Under the pieces are notes generated by a model. The model made no database searches. It was not told the origin of the DNA and saw only the letters and a list, made by a program, of their open reading frames with translations. From contig OZ237750.1 of the NCBI GenBank assembly GCA_965178125.1, positions 496,001-560,000 of the forward strand: a stretch of 64,000 nucleotides of DNA, read 5' to 3'. The position numbers and the translations under genes are program-made. Positions 1-64,000 of the stretch are shown one piece after another. The DNA comes from Bilabrum cf. latius (Eukaryota). Each line of letters starts with the position of its first letter. Within the stretch, counting starts at the first letter, position 1.

Positions 1-1
1 C

Positions 2-1723
2 AATTTGATCCAGCAAAGGTTCAAGTCGGTGTCGGCTCAATCAAGGGCAGAGCAGACAGAGCCACTGGCTGCGGCAGGATCCACTCATCCCGTGGCATTG
101 CCGAGCAACGGCCGCGCAACCAACTCTGCCGCCAGCTCACAAGCAGCCGGCACTGCCCGGTCTAGCCCCGGGCAGCTCGGCGTCCTCTCTCCCATCGTGG
201 GTCAGTAGAGGCTGAGTTCGCCTGACAGCATTCGAAGCGCCAGGAGCGACAGGTCACCGCTGCAACCATCGCAGCGCTCGTTGTCCCCGACAGGACACGC
301 CGCCGGCCTACCTGGTCTCGCGAGCTTGTCTGGGAGCACTGCCGGTCCAGATGTTGCAGCTGATAGTCATGGCGCGATTCGAGTGGACGAATCAGGGTCT
401 GCATCACCCACGCTCGCGACTGATGGCGCGCACGCCAGCCCCCAGATTGGCGGGGGTCGAGTGATGGCAGCCCGGTCGCCTGCGCTGTCATCAACGTCCT
501 CATTCAGGCGAGGGCGCAGAGGACCTGTCGCCGCAATCCGACTGGACAAACCGCGAGCTCTTCCGCGGTTGCAGACAACATCGTTCAATAGAACTCCCAG
601 GGGTGCCGGTTTAGCCGGCGGGTCCGTCGGTGGGAGCATTGAGGCTGCCAAGAAATCTCCGCAGCACGCATCTTCTCCAAGCCTCATCCGAGCTGCATCG
701 TTTTCGCTGCCAAGTGCTCCTGCAATCATTGCGAAGACCAAGCCTAAGATGTTTGGCATGTCGTTTGACGCCTCTCAATTCGAACAGTCCGCCCCAGGCA
801 AGGGCTCGAGGAGCTAGTGGGGCGCCATGCCAGGCAGGCTAGGGTCCATCGGCAGGCAGCGAGAGCCGGACGGTGACATCAAAAAGGAAAAGGCTTCCGA
901 GCTGCTCGGTGAGGAGACCCCGGATGACAAGGCTCCGATGCCAGGCGTGGTCACGGGAAGGATGTCGGGCATGGGTGGTTCGATGCGTGGCCGGATGATC
1001 GGGGAGGCGGCAGCAAGAGGGCGGCTTGGCATGGGCAGATCAGAAACCGATGCGTTCACGAGAGGCTCTCCAGTGCAGACGACAAGGATTAGGAAAGGCG
1101 GCGCTGTTGGGGTCGGCAGTCCGGGCATCCGATCTGTAATTAGTCTGGCGCGCCAGGAATCAGACGACTCTCTAGGCACTGCGGGGACTCGGAAACAGTC
1201 AGGATTCTCGCCTGCGCAGGGCAGCCCGCTCTCTCCGAACATGGGGAGCAGGGCAAGGCCATCAGCCCGAAGTATGGAAAGCCCGTCAAGTGCGGGGTTG
1301 CTTTCGCCGATTCGCGGAAGTCTTGGCTCACCTGGCATTACAGCCAGAGCGGGAACCAGCCCGGTGTCTGCAGCAGGATCAGGATCCCATGTTGCGCAAA
1401 GCCCAACAACAGGCCGAACGTTCGCCAGCCAATCTCCGCAGAAGCATGGCTATTTCCCTGCCAGAGATAGCAGCACAGCACATAGCCCTGGATCTGGTCA
1501 GCACTTAGCTGCCCTTGGTACTGGAAGCCTCCACCGCCGCAATGGTTCACCTTCATCCGTGAGGAGCGGTTCCACTGGCTCTCCATATGGCACAGAACGG
1601 AGACAACTTCCAGGATATGTTGGTGCGGTTAAAGTACCGCCTGCACTACAGCACGGGCTGAGACGGTTCCCGGGAGGGGCTTGCGCGGGCAGTACGCTGG
1701 CTGCCAGTAGACAAGGCACGTGA
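2..1723 (+). CDS. 3' part of an uncharacterised Ser/Gly/Pro-rich, probably disordered protein (5'-truncated by the window edge)
   Basis: ORFs 5..208, 281..817 and 827..1723 are one frame joined by TAG at 206-208 and 815-817. It ends TGA, immediately followed by TAA. No recognisable domain. Confidence 0.7.
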
Positions 1724-1831
1724 TAAGGCTAGAAGTCATTGGACGGACACGGTCTGACGGTGCACGCGGCCTCTGCATGGTTGATTGAGTACAGAAAACA
1801 ATAGTGTGTTCCTTAATTGGCAGTGATTATA

Positions 1832-1859
1832 TCCGTGACCCTGCCCTAAATCCGTACAT
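1832..1859 (+). repeat. Left terminal inverted repeat; core AAATCCGTACAT repeated at 1887-1898
   Basis: Direct reading; exact reverse complement of 3834-3861. Confidence 0.95.
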
Positions 1860-2077
1860 CCAAAATGTGACGAGTACGTCGGATACAAATCCGTACATCG
1901 AGCTTTACAGGTACAATCAGCAGCAATTAATTGAAGTTAGAGGAAAGTAAGACTTGGATTGAGAGCACAGATAAGATATTCATTCCGTGGGTAGCACAAA
2001 TACACGAAGCTCTCATGATTGGCACCGAAAGGCTGCAGCCAAAAATGGGTGTGCAAACGGCAGCCCGAAGTTATGTA

Positions 2078-3138
2078 ATGGTTACGCCAAAGGTATTCAA
2101 AGTCAAGAAAACCTACCATGCAGATGATTACTTATCGTATCTTCGACGTATTGATGCTAAATAAGGCACATATGGAGGGTTGAACCAGGAGCAGATCGCA
2201 CGAAAGCATTTCGGTCGACATGTAGCCCGATCTACATTTCAAAGTTGGGTGGCCAAAAGGAAAGCTATTCAAAACCAAGGCCCACATGTGGATGCTAGAC
2301 TATTCCTGTAACCAGCTACCGAATCATTTTTTGTGGAAACCATCGTATAGTGTGGACTTACTCGCGATGCCCTGCCAGTCAAATTTATCTGAGAACTTGC
2401 ATGTCGCCTTGCTCAGCTGCAACGAGGAAATGGGCATGCGTAACTTGCCTTGAAGAAGTGGACGCAAACGTTCCTTCGCCGGATGACAAAGGCTGGCAAG
2501 CTCCGCGGCGTGAAAGAGGAGCAAGCCGCTGCTAGGCGTAGGTTCGGTGACACACCCTGCCAGTGGGGGAGGAGTCCCTCCCCGGGCTCGTTGCAAGCGT
2601 CATGCGAGGGGCTTTGATAGGGCAAGACAAAATCAGGAAAGGTTTTCGGGACAATGGCGTGTTCCCGCCCTCCCCTGAAACCAATTTCCCTCACGCAGAC
2701 TACGTGTCATCCGAGACGTCCGGCACTCGCACGGCCAACCTGGAACAGCTCTTTGCTCCGGTTGTAGCTAGTGTAGGAGACATTCCTGTAGGCACTGAAG
2801 GGGTCGCATCAAGCATGGTTATCATCAACATTAGCTGAAGCCGCAAGCTCCAGTTCCACGGCACGCACTTCATCAAGCTCAAGCTCCTCTGCCAGTGCGG
2901 CTGCCAGCAGTGGAGGCGAGACCCCCCCCCCCCCACGCCTGCACTGCTGCTCCAGCTGGAGCAGCAGTGCCAACAGACCATAGCGCTGAGAGCCACCCAG
3001 GATACAAAAGATGAATTCAGGGCTTCTCTTCTCCGGGGGAAGCTTCTCTCAAGTCAGGGTACCGGGAAGCGAGGGCGGCTAACCTAGGCTAGCTTAGCCG
3101 CAAGCAAGGCCACTGGCCTGTACGCTGCAGCTGCATAA
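2078..3138 (+). pseudogene. Degenerate pogo/CENP-B-like transposase remnant
   Basis: HTH-like segment GLNQEQIARKHFGRHVARSTFQSWVAKRK follows an in-frame TAA at 2162-2164. KIRKGFRDNGVFP (~2630-2670) resembles the IxxGFxxxGIxP end of pogo DDE domains. Frameshifts and stops are present and most of the DDE core appears deleted. Confidence 0.55.
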
Positions 3139-3833
3139 TCCCCGGAAAAGCAGCCGAGGAGAGCCACACTAGCTGTTAATACCAGTAAGGGGGTGACGAC
3201 GGGATAGCGTGTCCGATTACTTGGCGTGGGCGGCACAGTTGCCAAGCTGCGCGAGAGCAGCGATATTTAGCTAGTGCTGTAGGCTAACCACAACCGCTGC
3301 AAAGATTGCCAAGTGTGAGCGGAAATCCTAAACTACAACAAAAACGTGACAACGCGTCCATGTACGGGGCGTGATGCACGTTTGAGGTCACTAAGGAGAT
3401 GAAATCGAAGCTAAAGAAGGCCGTGGGCAGTCGGGCGAAAGGGGCCAAGATCTGCGCCTAGATTTATGAGCGGCATGCAGTTCAATTGCCAAACTAACCA
3501 GATAAATTGAATAATAACTGCTTACATTATATATGTTTCTCATTTAAATGCAGTATGCCTGACTATGACCGCCCATAACGTGATCAAAAGTTTATGTACG
3601 GATTTATGGGCGTCAATCGTCACATCGATGCCGTGGCCCCCAGGGACGGCAGACCCTCCGTTTCAACCACCCACTGCTCAGTTAATATACATAACTATGC
3701 TCTGCGCGCTTTGTCACGGCGAATAAAGTGTATAGTCGTCCTATATCTGGTATTAAAACTGTCATACGCTTGCGTGGTATGAACGTTCGTGGTGGGTTCA
3801 TTTTGTCAATACGCGAATATGAAGATAAAAAGT

Positions 3834-3861
3834 ATGTACGGATTTAGGGCAGGGTCACGGA
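3834..3861 (-). repeat. Right terminal inverted repeat; internal copy of core ATGTACGGATTT at 3594-3605
   Basis: Direct reading. Confidence 0.95.
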
Positions 3862-4028
3862 TACTTATGTGGCGTTCAACACGGCGCAACCGATCCTCGT
3901 CCCAAGTACCCAGTGCATGGCTTGCAAACAAACGTGACTAGGTCGTGAACCGACGACTGGGGCTATGCTTGGTTGGCTCTGTCCCCTGGTGGGCTCAAAC
4001 GTGGACATTACTTGCCCCAACTTCTAGC

Positions 4029-7000
4029 TCACTGCTTGCCTCGACCACCTCTGGCTCCAGCGGCCAGGGCCGGTGGGCGTCCACCAGCAAGGGCCGCTGG
4101 CCGCCCCATCTCCATCGCAGACGCGAGCGATCCTGACCCTGATGTAAGCACACCGAGCGGATTCGCCACACCAGAGCCTTGCACGCGTTCATTGAGCCGT
4201 CTTGAAGAAGGGCTCGCAATTGATGACGCAGCTGCCATTGCGAGTGCCGCTGCAGCCGGCTGCCCACCCTGCATGTCGTTGGCGTGCACAACAGCACCGC
4301 TTTCTACTTTGGCTGCGCTAGCTTTGGCGAGGCGCGCTGCAGCTTCAGATGGTACAGCGTATTCTAGGTACCAGAAGTACCTAAATGCACCAAACCAGCC
4401 CAGCTCCACCAACAGCAGCACGACAACGAGCGGCGCGGGACTGATACCGCCCTGCGCTGATATCAGGGCGGCTCCAAGCAGCATCGACAGAAAGGCCATC
4501 CCGAGCACAACGTACCCACCCAGCTTGTGCCAATATTCCCACGCTGCTCTCCAGAAAGGAACCTACTCGCCAGCGGCGGGCTTCTTTGGCCGCAGCAATG
4601 CATTGATTGGCTAGGCCATGGCTGCCAACCAAACAAGGAGACCAAGGATTCCGTGCCCGGTGCGGAACTACGAGTAGCGGCTCACGGAAGCAACTCCAAT
4701 AATGAACGCTAGCAGCTGCGACACAGCAGAGGCATAGTTCAGCACCTGATGCCACCTGAACCAAAATGGAATCACGTCGCTGCTCGCCTTCAAAGCTGAC
4801 TTGTCAACTCCAAGATCAAGGGAAGGCCCGCTGCTCGACTTAGCCCCAACCACTCCGGCATCCCTCACTGGCACAGGAGGAGGTGGTGGGATACTGGCTG
4901 CTGAGCTGCTAGCGTCCTGGAGCCGTGCGACTGAAATACGGGTGGCAGCAGCGGCGGCTGGCGGGGCTCCAGGCGCTCCCGGGAGAGGTGCGACAACCTA
5001 TCGTTCGGCCACTTGGGATTTCTCGAGCTTGGCCTGCTCTGCTGCTTCCTCAAGCATGAGCTTCGCCGCGATGTCGTCCTAGTCGCTGGCAGTGAGCCGC
5101 TTCTCGGCTGCCTTGGCCTCCTGCTTGAACTCCTCCGCCGCTGCCTCGCCTAGCATGGAGACAAGCTCCGCGTGTGACATCTAAGGCCTACCTTGCTGGC
5201 GGCTGGTCTAGCCCGAAACCGTATTTTCTGGCTCGTACTAGCGGAAAAACCTTGCGATGATCACGGCAGCCGGGGTCAGGATTCCCCAAGCGAGAAACAT
5301 GAAGAATGCGTGGGCTACCTTGGCAGGTCGCCAGCCGGACACGGGCTTGGCTTCTCCAGTGTATAAGTCGACCGTGTAGCTTCCACGTCCAGTGGGACCG
5401 TGGTAGGACGAGGCAGAGATATCATACTTTCCGGCGGGTGCGCGCGACCAGAGGACAAAGAGGTCTCCGTCCTGCAGCGTCTATGGCAGCGAGTATGCCC
5501 CCGTGTTCTCCTGCTGCAAGCGACGCGAGAAGTCCAACACAAGGCCGTCGCTTGCTCTCGGCTGCTGTAGGCGGCGCTGCATGCTTCCATCGGCAAGAGC
5601 TGAGCCGTTGTTGCTCTGCTCCCGCAGATACCTCGCGGTTGTCACGAGTGAGGATCTCCTGCGCAGGCCCTACGGCGGACCAGCGTTGGAGAGGAGGTCC
5701 CATTCTTGGACTGCGATGTTACTAGTGGCACCTTGAGGGTCAACCACCACGGCCCAGGCGCCTTGCATGTCGCGGTTAGGTCCGAATGCGACCGCGGACC
5801 ACCTGTCTTCATCGGCTAATAGCAGTCTCGCGTGCAGGTACTGGGCTTCTTGCTTAGTGACAAGACCGCCGGTCGCAGCTTGAGCCTGTGCCAGCGATGG
5901 ACGTGGCTCCGATGACAAGAACCAACGCATTGTCATTCCATTGGCGAGGTCGACGGCGAAAGGGAAGAGCTCGTCTGGGATATCCGCACCAGAGGCAGGC
6001 CCGTCAGACCGAGTGAGGCCCGTAACCAGGAATGACGAGGGATCAATCTTGCTAGTGTATTTGTCACTGTTGTCATAAAGCGCCGATGAAGTGTCCCTGA
6101 TCAGTTCTTCGAGACGACGTGCCCGCGCATAGACAGTCTGGAAGTTGTCCTCGTCACCCGGGACTATGTCAATCTCTATCTCTATTTCCACTGCGGACAG
6201 GCCATCAGATCCCACAGTTTTCTTTGCTACGCTACCGACCAGGATTTGCTCGCTTGCAACGCCAAGGGCTGAAGCTATGGTCGCTCCGAGGTCCTGTTTG
6301 AACCCAGCAAGGTCTCCCGAGATGGAGGTGTAGCTCACGCCGTGTAGTCGCAAGCGCGCATTCACCACCGGCGGCGATACGTCACCGCTCGTCCCGTTGG
6401 CACTCGGGAATTCGCAAGTGCTCACTCCGTTGATTATACTCCTGGATACAAATCCAGGCGCGCAATCTCTGCACCCGTCACCGTCGTATCCCACGTTACA
6501 GGAGCACGACAAGGGGTCTGCACCAGGCACGACGTCCTGGATGCATACACCGCGGTCGCTGCAAACAGTATCCGCTCTGCAGTTCGCTGGCCGCATCAGC
6601 GTGATGCTAAATGCGCCCGAATCAAAGTGCTGTGCGGGCTGTCCCTGCGTTGTCATGAGCCCCATGGCGTAAATGAAGTCGGTCTGCACGCCGGGCGTGA
6701 GATCCACGTCGATGTCCTCGTCCACCTTCTTCGTCAGCCTGCGGCGAAAGTGGAACAGCCGGTCTGTCCCAGCAAGAGAAGCATTCGAAGTCAGCCTCGG
6801 CGGCCCAGAGTACCTCACGTTCTCATCCATGGCGGCGGGTGTCGGCGCTCTAGACACGCCGGGCTGTCCGCTGCCGATCATCTCAAGCTCCCAGGCCGAG
6901 ACCACGCCACCGTTCAAGTCTCCCACTACTGCAAGGCCAGTCTCAGCCCCGATCATCCGGCCGTCTCGAGATGGCGCCACTGCGATGTACCCCGCAGGCT

Positions 7001-9833
7001 GCAGCGCCCCTTCGTCTGCAAGGCGCTCGAGCTGCATGCGGACGAATAGATCGGCACCTCCGTTCTCCTCCACGTACTCTGCGTCCACAATCTGACCCGC
7101 CACTGTCTCAACTTGCCATCTGATTCTCAGGTCCTGCGCGATGTCCTTCACTTGCTTCGTAGGGAACTCGAATGCGGCAAGGCTGACATTGGAGCGCGGG
7201 TCCTGCGGCAGCTGGACGACTACAGGCTGCAGCTGTGAGGGCAGACGGAGCCCGTCGGTGCTTTGGAGCCGCTGGTCGTTGCCACCAGCATCCCTCTTTA
7301 CAGATACTTCCACCTATTCCACCCCAAGAAGCAGCCCCTCAAGCTGAAGCTCGAACTGCAGCGCGATGCCTGCTTGGCCGGCTGGCGGGTTTGCCAGCCA
7401 GCTTTTGAGCATCGCTGGCCGCTCGTTGGCTGGAGCTAGCCCCTCGTTAGGAATCCAGCGCACCTCAAAAGCAAGTTTTGCATCGAATGCTTCACCATCA
7501 GCCGGAGCTAGCGCCTCGGAGTAGTCGATACGCACTCGAGCGACATCATTCTTGTCGACTGGGATGTCCGCAGCGACCTCTGTGCCTCTGGGCGGATCCA
7601 CAAAGTACGCCCCCATAATGTACGGCGTGGCTGACAGGCCAAGCGTCACGGGACTTTCAGGGTCATATACGTCCTCACCCTGTGAATCGACGAGGCTCTG
7701 CGTCTCTGCAAGCTGCACCCGCACGGACTCGTCCCCTAGCTGGACCCCCTCGAGAGCGATCGGGATCACCACCTCATTGGACAGCGAGCCCGCACGTGTG
7801 CTTGAGAGAGCCATCGTCAAGTTTGAGCCGTTTAGCAGCGTCACGTTGAACTGCGATATGTCTGGCAAACCGCCAGCTTGGGTCACGTCCCGGGCGAAGG
7901 ACACGGTGATGGCTGTGTTTGCAGCGTTGATGGAGGCAGAGAACGTCGTGGCAGCCAGAAGGCGAGCCACCGGAAGCGGGTCAGGATTCAGAACGATCGC
8001 ACCGCTCTGATCCTCTACATTTCCCTGAATTAGACTCACGGTGACGGCCTCAAATCCGTTCGTCGGCCCTTCCAGTCGCAGCTGGAGGTCCCAGTTGGAC
8101 CCGTCGTCGAAGGGGACAGGGGAGCGAGTGACCGTGAAGGTCTGCAGGTAGATCGACCGCCCACCGTTCATAACGACCCTGAAGCTGGTCGCATCGAGGT
8201 CGTCCCCAGATCCTGCTTTCTTCACGGGGGACTGAAAGGTAACCCTGATGACGTCTGTCGCGTTGGCCTCGCACCTGAACCCAGTCTGCTTGCGGAGGGC
8301 GACGGTCGTAGGGGACTCTGGTGGAGGCACTATATTTCCATTGTAGTCCATGACGGCCTAATTTGCCACGTCCACCTCAAGCACTTCGTCGCCTGTCGCC
8401 AGGCCGTTCAGGTTGGGCCGGATGCTGTAGGCTGAGCCGCTGGGAACTACCCCGGTTGCCACGTCAACGGTGAAGCCAAGCAGCGGCGATCCACGGTATC
8501 CGGGCACTGGCCCCACGCTGAAGCTAGACTTCACCAAGAAATCCTCCCCATTGGAAGCTGCAGTGCCCACGATATCCGTGAACTGGACGAGGATCGTGTC
8601 ATCTGGCTGCAGGGCCGCTGTGTATGTGGCAGTCCCGTTCAGCTCAGACTGGAAGCCTTGCTACGGGGGAATGAGTTCCACGCTGAATTGGTTCACGCAC
8701 TTGCCCGCGGCGATATTCATGCTCGCAGTCTCTGTGCCGTCGGGAGCGGGATTAAATTGAGGCCGGATGGTGTAGACTGCGAAATCGTCCGACACATCGA
8801 TCTGCAGCCCCGTCAGGTTTGCCGTGCCGCCAGACACCGCAAACACAAAATCTGAGGGTCCGAGCGCCAAAGACTCGTCTGTTTTCTGGTAAACTGGCCC
8901 TGAGAATTCAACGACAAATGCGTTGCCTCTGCCGGCGGCCCGGAAATCGATGTCAGTCGCTGGGATGAGGTTTGACTGGAATGGGAATCCGGGTGGTATC
9001 CTGGTCCCGGTCGTGATGTCTTCGATCTTATCTTCCACAACGTCAATCGACACGATTTCGGATCCGTCGGGTTCTCCATCGAGGACCAGAACGACCCTGA
9101 ATTCGGAGTCGAGTGTAGTCGTGGCCACAGAGTAGGAGGTGAGCGTTGCAACCCCGCCAGCAAGCGACACAGCAAACGATGAGTCATCCAGCTGGCCCCC
9201 TCCCACCGCTCTCACATCGCCAAAGAAGTGGACTAGAACTGAGTTGTCTCCCCTAACTTCGATCTCCCTGATTCCGACGCCCGCACCTCCAGCTGACCCC
9301 TCCACCACTGTGGTTGACAAGGTACGGAAGCCTCCACCCGTGACCAGGTACGCGATGAATTCAATGTCACCAGTTCCTGCATCTGGAACATCCCAAATTC
9401 CTGTTGCTTCTGAGTATGAACCGCTGCTCGAATGCGTGATGCCGTTGCAGTCAGAGTCCTACAGCCCGACGGCACCGCTCTCGGCAGAAAGATCACCCGC
9501 CTCAGTGATGGAGCTTGGCGTGATCGACTAGCCAGTGTGTCCAAAGGCAAACAATCCATTGAATGCATCTGTTTCTCCCGAGTTTCGCCGGATGCACAGG
9601 GTGTACTGCACCTCCGAAGCGTTCCAATTAGTTGTGCGCAGCGTGCATTCGCTGTCTTCAGCAAGGTACAGCTAGAATTTCCCATCATCACCAAGACTAG
9701 TAGAATGCTTTGGCTAGTCCGCCGGAGTGTCCGCGCAAGACCCACTCTGTCCGTTGAAGCCAGTCGGATACGCAAGTGTGGCGGTAGAGACAATCACTGC
9801 AGCAGCCACAGAGAAGGCAAACCTTTGTCCCAT
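4029..9833 (-). CDS. FRRS1/SDR2-like ferric-chelate reductase, ~1,934 aa: signal peptide, Reeler, ~6 Ig-like repeats, DOMON, EGF, DOMON, cytochrome b561
   Basis: One intron-less frame from ATG 9833 (alternative in-frame ATG 9842) to TGA 4029, broken only by TAG. Reeler motifs AYPTG...C...H and CNGITH...W..P...G.IEF.A; DOMON motif FIYAMG...QH; EGF CSDRGVC...CSCNVGYDGDGC; b561 haem His motifs HAFFMFLAWG, WFRWHQ, HGILG and WEYWHKLGG. Confidence 0.85.
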
Positions 9834-10027
9834 GCAATCCATAAGAAACGGCACCGAACCCCACTGAAGCTGCAAATACTTTTAATATCCCAATTCTGTG
9901 CTCAAATCCTGTTATGGATCAGGCAGGAGGACGGTGCACCGTCACGTCTCGGACTCATGCTCTACTCTTGTAGCGTGCAATAAAACAAATACAGATTGGG
10001 CCGCCGAACTGCAACAGCATTTTTGCC

Positions 10028-11854
10028 ATGCTCTCGAAGGTATTCGCGATAGCTGCATACGCTGGATGTGTACAGCTGTGCGCCTCATCCATTATCTCGG
10101 ATCGAATGCGTGATGCTGCGAAGAAGATTAAAGACAAGTCTCTAGAACGAGCTGCAAGCCAAAACGACACTGCTTGGGACCGACTGGCAGAGGTTGTGGA
10201 CACGTTCGGCCCGCGATTTAGCGGTTCTGATGCGCTGGAAAGCGCTTTGGACTGGTTCGTTGCAAGCATGCAAGCAGATGGCTTGAATGTCACTTCTGAG
10301 CCCGTCAGCATCCCTCACTGGATCCGTGGAGCTGAGTCCTTGCAAATGCTGGCGCCTCGACCACAAAAATTGCATATGGTGGGACTAGGAGGGTCTGCGG
10401 GGACTGGTGGAACTCCGCTCGAGGCAGAAGTTGAGGTGTTTGCATCCTTTGATGAGTTCGAGCAGAAGATCCAGGCGAACCCTGACCTAGTTCAAGGCAA
10501 GATGGTCCTGTGGAATGCGCCGTTTGTGACGTACGGTGAGACAGTAGCCTATCGTAGCCAAGGAGGCGTGAAAATCAAGCCACACGGAGGTGTGGCAAGC
10601 CTCGTGCGATCGATCGGCCCCTACAGCATGCAATCGCCGCACACTGGCGGCACCGCCAACGTCTCCGGGATCCCCTAGGCAGCAGTCTCTCTTGAAGATG
10701 CTGGTCTCATCGCCAGAATGCGCGCTCGTGGGTAGACTGTTCGACTGAGCCTCAGCATGGGAGCGCACTGGATGCCAGAGCGCATGTCTCGCAACCTCAT
10801 CATCACAATCCCTGGGTCGGAGCTGCCTGACGAGTACGTCGTGTTTGGCGGGCACAGCGACTCGTGGGACATTGCACCTGGCGCGATGGATGATGGCGGG
10901 GGTGTCGTATCCACTTGGGAAGCCATGCGGCTCCTGCACGAGCTGGACCTCAAGCCGAAGCGGAGCATCCTGGGAGTGTTCTGGGTGAACGAGGAGAACG
11001 GGGCTAGGGGAGGTAGCGCGTTCGCCAAGGCCATGGGGGAGAGGCTTGATAGCGTCACAATGGCCATCGAAACTGACATCGGCGCCTTCACTCCGTTTGG
11101 ACTGGGCGTGTCTGCCGACGCCGAAGCCACTGAGACAATGCGACAGCTGGCTCCGCTCTTGGACCCAATCAACGCGAGCGAGGTCAGGATCGGAGGGGAG
11201 GGCACCGACATTGAGCCCACCTGCGCGAAGGGTGTTCCCTGCGCCTCCGTCCTCGTCGTGGACCCGCGTCTCTCGTTGCGACCCAACAACCCATGCCTCA
11301 TGCCCGTGCAGGCTGCTCTCACTGCTGGAGGCGTCCCCGACGTGCAGTCCGTCCCCGGGGCCTCGTACTATTACGACGCGGGGTACTTCTGGTACCACCA
11401 CACTGAGTCTGACACGCCCGACAAGATGGACGTGCAGGAGCTGCAGCTAGTCGCTGCGACGCTCGCCACCTGGGGGTATGCCCTTGCGGATGCTCCCGAT
11501 CTGCTGCACAGAGGCGGCGAGGAGCCCACCCCGACACCCGAGCCGCCAGCTCCCACGCCCTACGCAAACCGGCTTGGGTGTGGTGAGGACGACCAGCAGC
11601 GAGCAAAGATGCTGAGCAGCGCGGTCATCGCCCTCAGCCTCGTGTGCGTTGGGCTTGCCTGCGGGCTCGTGGGCGTCCTCGTGTGGTTTCGGATGTCTTC
11701 GAACGGTTACAGGAGTCCGATGGCAGTGCAGCTGCACGACACAGATGGTAGTGGGAACATGCCGGCCACGTCATCATCTATGGCAGGCACGGATGGGGCC
11801 GGTGCTACTGGTATGGACAGTAGTTCGTCCGCACACGAGTTCACGCAGTTCTGA
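10028..11854 (+). CDS. CPQ: Carboxypeptidase Q (M28, PA domain) with a C-terminal transmembrane helix, 608 aa
   Basis: Signal peptide; DTFGPRFSGS, HWIRG, LGLGGS-like, SPHTG, GGHSDSWD, GAMDDGGG, NEENG and YFWYHHTESD motifs. ORFs 10028..10678 and 10757..11854 are joined by TAG at 10676-10678 and 10733-10735. Ends TGA. Confidence 0.92.
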
Positions 11855-12012
11855 GCGCTTGCCTGGTGAGACGTGCCAGTGGGCGATCGGTGGAATGGTC
11901 CACGGTATGGATCAGACTTGCAGTTAGGTGCAGCTTATTCATGCTATTGGACGGAGTGCTTGCATTTATTTGGTTTGCTTGTTTGGTCCAAAGTGTCCAT
12001 TTTAATCTCTTG

Positions 12013-15000
12013 TCACCGGAGCGGAGGCGGCCTGCGGCCTCGAGGAGGGGGACTGGACCTGCCTGGACCGTCCCTAACTTTGGTAAAGCTGCCTGTAGGG
12101 GAAGATCCGCGGCTTGACGCAGCGCCAGACCCCCTGATTCCACTTCTTGGAGGCTCTGCATTCCCCCCTGCGGGCCCACTGCCTCCTACTGGCATGTTCA
12201 CCACAAACTGCTGCGAAGCTCGAACTCCAGCACCCGCCCCTTCGTGGGCCCTGCCTCCCGCTCTCGGTGATGTACCATCTGCCCTGCCTGCCTGCAAGTC
12301 AGACCTACCCATCCCACCTCGACCGTGCATGTAGGATTGCAGCTAGGGTGTAGCCTGAGGGTCTGCTGAATCCCTGACGGTCGCCCTTTCTTGCGGCTTA
12401 AAAGGGCCACCGAGCTGTGACACAGTCAATGCGGGCCGCATGCCACCATCTGCGCCGCGACCACTCCTCTCATCGGACGTGCGCTGGCCGTCGTTGTGCC
12501 CCGGCTCTGGTCTGTCTCGGCTGGATGGCAGCGAGCCACCCGAGTGCAACTGACCGGGCGTTTCGCCATCCAGAGAATCTGCCTCTCCAGCGGCCAAAGC
12601 CTTGCCAAAGTCGCCATGCAGCTGCCGACTCAGCCCATCTGATGGATCCTCTTGCTCCCTGGGACCGACCATGCCGGCTTCGCTGCGCAAGCTGTGATCT
12701 TGACCGTCGCGGCGTCGTGGCGATCCAGCCGAAAGGCTACCGCGCGGCGAACCGCCAGCACCGCCGCTCCGATCCACAGCAGATTTTCGTGCTTGCGACT
12801 CGTGCAGCGTGCGAAATGCAGCCCGGATCTTGCGAAGCTCCGTGAGGGTGGTGGCATCCGCCTGAGTGCGTGCAGCGCGCGCACTTGCCAGGGCAATGCT
12901 AAGGTTCTCGTTGTGCTCCTTGAGCCTCTGTGCCTGGGCCTGGGCAGCAGCAGCTGCTGCAGCATCTGCCAAAGCGGTTGCTTGCCGTACCCCTGCGCCT
13001 GCACTTGCGGTCGATTTACTTGCAGAAGGTCGGCTTCGTCGGGATGACCCGCCCCTGTGCACCTCCTCGCGCTTGCTGGCCTGCCGGTCCTGCGTCCCTG
13101 CGAGCTCAGCAGTGGCAGCATCGAGCGCGTCTCGCATGGCCTGCGACTCGCGGGCCAGGGACGCTTCTCTCTCCGCCATCTCCCGCCTTAGCTGCTCGAT
13201 TTCGCCCTGCAGCTCGCGCCGATCTTCCACCGCAACCGCCTCGACCTGCTCGCAGTACGACTCCAGTCGGCCCAGCAGCGTGCTCATCACGCCTCGTTCC
13301 GTGCCCACAGAGTCCTCCCGCTCTTGCTCCATCTTGCGCAGCACCTGAAGCCCGGCCTGGAGGTTCGCCACATCGTTTGCTACCGTCCTCTCTCGCTCTT
13401 GAGCAGCCTGCCGGATCGCCTCCGCTCCGGCACGCACCTGCACGAGCTCTGCTCTTGTGGCCTGGAGCTATTTTTGCACCGTCTCCTCCCACGAGGCATG
13501 CGCATCCTCTAGCTGTTTCTGCAGAGCATCCTCCTCAGCCCGGCGACGACCCACGAAGCGCTCTAGTTCTGCCGTGGCAGCTTCCACCGTGCGGAAGTCC
13601 TGCCGGTCCAATTCGGCCGCCTCTGCGGTGACCCTGCGCACCTCCTTTCGCAGCTGGTGCGCTTCGTTCTCGTGCAGCGTGGCAGCTTCCCTTCCTGCTT
13701 CGTCCGCGCGGATAGCTTCCTCTTCCGCCTGCCTCGCGGCCTGCTCGGCCCGCGCAGCCCGATCGCTGGCTTCCTTGCTGGCAGCTTGTGCGGCCTTCTC
13801 ACGGTCCTCCGCTGAGCTCTGTGCCGAATGTGCCATGGCCTCGTAGCGGGACTCGTTGCTCTCTGCAGCCTGCTGGTACTTTGCGACCGACTAGGAGAGC
13901 GCCTGTGCTCCTTCCTCCAGCCGTCGGACAGCGGCAGTGTGCCGCCCGTGCGCCTCACCTAGAGCGGCTGCTAGCTATTCCTCCACGGACCGCTGCTCGG
14001 CCGCAACGCGAGATCGCAGGCCGCGAACAGCCTCGTACTCCGCCTTGAGCGCTCTAACGGCCTCCTCTTCCGCATCCCTTTCCTTCTCAAACCTTCGCCT
14101 AGCAGCATCGGCGGTCTGGTCTAGCTGCCGCTCAGCGACTGACGCTCTCTTGTCTGCGGCCGCGGTAGCGCGAACCTGCCGGTCGACTTCGTCGGCCTGC
14201 TCCCTCACCCTGAGCTCGAGGACAGCGCGCTCCTCGGCGCACCTGGTCTTCAGATCTTCTACCGCGGAGCAGGCAGCTCGCGAAGCACACATCACAGCAC
14301 TCTGAGCGGCACCTGCTGCGGCAACTGCTGCCATGCCCTGGTCAGCTGAAGCACCCGGCGATCCACCATCTTCGCTGGTCAATGCATCGTCCTACGCGTC
14401 AACTCTATCACCGGATGCAGCGGCACTGGACACGCGAGCCACAGCGTCTGATGCGTTGGTGGCTTCTCGCACAGCATCCTAGATGGCAGCAAGCACATCA
14501 GGGGATGAGGAGGAGCCTGCAGTCCCGCTGACACCGCCTGAAGCACTAGCATCAAGCTTAACTTGCTACAGCTATGCCTCCGTGTCTCGCAGAGATAGCT
14601 CAAGGGCCGCCGACCGCTTGCTGGCGTCCTCTGCCCGCTCCCTCTCGCTGGCAACGTCACCCCGCAGTCGGCTTCGTTCGGCTTCCCACTCGTCCTCTCT
14701 CCTCTGCAGCAATTCCCTAGCATGCTTCGAGTCCTGCACGGCCCGCTCTGCCGCGTCCCTGGCTCGCTGCAGCTCCCCCTCGTGCTGCCTAGCCTGCTCC
14801 TACAAGCGCCTAGCGTGGTCGTTTTTCTGATTGCGCAGCTAAGACTCGCTGGATTCTAAAGCCTTACCGAGATCCGCCACTTTGGCCGCAAATGACTTGA
14901 CAGCCTCAGTATGGGCCTCCCGCGCCGACTGCACCTCTCTTGCGAGAGAAGCACTCTCCGCTGCTCTCGCCTCTGTGAGCTCCTCTAGCTCAGACGTGGC

Positions 15001-16993
15001 CTGCCGAAGTGACTCCTGCATCCGCGACATGGCGCGCTGGTGCTCCTCAGTCTGCTGTATTGAAGCATCCTACACCTCTTGCAGCTGCGCCCTGCAGCTT
15101 GCCCTTTCCTACCGCAGCTCTGTTGCCTCTTCTGCAGCCGCCTTTGCTCTCTCAGTTGCCGCGTCAACTTCCTGCTTTGCGCTGTCTCGCGTCTTCCGCA
15201 GAATATCCTCGAGGGAAGCAATCTACTCGTCCTTATCCTGCGACCGGCGCGATTCGGCCTCCCTCGCACTGGCTCGCTCCACGTCCCATTGGCTCTGCAA
15301 CCTGGCTGTCTCCTGCTCGGCCTCCTTCAACCTTGACTCGGCGGCCGACTGCGCGTGGCCTGCGTCCACGGCGAGTTTGCGGGCATCCGCCACTTCCTTC
15401 TCGAGCTGCTGCCTTCGCATTCGTTCGTCCTGCAGCTGCGACTGGACTGACACCTGCGCCGCGCCCAAGGCCTCCCTCGCTGCAGCTTCCCCCTGGGCGG
15501 CCAGTTCTGCCCTATCCTCTGCCTGCTTGACCCTGGCCGCTGCCTCTCGCCTAACCAGGTCGGACTCTTTCTGCTGCTGCTCCGCAGCGTGATCCGCCGC
15601 CGCACCCGCTTGTTCTTTTGCTAAAATGGCAGCACGGACGGCGTCGTCCCTTGCTCGGAGAGCCTGCGCCAGCTTCTCTTGCAGCCTCCTAAGCTCTTCC
15701 ACAGCACGGTGTGGCTCCAGGCCCCCCGCAGCCTCGATCGACCTACGCTCCGCCTCTGTTAGCTTGCGCATGAGTTCCCTAGAGCGCTCCTGCAAGGCCG
15801 CCTCGTTCTATGCAGCAGACAGCACCGCAGCATCGAGCTGCGCCCGCACTGCGCTAATCTCCTTGCTGTGGGCGGATTCCTTTCGCCTCACCACGCGCCT
15901 CAGCTGCTCGAGCTGTTCCCTGAGTACCTCTCTCTCCCTATGGGACGCAGTGGACTCGCCCTCCCGCAGCTACCTCTGCCTAGCTGTTTCTTCCATGAAG
16001 GCTTCTCGGTGTCCCCTCAACTCTGCGTCTCTCCGCTCGACTGCACGCCGGGCAGCCTGCAGCTCTTCGCGGAGGCTGCGCACCACGCCCTGCCAGCGGG
16101 CCGCCTCTGCTGCAACGTCTGCCTTGCTGCGTTCTGCGGCGTCTGCAACTTCCACCTTGGAGCCCTCCATCGCTTCTCGTGCTTTGGCATCTGCGGCGTG
16201 CTGGGCCTATGCTCGCCTGCTCGCTTCTGCATCGGCAGCCCTGGCAAGCTCCACGAGCTTCTGCCTCTCGCTCTCCCACGCATGCCTAGCCGATTCGAAC
16301 TCCGATCGGACAGATTGCGCTATTTTGTGCGCTTCTGCCGAGCGGGATTGCTCTGCCTGCAGCTCGAGACGGAACGCCTCCTCTCGCCGTTCGGCTGCCT
16401 ACGCAATTCGCCTGTCCCGGGCTTCGCTTTCTTCTTGCTGCGCAAGGAGCTGCTGCTGCTTACTGCGACGTTGTAGGCATACTTACTCAACAAGGTAAAA
16501 TTTGCAAAACCGTCTCGTCCGACGGTGAATCATGGCACAAACACGCTGATATGCTATCTCACGACGCACTTTCGGTCTCAGCCGCTCGTAGCTTCGTCTC
16601 CAGGCCACTGATTGTTTGCAAGCACTCGGACTCTCGTTCTCGACTTGACTGCAGCTCTTTCTTGAGAGGGGCAAGTGCCCGGGCCGATTCGCTTCCCTCC
16701 TGTGCATCGGGAGACCCTCCTCCATGCTTCGATTTTGCGATCTCTAGTAACTTCTGGTTTTTCTCTTCCAGCTCCTGTATATACTCATCCTATGTTGCAA
16801 CAAGGGAATTCAATTGCTGAAGTTTTGAATGTGCCTGGGCAAGCACACTCCCATCGGGTCTGCCGCCAGTGTCCGATGCATGTGCATCGCCATTGGAGCC
16901 GGCACCAGCTGCAGCTTTGCCAGCCCCACCATCATCACGCGGCGAATCATGTGGATACTGCATACTGACCAATTGGTCAAAACTACGAGGCAA
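12013..16993 (-). CDS. Large coiled-coil protein, ~1,626 aa; exons 16563-16993 and 12013-16462
   Basis: Ala/Glu/Arg/Gln heptad-rich ORFs all in one frame, separated only by TAG. A GTGAG...CGCAG intron at 16463-16562 removes an in-frame TGA and restores frame. Ends TGA. Confidence 0.8.
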
Positions 16994-17099
16994 GTATTGA
17001 CTCGGGATTTTCCTGGCCGTTTGTTACGTTGGGATCCGGAGCAGTTGCCGTCCGCCCGATCGTGTGCCCGGCGCACAGGTTATTTGCTTTGCTGGAGAT

Positions 17100-19514
17100 A
17101 TGAATGCCGGAGCAAAGCGGCCATACGAGAGTGGGGTAATCGATACTAAATAGCAGCCTGCTAAAAAGAGAGCAGCTAGTGCTGGCGCGGTTTCCGTTCC
17201 CGCTGATGAGACCAGCAGCCGATGCCCATATCTTGCTTAGGTCGACAGGAAGGCCTTAGACTTTGAAATGCAGAGGCGCTGCTCGGTGTCTATGAGTAAT
17301 GAGCGTGTTCATATGTGCTTGGTATGTGGCAAGTATTTTAGGGGCCGGGAGGCTGGAAGCCCAGCGTATTAGCATGCGCTCGAACATGAACACTACGTGT
17401 ATTTGAGCTTCGACGATGCAGCAGTTTGGTGCCTTCCTGATGGCTACCAGGTTCACGATTCGTCATTAGACGACATTGTTGGCGCACTTCGCCCGCATTT
17501 TGGCGGGAGCGCAATTGAAAGGCTTGATTCAAACAATGTGTTGTCGACAACAACAGATGGGAAGGACTTTCTGCCGGGTTACGTTGGCCTCGACAACGCA
17601 GGAAGCGCAGACTTCATCTCTGTTGCGATCCAGTGTCTGTCTCACGTTCGCCCGTTCCGCGATTTCTTCCTTCGTAAGAGCAATCACGCTGGATGCACGA
17701 GTCGTTTGGTGCAAGGCCTTGGGGATACCATTCGGCGGCTGTGGTCCCCTGGATTGTTCAAGCCGAGCGTTTCTCCCCATGATTTTGTTGTTCAGATTCA
17801 GACCGACAGCAGGGGCCGCTTCCGGCCTGGCCAACAGGGAGAGAGCATGGAGTTCCTTGGGTGGCTGCTGCAGCGCGTCCACCACGATCTTTTGCACGAG
17901 TATTCGAGTGCTGAAGACGCCAAAGAAAGAGCGAAGCGAGCGGAAGCTGCGGCTCGCTCCCGGTTGCTAGCGAAAACTGGCGTCGGGATTTCCGAAGCGA
18001 GGAACGACTCGGATCCCGGAGCAGCTGCTCGAGCGAGCAAGCAGCGGGAAGGCCGATGGTGGCTGGCGGGGGGCACTGCCCCCGGCCGCACCATCGTGAC
18101 TGAGTGCTTTTAGGGTGCAATTGAGGTACAACAGGTGGTTGGCGGGCGGTCAAAGACGGGCGATGAGATGCATGCGGCGCAAAGAGCAGGCCCAGAAGCG
18201 GCCACCCTGTCGGACGGCCGCCCGCTGCCAGCCGGCATCTCACCACTGATAGCGCATGAGGTGTCGCTCACTGCCGGTAGCTACGACGTGATCTGCAAGA
18301 CGAAACCCTTTTTCTTTCTGTCCACGGAGCTCCCGCCCGTGCCAGTGTTCGTCGAGGAGGAGGAAGACGGCCGCGCCCAGGTCGTGCCAGAGGTGGTCCT
18401 GCACGAGATTCTCACCCGATTCGGGGGATCCGAGGTCGTGGAATCGCTGGAGGGGGGCGTGCGACTGAGATCGCTGCACAAGGTTGTGCAGCTGCCGCCC
18501 TTTCTGATGCTACACGTCAAACGCTTCTCGCACAACGCGTTCTTTGCCGAGAAGAATCCGACGAGGGTCGCTTTGCCTTTGAGGAACCTTCTGCTTGACG
18601 GACCCATGAAGCTGCAGGATGGCAAGCCACCCGCAAGGGCCGCTGTCTGCGGCAAGGCTGCTGCAAATGGAGGTGCATCCTCGGCGAGCAGCGCAGCCTC
18701 TAGGAAGGCGGCCTCCAGCAGCTCGTCCTCACAAGCAGCGTCCGGTGCAGGGGCAGGGGCAGGGGCAGGGGCAGGGGCAGGGGCAGGGGCAGGGGCAGGG
18801 GCAGGGGCAGGGGCAGGGGCAGGGGCAGGGGCAGGGGCAGGGGCAGGGGCAGGGGCAGGGGCCTACTCCTCGCTGGGGAAGGCTTCGTTGCTGGCAATTA
18901 AGCTACTGCAGGCTGCGCATCCTGCACTGCACGCTCGACTGTCGCGGGAGTGGCCTGCGTAGAAACTGGCACGGGCAGCCGCTCGCTTGAATCCAGCCAG
19001 CGCGAAGCGAGCCCTGCAGCTGAGAATCGCGCTCCGGTACCGCACCAAGCTGGACCTAGAATGCAGCGTGGTTCACGATTCTCCCCCGGAGATGGCCAAA
19101 GGCAGCACCGCGGCGGCGCAAGCAGCAGCGGCACGGCTTGCCACGCACCACAGCACGGTCGAGCGGGCAGCTGAGAGTGCGGCACAGCAGGCGCTAAGAG
19201 CGGAAGGTGCCGGGGCGGCTGGTCGGTCTAGCTCCTCGTCGGGTGCCGGTGCTGATAGGTGGGGACATTCGACGAATAGCGCCTACGAAGCCACCGAGAG
19301 CGCGCTGCAGGCATTGCGCGCAGGCACGTACCGCGTGCAGGTGAGGCACAAGGCGTCTGATTCGTGGTACGAGCTCAGGGACGTGAAGGTTGCGCGCGTG
19401 GACCCCGAGCAGATCACACCCGGAGAAGCTTATGCGTTGCTGTATATGAAGCAAGGGGCGCACGAGCTTCGTTCCATCGAAGCTGCTGTCGAGCGCTTGC
19501 TGCTGCAGGACTGA
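17100..19514 (+). CDS. USP39: U4/U6.U5 tri-snRNP-associated protein 2 (USP39/Sad1, inactive USP with ZnF-UBP), 804 aa
   Basis: CPYL...LDF...CSVS...MCLVCGKYF, WCLPDGYQV.D.SLDDI, FLPGYVGL.N (Asp replaces the catalytic Cys), FKPSVSPH, KRF...FFAEKNPT.V, GTYRVQV...WYELRD and GEAY. One frame with in-frame TAGs (e.g. 18111-18113 ECF*G, 18960-18962). Ends TGA. Confidence 0.92.
18747..18860 (+). repeat. (GCAGGG)19 coding microsatellite, poly-(Ala-Gly) insertion in USP39
   Basis: Direct reading. Confidence 0.95.
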
Positions 19515-19709
19515 ACAGAATGGACCGGATGGCAGGTGGCCGGACGGTTGTCAAGCCCATATCTTTCAGAGTCTCTTTGGCCTGCTGGCCCACAGTGGCA
19601 ATGATCTTACTGAGAATGAAATGGACTTCTGAGAAAAACTACACCACGCAGAAACAAGCAATCCCACCGCATCGGCAAGGGCATGGCGCGCCGCGCACTG
19701 AGCAGCGGA

Positions 19710-22240
19710 TCACGTCGTGCCCTCTGCCTCGTGAAGCAGCGCAGCCAGCTCGGCAGCGTCCTCTCCCAAGGCCACGGCGCTGTCGTCGCCGCCATCAATA
19801 TCATCACCGTCATCGTCGTCGTCATCATCATCGTTGGTGGTGTGCAGAGCGAGGTTGGAGAGCTCTTCGGTATCCATGGCCTCCTGCAGGTCCTGCGCAG
19901 CCGCGAGGATGTATTTGATGTGGGCCGGCTTCATCTTCCTCGGGGGCTCCGGACCGGCCTTGCTCGGGTCAGCCGCTTTCCTGGCTTTCCACACGTCATG
20001 GAGCTCTTCCAACTGCTCCGCCACCATGCCCATGTCGTCCACCTCGAGCAGAGAGATGGTCTCCATCGAGTTGAAGCCGCATTCCAGCAGCGCTCCGGCG
20101 TACGCGCCCATGCCCATGGCGCCCAGCCAGGTCCTGACCACCTCTTCGCCGTACTGCTCCGCTGCCTCGGTGGTCCCGGCGCGGATGGCACCCATGAGGA
20201 GCTCAGCGAAATCAGAATGCGTAGAATGGAAGGCGCGCCGCCACAGCTTGCCCATCCCAAGGATGCGAGCCGTGGCCAGCTTCAAGCGAGATTTCCGGCC
20301 TGTTCTTTCCTTGTCTGCCTCCACGCGATCAAGGCCGTAGGCAGAGTCTTCTCCCCCGGCGGCTTTCAGCATCTCCTCGGGGGTCTTCTCCACCGGCGCT
20401 GCCGAAGGCTTCGGTTTCGCGCTGGTGCTGGCTATTCCTGCCGACCGACTGAAGCCAGCGTGGGGTGACCTGCCAGCACCTGAGGCCGCTGAGGATTGAG
20501 AACCCGTCGACTTGGGTCCCTGCGGGGGAGTAGGTGCTCCCGGTCCGGAGGACGATGGCACGAGCCTTCTGCCTCCACGCCGGGGGCCTCCGGTGCCACT
20601 GGGTGTGTCTTGAGTGCCTCCCGCGAGGAGGTGCTCCTTGGGTGGCGCTCCAATGGTGCCTTTGGCTGCTGGCGTGGCGGCTGCATCGAGCAATGGTGCC
20701 AGCTGCTTGGGAGCAGAGTCCTTGCGCATGATCTACTCGTCTGCTTTGGCGCCCGTTGTGGTCGAGCGGGCTGCAGCTGGGGATGGTCGGGACGAGGGCG
20801 TGTCTGCAGCAGCCTGGGCTGCAAGCCTGACTGCCGACGCAGTGGTCAGGCTGCCCATCGAGTCCGAGGCCGTGGCGGCTGCTGGGGTTGCGGAAGGATC
20901 TGCGGGAGATGCTTTCCCTGCGGTGGCCCTGGTACTTGCGGGGGCCCCTGTCCCTGCCCCTGCCCCTGCTGGTGTGGACGGAGCGATGGCGGCTTTGAGT
21001 GCGGCTGCGGGAGAGGGCGCACTGCCACCTGATGCTTTGCCAAGCTTCTTTTTCACCAAAGATGACAGCTTTGCGCCGGCAGACGACGCCGCTGCTGTTT
21101 TCCCCTTCTTTCCGCCGATGGCACCAAGGCCACCAATGCCCTGCGCAAACGCCTCGACGGCAGATTTCATCACGGTTTCGATTTTTCGCTGACGAGCGCC
21201 CTTACCGTCAGATTCTACTATACTTGTTTCCAGCTTGGACGCGTCTGCACCGAACGCCCTGCCCTTCCATACCGCCGCAAACTTCGCGATTCGGCGACTG
21301 TCCCGCTCCCGTTCGATCTGCTGCTTTGTCTGCGCTTCCTCTTTCGTCCGCTTGCGCATCATGGATGCAACTCGAGACAAATTTAGCATTTTGCGCGCAA
21401 CGGCTTTCTTGGATTCCTCCTTCTCCCTCTTTCGGGCAGCTGTTAACCTCAACTCCTTGAGTGCCTGCGCCTAACTCGCTCGTCGGCGGTGCACGCGTTT
21501 TGCAATCTTCACATCCCGAGCTCGATGCCTAATTATTTGAGCACACTTCTTCTCATCTTCGATCATTGCAAGCTTGTATGCTGTGAGGCCGTCCTGCGAA
21601 GAGGAAAACGGGAGAGCGCGTCAGTAGGCACGCGGTCTCATGTCTACTGCCACCAAGTCAGCGCCATCCATTGCAGCCACAAATGCATTTGTCCTAAGAA
21701 TAGTTTGAACTTAAGGTAAGCATTGCTGTGTAGCCACCGTAGTACGGGCAGGAGCCCTGTTCCGGCCGCTCAACGTATTCTCACCTCAGTCTCAAGGTCT
21801 GTGTTTGCCCCATGAAGGACCAGGAACTCAACGACGGCCTCATTGCCATGATAGGCTGCCATATGCAATGGTGTCTATCCAAGGGGGTCCTAGACATCAA
21901 TTTTAGCGCCCATTCGGAGGGCCAACTCGAGGTTTTCCACTTCGCCCTCTCGTGCAGCCTCGAACAGCAGCTAATTCTTGTCACGCCCACCGGTTGACAC
22001 CCGCCTACTTCTAGCGATTTTCTCATAATCAGGTTCCTTCTAATCTTCAGTTTGGCCAAAAGGCTCACTGGAGAAGGCGGAGTCGATCAAGCTCCTGTGC
22101 GAGCCGAAGCGATCCGGTCCTGCAGGAGTATCTCGCGGTGTCGCCGCCTTCAACTCCCCCCGCAGGGCCTTTTCAACTGTTTCATCATCAGGCTCACTTC
22201 TTGATGGAGTAAAAGGCGGATACTTGCCCGCACCAGCCAT
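19710..22240 (-). CDS. Ankyrin-repeat + C-terminal SAM-domain protein, ~779 aa; exons 21785-22240 and 19710-21593
   Basis: LFEAAREG...GAKIDV*DPLG*TPLHMAAYHG...LVLHGA ankyrin repeat continues as DGLTAYKLA after intron 21594-21784 (GTGAG...CTGAC...CGCAG). SAM-like VRTWLGAMGMGAYAGALLECGF...MKPAHIKYIL. Ends TGA. Confidence 0.85.
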
Positions 22241-22374
22241 GTTCGCTTGGAGTTGCTCCCTTTCGACAAAGATTTTCTGGTCGCACGAATGGTCGCAACG
22301 CCGCGCACGCCGTGGTTCCGCAACTGCCAGCTCGAAAATCCGTTCCAAAGTGAAGCAAAATTGGCATCACAGTA

Positions 22375-24739
22375 ATGGCAAGGGGTCCAGGGCTCCGGTC
22401 ATCTTCGATAGAATCGCTAGGTGTGCACCATTTTTGGGGATTCACCCCTGCAATCGATCTGCAAGATATATGTTCATCCCTAGACGAGAAGTTGCCAAGT
22501 GTATCTGCGAGCCCCACGAAGGAGGATGAAAGCAAAAGCCGCTCTGAAGAATCAAGGTCTAAAATAGAGCCAATTAACATTCTGTTGTGCAATACTGGGG
22601 ATATACGGCACATTCTGAAAACAGTGGCCCAGCGCCGGCGCCACTCGCTGCGCCCGCTTCATTTTTATGTTAACGAGGAGAGCCCAGAGGCGTTAGCCAG
22701 GCACCTCCTCTTGCTCAGCATAGCATACGACTGGGAGCAGCCTCTGTCAAGGAGGGCGAACCTATTTCTCGAGGTGTTCGGGAACGCGCTAGTGCAAGAG
22801 CGAACCAGCAAGTACATCGCTGCAAAGCGAGCAGAGCTGATCGAGCTGATCTGCAACCAGAAGGGTCCCCTAGCACCAATCGTAGATGGGTCGTTGCTTC
22901 GACACAAGGCGATCGATGAGCTTGAGTCGGTTTTCAAGCTCTGGGCAGACGCGGTTGGGCTGGACAGTAAGGCTTGAATTTCGCAAAGGTTTTCTGCAGG
23001 GCTTTTTGTGCATCTTGGATCTACCGACGCACTGGTTATTTTGCCCCTTTATCCTCGCAGTGCACGGCCTCAGGGATCAGCGGCTTCGTAGGCACTACGG
23101 GGAGCGCTACGACTTCCGAGTGAACCTGATTGACTGGGACTACCAGTCCAGGGTGAAGCCAGCGGCCGGCAACGTACACTCCAGGGTGTTCCGGCGGTGG
23201 AGACAGTCCGGTGTGGCCTACGAGTTCGGAGACGAGACGTACACCCAGCCGAACCGCTCGTTGGGGTCCTGGGCTCATGGCAAGGAGAAGGGCATGAGCA
23301 AGATGGTGAGGGGCTACTGGGGAGACATCGTCGTTTCGCCGTACCACGCGCTGGGCACGCATGCGACGGACATTCGGGAGGGCGTGGCGGGCGCGGCCGC
23401 GGCGAGGCGGCTCCGTCAGCTCTTCGACGTGAACGCTCGTCACATGGGTAGCGAGCAGTTTCGTCACACGTGCGAGGAGATCTCCGTGTACAACGTGCTG
23501 GCTTGGCTGCACGAGGTGGAGACGGGCGACCCCTACGCAATGAGGAGAGACCACGATGTGTACTCTGGGATAGACGAGGGCAGGCGAGTTGCCCGGCTGG
23601 CCAAGGTGGCCAAGGCAGAGGACCAGGACACTAAGGAGAAGAGAGAAAAGGACAAGGGAGGCGGCACAGCGGAGAGCAAGGAGCAGGAAAAAGCAGGCGA
23701 AAGCAAGGGAGAGTCAGCCGCTAAGGGATCGGCTATTGCTGCCGCAGCGGCTTCGGGCACAGGCACCTCGAGCGTCGACTCCTCCTCCGCCTCTGCAGCC
23801 GCTCCCGGCACTGCGGACGAGGCGGCGCGGGAGAGGGAAAGGCAGCAGCGTGCCAGGGCAGAGGCAGTCAGGCGCATGCGGACCATCGTGCGCTCGATCG
23901 GCGGCGTCAAGATCCACCTCATGCTGGGTCCGTTGCCCGATCACACGCGGAGGAAGAGATTCGCTGGCCTGTTCGATATGGTGTGCTTGGGGGGCCGGTC
24001 TGCCCACGAGATGGAGCACGAGGATTTCCACAAGTGCCTCGCCGACCGCGCCGTGGTGTGCGTAGAGACGGCTCGCAACACCGTAGTGCTGTCAGACGAC
24101 CAGGCCTGTGAGTATGAGAGACGGGTCGGCTCCATGGCGGCTGGTGTCGGGTGCGTGCTGGCCGGCACAGACACGGAGCTATGCGATGATCGGTTCGGGC
24201 TCGGGTCCGAGGTGGAAATCAAGGGAGGCAAGAAGCAACGGGAACGACAGGCGGCGCGGGAGCGTATGCGCCTCAGTGCAGAGAAGCGAGCACATCTGGA
24301 ACGCAAGCTGGGTGACCACGCCCCCCTCATGATGTACCTGCGGGAATCCTCGGTTTGGGACCTCAAGCAGGGCGACAATCCCAGACCGCAGCACCTCTTC
24401 TTCCTGTATGAGGCGGCCAAAGCCCAGGCCAGAAGGGATGGCATGCGGGCTCTGCTAGACGAGCTCAGGCCAATCAGCATGATCACGCCAGAGGAAGCGG
24501 CGGTGGAAGCTGCTACGGCAAAGCGGGCAGGTGCAGGTGCAGGTGCAGGTGCAGGTGCAGGTGCAGGTGCAGGTGCAGATGCGGCGTCGTCCGAGGTGGC
24601 GGATGTGCCTGACGCTCCCGCAGGCCCAGATGCTGCTGCTGGTGCGGCGTCGGCTTGCGGCGGTCGTGTCCCGGATGACAAGCAGACGGTCGAGGCATCA
24701 TCTAGTGCGGCATCTGGCAGTACCGAACGGGTGCAGTGA
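22375..24739 (+). CDS. DNAAF3: Dynein axonemal assembly factor 3 (PF22), 756 aa; exons 22375-22966 and 23061-24739
   Basis: HFWGFTPAIDL, GDIRHILKT, LARHLLLL, FLEVFGN, DQRLRRHYGERYD.R.NLIDWDY and RGYWGDIVVSPY motifs. Intron 22967-23060 (GTAAG...CGCAG) restores frame. Ends TGA. Confidence 0.93.
24527..24574 (+). repeat. (GCAGGT)8 coding microsatellite, poly-(Ala-Gly) in the DNAAF3 tail
   Basis: Direct reading. Confidence 0.95.
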
Positions 24740-25076
24740 TTAGTTACACAGCACGAGTATACGAACAATGCACGGCCGATCGTCCCTGGCATCCAACACC
24801 AGGCACACCACGCCGTCAACAGGCACCTCCACGGTGCTGGGGTGTGGCACTTGTCCAGCCTAGATCTAGCGATCCGATATAATGGATCAATCTTGCACAC
24901 TATAAGTTCGATGGTGACAAGACTCTGTCTCGAACCACCTGCCGCAAAGAACAAGCTTGACGGTTGCCAACAAGTTACAATTTGGTGGGAACGGGCAGCA
25001 TGACGGGGTGCCGGCTGTGGGCGCCGGCAGAGAACGCCGGAGGGAATGTGATTGCAGTGCCGGTTTCGTCGCAGAT

Positions 25077-25211
25077 TCACCGCAAAAGATCCCCCTCGAC
25101 ACCTTGTTCTTCTGATTTGCCGGCGCTCGTATCTTTGCTTCTGTCCTCACCGGCGGCTTGAGACCGGCTTTTCATCTCGGTTTCGTCCCGGCGACTGCTC
25201 GTGTGCCCCTG

Positions 25212-25275
<64 letters not shown>

Positions 25276-25988
25276 CCCTCGCGTCTATCACGATCTCTGC
25301 CGCGACCCAAATGGTCGCGCCTTGATCTATGCCTATCCCTCCCTCCGTCGCGGCTGCGCCGATCCTCACTGCGCTTTGTGCGGCTGTGCTTCCTATGCCG
25401 CGAGCGCCTGTAGCTGTCCTCGCTGTCACTGCGCCTGCGCCTGTCATCGTCATCGTGGCGTCGGCGCCGGCTGCCCCTCTCTCCGACTCGATGCTTCCTT
25501 TTGTCCCTATGCCCACCCCTCCGAGATTCACGGCGCTCGGATCGGCTGCGTCCCTCGGAATGGCGGTTCCGAGATGCGTGTCGACTTTCACTGATCTCGC
25601 TTCCCAAATCGCTGCGCCTATCACCATCCCCATCCTTACTAGCTGGCAAACCGGACACATCATCTCCACCATCACTATCTTCAGAATCATCAGAGCCTCC
25701 AGTCAAGGCAGCACGCCGCCGCGCCATCTCTGCCAGCCGCTCTTCCCTTTCCTTGTCAAGCTGTTTCCGGAATTGCATGGCCGCGTTCTCCTCGTTTAAA
25801 GTACTCTGTTTCATGTGTTTTTCCTTAAAATCTTCCCAGCTCATCTTGTCTTTCGCTTTCTCTAGCGTTGCAGCTAGCAACTGTACTCGTTCAGTAGAAT
25901 ACGCCGCGCTATGTGTCACTGTTGCAGACTCAGACTTCCCGCCGCCTCCCTACATCTCCCCCATACCCTCATGACCATCGTCATCCAT
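25077..25988 (-). CDS. FAM133-like Arg/Asp/Ser-rich protein, 303 aa
   Basis: ATG 25988, one TAG, then SWEDFKEK...MQFRKQLDKEREERL (FAM133-like core) and an RD/RS-rich tail. Ends TGA. Confidence 0.7.
25213..25272 (-). repeat. (TCCCTG)10 on + strand, encoding an Arg-Asp dipeptide repeat on - strand
   Basis: Direct reading. Confidence 0.95.
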
Positions 25989-26127
25989 CGCGAGTCGGCC
26001 GGGTGGCCAGCTTATGAGGGAATTAGCGCTCTGTCATTTTTCTGTGCAGATACGCAGTGTGTGATGAGTGCAAGAAGCCAGTTGTTGCACACAAGTCTTT
26101 TCCTAGCATTGAGCGACACATACACCA

Positions 26128-26535
26128 ATGAAGATCATATTTATCCTCTTTGTTGCCATCTGTAGCTACATTTTCGCCGCTTCAGCCGAAAAAGCAGACA
26201 GGACGGCTTTGTTAGAGGCCATACGCGCGATTGACACAACTTTTCGAGAAGACTAGTAGGCAAGAGAGAATGCCCTAGTTCAGCTGGTTTTGGGAGGGCG
26301 AGATGCACATGAACTTGCATTTATTCGCGATAGCTCTAGTTTCGTGGGCCTGACTAGCTAGTAGGAGCATATGAAACACAGATTTAGAACATCAAGAGCA
26401 ACCGGAGACGAGCTCCCCGGGCTTGACGGATACGATCCATCCACTGGCTTGGCGGAGCCAACGCCCTAGTGTCGAAGAATAATGAATGGGTGGCTTTCAC
26501 AGTGCGTTTTTGGCGCTGCAAAGGATGGGAAATGA
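26128..26535 (+). CDS. Putative small secreted protein, 135 aa, absent from the ORF track
   Basis: MKIIFILFVAICSYIFAASA signal-peptide-like start. Frame is open to TGA at 26533-26535 only if five TAG (two tandem pairs) are read as sense. Head-to-head with the FAM133-like gene. 3' end uncertain. Confidence 0.5.
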
Positions 26536-27154
26536 AGGAAAAGTGGTACCGTTGGTAGCGTATTTTCGGACGGCATGGCAGCGCAGGGTACTAGAACCTG
26601 TTTCTAGCTTGCTGCATGCAATAAATGACCAGACAGCTTCCATTGCGATGGCGTTTTGGTGCACGTTGTGTACGAATTGCCGATCGTCAAGGGTAAGGTC
26701 AAGGCTTTGGGATGTGTGTTTACGCATTCATATGCCCTAGATCTATGGCACCTGATATGGACCTGCAAGACGCGGTGGTACTACTAATGACTAGTAGTAT
26801 GTGCGCTCTTGTTGTAAAAAGTGGCACGGCTGCACCCACGAGCAATGCGCCTAGCACTCGGCTTGAGATTCCCGGGTGCGGTTGCGCGTGCCGGATCAAG
26901 GCCACTTGAGCGGAGCAACAGGCTTGACTCCAGACTACTACTGAGTATTTGCCTAGTTCCTCCCGGCCTGGTAGTTGAGCCGACGAATTCTGCACTTGAT
27001 TTACTTGCGACCAAATAGGTATATATTGGTGAAGATGAGTTCATTTTAATTACCCAACGCATGCAACAATATACGATATTCTCGGCCTGCGGGCGGCAAT
27101 TGAATCTAATCACGATTTGTTTTATATTCATCTGCACTGTCTCCTCCAGCATTG

Positions 27155-30100
27155 ATGTCTGCCGTACCGGAGAGCAGCCCTGATTCATCGGAAGGCATGC
27201 AGGACCGAATTTCTGCAGATGAAGCAGCAGATGGAGCCCAGCAAAGCGGCGCGGAGCACAAATAGATAGACTCTGCGGATGCAGTACCTAATGATTCTAA
27301 CGGTGGAGGACGGGAGACGAAAACAGACTGCGCGACTGAGGCCGAGCAGCAGGGCGCCGACTCTGCTGCGAGGTCACCCGATGGGAGCCATCACGACCAG
27401 GGCGCAGCAGACATGGCAAACCTTTTTGCGAACTCAGGTGAAGCGGATATGACTGCTCAATGGCTTGCACAAAGCAGCAGAAACCACGGGGAAGACGGCC
27501 AGCAAGAACTGCTTGCTGCCGCTCTTGCAAGTGGCAACGTTCAATTTCTTGGAAACGAATATGAAGGCAGCCATCAGACGCACGAGGCCTAGTAGGGCGG
27601 GGATGCCGCTGCTATTGCGCCTTCCGGAGAGAATGGAACCATGCTGGAGGGCGAGCTGAACCAGCAGGGCGAGTACGCCGTGGACGTTGGTAGTGGCGCG
27701 GCAGCAGCAGCCGGTGCCGGCGGGGGCCCACTGCAGGCTTGGGCCTCTGGAATGCCAGCTGATGCTGCAAGCAACGCTTTCTTGCCTACAGCTGGTGGCA
27801 GGGCGACTGACGGGGTGGACAGGCAGGGAGGGGATGACGAGGACGAAGACGAAGACGAGGGCGAGGACGATGACGAGGACGACGACGAGGATGACGGAGA
27901 CAGCTCCGACTCGAGCGAAGAAGACGACGAGGAGGACGAGGAGGGCGCTCTGAACGAGAACGACTGGATGCAGGTCGAAAGCGGGGCCACCTATGAGCGG
28001 AGCATCGCCGGCTGGGACGTTTACAGGTATGCGCTAGACGGCGTGTAGACCGCCTTCTTCTACCAGAACCAGGAAACGGGCGAGTCGACCTGGTCCATCC
28101 CGCCAGAGGTGGTGCGAGCAGATGCAGAGGCACAGGCCCTAGAAAAGCACCTGCAGGCGCTGAACCCCTACAGGTACGAGGGCCTTGACGAGGACGACGA
28201 CCCGAAGCCATGGGTGCCTCCAACTATCCGCAAAGCTGAGAAGGCGAGAGCCTAGTCCGTGTTCAGCAAAGGCACAGCCGGGTATTGCAGTGTGCGCCAT
28301 GATGATCTCAACCAGCTGGGCGTGGGTGTCAGCCTCTACTTCCGCTTGTTGTGGATGCTCATGATCCTATTCCTGGCCATGACGATTCTCTACATCCCAG
28401 CCTTCCTGGTCTTCTCCAACGGGAACAGGATCCCGGGGACGGCGGCAGATAGCGTTAGTTTCTCCTCACTCACGCTGGGGAACGCGGGGGACAGGCAGGC
28501 CCTGCGAGCCGAGGTGGATGCGTTAGGCAGGACGGTTGAAGTGGCTCCAGGCAACGAGACCTTCGTCACGATCGGGAAGAGCGGGCAGCTCACGGGGTAC
28601 GAGGCCAGCTACATGATCAGCGGTTTCGACTTTGCCGTGAGCGTGGCCTTCATAGTCTTCATCTTCTTGTACTCGAGGCGAATTCGGGATGTGGCTGCAG
28701 CGGCCGAGAAGCGCCTAGTGACAGCAGCCGATTTCAGCGTGATCGTCAAGGGCCTGCCCGAGGACGCAACCGAGGACGAGGTGCGAGAATTTTTCTCGGA
28801 TCGTTTTGGTCTATATGACATGTCGGTGAGCGAGTCGACTGGGTACACAGACTCTCGCAAGGGCGACGAAATGGCGCGCAGAGCTGCAGATTTCACCGGT
28901 GCGCTGCGTGGTGGCAGCTAGCAGACGAAGACTAAGCAGGCTGTCAAGGCGATTGGGCGGATGCGCATGCTAGCCCACGTGCACAGCCGACGAGACCAAG
29001 ACGGTGCTGCCGCTGCTGTGCGGCTGAAGACCGGGAGAGGTTCTCTAGTTGGAACAACGCGGGCCACCTCCCGTGGCGACAGGCGAGTCAGCCTGTACAA
29101 GCAGCAGGCCATGACGAGCACCAAGGGAAAATCGAAGGGATTTGATTTCGACGATGTTGGGGACCTGGCAGACGGCGGTGCGGCTGGAGCTGCAGTGGCG
29201 CTCGACGTGGAGGAGATCGACAATGCTGACGACGAGAACGTCGACGCCACGACCGGAACCAAGCCAAAGACACCCACCTCAGGGTACATCAAGGTGGCAT
29301 AGACACCCAAGGCATCCGGGAGGCACTTGGCGGAGGCAGACGTGGCCGATTTCGTCCCCGTGGTGGATGTAACTCACAACAGGAAGCTCGAGTACATCGG
29401 TTCGTGGTGCGCGGACGTTACCATGATCCAGGACAAAACCAAGGGTGCCCGCATCACCGCGTACCTTGCGGTGCAAGAGGCAGTGGAGCGATTGCGGGAG
29501 GCTCGGGCCCGTGTGAAGATGTACCGGCACGACACTCCGATCGGGACAGGACCTGACAAGGCCAAGAGGGAGGAGGCGGAGGATGATGTGACGCAGCTTG
29601 CGGCAGATCTGGAAGCGGTTCGGGCATAGTTCGGAGATGCTGTGCGCAACAGCGCAAAGGAACACAAGACACAGGCTTAGCTCGCACTCGAGGCAGCCAT
29701 GCGGTACGGCAAGCAGCGCGAGGAAGGACAGCTTGATGATGAGGACGCAGAAGATAAGAAAGCGCAGGCCGAGGAGGATGATCCGGCGTACGGTGCGTTC
29801 GTAACGTTCGCGCATGAGGAGAGTTTGCTGCGGTGCATGGAGCAGTATCGATTCTCTAAACACTGGTGGGGAACTCTCTTACAAGACCCGACGCTTCGGT
29901 TCCGAGGCACCCACCGCATTAGTGTGGAGGCTGCACCCGACCCGAGCGACGTGCTGTGGGAGAACGTGACGACTTCATTTCAGGAGCGATGCGGGAGGCG
30001 GCTTTTGACATGCTGCATCATGATCGCCCTTTTGGCGGTATCGTTCGTGCTAATTCTGCTTGCCACTATTACCTACGGCAACTACCAAGATCTGGTGCCA

Positions 30101-32709
30101 GACCTGACCATGTGCGAGACTGAGCTTCCTGCTCTTGCGTTTGGGTCGTACGCAAACGTCACTATCGCGACAGCACTTGTGCAAGATGCTGGCAACGCGA
30201 TTGATTCGACTTCAGCCGGTCAGATTGCACTGTAGAGGCCCGTGAACTCAATTGCGCGCTCCGAGGGTGACCAGACCTGCGGCGGCGGGTACTACCAAGT
30301 CTCGTACGCTGCAGAGGTTCTCCAAGGCGACTTTGTGTCGTACTCGATGGACGCGTGCGAAATCGTCGACATCACTGGAGCGCAGAACCCTGACATTGTT
30401 GTGCGCGATCGGGGATGCCCTGACCCGAGGCATCCCAGCGGTCAGCAATGCCCGTGCATCAACCCCACTGGGTCCGGGCTGTGCTCGACATTGCCGTGCT
30501 TTAAGCCGTCAGAAGAAGACGAGTCTCGGTTGCGCACTTGCAGGCAATTCTCGATCAGTACCTTTGCTGGATGCTACTGCTTGGGCCGATTTCAGCAGCT
30601 GCTGAACGAGGAGGGCACCTTTGCTGGTGCGAACACCTTCGCGAGCGAGGAGTCTGACATCTGTTCCGCGTGGGCGCAAAACTACGCAGCTGCCCAGAGC
30701 CTCGCTGTGCTTGCGGCCCTGTCGGCATCTCTGGTGAATATCGCTTTGAGCTACCTGATCGAGTGGCTTGTGAAATTCGAGAGGCATTCATCTGTGTCAA
30801 AGAAGAGTTTTGCGCTTGTGTGGAAGAGTACACTGGCTCAGATCTTCAATACGGGGCTCATCCTTCTAGTGGTTGGTATGCGCACCGAGAGCACAAGTGG
30901 ATTTGCTAGATTTCTGCAAACGTTCGGCGTGCTTGATGGGGACGTATCCGACTTCACGTGGCAGTGGTACAGCGAGCAAGGTGTGGTCCTGACCTTGACG
31001 ATGACCTTCGAGATTTTCACGCCACATCTCGTGCCCCTGTTCCAGTGGGTCTACTCACTGTTCAAGCGGTCGTGCGTCATCACGGACAGCAGCATTCGGA
31101 ATTTTGGCGTCGCTGAAACCCAGGCACAGGTCAACAAGCTCTACGTTGGAGAGGAGTTCAACCTCGCCGTTCGATTTCCCCAGATGCTGAGCGTGCTATT
31201 CGTGGCGTTCATGTACAGCCCGGGGCTCCCGCTTATGATGCCGATTGCATTCGGTAGTTTCTTTGTCACCTACATGTTCGATCGACTTATGCTGCTGCGA
31301 TTCTACGCGAAGCCGCCGGCCTACGATTCGGAGCTGGCGACCTTTGCGCTGAACCTGATGCCGTGGGCCCTTCTCACCCACATTCTAATGGCGATTTTTA
31401 TGCTGGGGAACCCGGAAGGACTGCCCTCTACCGTGCTGCCTGCTGCTGCTGCCGCTGCATCTGCCTCCAGTGATGGGGAAGATTTGGATAGCGGGAGCTC
31501 CGCCTACTTTCAGTACTATATGGACAATTTTGAACAGTTTGATGGAGTTGGTTTCATACCACGGATCGTGCGGACAAGCACATTCCCGCACTTTATCCTA
31601 TTCATGTTCGTGTTTGTTGGAACTGTGGCCATTTACGTTTTTTGGGAACTGGCAAGCTACGGCTTGCAATCCTGCGGCTTGCACTCTGCAGTCTGTGGGT
31701 GCACGAGCTGCGGAGGCTCTGCTGGAGGTGTTGCAGAAGCCGCCGGCCGGAAGAGAAAATGGGTCGCTCCGTTCACCGCCCGTAAGTACCAAAACACAGC
31801 TAGGGTATCGCCACAAGCTAGCATGCATGCTGCCGGTATCAGATTGTTTGCCCTACACTTTTCGCCATACCACCGCAGCGTTCGGGAAAGCTCTCGACGA
31901 GCTAGACCCGCCCTCTTGCGAGGACGCCCTATTTCAGACCAAGGCTGAGGTTGACGGACTGAAGCGAGTGAAGCTGGCCAAGATCGAGATCGCGCAGGGT
32001 TGGAGAGTGGAAGACATCGGTGGACTGCCTGTTTTGCGCAAGATCATGAGAATGTCACGGGAGGACCTCATGAAGCTGAAGAACGCGGCTCAATCGGCGC
32101 TTCAGCAGTAGCAGGCAGACGGGAACACCAAAGATGAGACGTTGCACACATCCAGCAAGGTGGCAGACAAGGTGCTAAACACTGTGCTGCGGTAGACTGC
32201 CTCAGCCTTGAACATGGCTGAAGCTCAGTACGAGGATCTTGATAAGGGCACGCCCATGGATGAGTAGTAGCCCAAATTTGACCAAGCGGCAGCGGGGCGC
32301 AGCAAGCAGGGCAAGAAAGGTGGTCTGCGCGCTGAACTGCAAAGCCGCAAGGCCAAGGCCAAGAAGCTTGAGCGGCTGAAGCTGACGTGGGAGGTGATGC
32401 AGGTGAGTATGCTGGTGTTGTTGCGTCTAGCACCGCATGTGTGTTGCCCCAGTGTATTTCATGGTGTCTGCATCCGCTCCAAATTCTCACTCGCAGGACA
32501 ACGGCTTGTACAGCTACGACGTGCGGATGCATCCCCGTTACAGACCCGCCATGATGGCAAAGGAGGGAGATTTGGCAACCAAGGAACGCGCTCGCCGTCG
32601 CCGCAAGAGCCGAAAGAGCAGGGCAAGCGGTGATCTTGGTATGGCTGCAGCAGCTGCAGCTGCCGCGGCAGATGTCAGGCAGAGCAGCCCCGGCGGTGGT
32701 CTTCAATGA
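27155..32709 (+). CDS. TMC/OSCA (CSC1)-superfamily membrane channel with N-terminal acidic region and WW domain, ~1,787 aa; exons 27155-31781, 31879-32402 and 32497-32709
   Basis: LGVGVSLYF, TAADFSVIVKGLP, AFVTF, APDPSDVLWEN, FERH, AQIFNTGLILL.V, WY...G, MYSPGLP, DRLMLLRFYAKPP.YD and TWEVM..NGLYSY motifs. WW motif GWDVY...FFYQNQETGESTWSIP. Introns 31782-31878 and 32403-32496. Only TAG in frame; ends TGA. Confidence 0.85.
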
Positions 32710-32797
32710 TTGGACGCTTTGAATGTACTTGGATCCAGCATCCCAATCGGAGTCGCTAGCTAGCTAAAGTGTACATGATCGATAGCGAACCATTCAC

Positions 32798-35700
32798 TTA
32801 AACGCCTCCTCCACTTGCGGGGCCCGACTGCCCTTGCTCTTGCTGCAATGAGGACGAACCTCCTCCCCGCTCAGCACTAGCAGCCTGTTCCTACACGGCC
32901 TGCAAAGTATCGTTGCGCATTGGTGCCTGCTCTTCCCCAGCAGCAGTGACGTCCACATTGCTTCCGCTGACCATTCCCTCTGCCATCCCGGGGACAACCC
33001 CGCTGCGGCTACGACCTGCTACACCACCTCCTCCCTTGCTCTGTTGCTTCAATGGGACTCTCTCCCCATCTGCAGCTCTAACCCAGCCAGCACTGTGAAG
33101 TCCTGCAGACATACCGCCATGGCTGTGGATGGATGCGGCGAGCCTGCGAGACCTGAGCTTGCCTGCTTGTGCTGCCTTTGCGACGACCGCTGAGGCTTCC
33201 TTCGCCTCCCGTAGTCTCTTAGCTTCCCTCGTTGCAGCCTTCCGCCCTCTTGCGCCCGTGATCCGCATAGCATTCTCTTCAACCTCCCGGGACAGCCTCG
33301 CGTTATGTTCTTGACTTCCACGGTCGCTGTCACTTCCGCTGCCGCTGCTGCCGCTGCCACCGCCCTCTCGCCTCGTCGACCTGGCGCCTCGGCGCTTGCT
33401 GTCACGTCCAAACGTTGGATCCATTCTGCGGGACAAAGGCTCTGGTACGCCATGCCTCGAGCCGCCATGGAGTGACTAGGCCAGCCGACCGCCTTCTCTG
33501 TACCGCTTGGACCACCGCTGAGACTTGTTCCGTTCAGCCACCAGGGCATCCGCTGCTGACGCCATCACGCCCTTTCCGCGCGTCTACATGCGAACCCTTT
33601 TCTTGGGTGCACTTCGAGCGCTCTTGGCGGATTCAATTGGTGGCAGATGTGCCGCATTGAACTTTTGATCACTGATGGGAGCACGCTTCACCGTCTTGCT
33701 GCTGTCTTTGCCCCCGCACTGCTAGGATGTCACGTCCTCTTCGCCGTGACCAGAGCCTTCAGTGGAGCCTGTGCCAACCTCAACCTCATTCCGATTTCCG
33801 CTCGACCGTCCTGATCCAGAGGCGTGCTGCCCCCGGCCTGTAGCTCCAGGCAACAAAGTTACCTCGTCGTGATGATCTTTGGAACCAGTGCGTATTCCAC
33901 GCTTGCCCGCTTCAGAACTCTCGCTTGGGCCGGCATGGGCTGCCCCATCCCCGCCCAGACCAAGACTACTACCAACAACAGGTATGGCAGCACCACTGGC
34001 TCCAGACGCACTGTCGCCGGCAGCAGAAGATACGCTGCTATTCCCTCTCGCTGTTACCTGAACACCAACCGCTCCATCTATAGCTTGCCCTTGCAGCCCG
34101 CTGGTGGTGCTTTTGGTGCCGCCCTGCGATTCAGCGGGTGGCTGAATCTGCTGATACCGCTTGCTAAACTGTTGCTCCTATCGATGCTTCTTGTCCGCAA
34201 CTAAGGCACAATACTGCGCCCAAGTACCTTCGAATGATACTTGGCCTGCACTGGCCCCTACCGTCGGGTCGGGATGATCCTCCCACGCCTCACCGCGCAG
34301 CGGCGCAGGGCGCTGGGCGCGCTGCTCTAAGAGGGCGTCGTGCATGCCGCCGCCACCGAACCCAGGAATCTACCTCGGCATGTCCTGCAGCCGCTTCAAC
34401 GGCAGCGAAGCCACGCGCTGCCTTGCGAAGCTAATTGTTCCTCGCGCGGCGGAATTGTCCACGAAGGACTGCGCGGGAGGACTGAGAGTGCAGCTGTCTG
34501 CGTCAGCTAGAGGACTGGACAGGTCGAAGAGCGTCTTGAGGTCAAGGTCTGCAAAAAATGGGTGCCGCAGGAGCTCCAGTGCACCCCCAGCCCCGTACCT
34601 CTTGAGTGGATCCTCCTCGATGAGCCCGCAAATGAGGTCGATGAGCTCATGGGGAAGGTTCGTCGGGAGCCGGCGCCACATGATGTTTCTGTCTCGCGTG
34701 TTCCCAAGGACCTGCTCCGTGGTGCGTCCGTCCACTGGCAGCTTGCCAGTTGCCAGCCGCCAGGCAACTACGCCGAGCGCGTAGTAATCTGCAGTAAAGG
34801 TAGTCTAGCCTCCCTTCACGGTCTCGGGAGCCAGGTAGTGCGGAGATCCAGCAGCTCCAAGGGCGTATGTTCGACGGTTGACCAGGATTGGGGCTCCCAG
34901 GTCCTTCACTAGCTAAGGGAAAGTGAGTGCACTGCCAACCCGCTGCTTCCGAAGATTGGCAGCCACTGCATTGGCTGACTGGGCTGCATCACGGTGCAAT
35001 CTATTTGTCGATGGTGGAGGATGCAGCGGCCCCACAAAGGAAGAAGCGGCTGCTGTACGACTGCCAGTAGTGTGGCGAGGTCCGCCAGAAGAGCTGCTGG
35101 ACCCAGCAGCGATCGGAGCGACAGGTCCAGCAACGATACCGCCAGTGGCCACCACTGGATCCGTCGAGTTTCCTGGGGCCCGGTTTGGGAAGGGGTCCCC
35201 AGCACCACCATGCAATGCAATACCCGGCGTGAAAGGCTTCGATCTGTCCATCGTCGGCTCCTGATCCTCCGTCGCAGTGCCCACATTGACTCCGACTAAA
35301 GTGCTTCCACCCGAGCGAGCGGCTGACTGCCACGGTCTGCTTCTCCGGTTCGCAGTGTTGATCGTGCCAACGACCTCACCGCTCATGTTGGCAGTACCAT
35401 GGGACGCAGACGCTGTACCAGTTGGCAGATTTCCCACGGATGTGCCCCATTGGCCGTTTGGCCCGGCAGACGATGTGGCGTCCCGCCCCGGACCTTGTGG
35501 ACCCACTAGGGTCGGGCCGCTGTAGTCACCGTATTGATTGCCACGCTTCACAATATCCTTTGTGCCGGGGCTGCTCGTGTCCCTTGCTCCAATTGAACCG
35601 CCCTCGCTGTTGCCGTCGGATGCTCTGCGGCGCATACTGCTCCAACCGCCGCTACGAGGATTCTTGTCTGGCGAGGCGGTGTCCCGATCCGGATTCGGAC

Positions 35701-38700
35701 CCGGAACGATGTTTCCTGCCTGACCGAGTCCCTGGACACTGCCACTGTCAGAATTCTCTCCTCTAAATGACCTGCGCCGTGCACGTCTCGTTTGCTCGGC
35801 AACGGACGAGTCCCCGCTGCTCTCTCGGTTCTCGGAGCGCGAGTTGGATTCGATACCGTTGTTTTCGCGTGCACCTGATGCACGTCGCTGCTTCACGAAG
35901 GTTCCTGCGCGGAAAAGCGAACCCCCGGTGGAGCTTGCGCTGTCGCTGTCGTCGTCGCCAGCCACAACCGCTTCCAGGAGAACCTTCGCCTCTGCGTCCT
36001 GCGCATCCACAGCATGCATACCCCCCTTCGCCATGGCTGTCAAGAACGACTCAGGGCTGGCACCAGACGATTCATGAGCTAGATCCATCCCCAATTCCTG
36101 TCCATACCCGCTCTGAGTGGCCCCACCGTCTGTGCCTGCAGCAATGAGCGTCCCGGCAACAGTGTTGCCGCCCCCAGCTTTAGGCTAGTATGCTCCAGCA
36201 CCAGAGCCGCCAGCACCACCTTCTGAACTCCCTGTAGGGAAAAGCTGCCTTTCTACACCTGTGCCGTGCCCGAGCACAGGCTTCAAAGGGCTCTGCATCG
36301 GGGAAGGGGACGGCCGGGCACCCTCATTGGCTACGTGCTAAGCCAGAGGTCGTGCCCCTATCCTAGACAAGAGGCCCTGAGAGGCCGCGCGGTGAACAGC
36401 CTTGGGAACATCCGATGCACGGCGGCTGTCCTGACTGCCATTGCGGCGATTCCGTTGGGTCATGCTCCCTTTGCGTGACATGCTCCGCCGCATGCGTCTC
36501 GAACTACCGCTGCTCAAGGAACTGCTCTTGTTCTACTAGGACCCGCCCAGCATGCCCTGCGCCTTCCCCATAGACAACCGCTGCCACCGAGCCGACCGTC
36601 CGAATGCAGGAACAAGAACGGAGGAATAGAATCGAGCTGCGTGGGTCCGAAGTGGAAGTACCTGTACCCCCCTGTGGCTCCGGTCGATTTGGCGCTGCAT
36701 TTCTGCCGCGTCCTCGGGCGTCGCATCCTCGGTCAGCACAATGACCATCCTCGGGAGCATGAGGCCAAGCTCGAGCGGGGCGGCCATGCGCGACCCCATC
36801 GCTCCTTTGACGGGTTTGGGGCCTCCTTGGGCCCCCGAACCGTCATCTTTGCCCCCTGCATTCGCAATGTTCATGGTACCAAGCTCGAAGACCCGCGTCG
36901 CAGCGTCGCCCTCCTCTCCTCTCGCCGAGTCGCCCACAACACGGCGATGCCCCAGCCTCTTTGCAGGAGCCTACGGTGTGCCAAGACCTTTACCATTATC
37001 ATCTTGCTTCTTGTGGGTGACCTTGTTTTTCTTTTCTTGCTCTTCCTTCTCCTTTTCTTCCTTGCTTTTGGCTCCGCTGTCCTTCTTGTCAACCAAGTAC
37101 GCCTGGATTCGCTCACGGATTGTCTTTGCAATGGAGTCGAGCAATCCCAGCGCAACATCAACATCGGGCACATCGGTACACACGACAGCATCGAATATGT
37201 GGCCATCGTTCGTCACTGCACTCTGCAACTGCGAGGTACTCCACACCAGGGAAGGCACCACAGAGAACTCCTCGTCGATGACGTCGAAAGCGTCAAGCAT
37301 CCGCATTGGACGATGCTCGAAAGGCCCCAATAACACACCTTCTTTCCTCAGGTGCCACCGGTACAAATTGTCTACGGTGTTAAGCTCATCAAATCGCGGA
37401 TCCCACACATGCCGGGGCTCCTGCTCCCCGTTGCGGACCGCTGACTTCCTGAGCTGCAGGTAGTGTGAGGGCTCCACAACAAGAAGGGACTGCGGTGCAT
37501 CTGGTCTGGCCGCCATTGTCTCCATGATATGGTACCAATTCTAGTACGCTGATCTCCAGTCAGTGATCGGCGCACGTGGGATAGAAGACAAGGGCGGCTG
37601 AGGCGCCTGCCCATCCCCAAGCATTTGAGACGCGCTCACGCGGCGAGCCAGCAGCTTCTGCTTGGCAGTGGCGTTGCTGTCCGTAGGCAGACCAATAGAT
37701 ACGTTGGGATTAGCGCCTGTTACATCGCCAGATTGGCCAGGCAGCTCCCTGCGAAATGAGGTGGTGCGACGCGCCGCCGGGTGTTGCTGCTGCATGGCCT
37801 GGCTGGCTTGCTATAGTTGCTTCTGCTTGTCGTAAGGAGAGAGCGGCTTGGGCGGGCTACTATCAGCCCACATGCGCACACGCTCTCCTGCCTTTCGCAA
37901 GGACTCAACGTTATCTTCTTTGGCTAGTGTAAGGTCAAAGACGAGCATTGATGCACTCAGTAGCAGCTCTGCCCCTTCGCTTGGACCATCCCGCAGGCTA
38001 TGCCAGAGACCGGCCTCATTGCCGCGAGTCCCACTCAGCATGCCATAGCCGCGGCGTTCCAGGTGTGCGCCGTGGCTATCTTTCCCATGTCTCTACTGTT
38101 CTGGAACGCGCCCGTCAGACCCTTCCCTGTGTACCCGGCTATCTGCACGAGTCACCCTAGCAGCAGGCCCAGCGCGGCTTGTTGCAAGCACCCCAGCACC
38201 AGCAGCGCTACTACCACCAAAACTGGAACCACTGTGAGATAGCACGCCTCCGATTGGAGTATCTTGCGGAGACACGTGCCCTCTGTGAGCGGCCACAGCC
38301 CACGCGCCAGCTGCAGTGCTCTGCCTGGCCTGTTCCCACTGCTGCCGTGCCTGTACGTCGGGGTTTGGACCGAGTTCATCCAATCGTCGATTCGCCTAGG
38401 AGTGAGACAGGCATGGACTCACGACGCGCATGTGGCGCAGCATGGGGTGGACCATTCGATCTAGCCGATGCGAGTCAGCCAGCGGTCTTCTTAAGTTGCG
38501 CAAGCGGGTCCTTGTGGCTTCCATGGCGTCGCGGTCGGTTCTGGTCAGGCTGCGAGCAGCAGCACCACTGCTGTGACCGTGACGGTCACCGCCTCTCTGA
38601 CTTTCTCTGGCTGGCTCTCCCTGTGAGTGGCTTGCAGTGAGAGCCTGCGCCGATACGCCGAAGTAGTCTCTCGGCTTTGGGCCACCCCGGGTGCCTGCTT

Positions 38701-41700
38701 CCCTGATCGGGTCAAGCACGACAGATAGACCAAAGTCGATTAGCTTGCAATGGCCCGTTGCCTGTTGGCTGACCATGATATTTCCAGGCTTGATGTCTCT
38801 GTGCAGAATGCCACACCGATGACATGCTCCTACTGCTGCTATAAGCTACGCCATCACCACTTTGAGCGCGCGCGGCTTCAGCCGACGGCCGCCCTGCACG
38901 ACTGTACCAAGTGTGGAGCCTTCAATGAATTCAGTGATCAATGCAATACGATCTGGCATGGCAATTGCCAATCCTAGCTGCATGACGCCGGCATGTTTGC
39001 CTAGTGTACTCAGCGAGGTCGTCTCACCGCGAGTTTCATCACGGAGCGTCTGCTCACGCTGGAACTCCTTCAGTGCAGCATATGCCCCACTCCGGGTGTC
39101 AATGACTTGAAATACGCGCCCAAACGCCCCCGCGCCAAGTAGTCGAAGACGCTTTAGCTGCGCCAAACAAACCCCAGCCCAATGTGGGCCTGGCTTCCCA
39201 CTCGTGTCTTTTCGTTTGCCTCGAATACTACCCCATGCACGGCCCAACTGCATGTTGCGGAAACTGCCTCTAGATTGCATTGATTCAGATCGACTTCGAG
39301 TGGTATCCCTGAGCTGATCCACCACTACCTACGCGGGTTCTGGTTTTGAAGAGTACGTTGATTGCTTGTCTGCGGACCCGCCACTGTTGAGATTCGTTCC
39401 ATGGGTAGGTGGCGGCCGTAGAGCTCCGATCTCCATAGCGCTAGAGTCTGTCGCTCTGTCTACTCTCAGAAGCGAATCCTCGCCTGGAGCTTCTCCTTGT
39501 TGCTAAATAAAGGCAACGTGCAGTTCGCCACCCAATGCTACCTGCATAGCATCATGCACATGGTCTCTGTCAATCGATTGCCTGGCGACGGGTTGCATAG
39601 GGGCCGCAGGAGGCTGGCCCATCCTTGCATCCAAGACCTCCACAGACATGCGGACATGGCCAGAAGAAGAGTCTCCGCCCCTGGAACTTGGACCCGTGGA
39701 TCCGGGTGCATGCACCGAATCTGAGGCTCGCGACACAGAGTCAGCCACTGAAGCCGATGCTACCCCACGACTGCGGCTCCTGGGAGACTTGGATCCAGCG
39801 CCAGTAGATCCCGATCGGCTGTCTGACGTGCGATCATCAGCAATGGACTCGCCTCTACGTCTCATTTGTCCCTCGGGCGAGAATGGCGACTACATGCGTT
39901 CCCGGGCGCGGTCGCGGGCGTTGTGTCTCGCACCATTGGCGGCGGCGCTGGCTTTCCGCGCTTCTTCAGGAGACACGCCGAGAGCAATCAAGTAGAGATC
40001 GTGCAATATCCTTGTGGAGTAGGCGCCTGCTCGACCCCGAATATTGAGTCGAATCGACCGCATGAGTCGCTGTTGCTACGCAAACGCACGTTTTACAGTG
40101 TCAGCAGCAGCTGTGGCCTTTGTAGCCGCTGTACCGCCCTGGCTTGAGGGGGTGCTTTTGGACCCTGCCTTGCCACCGCTGTCGCTGAAATTGCCTGCCC
40201 CGTGCGATGCACCGGGCAACTCATCCTCTCGTTCGCCTGCATTGAACGGATCACCCATCAACTGGTCAACATTTTGCACCACGGAAACACCACCCGCGCC
40301 ATGCTTTGCACCGGCTTGGCCTTGCTCATCACCACCCCCTGCTTCTCCTAGAGAGCTATCATCGCTGCTTGAGTTCACATCATCAGATGGCATGATGCGA
40401 AGGTTTTGCAAAGCTGCCATTGGCCCCGTCTGGATCGAATTGCTGCCCGCACCATCGTCACCCTGTCCCAATCGGTCGCCTTCAGCGAGGTCAGCAGCTC
40501 TTGCTGCTGCATCTGCCGCATCAGCCCCGCTCCGGTACTGCCGTCCCACGGAATGAGGCGCCTGCATTCCACCTTGTCCAGTAGAAGGGCCAGACCAGCT
40601 GGGCCCAAGCCTATCCTTGTTGGCTTCTAGCAGTCTCTTCAAGGCCTATTGGCTCCATTGTGGGGACACCTCGATGGGGAACAACTCCTTGAGGGCTTGT
40701 CGCGCCCAGCCCGTTTCCTTCCGAGCTTCTCGAGACAGCGCAACCACCGACTGGTCTGGCCGTACGGCTGTACCAGCAGCAGCTGCGAGTGCCGAGGCAT
40801 TCCGCAGAGTGGTCCCGAAAGCATCCCACGACTGTCCATCGGCCCCGGCAGTGCCAAGCACTACGGACCCAAAGTGTACTGCAGCAGACAGGGCAAGCCT
40901 TGCTTTGAGTCTCCTTTCCATGAGCTGGATGCGACCCATCGCCGTGGCAATGGAGGTGAGGGCGTGTAGAACTGCGCTGTACTGATGGCGCTGCTGCTCG
41001 GCCTCCTGCACACCAACCTGTCCGTGTCTTCGCATCATGGCTTGCAGCATCTACACCCTTGTGCTCTTGGGCTGTTCATGATCGAAGAACACGGTCATCT
41101 AGAAGCTGTGCACGTGGACGCGGTATCCACGGCGAGATGATGGGTGCTTGAACCGCCTGCTACTAGACGATGACAGCGGAGCATTGGCGACTCGGTTCAC
41201 CACCCTTCTTGCATGGCGCCTTCCCGTCTACTATCCAAACTATGACCCGCTGCCGTGTCGGCTTTGGCTGTGACTTCGACCCGTGTCGCTGTCAGAGTCA
41301 GATACGGCGGCATACAGCTCTGAGCCAAGTGCTTGCGCCTGAGCTGTCGTTCCAACGTACTCCTCGTCACATGCCTGCTCCAACACTGCAGCGACAGCCC
41401 GTGTCAGCCGAAAGAGATCTACTGCTCCCATGATGGAATCTAGCATCTGGACGACTCGAAATCGCACTGAGAGGACCGCAACTTGCCTTCGCGGCGCAAG
41501 AACCACCCTGCGTTGCACAGCTAGCAGCTACATCTCGCGACGTAGCTGCCTCGCCTGCATGACCATCTGACCAGAGGCCACATGCTGGGCTTGCTGCCTG
41601 CCACCAGTCACCCCAACCACCACTGAGGCCCCAATGCTCCCATGCTAGGCGCCTCTGCCGTTGGAAGCTTGCCGCTGCGCAGCACCCAGCCCGTTGTAAA

Positions 41701-44700
41701 GCGAGTCATCGCTCGGAGGAGGCCAAGCGCCGTGCTGCTCCAGCATTGCACGCTACTCTGCCTACTCATGCTCAGCGAGGTTAGCATCCAGCTCAGATAG
41801 CCTGATACGACTAAGCAGAGGACGAGGCACGATCCGCTGGACCACCTTAGCGATGGCAAAGGTGCGCTTCACCATGCGGTGCTGCAAATTTGCCAGTGCT
41901 TCCATGATACGGTCGCCCACGGATAGCAGCACGATGTTTCGCTCTTGCTGTAGCATCATGATCACGATTACGGCAAGAATGAACTGCACGGCCGTGATAA
42001 AACGTTCGCTGTCTGATGTGTCCAGTGCGCCGGCTACAGACTGTCTGCAATCGATCACCGAAGCGGCAACCTCATCCCCGACTAGGAATTCGTGCCCGAC
42101 TCTCGTGCTCATCAACCAAGCAACAAAGAAAGCCGCCGCACAAAACGGAATCCCGACTCCCAAGCGCAAATAGAGCCCGGGGCGGTACACTGAATGCAGA
42201 TCGCCGGCGTAGATAAGAGCGACCATAAAGAGGAAGAGAGCTCCGGTCACAATGGCCAGCATCTCGTTTGTTAAATGCATCATGCAACCGATGTCAGGGT
42301 CCCCATAAAGCTCTCTAGCAGAGTTAAGTCCCATTCCAAACACAAGAGCTGCCGCCACCAGGTTGATAAGCACTTGCAGGAAGCCCCTCTCGCTATCAGT
42401 CGTAATGAGAGCATACTTGATCTTCTCGTCCATAGTGCGTTTGACGAGTGTGCCTGCAAACACTCCACAGATGACCACACCGATAAAGAGGAAGGCAGAC
42501 ATGTGGTCAAACACCCGCGAAACTGCCTCAGCACCCGATAGAGTGGAAGCGGATTTCGCCTGGAATCCAACCCGAATCAATCTGCCGATCACATCTACGA
42601 CGCTAAAGATTCCGAGGTAACCAAGTGGCCACGGACCCTGCATCAGCCTAGTAATTGGCTATCTCCGCACGGCAAACCGGCCAAGGTACCTGGCGAAATT
42701 CTTCCCGTGGGTGGCGACTTGCAGCGCCGGATCCTTGCTATCTTCGGAGGCATTGTCCTCGATCCTTCGATTGCGGCGCAGCTTCGACTGCAACGATGCA
42801 GACGTAGAGGCTGAAGACACACTAGCCATATCATCATCGAAACCCTCCTAAAACTCAGCCTACTCATCGCTGGCGTAGCCACCAGCAGATCCACGCGGCA
42901 CACCAGCCGGGAACTCCGCATCTGACTCTGGTCGCCTTCGTGTTCGCCTGTCTTGCTGTTCGGTTCCTGTATCCGGTAAATCTTGAGAAGCATGCCGCTT
43001 GAGAGTGCCGGCCTTGGAGCCGCCCCGCTCGTGTGCCGGTAAGCCTTGCGTTGCAGCCGCAACAGCTGTGACTGGCTGCAAGTTGCCAGCCATGAAGGCA
43101 CCGCTCTGGTCGTTAGCGTTGTGTCGACCAGCGGGGGTTTCAGTATCAATTGGGTTCTAATCGCCATTGTCATCTTGGGCCCTGCTGCTAGCCTTTGAGT
43201 CATTTTGCCCTAGCATTGCCAGCAAATCTGGCATGAGCTCGCTTGAGTCCATCCCCTACCCACCACTACGACCCGAATTGCTGCTGTCCCTGACAATTTC
43301 ATAGCCCATGACGCCCGCGGTGTCATCTGCTTCCATCATTGAGTCTCCACCATGCGCTGTACCAGCATGAATGTCTTGTGTCGAATGGGCGGCACCCGTT
43401 GCGACCGAAGATCCTTCAGGTACGACTGCGGCGCTGCCCGTGGCCAAAATCCTCGATCCGTATGGCTAATCCAAAGCACCAACTCGAGCTCCAGCAGAGT
43501 TAACAACTTTCCTTCCACCTTGCATGCTTCTCGCAGCTCCGAGGCTCTTCGCGCGACCATTTCCTGCCGACCGACCTCGAGCCTCATTGCGAACCTTCGA
43601 TTTCTTCTGCTTCCGACTGTCCATGTGCCTGCCAATGTGTACCAGCAGCCCAGTCTCGAAGCCCTTCTTAAGGTGTGGCAGTCCTAATCCTTTCTTCCTC
43701 CTCTCGGCGCGCTCCTCGGGTAAGAGCACCCGGATCTGGCCCCTTCGATGGCTGCGGCTACGAGACTGCGTGCGGCCGGCCGCGCCACTAGAATGCATGC
43801 TGGCAGCGCTGGTGCTGTGGTCAGGACTTCCATCGACCCCTCCCTACCGTAAGTTGCCTGAAACGTTCTTAAGCTCGCTTGTGCGCACTCCAGCCACAGT
43901 GAGCAAGCTCTCAAGGTGGCCCAGCACGTCGCAAGTATCCGTTGAGAGGGCGCCGTCACGAGGAGGCACATACGGCATTCCGTGTCTTAGGGCAGCATCT
44001 CGCTTTTGTCTCAGCATACGAGACGTGTCCGCGCTGCTAGTCTTGGAACCAGAGTCGGAGTCACCCTCGGCACCCCAGTCATCTGTGTCCGAATCCCCCG
44101 CCGATTCCGGTCCCCTAGAAGCTTCGCTATCACCCGCCAGACCTAGGTGTGGTTTTGGAGCTCTGCCTTGAGAGGCCGACATTACGCCAGGCCTGGAAGT
44201 TGTGCCTCTCATCCGGCTTCTAGTCTCACTTGAGACCGTGTAACGATCGACAAAAGAGCCCGTGCTAGCCGTGTCTGCACGCAACAGGGCAGATGCCGTG
44301 TCAATACCTCCCCGGCCTCGCACTCCAGACCTGCCGCCACTTCCTACGTCTCTCATGGCCTCTTCAAGTCGCCTCTCTACAGCATCCAGCTATGCTGGCG
44401 TGTACAACATGTGCGCAGGCCGACTGTGTGGCACAGAGTAGTAGTGTGTGGACGTCACGGTAGACCCAAAGGCAACTGCCTCCAGAGGCATTGGTTTCTT
44501 GTGACAGGCCGACAGCAGGTCCTTTGCAACTTTACGAATGTGCTGGCGCTTGTGCCAGACGTCCCGCCGGGCTGCCTGTTGCTGCTGGTCTCGCTTTGCA
44601 TCTCCAGTCATACCTGCGGGTGTCGCTGAGAGACCAGCTGCGTCGTAGCTGACTCCCCAAGTCGAGGGACTCTGCAGCCTCTCGAGAGCTCTGGCTGACA

Positions 44701-47700
44701 TGCTAACGTGCGCGCCATATGATGCCAAGGTGATTGCTTCAGTCGCCCCGTCACCAAAAACGCTCCATCGATGCGCCGAGCCGCTGCTAGATAGGAAGCC
44801 GCAAACGGTCTTGGAGCCCTGCGCAACCCCGGCGCCCAGTCGCACCTTCACTCCGGGTTGGATCAGACCAGCTACCGACTGATCTCGCACGTACCACGAG
44901 GCTCGCACCGCCAACTCCAATGCAGCCGCCAGGTTAAATGGGCCTGCAGCGTCAGAGCTACGGGGCACAAGCTCGTCCTTCGCCAGCAGATCCTGTGATC
45001 CACCGGCGTGGCCTCCTCCTTCTTTTCCTGCAACGTGAGCATCGCGCTGCCGCAGTCCCCCAGGCATCTCCTGTCCACTAGCTGCCTACCCGTTCCTCGC
45101 AGCCCCCTGAGTCGTTCTCTTTGCCTCATCTGAGGACTCGAAGGCAGCATCTCCGCGCTTGGCGCCGCTGCCATGGTCTGCTTCCGACGGCTGGAACGAC
45201 GTGTCCGTGCCCATGGTGTTCATGCTGCTGTCGATGCCACCATCGCCGGTGCTGCCGCCCGCTCTGCGCTCTGAGAGACCTCGCCGGAATATCTTGGAAT
45301 CAGTGCCGTGCACCGCGATGATCACATCTTGACCAACAACACAAAGTGTGGTGGTCTTCTGCCGATACTTGGGTAGCCGCAACACCTTTTCGATCGTGAC
45401 GAGGGCGGCTAGCACCGCACCGGCCCTGAGTTCGTCTCTCTAAGCCTAGCGGTTGAGTTCCGCCTGCCTTGCCGAGGACACATTCCCAGATACCCGGAAA
45501 CTGCCATTCCCTGCCAGTGCCTGCTGGTCCGCATCTCGAGAGGCCAGCTGCAGCGCACCAGTTGAAACGGGGTCCCGGCTTGAGGGAGCCTGCTTACCGG
45601 TCCGCTTGCTTACCCTGTGGGCATCCGGAGCTCCCAGAGCCGCCCGCTACCTCAGCTCCTTGCGTGTGTCTCTCCGAGCGGTGACACCGACAGCAACCGA
45701 GCTGTCCACGCTATCGTCGCTCCCAGGCAGGCGGCCACCCTCCTAGTCGGAGTTGTCGCTGCGGTTCCCAACCCAGTCGCTGTCGCTGCTGGCTGTCGAC
45801 TATCCCCGCCGGTGTGTTCCGAGCTGTGCTCCATGCCGCTACACAGATCGCCCGTCGCGACCGCGCTGTCTGTGACTGCTCTTGCCACCGCTTTCGTTTA
45901 CCTGATCTTGAAATCGAAGCACGCGCCGGTCAGTGGCTCCTTTGGGACGGCCGCTGCTCCTTGATCCACCGCCTCTTGAGCCCGACTGCTGTCCAGCTGA
46001 GGTCCTCGACCCGTCCGAGGACGTTTGCTTGCGACCTAATTCGCCGTGTCCTATGACGGTGTCTCGGCCTCGCTTGGCCTTAACCTGCACGTAATCTTCT
46101 CCGATGCCACCGAAAGTGAAAGAGCCCCTGCTGCCGCGGGTGCGTGAGAGTCCGCGGCTGGCATTCGGTCCCTCGCCCCCCTCGTCACTGACCTCTACAT
46201 GAATCCGAATTGCTAGCAGCGCAGTGGTGTCCTCCAACTCAACAGCTGACGCGCCACTGTGCAAAAGCCGGAGGGCAAACGGGGGCATCTGCAGACGGGC
46301 CGTGAGAGCCACCAAATCGTGGTTGCTCTGGACGTCCTGCACTGCCGCCATGCAGCTTTCCACGCGCTTGCGGACCGAGGACCCAAGAGCGCTGCGAGCG
46401 TCCATGAAAACGAATGCAATCATGTACCAAGGCGCGACGAACAGGGCGACACTCACAAAGATCGCTGCTAAATTTGCGCCCTGCGGCGTCACAAAGTCGT
46501 CCATTCCAATGGCCGCGGCAAATACCAGCACCCATGTGATGTAAGCGAGGCACATGATGTTGTACACCAAGTACGTCAGGGGCACATGGAGCACCGAAAC
46601 TGCCATGATGGTAACTGGAGCTGTGTACGCGATCACGAAGACGCCCTCTCCGGGGAATCCATTTCCCAGATCGATTGCAATGGCGAACAGCACGGATGCC
46701 GCAGCCACGGGGAAGAGTATCCACTGCGCTGCCTCCATCTCGCACCCTCCACCGCTACCGTTTGGCTTCCACCCCTCACGTCTATGGCCGTTTTCACGCG
46801 AGAGTGACTTAGCGGGCGCAGGGCCGGAGCCAATCCGGTGCACACTGTTGGAAGACTGGGAAGAACTATTGTCCGAGAGCAGGCAACCGGCGGGAAGGCA
46901 GGAACACACGCGGATCCTCGCAAATTGCATGCGCTCGCAGCATCCCGGGGCGACGCGAAGCTCATCACTCCGACGGATAAGCTCTGCAACTTCTCGGCGG
47001 CGCCGCGCATCCACCTCTGCTTCGTACGCCTCCGCCTCGCTGCCTCGGCGCATGCGCCAGCTGTGGAGTGCAGAGGATCCGCTCCGGCTGCTGCCTGCAG
47101 TCCGGGTGCGTCCTGGCCTCGTAGCACCGGAGCTACTCGCTCCTGTGCTGCTGGAGGCTACGACTGGTTTGCCTCTTTGCATCCCCCCGTGCCCGTCTTT
47201 GACTTTCTTGTCGGGGGCATAGGACACAGATGCGTCCGATGGGTGGTCCTGCTAGGAAAACATGCTATCCAGCATGCTGTCCTCGGAGTCGGTCGAGGAA
47301 GCAAATCGACCTTCGTCGTCGCCACCTGCGAGCGCGTCGTAGCTGTTACTCTCTGGGGCGCCCCTACTGCTCGTGAATCCGGCCTGGCTGCCTCCAGTCG
47401 CGCTTGCGGCGGCAAGCCTGCGCCTGCGCTGGTTCGCGGAATTACCTTCCGTTCCACCGCCACTGCCGCTTGTTGGCGCCAGTGCTGGGATGTCGCCCGG
47501 CTGGGTACGTGTACTACCAGCGACGTGTGCGTTGCTGTCTCTGCCGGCCGCACGCTGAAGCTCAGCGATCCGAGCAAGGCTGACATCGCGCAGCACCCTT
47601 CGCTCTGCAGCGACGTGACTGGAGATCCTGTCGTCCCTCGTCAGGACCCATTCTTCCAGCCACGGTTTCTTGTGAGACGCTAATATGGCTCTTGATGTGC

Positions 47701-48475
47701 CAGAGACTAGCTGTACCCTCAGCAATATTAGCGTAACCACCAACCAAGCCAGCCCGCAGAGCACCCCGACAGCCTGGGCAAGGCTAGGGCTCTCCCGAAA
47801 CAGCGGTCCAGTCGACGGGACAGGATCACTGTAGGACTATATTGGCACTGGAATGTCGGAAGAGTTCGATATGATAGTCTAGTTGAGTCCTGCAGCGGCG
47901 GTTGACTGTGGGCTTGGCTCGAATCGGCCCCAGTCCATGCGCTCCTCGTACATGACTCTGTCGAACAAGAGCAAGCTCTGGCGGTGGCGAAACGTGTACG
48001 GTAACGCTAATAACCACAGAATTAGCACCGGCATAGCAATTTGTAATGCTATCGGTGGCAAAGAGTACTCCAAAGGTCCGGTGAGTACGGCCGTCTGGTT
48101 GCGACAGCAAGCAGTTCCGATTCGAACGTCCCTCTGAGCAATACCTCCATCATCTGCAATGAAAAAACAGTTTACAATTATTTCATTCAATGCGCTTCAT
48201 GATGAGCGCTCTATCGGGGATATACAAGTGCTGACACGATGTCGGCTGGGTCTCTCACCAATGAGCTCGGCGTACACACGCTGCATCCAAATGGCCATAG
48301 CGTGCGGATCTTCCCAGACAGGCATGCGAGGAGCGTGACCTATATCATCCGCTTGTTCGTCAACAGATGATACCTGCACAGAGCGGCTGCCGGTTTGAGT
48401 GCCTCGTTGGTCGCGTCGCATAAGACGCCGGAGAAGCTCGACCCCGTTTGTTCTGGTAGCGGCAGATGCTTCCAT
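32798..48475 (-). CDS. Giant ~5,190-aa protein: 2 x (~6 TM + degenerate class III nucleotidyl cyclase) fused to a split AGC-type Ser/Thr kinase; exons 48259-48475 and 32798-48153
   Basis: More than 20 ORFs share one frame, and every gap I checked contains only TAG (~50 by hand count). Intron 48154-48258 removes a TGA. Kinase motifs LGAGAFGRV, AALK, HRDIKPGN, DFG, GSPHYLAPE, DYYALG and HPFF. Cyclase-like GVAQG...CGFL...WSVFGD and VHFGSVVLG...WDAFGTTLRNASAL. Ends TAA. Start codon less certain. Confidence 0.8.
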
Positions 48476-48891
48476 AATACACAAGTATTTAGCTCGAGAC
48501 AATCTTGAGAAAAAATTGGCACTGAGAGAGTTGGGAGGTCAATCTGTTTGTTCGCGTGTGGGCGAGTAATTATTCTTAGCTTCATCTTCATTGATTGAAA
48601 CGGTCGCTAAAAAAACAAAGCACTCAGATGCACAGCAGGGTGCTTCCGTTGCGTTCCACATGAGTATACGACGTTGTAGAGCACATGGTAACTTACATCG
48701 GGGCCAGCAGCAAGTGAAAGCGCAGCGCACGCAGCCGACTTTTGCAACTGCCGCAGCCGGTTGCAACCAGTAGGATGTTGAACTTTCAAGAAGAAGATTA
48801 AAACCAGTAGATCGCCGCCGCGGATCTCGTGTTGCACGTGCGGGCCTTGGGAAGCATCCGACTCACACCTGTCTCTCAAGCAGAGTGCTCG

Positions 48892-51800
48892 TCACAGCTC
48901 CTGCTCCTGCTCTTCGGCCTGCTGCGCCTTGCGGAAATCGAAGGTATCTCCTTCCGTGTCCGCCCACTCTGTCCCCGCCATGTAGCTCTTGTAGAACGGG
49001 AGCGAATCGGTGTGCTCTGGCGGCAGCAGCTTTAGCACGAAGCGATACCTCCTTACTTGGCTGGTGTACTCCACAATGTAAAGCTGGTAGTATCTGAAGT
49101 ACGCCACCAGAGCCACCAGTAGAGCCACGGCCATTCCAACGGATAGCAGCGTCACGTAGTCATCCGCCCAACGCTCAAACAGGGCAGTGTACAGTCGCGG
49201 AATCCTGCGAAGGACCTAGAACATGACACTTCCGTACAGTGGCTGTGTAACCTGCCTCGTGCGCAGCTCAGCGACGTAGGCCTTGAACGCCTCGTCGATT
49301 CCGTCCGTACCAAAGTAAAGCTTTTCCAGGGTTTCTGAGGTGCTGATCCCCTGCACGTCCTCTTCGTCGCACCCAAACACAACGCACTGCTGCAGCCTCT
49401 CCGCTTCGTCCGCAAGCCGGTCTACCGCCTGGCCAGGGCGTTGCAGCTCTTCCGCGGTCGTGTAGTTGAACCATGTCGGAACCGAGGCGGAGGGCTCTCC
49501 GACCTCCTCTGGGAACCTGCCATACGTGACAGTGCCTGCTGCCCGAGTAGAAAAGCTCAAAAACTCGAAGCTGGACTTTGCCAAGGTCGTGACCCAGCTG
49601 CCCATGATGTCAAACTGGTTGATTATCGTGTTGGCCTGCACGTATCGCACTGGGAGCATGACAGCCACAGCAACCACGGCAGCCCACAGAACGAAGCTGA
49701 TTCCTGCAGTCCAGTTCCTGGCTTCCACGAAAGTAGCATCGGAGTGCGCTTTGTCCTGCATCTTCTTTATGAGCCATTCGATGGGATCTTTCTTGACTTT
49801 CTCCAGGCCGCTCAGGTCATCCTCGTCCACGGCCCACCGTGACATGTGCACCGTTTGCTCGCCGTCCTCCTGACTTGCGCCTGATGCTCCGCTAGCACCA
49901 CTGGCTCCAGTAAGATCACTTGCCTCGCTTGGACCGCCGGGAAGAAGCTTTGGAGCAGAAGCACCGACCATGATTGCATCTGGTGTGCCTCCACTGCCAC
50001 AATCCGCAGACCCGTTGGCAACATACCCGTCAGATGGCTGCACCTGGGCTGGATTGGAGCCAGAGCGGCGCGTGGCTGCTCTCGTCCTCCTGCCTCTTCT
50101 TTGCTCACGCTTTACCTACTTGCCATACTGCCGCACGATAGAGTCAGATAGGCTGCCGCGCCGCTGCTTGCCGACTCCGAGCAGGTCTGACACCCTCTGG
50201 GCCGAGGCATCCCGAACAATGATGCTGCTCGGATTCGTATTGGCATCGCTGACGCTGCTGCCGCTGGAGCTTTCCCCTTCGCTGGCTCCTGCACCGGTCT
50301 TTGCCATGTCCTCGGCATCAGTGACGGGGTCGCTCTTGGAGTTCTCCAGACGGACCGCCAAGCTGGCAAAGCCCTCCAGCGGGACAGAGTCGAGCAAGTA
50401 GTATCCCGCCATATACTCGAAATGGGCGGCCTGCAGCCCCCACACAAGAGTGCATGGTACGACAGTGAAGACGAGAACAAGAATGGAGCTGGTCGCCGTG
50501 ATGATGTAGAAGAAACTCTGGTCAGAATTCCGCACTCTCCGGTCGTACACATTCGTCACGGATCCAAGCGCATCGGCGATTTGCTATGTATTGTACACGA
50601 AGCTGATCCAGTTCCCGACGTAGTCCTCAAATTCTGGCAAGTTCTCAACGGCTGGCGCCACGCATGCTCTGTCATTGTCCTCAAGAACGGTTCTAAGGTA
50701 CTGGCTGGAGCGGTTGACAAGCGCGGCCCCGGCTAGCCAGTGGATCTCTTCGAACACAGGTGCCCTCCACTGAGACACCGGAAAGACAGACGACGTGTTT
50801 CGAAGCAGCTCACGGGCATCGTAAATGATCTGCTGCGTGAAGTCATCAGTGAGCACCTCACGATCAAAGGCTTTGATGGTGCGGCCACCAGTGACCTGGT
50901 CTACCTCGACGCGAAGATCGAACGCGGTAGAGCGCTTTCCCTTTGACAAGCTATCGGCCAGCCTCCCACGCGGACAACCCGACAAGCTGCCGTCAATGTA
51001 GTCACCAAAGTATCCGACAGTGTCGTGCGGTGCATCGCAGAATACCAGCCTGTGCTGGATGAACGCAAGCTCGCCGAGAGCATCCCTGAAGTCTAGCAAC
51101 TCATCAGGCCCAAGCTGTCCTGGAGCCGCGGATGGATCCGTGCCGCAGCCACTGACACGCTCAAGATGTGCAAGGTACGACCCAAGGAGCCACACGACCA
51201 CCTCTCTTCGGTCACTCGACGCAACCTTGAGCAAGCTTCGTCGGAGGTCCTGCAACTCCGTCAGGTTGACGATCAGCGGAATGGACAGCACTGCAACGAG
51301 CATTAGAAGAGCTGAAGCCAGCACACACTTCATGCGAGGAATGCCTGGGTACTCCCGCGGCCTGGCTGCCTCGCTGATGCCCACCATACTAGCGAGCACA
51401 GACTTCGGGCGCAGCTTCACAGGATGCTGCGCAATTATAGCCCTTTTCATCGCAGTAGAACCAGGCGACTTGATCGTTGCTAGACCATCGCCCTGGGTAC
51501 TTTCCTGTCCCTGAAACCGCAAGGAGTGGGTCACAGAGCTGGCATCAGCTGATGCAGCATTAGTGCGCAAGCTGGACTTGAGGGGCTTTACATTGAGCCT
51601 CGCTTCGGTGGCTGCAGCCGGAAGGAGGTGCATGTCATGCGAATCAGTCGATATCCGCTTCATGGTTGCAGTGGCAGGTGCCAGCTAGCTGTCTCCGGTC
51701 ACGGGTGTAGGTGAAGTGTCGGTCTCCCCAGTCCCCTCGGTGCGACCAGAAGACACAGATCCCGAGACACTTGCTCGCGCCCTTCCAGCGGAATCTTTGC

Positions 51801-54800
51801 CACTTTCAACGGGCACGTTGATGTCTAGCTATGGTTTGGGTGCCTCTATACCAGAATCAGGATCAGCGTCGGCACCAGCGGCAGCAGCACCGTCGGAGCT
51901 AGCTTCAGTCCGTCCACCAAACTGCTTGGTCTCACCCTTTTGCGTAGACCCTCCGTATGCGGTCTTTGGCTGATCTGAAGCATTTTGTTTTGAAGCACCA
52001 GCACTGTGATGGAGGTTTTGTGGTGACTGGCTCGCGCCGATGTGGGTGGCATCCACCGAGGCAGTTCCTCGTGCCGCTTTGGCACCTGCGTCTCTTTGAG
52101 GCCCACCCTTTTGCTTCGAATCTTCGAGTGCAGGGCTTTGCATGGATGGCGTGATCGGGGGCAACTTGGATTTCGGTGGTGGACTGCTGGATCCGGAGGT
52201 CCCGGTTGTGGCAGCGGTTGGCTGTGCGACGGACATTTGGCCTAGTTCCATTGCTAGGATCTCTCTCTCCGTCGGCTTCCTCTCGAGTGTCTTTTGAGCG
52301 GCTTCTTCAACAGCATCGGACTTGGCCTCGCCATCATCTTTGCCGCTGGATTTGATGGACGACCTGCGGCGCTTCTTCATTGATCGGGCGGCCACTGCAT
52401 CAGCAGAGCCCGTCGCCTAGCTAGCCTGCTAGCCGCTGTCGTCAGCAAGCAGCGGCTTGGTGCTGTCCATCGAATCAGCATCATCATTGATACCGACTTG
52501 ATCACCAGTTCCCTTGCCAGCTGCATCATCCTCGTCACTGCCACCGTCACTGCCTTGCAACTTGGGAGCAAGCGGGATCTGTTGCACGATGGTGGCTGCC
52601 CTACTGGCCGCAGCCTCCTCCTCCCTGGCATCTGCGAGCTCCAAGTACCATCGAGACCCCTTCGAGTCACCCCGCACCTAGTCCAGAAACTGACTGTAGG
52701 CTCGCAGCACCTGCGTGCTGTAGCTGTGGTTCTCAAGCAGAGCCACGAACGACCTCGAGGCGCTCTCCTCCGCGCTGCCGATTCTCGCGATTGCGTCGCG
52801 TACCTCCCGCATGTCTGCGTTGCCCCTCGTCATCATGGATGCAAACGACTATAGCTCTTCCATCGCGATACGATGGTAATGCTGCGCGCTCCTCAGCGAT
52901 TTGGACAGGTCAAGGTATCTCACGGTGCCGACACCGTTAGCCAGCTGCTGCCTCCTCCTCTCGAACAGGTACCGAAAAAAGCAGTACCGAATGTCTAGCA
53001 TGTTGATCTTCGCCGCTGCGGAAGCAGACATGCGCACTGGTAGTGCCTGGCCAAAGAAATGATGCACGTTTAGCATAGACAGCCAGAAGAGGCCGTTCTC
53101 CTGCAGATGCCTAGCTGCGTGCGAGTATAGCCACTGCATGACGAGCCCCCTCTTCTTCTCTCTTCGCCAGCGCTTCCGCGATTCCTCTGCGATCTGAACC
53201 ACGGTGCTGGTCTCAATTCCGCTCGCTGCCACGCTGCCAGCCTCGGACGCTTGCTGTTGTTGTGAGAGCAGCTCATCGTCGTCGTCATCATCCTCGTCGC
53301 TCTCGTTGAAGCCGGCGTCCTCATCGTGGTTCGCGGTCAGGGTGATGCCCAGCAGGGACAGCAGCGAGAACTGCCTGTTGCTCTGGTCTGTGCTGCGCTC
53401 CAATCCGACGAAGGCGGAATCCGTGCGGCGCATAACGTGCCGCACCATGATGTCTACATCAGATTCCCCGGCCGCGTCGAGCCCCAGCCGGGACACCAAA
53501 CCGGCTTCGGCGTGCCTGCCTCCGGTCGTGATGATGTGGTACATCTTCGAAACCTTTGGCATCCGGCTTGTCACTAGAAACCACCGTCTGTAGGCAAGAA
53601 GCCATCCAAGGTAAGCCGCTGGTCCCGCCCCCACCAAAAGCAGGTCTCCGGACGCGTCTAGTGACAGACCCAGCACTCGGCACGTCTCACAGATGGATGC
53701 CCACAGGAAGAGAGCAAACGCGCCGCATCGGAATTGATTTGAGGCCTGGCTGTTGTACGGGAACATCAGCAGGATCTGGTATAGCATGATAGTTGCAATG
53801 ATCGGCTTCGCCAGCACGAACAGTGGGTCCACCACGCGCTGCACATGGTCGAGGAGAATGAGGACCAGCTTGAGCACCAGCACCAGGACCTCGGATCTCC
53901 CATGCGTCATGCCGAAGGAGCCCTCCACATCCACTGCGATCACGGCCGTGACGAACGAGACAGCTCCAAATAGGACAATGAGGATCCAGGCAGCAATGAC
54001 CACCCCAACGTTGATTGGCGTCCCTTCGAACGCCGCGTACTCAACTACACCGCCCCTTGGAAACGGGATGGCAAAGTTTGACAGCAGTTCCACTATTGGC
54101 ATATACAAAAAGGTCACCTGTGCACAGGGGGAATCGGATTGAGCTGTGGGTGAGCTTTGCTATGATTTTCATCGCCGCCTAGTAGCAGTGCGTGTAGCAT
54201 GCTCAACCACGTCGCCAAGTATTTTAAAGACGATCTTCTGCCAATTTATTGCTGCTAGTCATTGAGTGCACTCAAGGCGCGAGGTCGTTCTTATCTTACG
54301 AGTGAAACGATGAAAACCCGGAGGAAATCCAGTGCTCGTGATGGCGACGTGGTTGAGCATTCTAAACGCACTGCCACATATGTCAAGGTGCCCAAGGCGA
54401 TGAAAATCATCGCAAAGCACACCCACAGCTCAATCCGTTTCGCTTCATGCCCGACTGATTGGAATACTGTCGCCATGTACTCGCTCGCCTGCTGCAGGAT
54501 TCCGACCAAGCTACCGGGGGGAAACTGGAACAAATCTTCAGAGAAGTTTGTGGCTAGAAGCTACAAAGGTTCCTGTGAAAAATCTCGAAGAAGTAGCGGA
54601 GGAACGGAGGGTCGGATATAAAAACCATGGTTCAGAGCACTCGGAACAGTCGGTCGCGTATTGCGCGTATTGCTCACCACCAAAAACGCAATTGCGAGCA
54701 GGTACGCTTTCACGCTATTCTATGACATCATTGAATATATCACCAGAAAAATTGCTGCAGGGTTGCTTTGTCATGGCTCATTGAAGCAGTAGTACGTGGC

Positions 54801-54945
54801 CTTTGCTAGCGGCACATGCGGGCCAACTTTGGCTTCGCTCACCTCGCTCAACTGATGCAAGCTTCCCAGAGCCAAGGGTACTTTGAAAGGCCTAGTTGCC
54901 TGAGCTTGATGTAAACGCGCTTCCATTCGTGCGTCTTTTCGCCAT
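48892..54945 (-). CDS. TmcB/TmcC (tiny macrocysts)-like multi-pass membrane protein, ~1,892 aa; probable introns 54755-54842, 54573-54677 and 54118-54299
   Basis: N-terminal TM bundle (IFLVIYSM, EPL*LL, FLYMPI, PYNSQASNQFR), LDIRY.FF, and A..F..LL..H..S..VLRAY..FL..VR.D TPR-like motif, followed by three further TM pairs. Only TAG in frame; ends TGA. The 5' exons are inferred from splice signals. Confidence 0.75.
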
Positions 54946-55088
54946 CTCGCAAACAGTGTTCCAACAGAAGAACACTCAAGCTATAACCGGAACTAGGCTG
55001 TCGCAACCGGAGGATGCCAATGGTCGCAGGCAACACACTGATCGGCCAATGAAATTCCTACGCATACCCATCCAAAAATCAAGTCATT

Positions 55089-56717
55089 TCACCCCGGCTC
55101 CTTCCCGACCCCAGCCCCACTCCCTCCAGCCGCACCCCCCGTCGCCGCCCCAGCACTAGCACCCGCCTCTCCCTCTTCTCCGCCCTGCTTCCAGACCCTA
55201 CAAGTGTTATCCTTGGACCCCGTGATGATGGTGTCCCCCGAGTAGTTGAAGGTACACGAAAAGATTTCGTCCGAGTGCCCCTCGAGCACCTACAGACACT
55301 CTCCCGTGTCTGAGTCCCACACCCTCGCCGAGTGGTCAGAGGAAGCAGTCAGGATGCGAGTGCCCATTGGGTTAAACGCAACCTTTGATATCTCGCCCTC
55401 ATGCCCCGCTAGGATATTCGAGCAGGCGTGCGTGGCAGCATTGTAGATCCTGGCAGTCCCGTCCCCCGAGGCAGTCACCACCTTCCGCCCCGTGCTGTCG
55501 AATGCGACGTCAAGGACCTCGTCATGGTGGCCACGAAGAGTCGCCTCGCACTTGCCCGTGCCCACGTCCCATAGCTTGGCGGTCTGATCGATGGAGCCGC
55601 TTACCACCTTGTTGCCCTCAAAGTTGAAGCAAGTAGCGGAAATCTCGCTCTGGTGGCCCGTCAGGACGTGCGCGGCGCCGCCCGTGCGGACGTCCCAAAG
55701 CCTCACGGTCTTGTCAAAGCTGGCCGTGACGAGCAGCGAGCCGGAATTATTGAACTGCAGTGCCACCGTCTCGGCGGTGTGCCCTTTCAGCGTGTGCAGC
55801 TCCCTGCCAGTCACCACGTCCCACACCTTGGCAGTGTGGTCCATCGATCCGCTGGCCACAAACGAGCCTGTCGGGTCGAACTGGATGCAAACTATCTCTT
55901 CTTCGTGGCCTTTGAACGTGTGCTTGCACTCGCCCGTCTCTGTGCTCCAAAGCTTCGCCGTTTTGTCGAAGGATCCAGTCACGATGAGGTCCCCGAACGG
56001 ATTGTTGAACGAAATGGCGTACACAACGTTGCGATGACCTTCCAAGACATGAACTTCGTCACCAGTAGCCGTGTCCCACACCTTGCAGGTGCGATCATAC
56101 GATCCAGTGATGAACCGGCTGCCGCTCTTGTTGAACGCGCAGTTCGTCAGTGGCAGAATGTGCGCCTTTAAGGATCGGAAAAGGCGGTAAGAGCGATCTG
56201 ATGGATCTTCCAGCTTGCTTGCCATCTGCAACAAATGATGGAATGGAACTTGCACGATAGCGTGGTTGTGCTGAGATTAGTTGCCCTGCATAGCTGCCAC
56301 GCTCGAATCGAGATTCTCACCCTGCGCAGCAACTTTTCCAATTGCGGGCGCCTAGCTTCTGACACAAGAGGCTCTCGGAGAACTATATCCTATGCAAGTT
56401 TTGAAACGTCCGTACTGCGGATATAAGTATCTTCATGAGAGAAACGCGCCTTCACGTGCAACGTATCGGAAAATCCTTGGCATGTTATGCACTTTAAAGC
56501 TTCTTACGTCGGCGATAGATGCAACAAATCCAATGTTCTGGTACCTTTGGTCCCATTTTTTCTCTCAAACTCCAAGATAAGCCCTGCAAGTTGAACCAAG
56601 ACGGAAAGGCAAGAATAACAAAATCAAATACAAGCTCACTCCCAGCCATTCGTGGGAAAGAATTGCATCGAGCTCACCTGGGGGATAATAACGAACTAGA
56701 AACCTTCTCAATTTCAT
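55089..56717 (-). CDS. DAW1: Dynein assembly factor with WD repeats 1 (ODA16/WDR69), 448 aa; exons 56678-56717, 56508-56583, 56321-56414 and 55089-56225
   Basis: [14 protein letters not shown] start; [38 protein letters not shown] and eight WD40 repeats; [14 protein letters not shown] with TAG at 55290-55292. Three GT-AG introns of 93-95 bp. Ends TGA. Confidence 0.95.
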
Positions 56718-56835
56718 AATTCTGACTCTGCGACTGCAAAGGGGTTCTCTTTACGGCCGCGAGCCGAATCGATCGTAAAAAGTACACGTTACCGGCATTG
56801 ATCGGTCCGTTGCACGGAGCAGTTTATTGGACGCC

Positions 56836-59451
56836 ATGGCTGAAGATGCTCGCCTACATGCCATGAAATCAATGCATCAGGAGAAAACAAAGTCTTTGAT
56901 GCGATCAATATCCCTGCTTCAGAAAGAAGTGCGCTCATTGAGAGCACAAAGCAAGGATCACCGCAGAAGCGCTCAACTACAAGCCCTGCAGCAAGAAATC
57001 AGAAGATAGGAACTTGTATCCGAGGTTTTGAAAGTGTTTGTAGAAAGAAGCTGCGACCTAACACGAGAGCAAGTGGATGACATGGTAATGAAGAAAACAA
57101 TCGGTGCCCCGCTTCGGTTTACCCCAACGAGCAGGGAAGAGCTCGCCATGGAAATCGTCGCGCTCCGGCGAAAAGTCAAACAAATAGAATCTAAGAATGC
57201 CAAGTTGAAGCTCAGAGGTCGCAAGGGTGCGCACAAGGGCCCAGAGGCGAAATCACCTGATGAAGCCACGGATCGCCACACGTCTGTGACGCTGCCATCG
57301 CTGCCGTAGGCCTTGCCTGGCAATGAAATGGCTGATGCAGGTTATGGTTACTCCGTGGACTATAGAGCTAGGGCTGGATCATCCAGTAGCAGGCCCTCCA
57401 CAGCAGGTGCGGCAAGTGCGAGACCGGCACGGGCTTAGATTGCGAGCACAGCTGCGCTTCGGCGAGTGGTCGAGAAACTGGAAGCCGACCTAGACGGCTA
57501 GAAGCAAGCTGTACAGTCACTGCAGCGTGAGCTAGCGGCATCGCAGGAAGAAGCCGAGCGCCTGGCCCTATTCGAAGACAAGGCGAGGCAGCTCGCCACA
57601 AAGTACTCCCACGCCAAGGACGCGCTCAGGGCTATGCGAGACGAAGTCGCGGCAGAGGCTAGGCGCAGGGAACAAGAGGCGTCCAGGGCCCGAGAGGCAA
57701 AGGGAGAAGCCCTGGAAGCCCGCGCCAAGCTGGAGGCGTACAGGGGGGAATCTGACAAGGGGAGGACACAGCGGGCCATGGAGACAGCCAAGGCGTCGAG
57801 GGACAAAGTCGAGCTCATGACGTCGCTGCAGGAGGCGAGGGACGCCGCGCGAGATGCGATGGAGCGCGCCGAGGCGGTGAGAAGGAAGGCGCAGGCGGAG
57901 TCGAGGGCTAGAGGGGAGGCCGAGCAGGCGGCCAAAGAGGCCAGGCAGCAGGCCGAACAGGCTGCGGCCGACGCCAAGCGCGCGTAGAGGGAGAGCGCAG
58001 ACGCCTCGACGCACCACAGGACCCTGATGTCGGAGAGAGACGAGGCCCGCACAGCCCTCACTCACGCCCGGGAGGCCCTTGCGCAGGCCAAGGAGGAGCT
58101 TAGGACCACAAGAGAGGAGGTCAGGGAACAAAGCGACAAGGCCGCCACCGCCCTCGCCGGGCAGGCCAGGGTATCGAGAGAGGCGGCAGAGCAGCGAGCC
58201 CGCGCGGAGGCTCTCGAGCGAGACACGGAGGCCCGGGGGGAGGAGCAGCAGAGAGCCAGGGAACAGGAACAGAAGTCCAGGGAACAAATCGCCCGGCTGG
58301 AAGGCCAGCTGGAGGACGCGAGGGAGGATGCGAGGCGGGCCACGGAGCAGAGCCATGCAAGAGCGACCAAGCTCGAGCAGCTCCTCGAGAAGGTACAGGC
58401 CGCCAAGGAAGAGCAGCAGCGAGCAGAGGCACTGTCCGAGAAACGGCTGGCTGCGTGCGCTGCCGTGGCGTCAGTCCTGCGAGACCTTGGGTCGCGTGCC
58501 AGAGCGGTGAAGAATGCATGCGCCTAGCGGGCCGGTGCTGCCGCTTCAACCACCGGCGGAGCTGCTGGTCCGGACGGCAGTGGTGCGATGCAGATCGGCG
58601 GCGAGGCAGTGGCGAGGCTTTAGTCTGCCGCTGTGGACGCCGGCACGTGTGCACAGCTGCAGGAAGGTGCAGAGAGCGTGGATCAGGCACTGGCGGCATG
58701 TGGAGCGCTGCTCAAACAGCTGGATTCCGGCAGCGCAAGCACAGCTGCTCCGGAGATATCATCGGTTGAAGGCAGTGGGGTGGGCGATGGGAGTACTAAA
58801 GGTCGGGCTGACCTAGAGAGTGCGAGCGGGACCAGCAGCAGGTCAGAATCGGGTGCTGCCGCCCGTGATGGTGATGACAATGACGAGGCCAGCGACCAGG
58901 GCAATGGCCCTGATGATGTGGAGTCTAGAGAAGGGCACGAGGGCGGGTAGGAGGTAGCTGATCCTTCAGCTGCCTAGGCCATGCCACGCGAAGGCCAAGA
59001 GCAAGCCCAAGGGCCATAGGCAGGGGCATAGATCTAGGCAGGGGCAGTCGATCTACCTGGCGGGCATGATCACGGGATAGGAGCAGCAGAAGATGCGGAT
59101 AGAGAGGCAGATTCTGTCAGTCCAAAAGAAGATCAAGTAGACGGCACAGACACCTCTGGCAATGCTGCAGATTCGCAAGAACTTGCGGCTGCTGGCAGGA
59201 GCGGGATCGCCGCTGTCGGGCAGGAGGACAAGGACCGGGGTGGCGGCGAACAAGACTCGGCGAGCGGCGGTGATTCGAAGGAAGAACTTCAACTGCATTC
59301 AGGTACACAAGACAATGGTGCGCGAAAAGCGCATTCCGGAGTTGCCTCTGCGGCAGACGGGCAGGGGGATGCTGCCGCAGGTCCACTGGCAGCTCTAGAG
59401 TCTGGTGCTGGTGCTGACGAGCTGAGCGATTCGGATGAAGATTCGAGCTAA
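56836..59451 (+). CDS. Coiled-coil protein with acidic disordered tail, 871 aa
   Basis: ORFs 56827..57009, 57028..57309, 57634..57987, 58027..58527 and 58633..58950 are one frame joined by TAG. Ends TAA at 59449-59451. Head-to-head with DAW1. Confidence 0.8.
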
Positions 59452-59848
59452 CGATGATTGAGCATGAGAACACGCGTTTGAACCTACCATTTTATTTTTC
59501 GGTGCGGCCTATGGTGCATGAGCGGCCCCGGTCGCGGAACCGACCGTGACAACTCGGAACGGTCACCAGCAACTGATGCCGATCACCACCAACAAGCAAA
59601 GCATCAACATTGCGTGCGCATTTTTGCAAGCAATACCAGTTCTATTGTCGTTAATAAACTGGTGAGCTCCTGGTTATGCATAGATCTTGCGGCTTTGCGC
59701 TGGGTACTACAATGGTGTGGTGCGCGTAGCCGGCCTAGAACCGGTGACTACGAAGGGCAGACTGCATAATTCATCTGGCCGTTTCCACACTACGATAATT
59801 TAAATGCATGCAATAGTATTCACTAAGCCGCAGATTTGCTGGTGAAGC

Positions 59849-61996
59849 ATGGATTTGCACATGGATCCGGCACAATACCGATACGATGTATGGCTAAACA
59901 ATGTGAAAATGCTCGTGGTCCCGGCAGCTGTAATGGGATTCATTCTCATTGTCTAGGTCTGTGCTCCGAAAAGCGCTGATTCCTCCTTGGGCAAGAAGCC
60001 CGTAGCGCCAGACAAGACCTCCCAAAAAGAGAAGGTCCCTAGACTTGCTCGGCTGGATACACATGGACTTATCCTTTCACCCTGGAGGATTTCAAGTCTT
60101 ACTTTAGATAGTGGAGATTCTTCTGGTTGGTTCAACCTTGCGTATTTGGTCACGCTTTTCTGGTGAGGTCGATCGAGAGTACCTGCTGCTGCACCGTGAC
60201 AGCTAGAGCGACAGAGTCCTGGTCGGAACACAAGAACCCACCTTTCGCAGGTTTGTCTCTTCGTTGGTGTCAAATGTATTCAGGACTGGTGGCGAGTCAG
60301 TCTTCCTCGACAGAGGATTCTTCGTTGTATCAGCATTCAGGCGGTCGCACGAGCTGGCAGTTGCTCTTGGCTTGCTGTACTGTCTGTTCAGCCTAGCCTA
60401 CGTGCTTCAGCTCGTTGCCATGTCCAAACTAGTGCCATACAGCGTAATCATTTTGATTCAAGCTGTACTAGAGGGCGTTTTATTCTTGAGCGCGCTGGCG
60501 TACTCCACATCGGACGACGCCGTTAAGCGATGGCCGTTCTCGCAACGCCTGGGCCTCATGCTGCAGTCATCCGTGTTCATCCTCAAGATGCACTCGTACC
60601 TCGCGGTCAACAGGAAACTAGCGCTAGCGGCCGAGGCCGAAGCGGCAGGGAGGCCCCAGCAAGTAGAAGCGAGCACTGCGACCAGCCAGGACGTCAAAGG
60701 GCCAGGCGATTCTGGGCCGGAGGACGACGACGAGTCGGAGTCCGAGTCGGAAAGCGGCAGCGCGGGGCGCAGGGGTCGGGTGCGAGCCGGAAGTCGAGCC
60801 AGGCTTGCAGCACGCAAACGCCGCAGTACTAGTAGGAGCAGGGCTGGAGGCCGGTCCAGAAGCCGAGGGAGCGACTCGGACCGCAGGAAGCTCAGCCGAA
60901 ACGGCAACGCCGGACAGGACCAAAGCGAATCCAGCTCAGAAGATGGCAGTGCACCTCGAGCCAAAACTCGAGGTGCGCTGGTCCGCAACCCTGCGGGCCT
61001 GGACTACATCCCGGCCATGCCGCCCATGTACCCCAACAACGTGACCTTCCTCAACTTTTTCAATTTCAGCTTTATGCCGACCCTCGTGTACCTGCCGACG
61101 TACGCCATGACGAAGCGGATCCGCGTTTTCTACTGCGTGGAGAAGTCGCTGCTCGGGCTAGGCCTGCTTTTGGTTGCAATGACGATCGTGGGACACTACG
61201 TGCTGCCTGTCTTTGCACGGATGCCGTACAAGCAGCCGATCGAGGCGGTCGCTAACCTGATCATCCCATTCATTTGCCTACTGTAAGACGACCGGCACAG
61301 CACAGCCACGGCAGGGGCCTAATTCCTGGGTCTTCATGCATATCTAGCTGCCTCATGCCGACTTTACCCCCCCCCCTCCTCTTGTACCCCACTCTCGTCT
61401 TTTCCATCTATCGCAGGTTCTGTTTCTTCTTCATCGTGTTCGAGTCTATCCTCAATTTCTTCGCCGAGGTGACTCGCATGGCCGACCGGACCTTTTACCG
61501 AGACTGGTGGAACGCCACAAGCTACACGGCCTTTTCCCGGGACTGGAACATCCCGGTGTCCGCGTGGCTGAGGCTGCACGTGTATGAGGAGCTGCAGCTG
61601 CAGGGGCTCCACAGGGAGACCTCCCGCCTGATCACGTTTGGCATCTCGATCGTGCTGCATGAGCTGGTGGCCATGGGCGTTGTGGGAGTGGTGTCCCCGT
61701 GGCTTGCTCTCTTTTCGGTGCTGCAGTTCCCGCTCTTCTCCTTGATGCGGTCGAGCTTCTTCAAAGGCAAGCGCCTGGGAAACCTCGTGTTTTGGCTGGG
61801 GCTAGTGGTGGGCGTGCCACTCATCGCGGTGCTGTATTCGCAAGAGTACTGCGCCAAGCACCGTGACCACTGCGGCAAGCTGAAGGATGAGCTGGCGACG
61901 TGGCCGCTCATGGCCAGCCCGGCGGCATCAGCCGCTGTGGACGGCGAGCAGGGCAAGTGTGAGTGCAAGTGCGAAGCAGAGGCAGAGGAGGCTTGA
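59849..61996 (+). CDS. MBOAT O-acyltransferase, DGAT1/sterol O-acyltransferase subfamily, ~641 aa; introns 60163-60250 and 61283-61416
   Basis: LKMHSY, YPNNVT..NF..F.FMPTLVY, FAEVTRMADRTFYRDWWN, WNIPV..WL..HVY and catalytic S...HE motifs. Start codon uncertain (59849 or 59861). Ends TGA. Confidence 0.88.
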
Positions 61997-62330
61997 AATG
62001 CCGGCAAAGAGAAAATATGGCTATTACCCTGCATAAGCCCCTGAAAGTAACGGGCCATGTCGCGTGAGCGGAGTATAGCATCCGTCGCCACCAGCCAACG
62101 CGGTGCACTGCATGGCATGATGCCATGCGTGCACCAGGCTGGCTGGCTTGGGTGTGAAGCCGCGTTGAATTGATGTCGTACTAGATCTGTGGGTGCATCC
62201 ACCATCCTTACAGGCTTACCAGTAGCCAGAGACTGCAGGCAGGCCAGGCAGGCCACCCACAATTCTGGCTTGCACTCGTCATGGCACGCCAACACCCCAG
62301 TGCGCTTCCGATGCACTCAACCTTGCCACA

Positions 62331-64000
62331 ATGATAAGGACAGAAGCCGCTATAGTATCTGGTGCTATTTTTCGGACTGCTTTGCGATGTCGTGGCGCAA
62401 CGCTTCTGCGATAGACCTTGAGTGCCGCTGGACAGCAGAAAAGATTTCGAACAGTGATGCCCTCCGTCTGGGGAATCGACATCACGTGCTCGCATCCAGA
62501 CGCGGCATCGTTGTATGATGATGCAGTCAATTCGGTAAGCAGCTCTTGAGTACCGGACCCTGCTAGCTCATGTCCGTCCTCTCACCGCAACCACTTCACG
62601 CGGACATCACAACTTTCGTCTTGCAGTACTTGTCCCTCACGGGCGATCCTAGCGGGAAATGTGCAGCGGCAGTCGAGCGTGATCCTGGAATGGTGATGTG
62701 TATTGCTTTGGATGGTTTTCTGCACCTGCTATCAGGTGGCTGCACTGGGGATCACCCGGCGGTTCGCATAATGCGAACTCGAGTCCAAAAGCTCGTAGAA
62801 AAGAACCACTGCAGCCATCGCGAGCGATGCTTCGTAGCAGCGTTCACATCTCTAGCAGAAGGAAGATCCCGCGAGGCCACCGCTATTCTGGAAGCCTGGC
62901 TGCTGGAGCAGCCGGTGGACGCTCTCGTAGTTCGGGTTCTCCACGACATCTACTTCCACCTGGGCGATTCCCAGCAGCTGCGGGATTCTCCTGGGCGAGT
63001 CCTAGGCGGATTCGATGTAGCGAGACCGGGATACCTCAAGGTGTGCGGCATGTTTTCGTTTGGGGCCGTGGAGATGCACCAGTACGGCCTGGCGGAGGAG
63101 CAGGGGATGCGAGCACTCTCCGAAGACATGAGAGATCCTTGGGCATTGCACGCAGTGGCGCACGTGTATGAAATGCAGGGCAGAAAGTACGAAGGCTAGC
63201 GACTTCTGCGAACTACAAGGTACTGGTGGGATTCGGCCAACTTGATGTTTACTCACCTGCACTGGCACTGGGCATTGTTTCAGATCGAAGACGGCTAGTA
63301 CGAGAAGGCGATGCAGAGGTACGACATGTGGATCAGGGACGGGCACAGCAATCAGTCCCTAGACCTTGCAGATGCTATTTCAATGCTGTGGAGAATGGAA
63401 TTGGCCGGACAGAACGTCTATGACCGCTGGATGGAGATGCAGCCGCTGGTGCGCGACCACTGCGGGAAGCACACTACCGCGTTCTTTGACGTGCACTATG
63501 CCATGTGCCTGGCTGCATGCGGCGACGATGATGGATTGGATGAGCTGATGGAGTCCATGCGCCGGTATGCCCTGGATAGTCCCCTGTATTCCGAGGCGCA
63601 CTCGAGCACCATTCCGACCCCAGCAGACGAGGATGTGCCTCTGGTCGATCCCACCTGGGGCTGGGAACCGTGGATGACGCAGGAATCGGAGGATGAGGCA
63701 AGGTGGAGATCGTTCTGGAGCAGCAGGGGCGTGCCTGAGCACGCCACCATCGACCCAATCGCGCCAGATCCCACCACTGGGGAGGAAGTTAGCAAGCCGA
63801 CAAGGCCGGAGCCTGGCAGCGCATCGCAGGCATCGCACGATGGAGATCTGTTGGAAGAATCTAATGCCGTGAAGGGGTACTCTCTCAATAATACAGCAGA
63901 TAGCACACATCGCTCGCAGGAAGGCATCGTGCCAGTGAGCAAGGAGTCCGACCCACTTGGAGGAGGAGAGCGCACCGCGGGCGTGCCGGCCATGTATGGT
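62331..64000 (+). CDS. TTC38: Tetratricopeptide repeat protein 38 (3'-truncated by the window edge); intron 62535-62626
   Basis: RE..F, DPWALHAVAHVYEMQG, HLHWHWALF.IE.G*YE.A...YD, DA.SMLWR and F.DVH..M motifs. TAG at 63197-63199 and 63296-63298. Arg-rich transit-peptide-like N-terminus (alternative ATG 62457). Confidence 0.88.

Follow-up and report, generated by a model that had tools for sequence, protein, structure and literature searches.

Genes and reading frames in the window

The window, which is the whole 64,000-nt stretch of DNA that was analysed (GC 58%), carries genes on both strands, including a giant low-complexity protein, a dynein assembly factor, a ubiquitin hydrolase-family gene and several membrane, repeat and coiled-coil proteins (Table 1). 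When TAG was read as a sense codon, the resulting frames contained the Pfam families WD40/DAW1, UCH together with zf-UBP, Pkinase, M28, DUF4471 and TPR_TmcB. Spliceosomal introns of the window genes were 88 to 172 bases long. The exon joints of the MBOAT-like gene had GT..AG ends in RNA contigs, and three introns upstream of the last DAW1 exon were also present in such contigs.

Table 1. Genes, gene segments and selected in-frame TAG codons of the window (an asterisk in a motif stands for the TAG)
Feature	Position	Strand	Codons	In-frame TAG	Terminator	Domain match or remark
Extracellular repeat domains and C-terminal cytochrome b561-like membrane region	4032..9881	-	1950	17	TGA	
M28 peptidase gene	10034..11851	+		2	TGA	E 6.1e-24
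Coiled-coil protein	12016..16482	-	1489	17	TGA	
USP39/Sad1-like gene	17100..19511	+	804	5	TGA	Pfam UCH, zf-UBP
Ankyrin-repeat exon	21773..22366	-		4		Includes the two ankyrin TAG listed below
DNAAF3-like (DUF4471) gene	23060..24736	+		none	TGA	E 1.1e-57
OSCA/CSC1-like channel gene	27155..31945	+		10, including one tandem pair	TGA	PHM7_cyt E 1.8e-6
Giant low-complexity protein, split protein kinase domain	32801..48196	-	5132	50	TAA	Pkinase E 1.3e-41
TmcB-like membrane protein	48895..54168	-	1758	10	TGA	TPR_TmcB E 9.7e-16
DAW1 (WDR69) dynein assembly factor, last exon	55092..56225	-		1	TGA	WD40 E 5.4e-85
Coiled-coil protein	56839..59448	+	870	12	TAA	
MBOAT-like gene	59833..62191	+			TGA 61994-61996	RNA-defined exons 59833-60161, 60250-61282, 61417-62191
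TTC38-like gene	62627..64000	+		2		Cut by window end
A*PINAL (cytochrome b561)	4611-4613	-				In-frame TAG
ECF*G (USP39)	18111-18113	+				In-frame TAG
G*TPLH (ankyrin)	21875-21877	-				In-frame TAG
DV*D (ankyrin)	21890-21892	-				In-frame TAG
MA*LIAAV (kinase helix E)	38846-38848	-				In-frame TAG
EPL*LL (TmcB-like)	54561-54563	-				In-frame TAG
CL*VLEGH (DAW1)	55290-55292	-				In-frame TAG

Across 16 coding segments on both strands (17,288 codons), 133 in-frame TAG codons were counted and no in-frame TAA or TGA. The original prediction had described well over 100 such codons on both strands with varied flanks and tandem copies, and the counts bear this out: three tandem TAG-TAG pairs were found, and the base 3' of the TAG was variable (G46, C40, A30, T17). 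The roughly 50 that it had placed in one exon correspond to exactly 50 in the 5132-codon frame, two of the tandem pairs among them. All seven TAG codons for which it had quoted coordinates were recovered in frame and in the contexts claimed (7/7). Thirteen gene segments extend to a stop. The claim that nearly every gene is split by TAG was correct for 11 of them, each of which holds at least one TAG, and incorrect for two, the DNAAF3-like gene and the final exon of the MBOAT-like gene, which have none.

Frames running 100 codons or more from one stop to the next were compared between alternative codes. The longest frame was 617 codons under the standard code, and reading TAG as sense gave top frames of 5132, 1950, 1758, 1612 and 1489 codons. 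Reading TGA as sense was rejected (longest frame only 918 codons versus 5132), as was reading TAA as sense, with which the longest frame stayed at 617 codons. TGA and TAA together make up 1.71% of triplets over the six frames, a rate at which 5132 codons free of both would arise by chance with a probability of about 10^-38.5. Given that the TAG share was similar in coding frames (0.77%) and over all frames (0.87%), TAG is not avoided in coding frames.

Transcripts and terminators

Contigs from three runs (X5, X6 and X7, from two studies) spanned eight GT..AG introns by exon joints and were therefore considered RNA-derived; this origin is read from the spliced joints, and no run is listed on record as RNA. 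No differing letter was found at any TAG in these contigs, and the pieces listed cover 20 distinct in-frame TAG codons. In the giant low-complexity gene, seven TAG were covered unchanged by the listed pieces. The last DAW1 exon was covered with no other letters in all three runs, as were the TTC38-like gene by an X5 contig (62626-64000) and ten TAG of the second coiled-coil gene by another (57389-59487), which stops 36 bases past the TAA. Confirmation of UAG in RNA had been proposed as a check, and in the spliced contigs of the three runs TAG was unaltered, with neither CAG nor UGG in its place. At the DNA level, run X1 matched the window, and every sampled word of the stretch 54900-59900 was present in four DNA runs from one sample. 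The RNA contigs of DAW1 ended at 55152-55164 in all three runs, before they reached the TGA (55089-55091), and X6 contributed an additional piece (54766-55083). These contig ends probably mark a point where assembly broke off in GC-rich, low-complexity sequence and not the transcript end.

Genes ended in TGA in 11 of 13 cases, in TAA in two and in TAG in none, in a sample that is small and for which transcript 3' ends are unmapped. No terminators other than TAA and TGA were seen, in agreement with NCBI table 15. UGA serves as a terminator: it closes most genes, does not occur in frame and also closes the frames of a relative represented by two metagenome contigs (L001 and L002, with about 75% amino-acid identity to the window), in which the TTC38-like frames run for 838 codons with seven TAG and 672 codons with six TAG, both ending in TGA. 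UAA is not a sense codon; two genes end in it and it is absent from the coding frames. Were TAA used as sense at the TAG:CAG ratio of the coding segments (133:533, with 199 CAA), about 50 in-frame TAA would be expected, and none was observed.

Ambiguous codes in which one codon serves as both stop and sense are found in Condylostoma, karyorelicts and Blastocrithidia. A comparable dual use here, with UAG mostly glutamine within genes and also a terminator in some contexts, appears improbable. The 13 gene ends and the inability of the contigs to map transcript 3' ends leave some room for it, and in the relative a poorly conserved MBOAT-like tail with three TAG in 25 codons could be untranslated sequence following a TAG stop. 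However, TAG closes none of the genes in the window, and the last in-frame TAG of the 11 TAG-bearing genes is separated from the stop by 31 to 571 codons, a spread that is the expectation for a uniform rate of one TAG per 130 codons. Conservation also carries on past the TAG in DAW1, the b561-like gene and the TTC38-like gene.

The residue specified by UAG

In the well-aligned neighbourhoods shared with the relative, all eight TAG codons (two in the window and six in L001) stood opposite CAG (seven) or CAA (one), and both TAG of the TTC38-like gene in the window were opposite CAG in L001 as well as in L002. The relative had TAG opposite 6 of 21 window Gln codons and opposite none of the 334 codons for E, K, R, L, T, S or A (Leu 0/75, Ser 0/42, Thr 0/30). 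TAG is thus shown to be swapped with CAG or CAA between the two organisms, and the relative has the same TAG habit. Among the other pairings, L001 TAG codons were opposite window CAG, CAA and CGA in the DNAAF3-like comparison, one was opposite window AAG in the raw TTC38-like alignment, and the three in the unconserved MBOAT tail were opposite CTC, GCC and GAG.

Columns of more distant homologues were also tabulated. The claim that TAG falls where the family has Gln was upheld for DAW1, where 84 of the 107 homologues that cover the site have Q, for the FQG motif of USP39 (aa 338), where 19 of the 23 homologues that the search returned have Q, and for the QP motif of the b561-like gene, where P0144, a 90%-identical orthologue, has Q. 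It was also upheld for kinase helix E, at which the three distinct solved kinases among the five alignments listed have Q (CIPK23), E (PKC eta) and Q (PknA). The two quoted ankyrin TAG fall at what we take to be variable repeat positions and are uninformative on the residue. Over five TAG of the window, P0144 has Q, K, Q, Q and E; a word-index search with the b561 region gave one match. Both TTC38-like TAG align with Q in the five closest of the 11 homologues listed. Among 150 representatives, column 191 of this protein was Ile in 72 of 144 and Q in 7, with Q confined to the closest homologues. Only one solved homologue of the M28 peptidase (3iib) extends over its two TAG, and it has A and K there.

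Pooled log-odds over six conserved columns were +6.8 bits for Q, -6.3 for T and -6.6 for A, and the same likelihood approach called 59 of 60 control codons correctly. Two of the six columns misfit Gln, both in USP39: aa 47 (CPYLA*VDR), at which all 20 covering homologues have Thr, and aa 91 (T9, A9, F2, L1, V1). The tabulation of residues at TAG in orthologues, suggested beforehand as a check, accordingly returned Gln as the dominant call, with these two columns (Thr; Thr/Ala) in disagreement.

The two USP39 columns, the K and E at two of the five positions in P0144 and the E in one of three helix E kinases would be accommodated if UAG specified another residue (Glu, Lys, Leu, Ser, Thr, Tyr or Trp) or a mixture, and other organisms are known to read UAG as Leu, Ser or Glu, according to McGowan et al. 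2024 (PMC11687900). This reading is nevertheless very unlikely, given that all well-aligned partners are Gln codons and none of the 334 codons for other residues faces a TAG. In the pooled log-odds Q stands 13 bits above T and A, and the K, E and R partners are one base from a Gln codon and are usual replacements of Gln.

That TAG is not translated as such, because of errors in sequencing or assembly, editing of the RNA to CAG or decay of pseudogenes, is barely conceivable, and no evidence in its favour was found: assembly artefact and RNA editing are excluded because spliced RNA contigs keep 20 TAG unchanged, all sampled words of 54900-59900 occur in the four DNA runs, the three RNA-derived runs come from two other studies and show the TAG unaltered, independent metagenome contigs of the relative repeat the pattern, and decay would add TGA, TAA and frameshifts, of which there are none in 17,288 codons.

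Conserved, intact genes that are expressed carry abundant in-frame TAG on both strands. The codon therefore has a sense meaning in the window, for which Gln has by far the best support. The predicted UAG-to-Gln code of the table 15 type is supported by the orthologous codons (8/8), the pooled columns, the RNA and the terminators. The window very probably represents nuclear DNA of a flagellated protist in whose cytoplasmic translation UAG would be read as Gln, and UGA (mostly) and UAA would still terminate. Decoding would be carried out by a putative tRNA-Gln with anticodon CUA, which would pair with UAG and not with UAA; following the reasoning in PMC5304391, this would explain why UAA is kept as a stop. 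The release factor eRF1 may have lost, or retain only weakened, recognition of UAG. The eRF1 gene does not lie within the 64-kb window, and no tRNA or other RNA genes were detected in the window, L001 or L002 using ARAGORN and Rfam.

Known codes, lineage and significance

Reassignment of both UAA and UAG to Gln (NCBI table 6) occurs in many ciliates, hexamitin diplomonads, some ulvophytes, Streblomastix and Amoeboaphelidium, and likewise converts stop codons to Gln. It was rejected here on the lack of in-frame TAA and on the two genes that end in TAA. UAG is read as Leu in the uncultured rhizarian exLh and in some phyllopharyngean MAGs, and as Ser in Scotinosphaera. These codes are alike in that UAG alone is reassigned and UAA is still a stop, but they differ in the residue, and Leu and Ser codons were never opposite TAG in the present comparison. 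The code itself has already been described in other lineages, a point absent from the original prediction. According to Panek et al. 2017 (PMC5304391), Iotanema spirale (Fornicata) uses UAG for Gln with UAA and UGA as stops; its codon table is identical, with only UAG reassigned, UAA kept and the same proposed logic of a CUA tRNA, but it is an unrelated anaerobic metamonad with UAA as its main terminator, versus TGA here. The ciliates Protocruzia tuzeti, Hartmannula sinica and Trochilia petrani are given by McGowan et al. (PMC11687900) as also reading only UAG as Gln. They share table 15 and the occurrence of UAG along gene bodies like a synonymous Gln codon; their terminators are 93.5-100% UAA, in contrast to the predominance of TGA in the window.

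The organism is not ciliate-looking, because of its spliceosomal introns of 88 to 172 bases and because its nearest named relative, tentatively and from one gene, appears to be Cafeteria, a stramenopile. The closest named match of the TTC38-like protein was Cafeteria, with 57% identity. For USP39, the top named match was Chrysoparadoxa (45% over 25% of the query), and in a DAW1 tree of 27 rows the query fell in a non-opisthokont polytomy. Among 30 homologous proteins for which cluster names were sought, the only named protists were Cafeteria and Cryptomonas, and the other names were animal. The DNAAF3-like protein matched only unrelated prokaryotic clusters in the ESM Atlas (top score 0.80). 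The GC content of the window, 58%, lies between the values that a preprint gives for Cafeteria (about 70%) and Halocafeteria (46.8%). The case falls just short of even for an independent UAG-to-Gln-only origin in a free-living, GC-rich heterotrophic stramenopile clade near bicosoecids, which would comprise two or more species, including one represented by metagenomes only.

No report of nuclear stop-codon reassignment in stramenopiles was found in the literature searched, which leaves most subscription journals uncovered and is not proof of absence. Within that literature, the claim that no such change has been described for this type of lineage stands, on a placement that is itself tentative. 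If the stramenopile origin is true, this would be the first reported nuclear stop-codon reassignment in stramenopiles.

Standard-code annotation fragments most genes of the window. Public protein collections contain such fragments of relatives, for example P0144, which starts right after a TAG run. Given that the standard code breaks genes into fragments, gene catalogues and phylogenomic matrices for this group will be wrong if they are not built with table 15.

Changes to the nuclear code are uncommon, and those that give UAG a meaning other than that of UAA are even more so. According to PMC5304391 and PMC11687900, such a split is described for a few ciliates, a green alga, a rhizarian and a fornicate. 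A further unrelated lineage would provide an independent data point for the capture of UAG while UAA is still a stop, in a lineage that is GC-rich, terminates mainly with TGA and not TAA, and differs from close relatives by TAG-CAG flips. If the reading is true, these flips among close relatives would offer a live system for the spread of a reassigned codon.

Reading frames and gene content

The window has a G+C content of 58.4%, and its stop-to-stop frames on the two strands reach no more than 617 codons when read with the standard code. When TAG was read through, frames of 5132, 1950, 1758, 1612 and 1489 codons were obtained, on both strands. Reading TGA as sense gave a maximum frame of only 918 codons and reading TAA as sense only 617. 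TGA and TAA together account for 1.71% of triplets in all six frames, at which rate a stretch of 5132 codons would lack both with a probability of approximately 10^-38.5. Sixteen coding segments were defined using TAG-open frames, Pfam matches and splice joints. These 17,288 codons contain 133 in-frame TAG (50 in the giant gene, and three tandem TAG-TAG pairs overall), no TAA and no TGA, and TAG is about equally frequent in coding frames (0.77%) and over all frames (0.87%). The seven positions quoted in the original prediction were all in-frame TAG, in the peptide contexts it described. The Pfam matches mark these as real genes.

Features of the window, with Pfam matches, introns joined and in-frame TAG spanned by the listed RNA-derived contig pieces
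Feature	Position (strand)	Pfam (E value)	Introns joined	TAG spanned
Tandem-domain/cytochrome b561-like gene	4032-9881(-)			
USP39/Sad1		UCH (5.5e-25), zf-UBP (3.3e-15)		
USP39 TAG, aa 47	17238-17240(+)			
USP39 TAG, aa 91	17370-17372(+)			
USP39 (Gly-Ala)n	18800-18900			
DNAAF3-like		DUF4471 (1.1e-57)		
DNAAF3-like (Gly-Ala)n	24560-24600			
RS-rich gene	25080-26033(-)			
Giant gene	32801-48196(-)			7
Giant-gene kinase C-lobe (APE motif region)	~34.9-35.1 kb			
Giant-gene kinase N-lobe	~38.6-39.2 kb			
Intron	48153/48259		1	
DAW1-type WD40 propeller		5.4e-85	3	1
DAW1 TGA	55089-55091			
Coiled-coil gene	56839-59448(+)			10
MBOAT-like gene	59833-62191(+)		3	
Intron	62533/62626		1	
TTC38-like gene (cut by window end)	62627-64000(+)			2
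Protein kinase		1.3e-41		
M28 peptidase		6.1e-24		
TmcB-type TPR		9.7e-16		
OSCA/CSC1-like channel		recognised		

The giant gene is one uninterrupted frame of 5132 codons in which a kinase is split into two lobes, with ~1250 low-complexity residues inserted between the DFG and APE motifs; its 'DFGLS' and C-terminal 'HPFF' motifs we take to be AGC-like. The 1950-codon gene encodes many tandem copies of a ~100-residue domain, then a Cys-rich segment of EGF type and a membrane part resembling DOMON/cytochrome b561, and its protein matched no Pfam family at E 0.001. Long (Gly-Ala)n dipeptide runs lie inside the otherwise conserved USP39 and DNAAF3-like genes, and the RS-rich gene encodes an (Arg-Asp)n run; expansion of coding microsatellites seems common in this genome.

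TAG in DNA and RNA

Every sampled word of 54900-59900 was present in four runs from a single sample, one of which (the DNA run X1) covered 44001-64000 at even depth and without splice joints. Two further studies supplied runs X5, X6 and X7, which bear other organism labels and have no recorded library type. They were taken as RNA-derived because, over 44001-64000, exons on either side of eight GT..AG introns are spliced together in their contigs and their depth differs from gene to gene. In-frame TAG is neither an artefact nor edited: X1 agrees with the window, the X5-X7 contigs have no differing letters over the 20 kb compared, and their listed pieces span 20 distinct in-frame TAG unchanged (that of DAW1 in all three runs). 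UAG, whose presence in RNA had been put forward for confirmation, was confirmed in these contigs, with no sign in them of CAG at these sites or of RNA editing.

The DAW1 transcript contigs of all three runs break at 55152-55164, 60-75 bases upstream of the TGA, and X6 has another piece at 54766-55083. The stretch is GC-rich and codes for Gly/Ala, and the assembly probably broke there. A joint in X5 and X6 contigs from 55525 to 58596 skips 3070 bases (shorter side 20 letters) and, given its non-canonical GG..AT ends, is likely a chimeric contig or repeat and not an intron.

Residue read at TAG and the remaining stops

The strongest evidence on which residue TAG encodes comes from close relatives. 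The TTC38-like protein, used in a single scan against JGI metagenome contigs, retrieved L001 (4891 bases) and L002 (2482 bases), identical in their overlap and ~75% identical to the window protein. Their TTC38-like frames (838 codons with seven TAG and 672 codons with six TAG, respectively) both end in TGA and are fragmented at TAG under the standard code. Both window TAG of this gene lie opposite CAG in L001 and L002; four L001 TAG in the conserved part lie opposite window CAG, and one in the poorly aligned tail opposite AAG. The three TAG of the DNAAF3-like gene on L001 lie opposite window CAG, CAA and CGA. With columns kept only if at least 6 of 10 flanking residues were identical, 8/8 TAG were opposite CAG (7) or CAA (1), none of 334 window codons for E, K, R, L, T, S or A was opposite TAG, and 21 window Gln codons were opposite Gln codons (12), TAG (6), Arg (2) and Ala (1). 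By these counts TAG acts as a synonymous Gln codon that swaps with CAG both ways, a habit common to at least two species. The MBOAT-like and TTC38-like genes adjoin in both L001 and the window; gene order then differs, the next gene on L001 being DNAAF3-like on the opposite strand and the window DNAAF3 lying ~38 kb off.

When the b561 region was used as query in a word-index search, the sole match was P0144, a public-collection protein that shares 90% identity with it over 375 residues and has Q, K, Q, Q and E at the five window TAG of the matched stretch. The N-terminal Met of P0144 lies just past a run of three window TAG, exactly the start that a standard-code gene caller, halted by in-frame TAG there too, would give.

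Among wider homologues, the DAW1 column has Q in 84 of 107 covering sequences (of 120; 68/80 by pairwise BLAST), USP39 aa 338 has Q 19, G 2 and A 2 (n=23), and the kinase helix E column has Q, E and Q in three distinct solved kinases. In 150 TTC38-like representatives, one TAG column has I in 72/144 and Q in 7, and the other E 37, D 35, R 21 and Q 17 of 143; the best 5 of 11 homologues displayed (51-62% identity, Cafeteria included) have Q at both. The codon inference originally suggested, run as a pooled Codetta-style score over six window columns (each with at least 60% coverage), favoured Q (+6.8 bits; T -6.3, A -6.6), and the same procedure gave the right residue for 59/60 ordinary codons with at least four columns.

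Some columns fit Gln poorly. USP39 aa 47 (CPYLA*VDR) is Thr in 20/20 covering homologues, and aa 91 is Thr or Ala in 18/22 (T9, A9, F2, L1, V1). If TAG is Gln, Thr would have given way to Gln at both positions in this lineage specifically, and one of the two sites does not otherwise vary; failing that, both appear unexplained. The M28 TAG are A and K in the sole solved homologue spanning them. Three L001 TAG in the unconserved MBOAT-like tail lie opposite CTC, GCC and GAG. This tail may instead lie past a TAG stop and be untranslated, which leaves a UAG with two meanings, sense and stop, as an unlikely alternative. Where a gene segment runs to its stop (13 cases), the codon used is TGA (11) or TAA (2) and never TAG, with the last in-frame TAG 31-571 codons upstream, and the RNA contig of the coiled-coil gene terminates 36 bases past its TAA. 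TAA as a further Gln codon was rejected: at the ratio of TAG to CAG (133:533), the 199 CAA should be accompanied by ~50 in-frame TAA, and none was seen. Frames, residues and terminators together give a code with UAG as Gln and UAA and UGA as stops, which supports the original prediction and confirms the observation behind it.

Decoding, lineage and known codes

According to excerpts of PMC5304391, an anticodon-CUA tRNA pairs with UAG and not UAA, a behaviour demonstrated in Tetrahymena tRNA-Gln(CUA), so that a UAG-only reassignment is mechanistically easy. UAG would here be read by a tRNA with anticodon CUA, and eRF1 changes may accompany the reassignment. No tRNA genes were found in the window, L001 or L002 using ARAGORN and Rfam.

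Spliceosomal introns of 88-172 bases interrupt window genes, among which are flagellar dynein assembly factors. Of the named sequences, Cafeteria roenbergensis/burkhardae matches the TTC38-like protein best (57%) and Chrysoparadoxa matches USP39 best, and a DAW1 tree left the query in a non-opisthokont polytomy. The window G+C of 58%, against ~70% for Cafeteria and 46.8% for Halocafeteria (excerpts of a preprint), argues that the organism is neither. These sequences probably come from a heterotrophic relative of the bicosoecids within the stramenopiles, a placement of modest confidence. No report of nuclear stop-codon reassignment in stramenopiles was found in the full-text literature searched, subscription journals and supplements aside.

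The code variant itself is already known. In the excerpts of PMC5304391, Iotanema spirale is the first documented case of UAG as Gln with UAA still a stop, NCBI table 15 having earlier been wrongly assigned to Blepharisma; those of PMC11687900 add Hartmannula sinica and Trochilia petrani, cite Protocruzia tuzeti, and give UAG as Leu in one rhizarian and some ciliate MAGs and as Ser in Scotinosphaera. The window adds an occurrence of this known, rare code variant, probably within a major lineage new to it.

What the first reader, a model, noticed from the sequence alone, without database searches (positions are those of the whole stretch)
32798..59451. UAA and UAG are decoupled: UAA appears to remain a stop
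Seen: across roughly 18,000 hand-read codons of intact genes there is no in-frame TAA, although CAA is common. Thirteen genes end in TGA and two in TAA (32798-32800 minus strand; 59449-59451), and none needs TAG as a stop. Known: eukaryotic UAR reassignments usually move UAA and UAG together (table 6). Split meanings are rare, reported for example in Iotanema spirale, an uncultured rhizarian and some ciliates. Inference: eRF1 here must discriminate UAG from UAA/UGA, and a CUA-anticodon tRNA without a UUA partner should exist. Caveat: only two TAA ends, and one has TGA two codons later.
Basis: partly seen in the sequence, partly recalled or inferred. Interest (0 to 1): 0.82.

Follow-up and report, generated by a model that had tools for sequence, protein, structure and literature searches.

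The report
UAG reads glutamine; UAA still stops
This stretch of a protist's nuclear genome uses TAG as a glutamine codon while TAA and TGA still end genes, a rare genetic code already known from a few other protists and here seen in what looks like a new lineage.

Summary
In 16 exon/ORF models there are 17,535 in-frame codons with 129 TAG, 0 TAA and 0 TGA. CAA is common (198, against 539 CAG). Of 14 complete gene ends, 12 are TGA and 2 are TAA (32798-32800 minus; 59449-59451 plus). A third apparent TAA end (61284-61286) lies inside a GTAAGA intron donor.

TAG means glutamine. It aligns with conserved Q in DAW1, USP39-like and TPR homologues. In four orthologous gene pairs it pairs with Q in 24 of 61 sites, the same rate as CAR-Gln itself.

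New evidence comes from L001, a syntenic 11.5-kb metagenome contig of a relative (53-75% amino-acid identity). It has the same code. Two of its four genes end in TAA exactly where the window's orthologues end in TGA.

Spliced transcript contigs keep the TAGs unchanged.

The code equals NCBI table 15. The predicted tRNA-Gln(CUA) and altered eRF1 could not be tested, because no genome is held.

The closest named homologues are from Cafeteria (a stramenopile). My searches found no stramenopile nuclear code change in print.

The parts
32798..48034 (-). G10, a 5,078-codon ORF (protein kinase domain split by a long insert) with 50 in-frame TAG and no TAA or TGA. It ends in TAA at 32800-32798. The next in-frame stops are TAG at +14 and TGA at +41 codons.
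   Evidence: coding score drops after the TAA (-0.12 against 0.16 in the body)
56836..59451 (+). G13, an 871-codon coiled-coil ORF with 12 in-frame TAG. It ends in TAA at 59449-59451, followed by CGA TGA.
   Evidence: contig record 12 of run X5 covers 57389-59487 with 0 other letters, so it keeps 10 TAGs and the TAA, and it ends 36 nt after the TAA
17100..19514 (+). G5, USP39-like (zf-UBP + UCH). It has TAGs at codons 18, 47 (17238-17240), 91 (17370-17372), 338 (18111-18113) and 621. Its TGA stop at 19512-19514 aligns with a TAA stop in the L001 orthologue.
12013..16170 (-). G4, a coiled-coil protein with 15 TAG. Its TGA stop at 12015-12013 aligns with a TAA stop in the L001 orthologue.
55089..56225 (-). 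G12, the last exon of a DAW1 (WD40 dynein assembly factor) gene, ending in TGA. Its single TAG at 55292-55290 aligns with a conserved Gln. Three further introns lie upstream (56226-56320, 56415-56507, 56583-56676).
62627..64000 (+). G15, an exon of a TPR protein that runs off the window. Its TAGs at 63197-63199 and 63296-63298 align with Q in the 5 closest eukaryotic homologues. Intron 62534-62625 lies upstream.
61283..61416 (+). A 134-nt GT..AG intron of the MBOAT gene (G14). The apparent in-frame TAA at 61284-61286 is part of the GTAAGA donor and is not a stop. The gene continues at 61417-61996 and ends in TGA.
9914..11854 (+). G3, an M28 peptidase with 3 TAG and a TGA stop. Its L001 orthologue (75% identity) also ends in TGA at the same position.
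19710..21566 (-). G6, with 2 TAG and a TGA stop. Its L001 orthologue (66% identity) ends in TGA.
4029..9842 (-). G2, a 1,937-codon ORF with 17 TAG and a TGA stop.
27155..31948 (+). G9, RSN1/PHM7 (OSCA/TMEM63-like), with 10 TAG, all upstream of the conserved 7TM domain. TGA stop.
48892..54102 (-). G11, a protein with a TmcB-type TPR, 9 TAG and a TGA stop.
22886..24739 (+). G7, DNAAF3-like (DUF4471), with no TAG in this exon and a TGA stop.
2..1723 (+). G1, a low-complexity ORF open at its 5' end, with 2 TAG. Its TGA stop is followed directly by TAA.
25077..25988 (-). G8, an RS/RD-rich ORF with 1 TAG and a TGA stop. This is the least certain gene model.

Best explanation
The window is nuclear DNA of a GC-rich (about 58%), intron-poor flagellated protist. 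Its genetic code has UAG fully reassigned to glutamine, while UAA and UGA both remain terminators. This is formally NCBI table 15.

Shown here:
- TAG is a frequent sense codon, about 15% of all Gln codons.
- It sits at Gln positions.
- It is present in mature transcripts.
- TAA is absent from reading frames and closes genes.
- At least one fairly distant relative shares the code.

Inferred from established knowledge of decoding:
- UAG is read by a tRNA-Gln with anticodon CUA, which cannot pair with UAA.
- No UUA-anticodon suppressor exists.
- eRF1 has lost or weakened recognition of G at the third stop-codon position but keeps UAA and UGA.
For: Census: 17,535 in-frame codons, TAG 129, TAA 0, TGA 0, CAA 198, CAG 539. 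P = 9e-19 that TAA is a Gln codon used like CAA; about 62 TAA expected at the six-frame background rate.

TAG = Gln:
- The G12 TAG aligns with Q in 47 of 60 DAW1 homologues (7 D, 2 L, 4 gaps).
- G5 TAG47 and TAG91 are Q in the 81%-identical relative P0121, where most others have T. TAG338 is Q in 52 of 80 homologues.
- Both G15 TAGs are Q in 5 of 5 closest eukaryotic homologues.
- In four orthologue pairs, TAG pairs with Q at 24 of 61 sites (39.3%), against 40.3% for CAR-Gln with Gln and 1-7% for other residues. The likelihood is best for Q, with the next residue (K) 47.7 nats worse.

TAA = stop:
- 2 of 14 window gene ends are TAA.
- In L001, 2 of 4 gene ends are TAA, at the aligned positions of the window's TGA stops...LLLQD|TGA against ...LLLQD|TAA, and ...PPLR|TGA against ...PSLK|TAA. 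Downstream sequence is unrelated. The next TGA after the L001 G5' TAA is +202 codons away.
- The frame-0 coding score falls to about 0 or below after all stops, including both TAA stops.

TAG is not a stop:
- 0 of 18 gene ends are at TAG.
- All TAGs in genes with a Pfam domain lie upstream of or within the domains.
- L001 G4' has TAGs 23 and 18 codons before its stop, followed by a motif conserved in the window.

Transcripts: runs X5, X6 and X7 hold contigs with GT..AG joints that are absent from DNA run X1, and these contigs show no other letters over the TAGs.

The public protein P0121 ends exactly at an in-frame TAG of L001. This shows that standard-code gene callers truncate these genes.

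Table 15 has TAG = Q with TAA and TGA as stops.
Against: - The two TAA ends in the window itself have no homologue support: the C-termini of G10 and G13 are unconserved. G13 has TGA two codons later.
- The 30 codons between G10's last TAG and its TAA show no frame-0 coding signal (-0.03). The tails of G1 and G4 are also weak (0.02, 0.04). For G10 and G1, composition alone cannot exclude termination at a TAG.
- The sample is small: 18 gene ends from 75.5 kb of two organisms. A minority class of TAG-terminated genes elsewhere in the genome cannot be excluded.
- No tRNA, eRF1, proteomic or ribosome-profiling evidence was available.
- The RNA status of X5-X7 is the tool's guess, and it labels X5 'probably DNA'. 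I infer transcripts from the spliced joints only.
Confidence: 0.88

Rival explanations
1. Both UAR codons mean glutamine (table 6 type), TGA is the only stop, and TAA is simply rare because the genome is GC-rich.
For: The genome has about 58% GC and TAA is the rarest stop triplet in all six frames. G13's TAA is followed by TGA two codons later, and L001 G4' likewise.
Against: CAA, GAA and AAA make up 27-33% of their two-fold NNR pairs, so about 49 in-frame TAA would be expected against 0 seen; P = 9e-19. In L001 G5' the TAA sits at the aligned position of the window's TGA, and the next TGA is 202 codons on, inside the convergent neighbour. The only two TAAs that could be in frame in the window lie at the very ends of ORFs.
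Confidence: 0.02
2. The code is context-dependent: TAG is Gln inside genes but also terminates some genes near their 3' ends, as described for Condylostoma and Blastocrithidia.
For: G10's last TAG is only 30 codons before its TAA, and that tail has no coding signal. Only 18 gene ends were examined.
Against: 0 of 18 ends need TAG. All four orthologue pairs end together at TGA or TAA, not at TAG. L001 G4' reads through TAGs 23 and 18 codons before its stop into a conserved motif. In most genes the tail after the last TAG scores as coding in frame 0.
Confidence: 0.06
3. TAA is unassigned or avoided rather than a working terminator, and genes that seem to end in TAA really end at the next TGA.
For: TGA follows two codons later in G13 and in L001 G4'.
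Against: L001 G5' would need 202 more codons and G10 would need 41 more, without any coding signal. Swaps between TGA and TAA at the same aligned position in two orthologue pairs are what interchangeable stop codons produce.
Confidence: 0.03
4. It is an artefact: the TAGs are assembly errors, pseudogene lesions, or are edited or spliced out of the mRNA.
For: None found. One model TAG (G14 model codon 48) did turn out to lie in an intron, and another (codon 15) lies in a stretch whose frame the intron makes uncertain.
Against: DNA run X1 and the transcript contigs of X5-X7 agree with the window letter for letter over the TAGs they cover. TAGs occur at 0.74% of codons in every long gene and at Gln positions. 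An independent relative shows the same pattern.
Confidence: 0.01

Closest known systems
Iotanema spirale (Fornicata) nuclear code: UAG = Gln, with UAA and UGA as stops (PMC5304391, passages read; PMC11687900, discussion passages read)
   Same: Same assignment: UAG to Gln only, with UAA kept as a terminator. The same mechanistic prediction applies: tRNA-Gln(CUA) and an eRF1 altered for third-position G.
   Different: The lineage is unrelated: here the closest named homologues are stramenopile, chiefly Cafeteria. In the passages read, UAA is called the dominant stop in Iotanema; here TGA dominates (14 of 18 ends). Iotanema was described from a transcriptome; here genomic synteny between two species shows stop-codon swaps directly.
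Ciliates with UAG-only reassignment to Gln: Protocruzia tuzeti and two phyllopharyngean lineages; NCBI table 15 'Blepharisma' (PMC11687900, passages read)
   Same: Formally the same code table (TAG = Q; TAA and TGA stop).
   Different: This is not a ciliate-like genome: a 64-kb multi-gene contig with 58% GC and GT-AG introns of 88-172 nt. That ciliate genomes are typically AT-rich or made of gene-sized chromosomes is recalled, not tested here.
UAR = Gln codes (table 6): many ciliates, hexamitid diplomonads, Streblomastix, ulvophytes, Amoeboaphelidium (as listed in PMC11687900 and PMC5304391, passages read)
   Same: UAG is read as Gln.
   Different: TAA is not a sense codon here: 0 of 17,535 in-frame codons in the window, 0 of 3,411 in L001, and it terminates genes.
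Other split-UAR codes: rhizarian exLh (UAG = Leu), Scotinosphaera (UAG = Ser), an oligohymenophorean ciliate (UAA = Lys, UAG = Glu) (PMC11687900 passages; PMC10553269 abstract only)
   Same: UAG and UAA have different meanings.
   Different: The amino acid here is Gln; Leu, Ser and Glu fit far worse.
Context-dependent stop/sense codes (Condylostoma, Blastocrithidia; PMC4967479 abstract only, PMC5304391 figure-legend passage)
   Same: Standard stop codons occur in frame.
   Different: No sign here that TAG also terminates. TGA and TAA are never in frame.

Membership tests
UAG-only-to-Gln nuclear code (NCBI table 15 type) | In-frame UAG in conserved genes at positions where homologues have Gln | tested here: met
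   Q in 47 of 60. Q in relative P0121 at two sites and in 52 of 80 at a third. Q in 5 of 5 closest homologues at two sites. 24 of 61 orthologue sites, equal to the self-rate of CAR-Gln.
UAG-only-to-Gln nuclear code (NCBI table 15 type) | UAA never in frame and used as a terminator | tested here: met
   0 of 17,535 and 0 of 3,411 in-frame codons. 4 of 18 gene ends are TAA, two of them at the aligned position of an orthologue's TGA.
UAG-only-to-Gln nuclear code (NCBI table 15 type) | UGA kept as a terminator and not in frame | tested here: met
   0 in-frame TGA; 14 of 18 gene ends are TGA.
UAG-only-to-Gln nuclear code (NCBI table 15 type) | A tRNA-Gln with anticodon CUA is present and none with UUA | not testable with these tools
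   No genome is held. No tRNA in the window or L001 and no Rfam match.
UAG-only-to-Gln nuclear code (NCBI table 15 type) | eRF1 N-domain changes that weaken UAG recognition (GTS, NIKS, YxCxxxF region) | not testable with these tools
   eRF1 is not in the window or L001, and no eRF1 sequence from a tool was available to search with. The motifs are those named in PMC5304391.
UAR = Gln code (table 6) | UAA in frame at Gln positions alongside UAG | tested here: not met
   0 TAA against about 49 expected from the CAA/CAG ratio; P = 9e-19.
Context-dependent stop/sense codes | The same codon both encodes an amino acid and terminates genes | tested here: not met
   0 of 18 ends are at TAG. TAGs 18 and 23 codons before a stop are read through into conserved sequence. 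The sample is small, so this is 'not met' for the loci seen only.
Stramenopile (bicosoecid-related) origin of the contig | Closest named homologues are stramenopile | tested here: inconclusive
   Cafeteria roenbergensis is the best named hit for G7 (39%) and G15 (57%). A Pedinella sequence sits in a top USP39 cluster. The best DAW1 hits are a cryptophyte, animals and oomycetes at 61-65%. No rRNA and no multi-gene phylogeny were available.

The most novel reading that the evidence does not exclude
This is an unreported, independent origin of the 'UAG = Gln, UAA and UGA = stop' code in a clade of heterotrophic stramenopile flagellates related to bicosoecids. It would be the first nuclear code change in stramenopiles. 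At least two species share it, and they are divergent enough (53-75% protein identity) that stop codons have drifted between TGA and TAA. That shows a stable, long-lived decoupling of UAG from UAA, not a transitional state.
Probability: 0.45. Interest if true: 0.75.

Novelty: new member of a known kind. Interest (0 to 1): 0.62.

Why it matters
Nuclear codes in which UAG and UAA differ are few: Iotanema, one rhizarian, Scotinosphaera and some ciliates, in the passages I read. Each new independent case tests the idea that eRF1 constraints couple the two codons.

This one comes with genomic DNA, transcripts in public runs and a syntenic relative. The predicted tRNA-Gln(CUA) and the eRF1 substitutions could therefore be read straight from the assembly and compared between two species.

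There is also a practical point. Standard-code gene callers break these genes at every TAG. The public protein P0121 stops exactly at an in-frame TAG. Any annotation of this genome and of its metagenomic relatives needs table 15.

Tried and rejected
- Whole-genome look-up: none is held. A genome-wide stop census, a tRNA inventory and eRF1 inspection were therefore impossible.
- tRNA and Rfam scans of the window and L001 found nothing.
- Earlier findings of this scan: none.
- The look-up of sequencing runs listed no holder on record as RNA. X5-X7 are RNA by the tool's guess only. Parts of the laid stretch without cover are not used as evidence.
- The contig joints 55525 to 58596 and 48805 to 53272 have short sides (20-24 letters) and non-intron ends. 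I treat them as chimeric or repeat artefacts.
The TAG-free G7 gave only sub-threshold methyltransferase-like hits (best 0.81), useless for function or taxonomy.
- Cluster look-ups named few of the closest homologues; most are unnamed metagenome proteins.
- RNA editing of TAG was rejected, because the transcript contigs are identical to the DNA.
- A third TAA end (61284-61286) was rejected as intronic.
- An aphelid (Amoeboaphelidium) origin was considered because of the 'algae metagenome' row and its reported UAR = Gln code. I dropped it because the best named homologues are stramenopile. It is not formally excluded.
- Literature searches found no stramenopile or bicosoecid nuclear code change. 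One search (table-15 terms) returned mostly irrelevant papers.
- I did not open supplementary files. The eRF1 alignment in the additional files of PMC5304391 could bear on which substitutions to expect.
- A first MAFFT run timed out and was repeated on 60 of the 120 listed homologues.


Full report
WHAT THE WINDOW IS

The window is 64 kb at 55-64% GC. Under the standard code it has no stop-to-stop ORF longer than 617 codons among the 29 of at least 250 codons. When TAG is read through, ORFs of 600 to 5,078 codons appear on both strands.

Pfam identifies ordinary eukaryotic genes:
- an M28 peptidase (G3);
- a zf-UBP + UCH protein like USP39 (G5);
- DNAAF3/DUF4471 (G7);
- an RSN1/PHM7 channel (G9);
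- a protein kinase inside a giant ORF (G10);
- a protein with a TmcB-type TPR (G11);
- DAW1, a WD40 dynein assembly factor (G12);
- an MBOAT acyltransferase (G14).

No whole genome is held for the window. It contains no tRNA and no Rfam family.

CHECKING THE OBSERVATION

The two TAA codons are at the stated coordinates. They close G10 (32800-32798, minus strand) and G13 (59449-59451). G10's is followed by TAG at +14 and TGA at +41 codons.

My first census over 15 ORF models gave 17,426 in-frame codons with 131 TAG, 0 TAA and 0 TGA, against 200 CAA and 536 CAG.

Laying public runs on window:44001-64000 showed GT..AG joints in X5, X6 and X7 that are absent from DNA run X1. The joints reveal:
- three introns upstream of my G12 model;
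- an 88-nt intron inside my G14 model;
- a 134-nt intron at 61283-61416;
- a 92-nt intron that contained my G15 start codon.

The apparent TAA end of G14 (61284-61286) is part of the GTAAGA donor of the 134-nt intron. The MBOAT domain continues in the next exon and ends in TGA.

With these three models corrected, the census is 17,535 codons: 129 TAG, 0 TAA, 0 TGA, 198 CAA, 539 CAG. Gene ends are 12 TGA and 2 TAA among 14 complete ends.

TAA is not rare for compositional reasons. It makes up 0.309% of codons in the other five frames of the same genes and 0.79% of trinucleotide positions in non-genic DNA. About 62 in-frame TAA would be expected at the six-frame background rate. If TAA were used among TAR as CAA is among CAR, the chance of 131 TAG and 0 TAA is 9e-19.

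WHAT TAG MEANS

- The single TAG of DAW1 aligns with Q in 47 of the 60 best homologues that I aligned, out of 120 listed (7 D, 2 L, 4 gaps).
- An exhaustive search with G5 found P0121, an 81%-identical 243-residue fragment from an unnamed metagenome. P0121 has Q at two of the window's TAG positions where most eukaryotes have T. A third TAG is Q in 52 of the 80 homologues aligned, out of 150 listed. Two more TAGs fall in unalignable regions.
- Both TAGs of the G15 exon are Q in the 5 closest eukaryotic homologues; the bacterial homologues differ there.

A SYNTENIC RELATIVE

The search for related loci with P0121 returned one locus, L001 (11,514 bp, 57.5% GC). It carries the orthologues of window genes G3, G4, G5 and G6 in the same order and orientation. 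Protein identities are 75, 53, 68 and 66%.

L001 has 43 in-frame TAG and no TAA or TGA in 3,411 codons.

Across the four pairs there are 61 sites where one species has TAG and the other an ordinary codon. The partner is Gln at 24 of them (39.3%). CAR-encoded Gln is matched by Gln at 40.3%, and no other residue is matched by Gln at more than 7%. A simple likelihood over the observed substitution table puts Q first and K second, 47.7 nats worse. Two further sites have TAG in both species; I left these out of that count.

P0121 ends exactly where L001 has an in-frame TAG, so it is a standard-code truncation.

TAA AS A STOP, TESTED BY ORTHOLOGY

This is the main new evidence.
- The window's G5 ends ...LLLQD TGA and L001's orthologue ends ...LLLQD TAA.
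- The window's G4 ends ...PPLR TGA and L001's ends ...PSLK TAA.

In both pairs the proteins align to their last residue, and the sequence after the stop is unrelated. If TAA were not a stop in L001 G5', translation would have to run 202 more codons to the next TGA, into the convergent neighbouring gene. The other two pairs end in TGA in both species.

Taken together, the 18 gene ends are 14 TGA, 4 TAA and 0 TAG.

In the window, a leave-one-gene-out codon score is 0.16-0.30 per codon in all gene bodies except the low-complexity G1 (0.07). It is between -0.17 and 0.15 in the 40 codons after the stops: -0.12 after G10's TAA and -0.07 after G13's. An X5 contig covering G13 ends 36 nt after the TAA. 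That is only a weak hint, because contig ends are unreliable.

IS TAG EVER A STOP?

- Every TAG in a gene with a recognised domain lies upstream of or inside the domain.
- The tails after the last TAG score as coding in frame 0 in most genes.
- L001 G4' has TAGs 23 and 18 codons before its stop, followed by a motif conserved in the window. Closeness to the 3' end therefore does not make TAG a terminator.

Against this, the 30-codon tail of G10 and the tails of G1 and G4 have weak or no coding signal. G4's tail is covered by the orthologue alignment, but those of G10 and G1 are not. With 18 ends, a minority class of TAG-terminated genes elsewhere cannot be excluded.

TRANSCRIPTS

Run X5 is labelled by the tool 'RNA? 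(probably DNA)', and X6 and X7 'RNA?'. All three hold contigs that skip GT..AG introns. Five joints are seen in all three runs and three more in X5 only. None is seen in X1.

Those contigs show no other letters where they cover the window. This includes the G12 TAG (records 11, 16 and 24) and ten G13 TAGs plus the TAA (record 12). So the TAGs are in mature mRNA and are not edited.

MECHANISM

Shown: the code table.

Inferred, following the reasoning set out for Iotanema and the rhizarian in PMC5304391 (passages read):
- Only a CUA anticodon reads UAG while ignoring UAA, so a tRNA-Gln(CUA) without a UUA partner is expected.
- eRF1 must have lost efficient recognition of UAG.

Efficient decoding is required. 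G10 alone has 50 TAGs, so even 95% read-through per site would give under 8% full-length product (my arithmetic). None of this could be tested without the genome.

COMPARISON WITH WHAT IS KNOWN

The assignment is identical to NCBI table 15. It also matches the UAG-only-to-Gln codes reported for Iotanema spirale, Protocruzia tuzeti and two phyllopharyngean ciliate lineages (PMC11687900 discussion passages; PMC5304391 passages). It is not table 6, and it shows no sign of context dependence.

LINEAGE

- The best named homologues are Cafeteria roenbergensis for G7 (39% identity; an unnamed metagenome protein reaches 61%) and for G15 (57%).
- A Pedinella sequence sits in one of the top USP39 clusters.
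- The best DAW1 hits are a cryptophyte, animals and oomycetes at 61-65%.

I read this as a probable stramenopile, possibly near bicosoecids, at roughly 60% confidence. There is no rRNA and no multi-gene tree.

In the passages I read, the Cafeteria genome preprint (10.1101/751586) mentions a non-standard code only for the mitochondrion. It gives 70% GC.

My literature searches turned up no nuclear code change in stramenopiles. This is the basis for 'new member of a known kind'. The library lacks most subscription journals, and supplements were not opened.

VERDICT

The kind of code is already known. The lineage appears to be new for it.

Noticed in passing
window 44001-64000 (introns 48154-48258, 56226-56320, 56415-56507, 56583-56676, 59661-59832, 60162-60249, 61283-61416, 62534-62625): The spliceosomal introns are short (88-172 nt), have GT..AG ends, and cluster at the 5' ends of genes. 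There are three within about 450 nt upstream of the DAW1 exon, and the long downstream exons have none.
   Followed up: partly
window 32798-48034 (-): G10 is a 5,078-codon ORF. The N-lobe of its protein kinase domain (about residues 2962-3108) and the APE-containing C-lobe (about residue 4400) are separated by roughly 1,300 low-complexity residues. The N-terminal 2,600 residues hold several hydrophobic segments and match no Pfam family.
   Followed up: partly
window 62627-64000 (+): The G15 TPR protein has close homologues only in Cafeteria and a few unnamed eukaryotic sequences (57-69% identity). The next best hits are alphaproteobacterial and other bacterial TPR proteins at 30-38%. This may be an old bacterial gene transfer into this protist lineage.
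   Followed up: no
window 18700-18830 (within G5) and about 24560-24600 (within G7): Long in-frame (Ala-Gly)n tracts encoded by GCAGGA-type microsatellites sit inside otherwise conserved genes (the USP39-like and DNAAF3-like ones).
   Followed up: no
window 48772-48807 and 52940-52974: The contigs of DNA run X1 break at these two places. Short contigs of 31-35 nt there have 2-3 times the usual depth, which suggests a short repeated element or an assembly-graph branch.
   Followed up: no
L001 7740-8471: The public database protein P0121 is a standard-code truncation of the USP39-like gene at an in-frame TAG. Relatives of this organism in metagenome protein catalogues are probably fragmented in the same way throughout.
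   Followed up: yes
window 22375-22977 (+): Homologues of G7 carry a DUF4470 domain in front of DUF4471. The window's G7 exon lacks it, and an upstream ORF on the same strand may be the missing exon. The G7 model is therefore probably incomplete at its 5' end.
   Followed up: no
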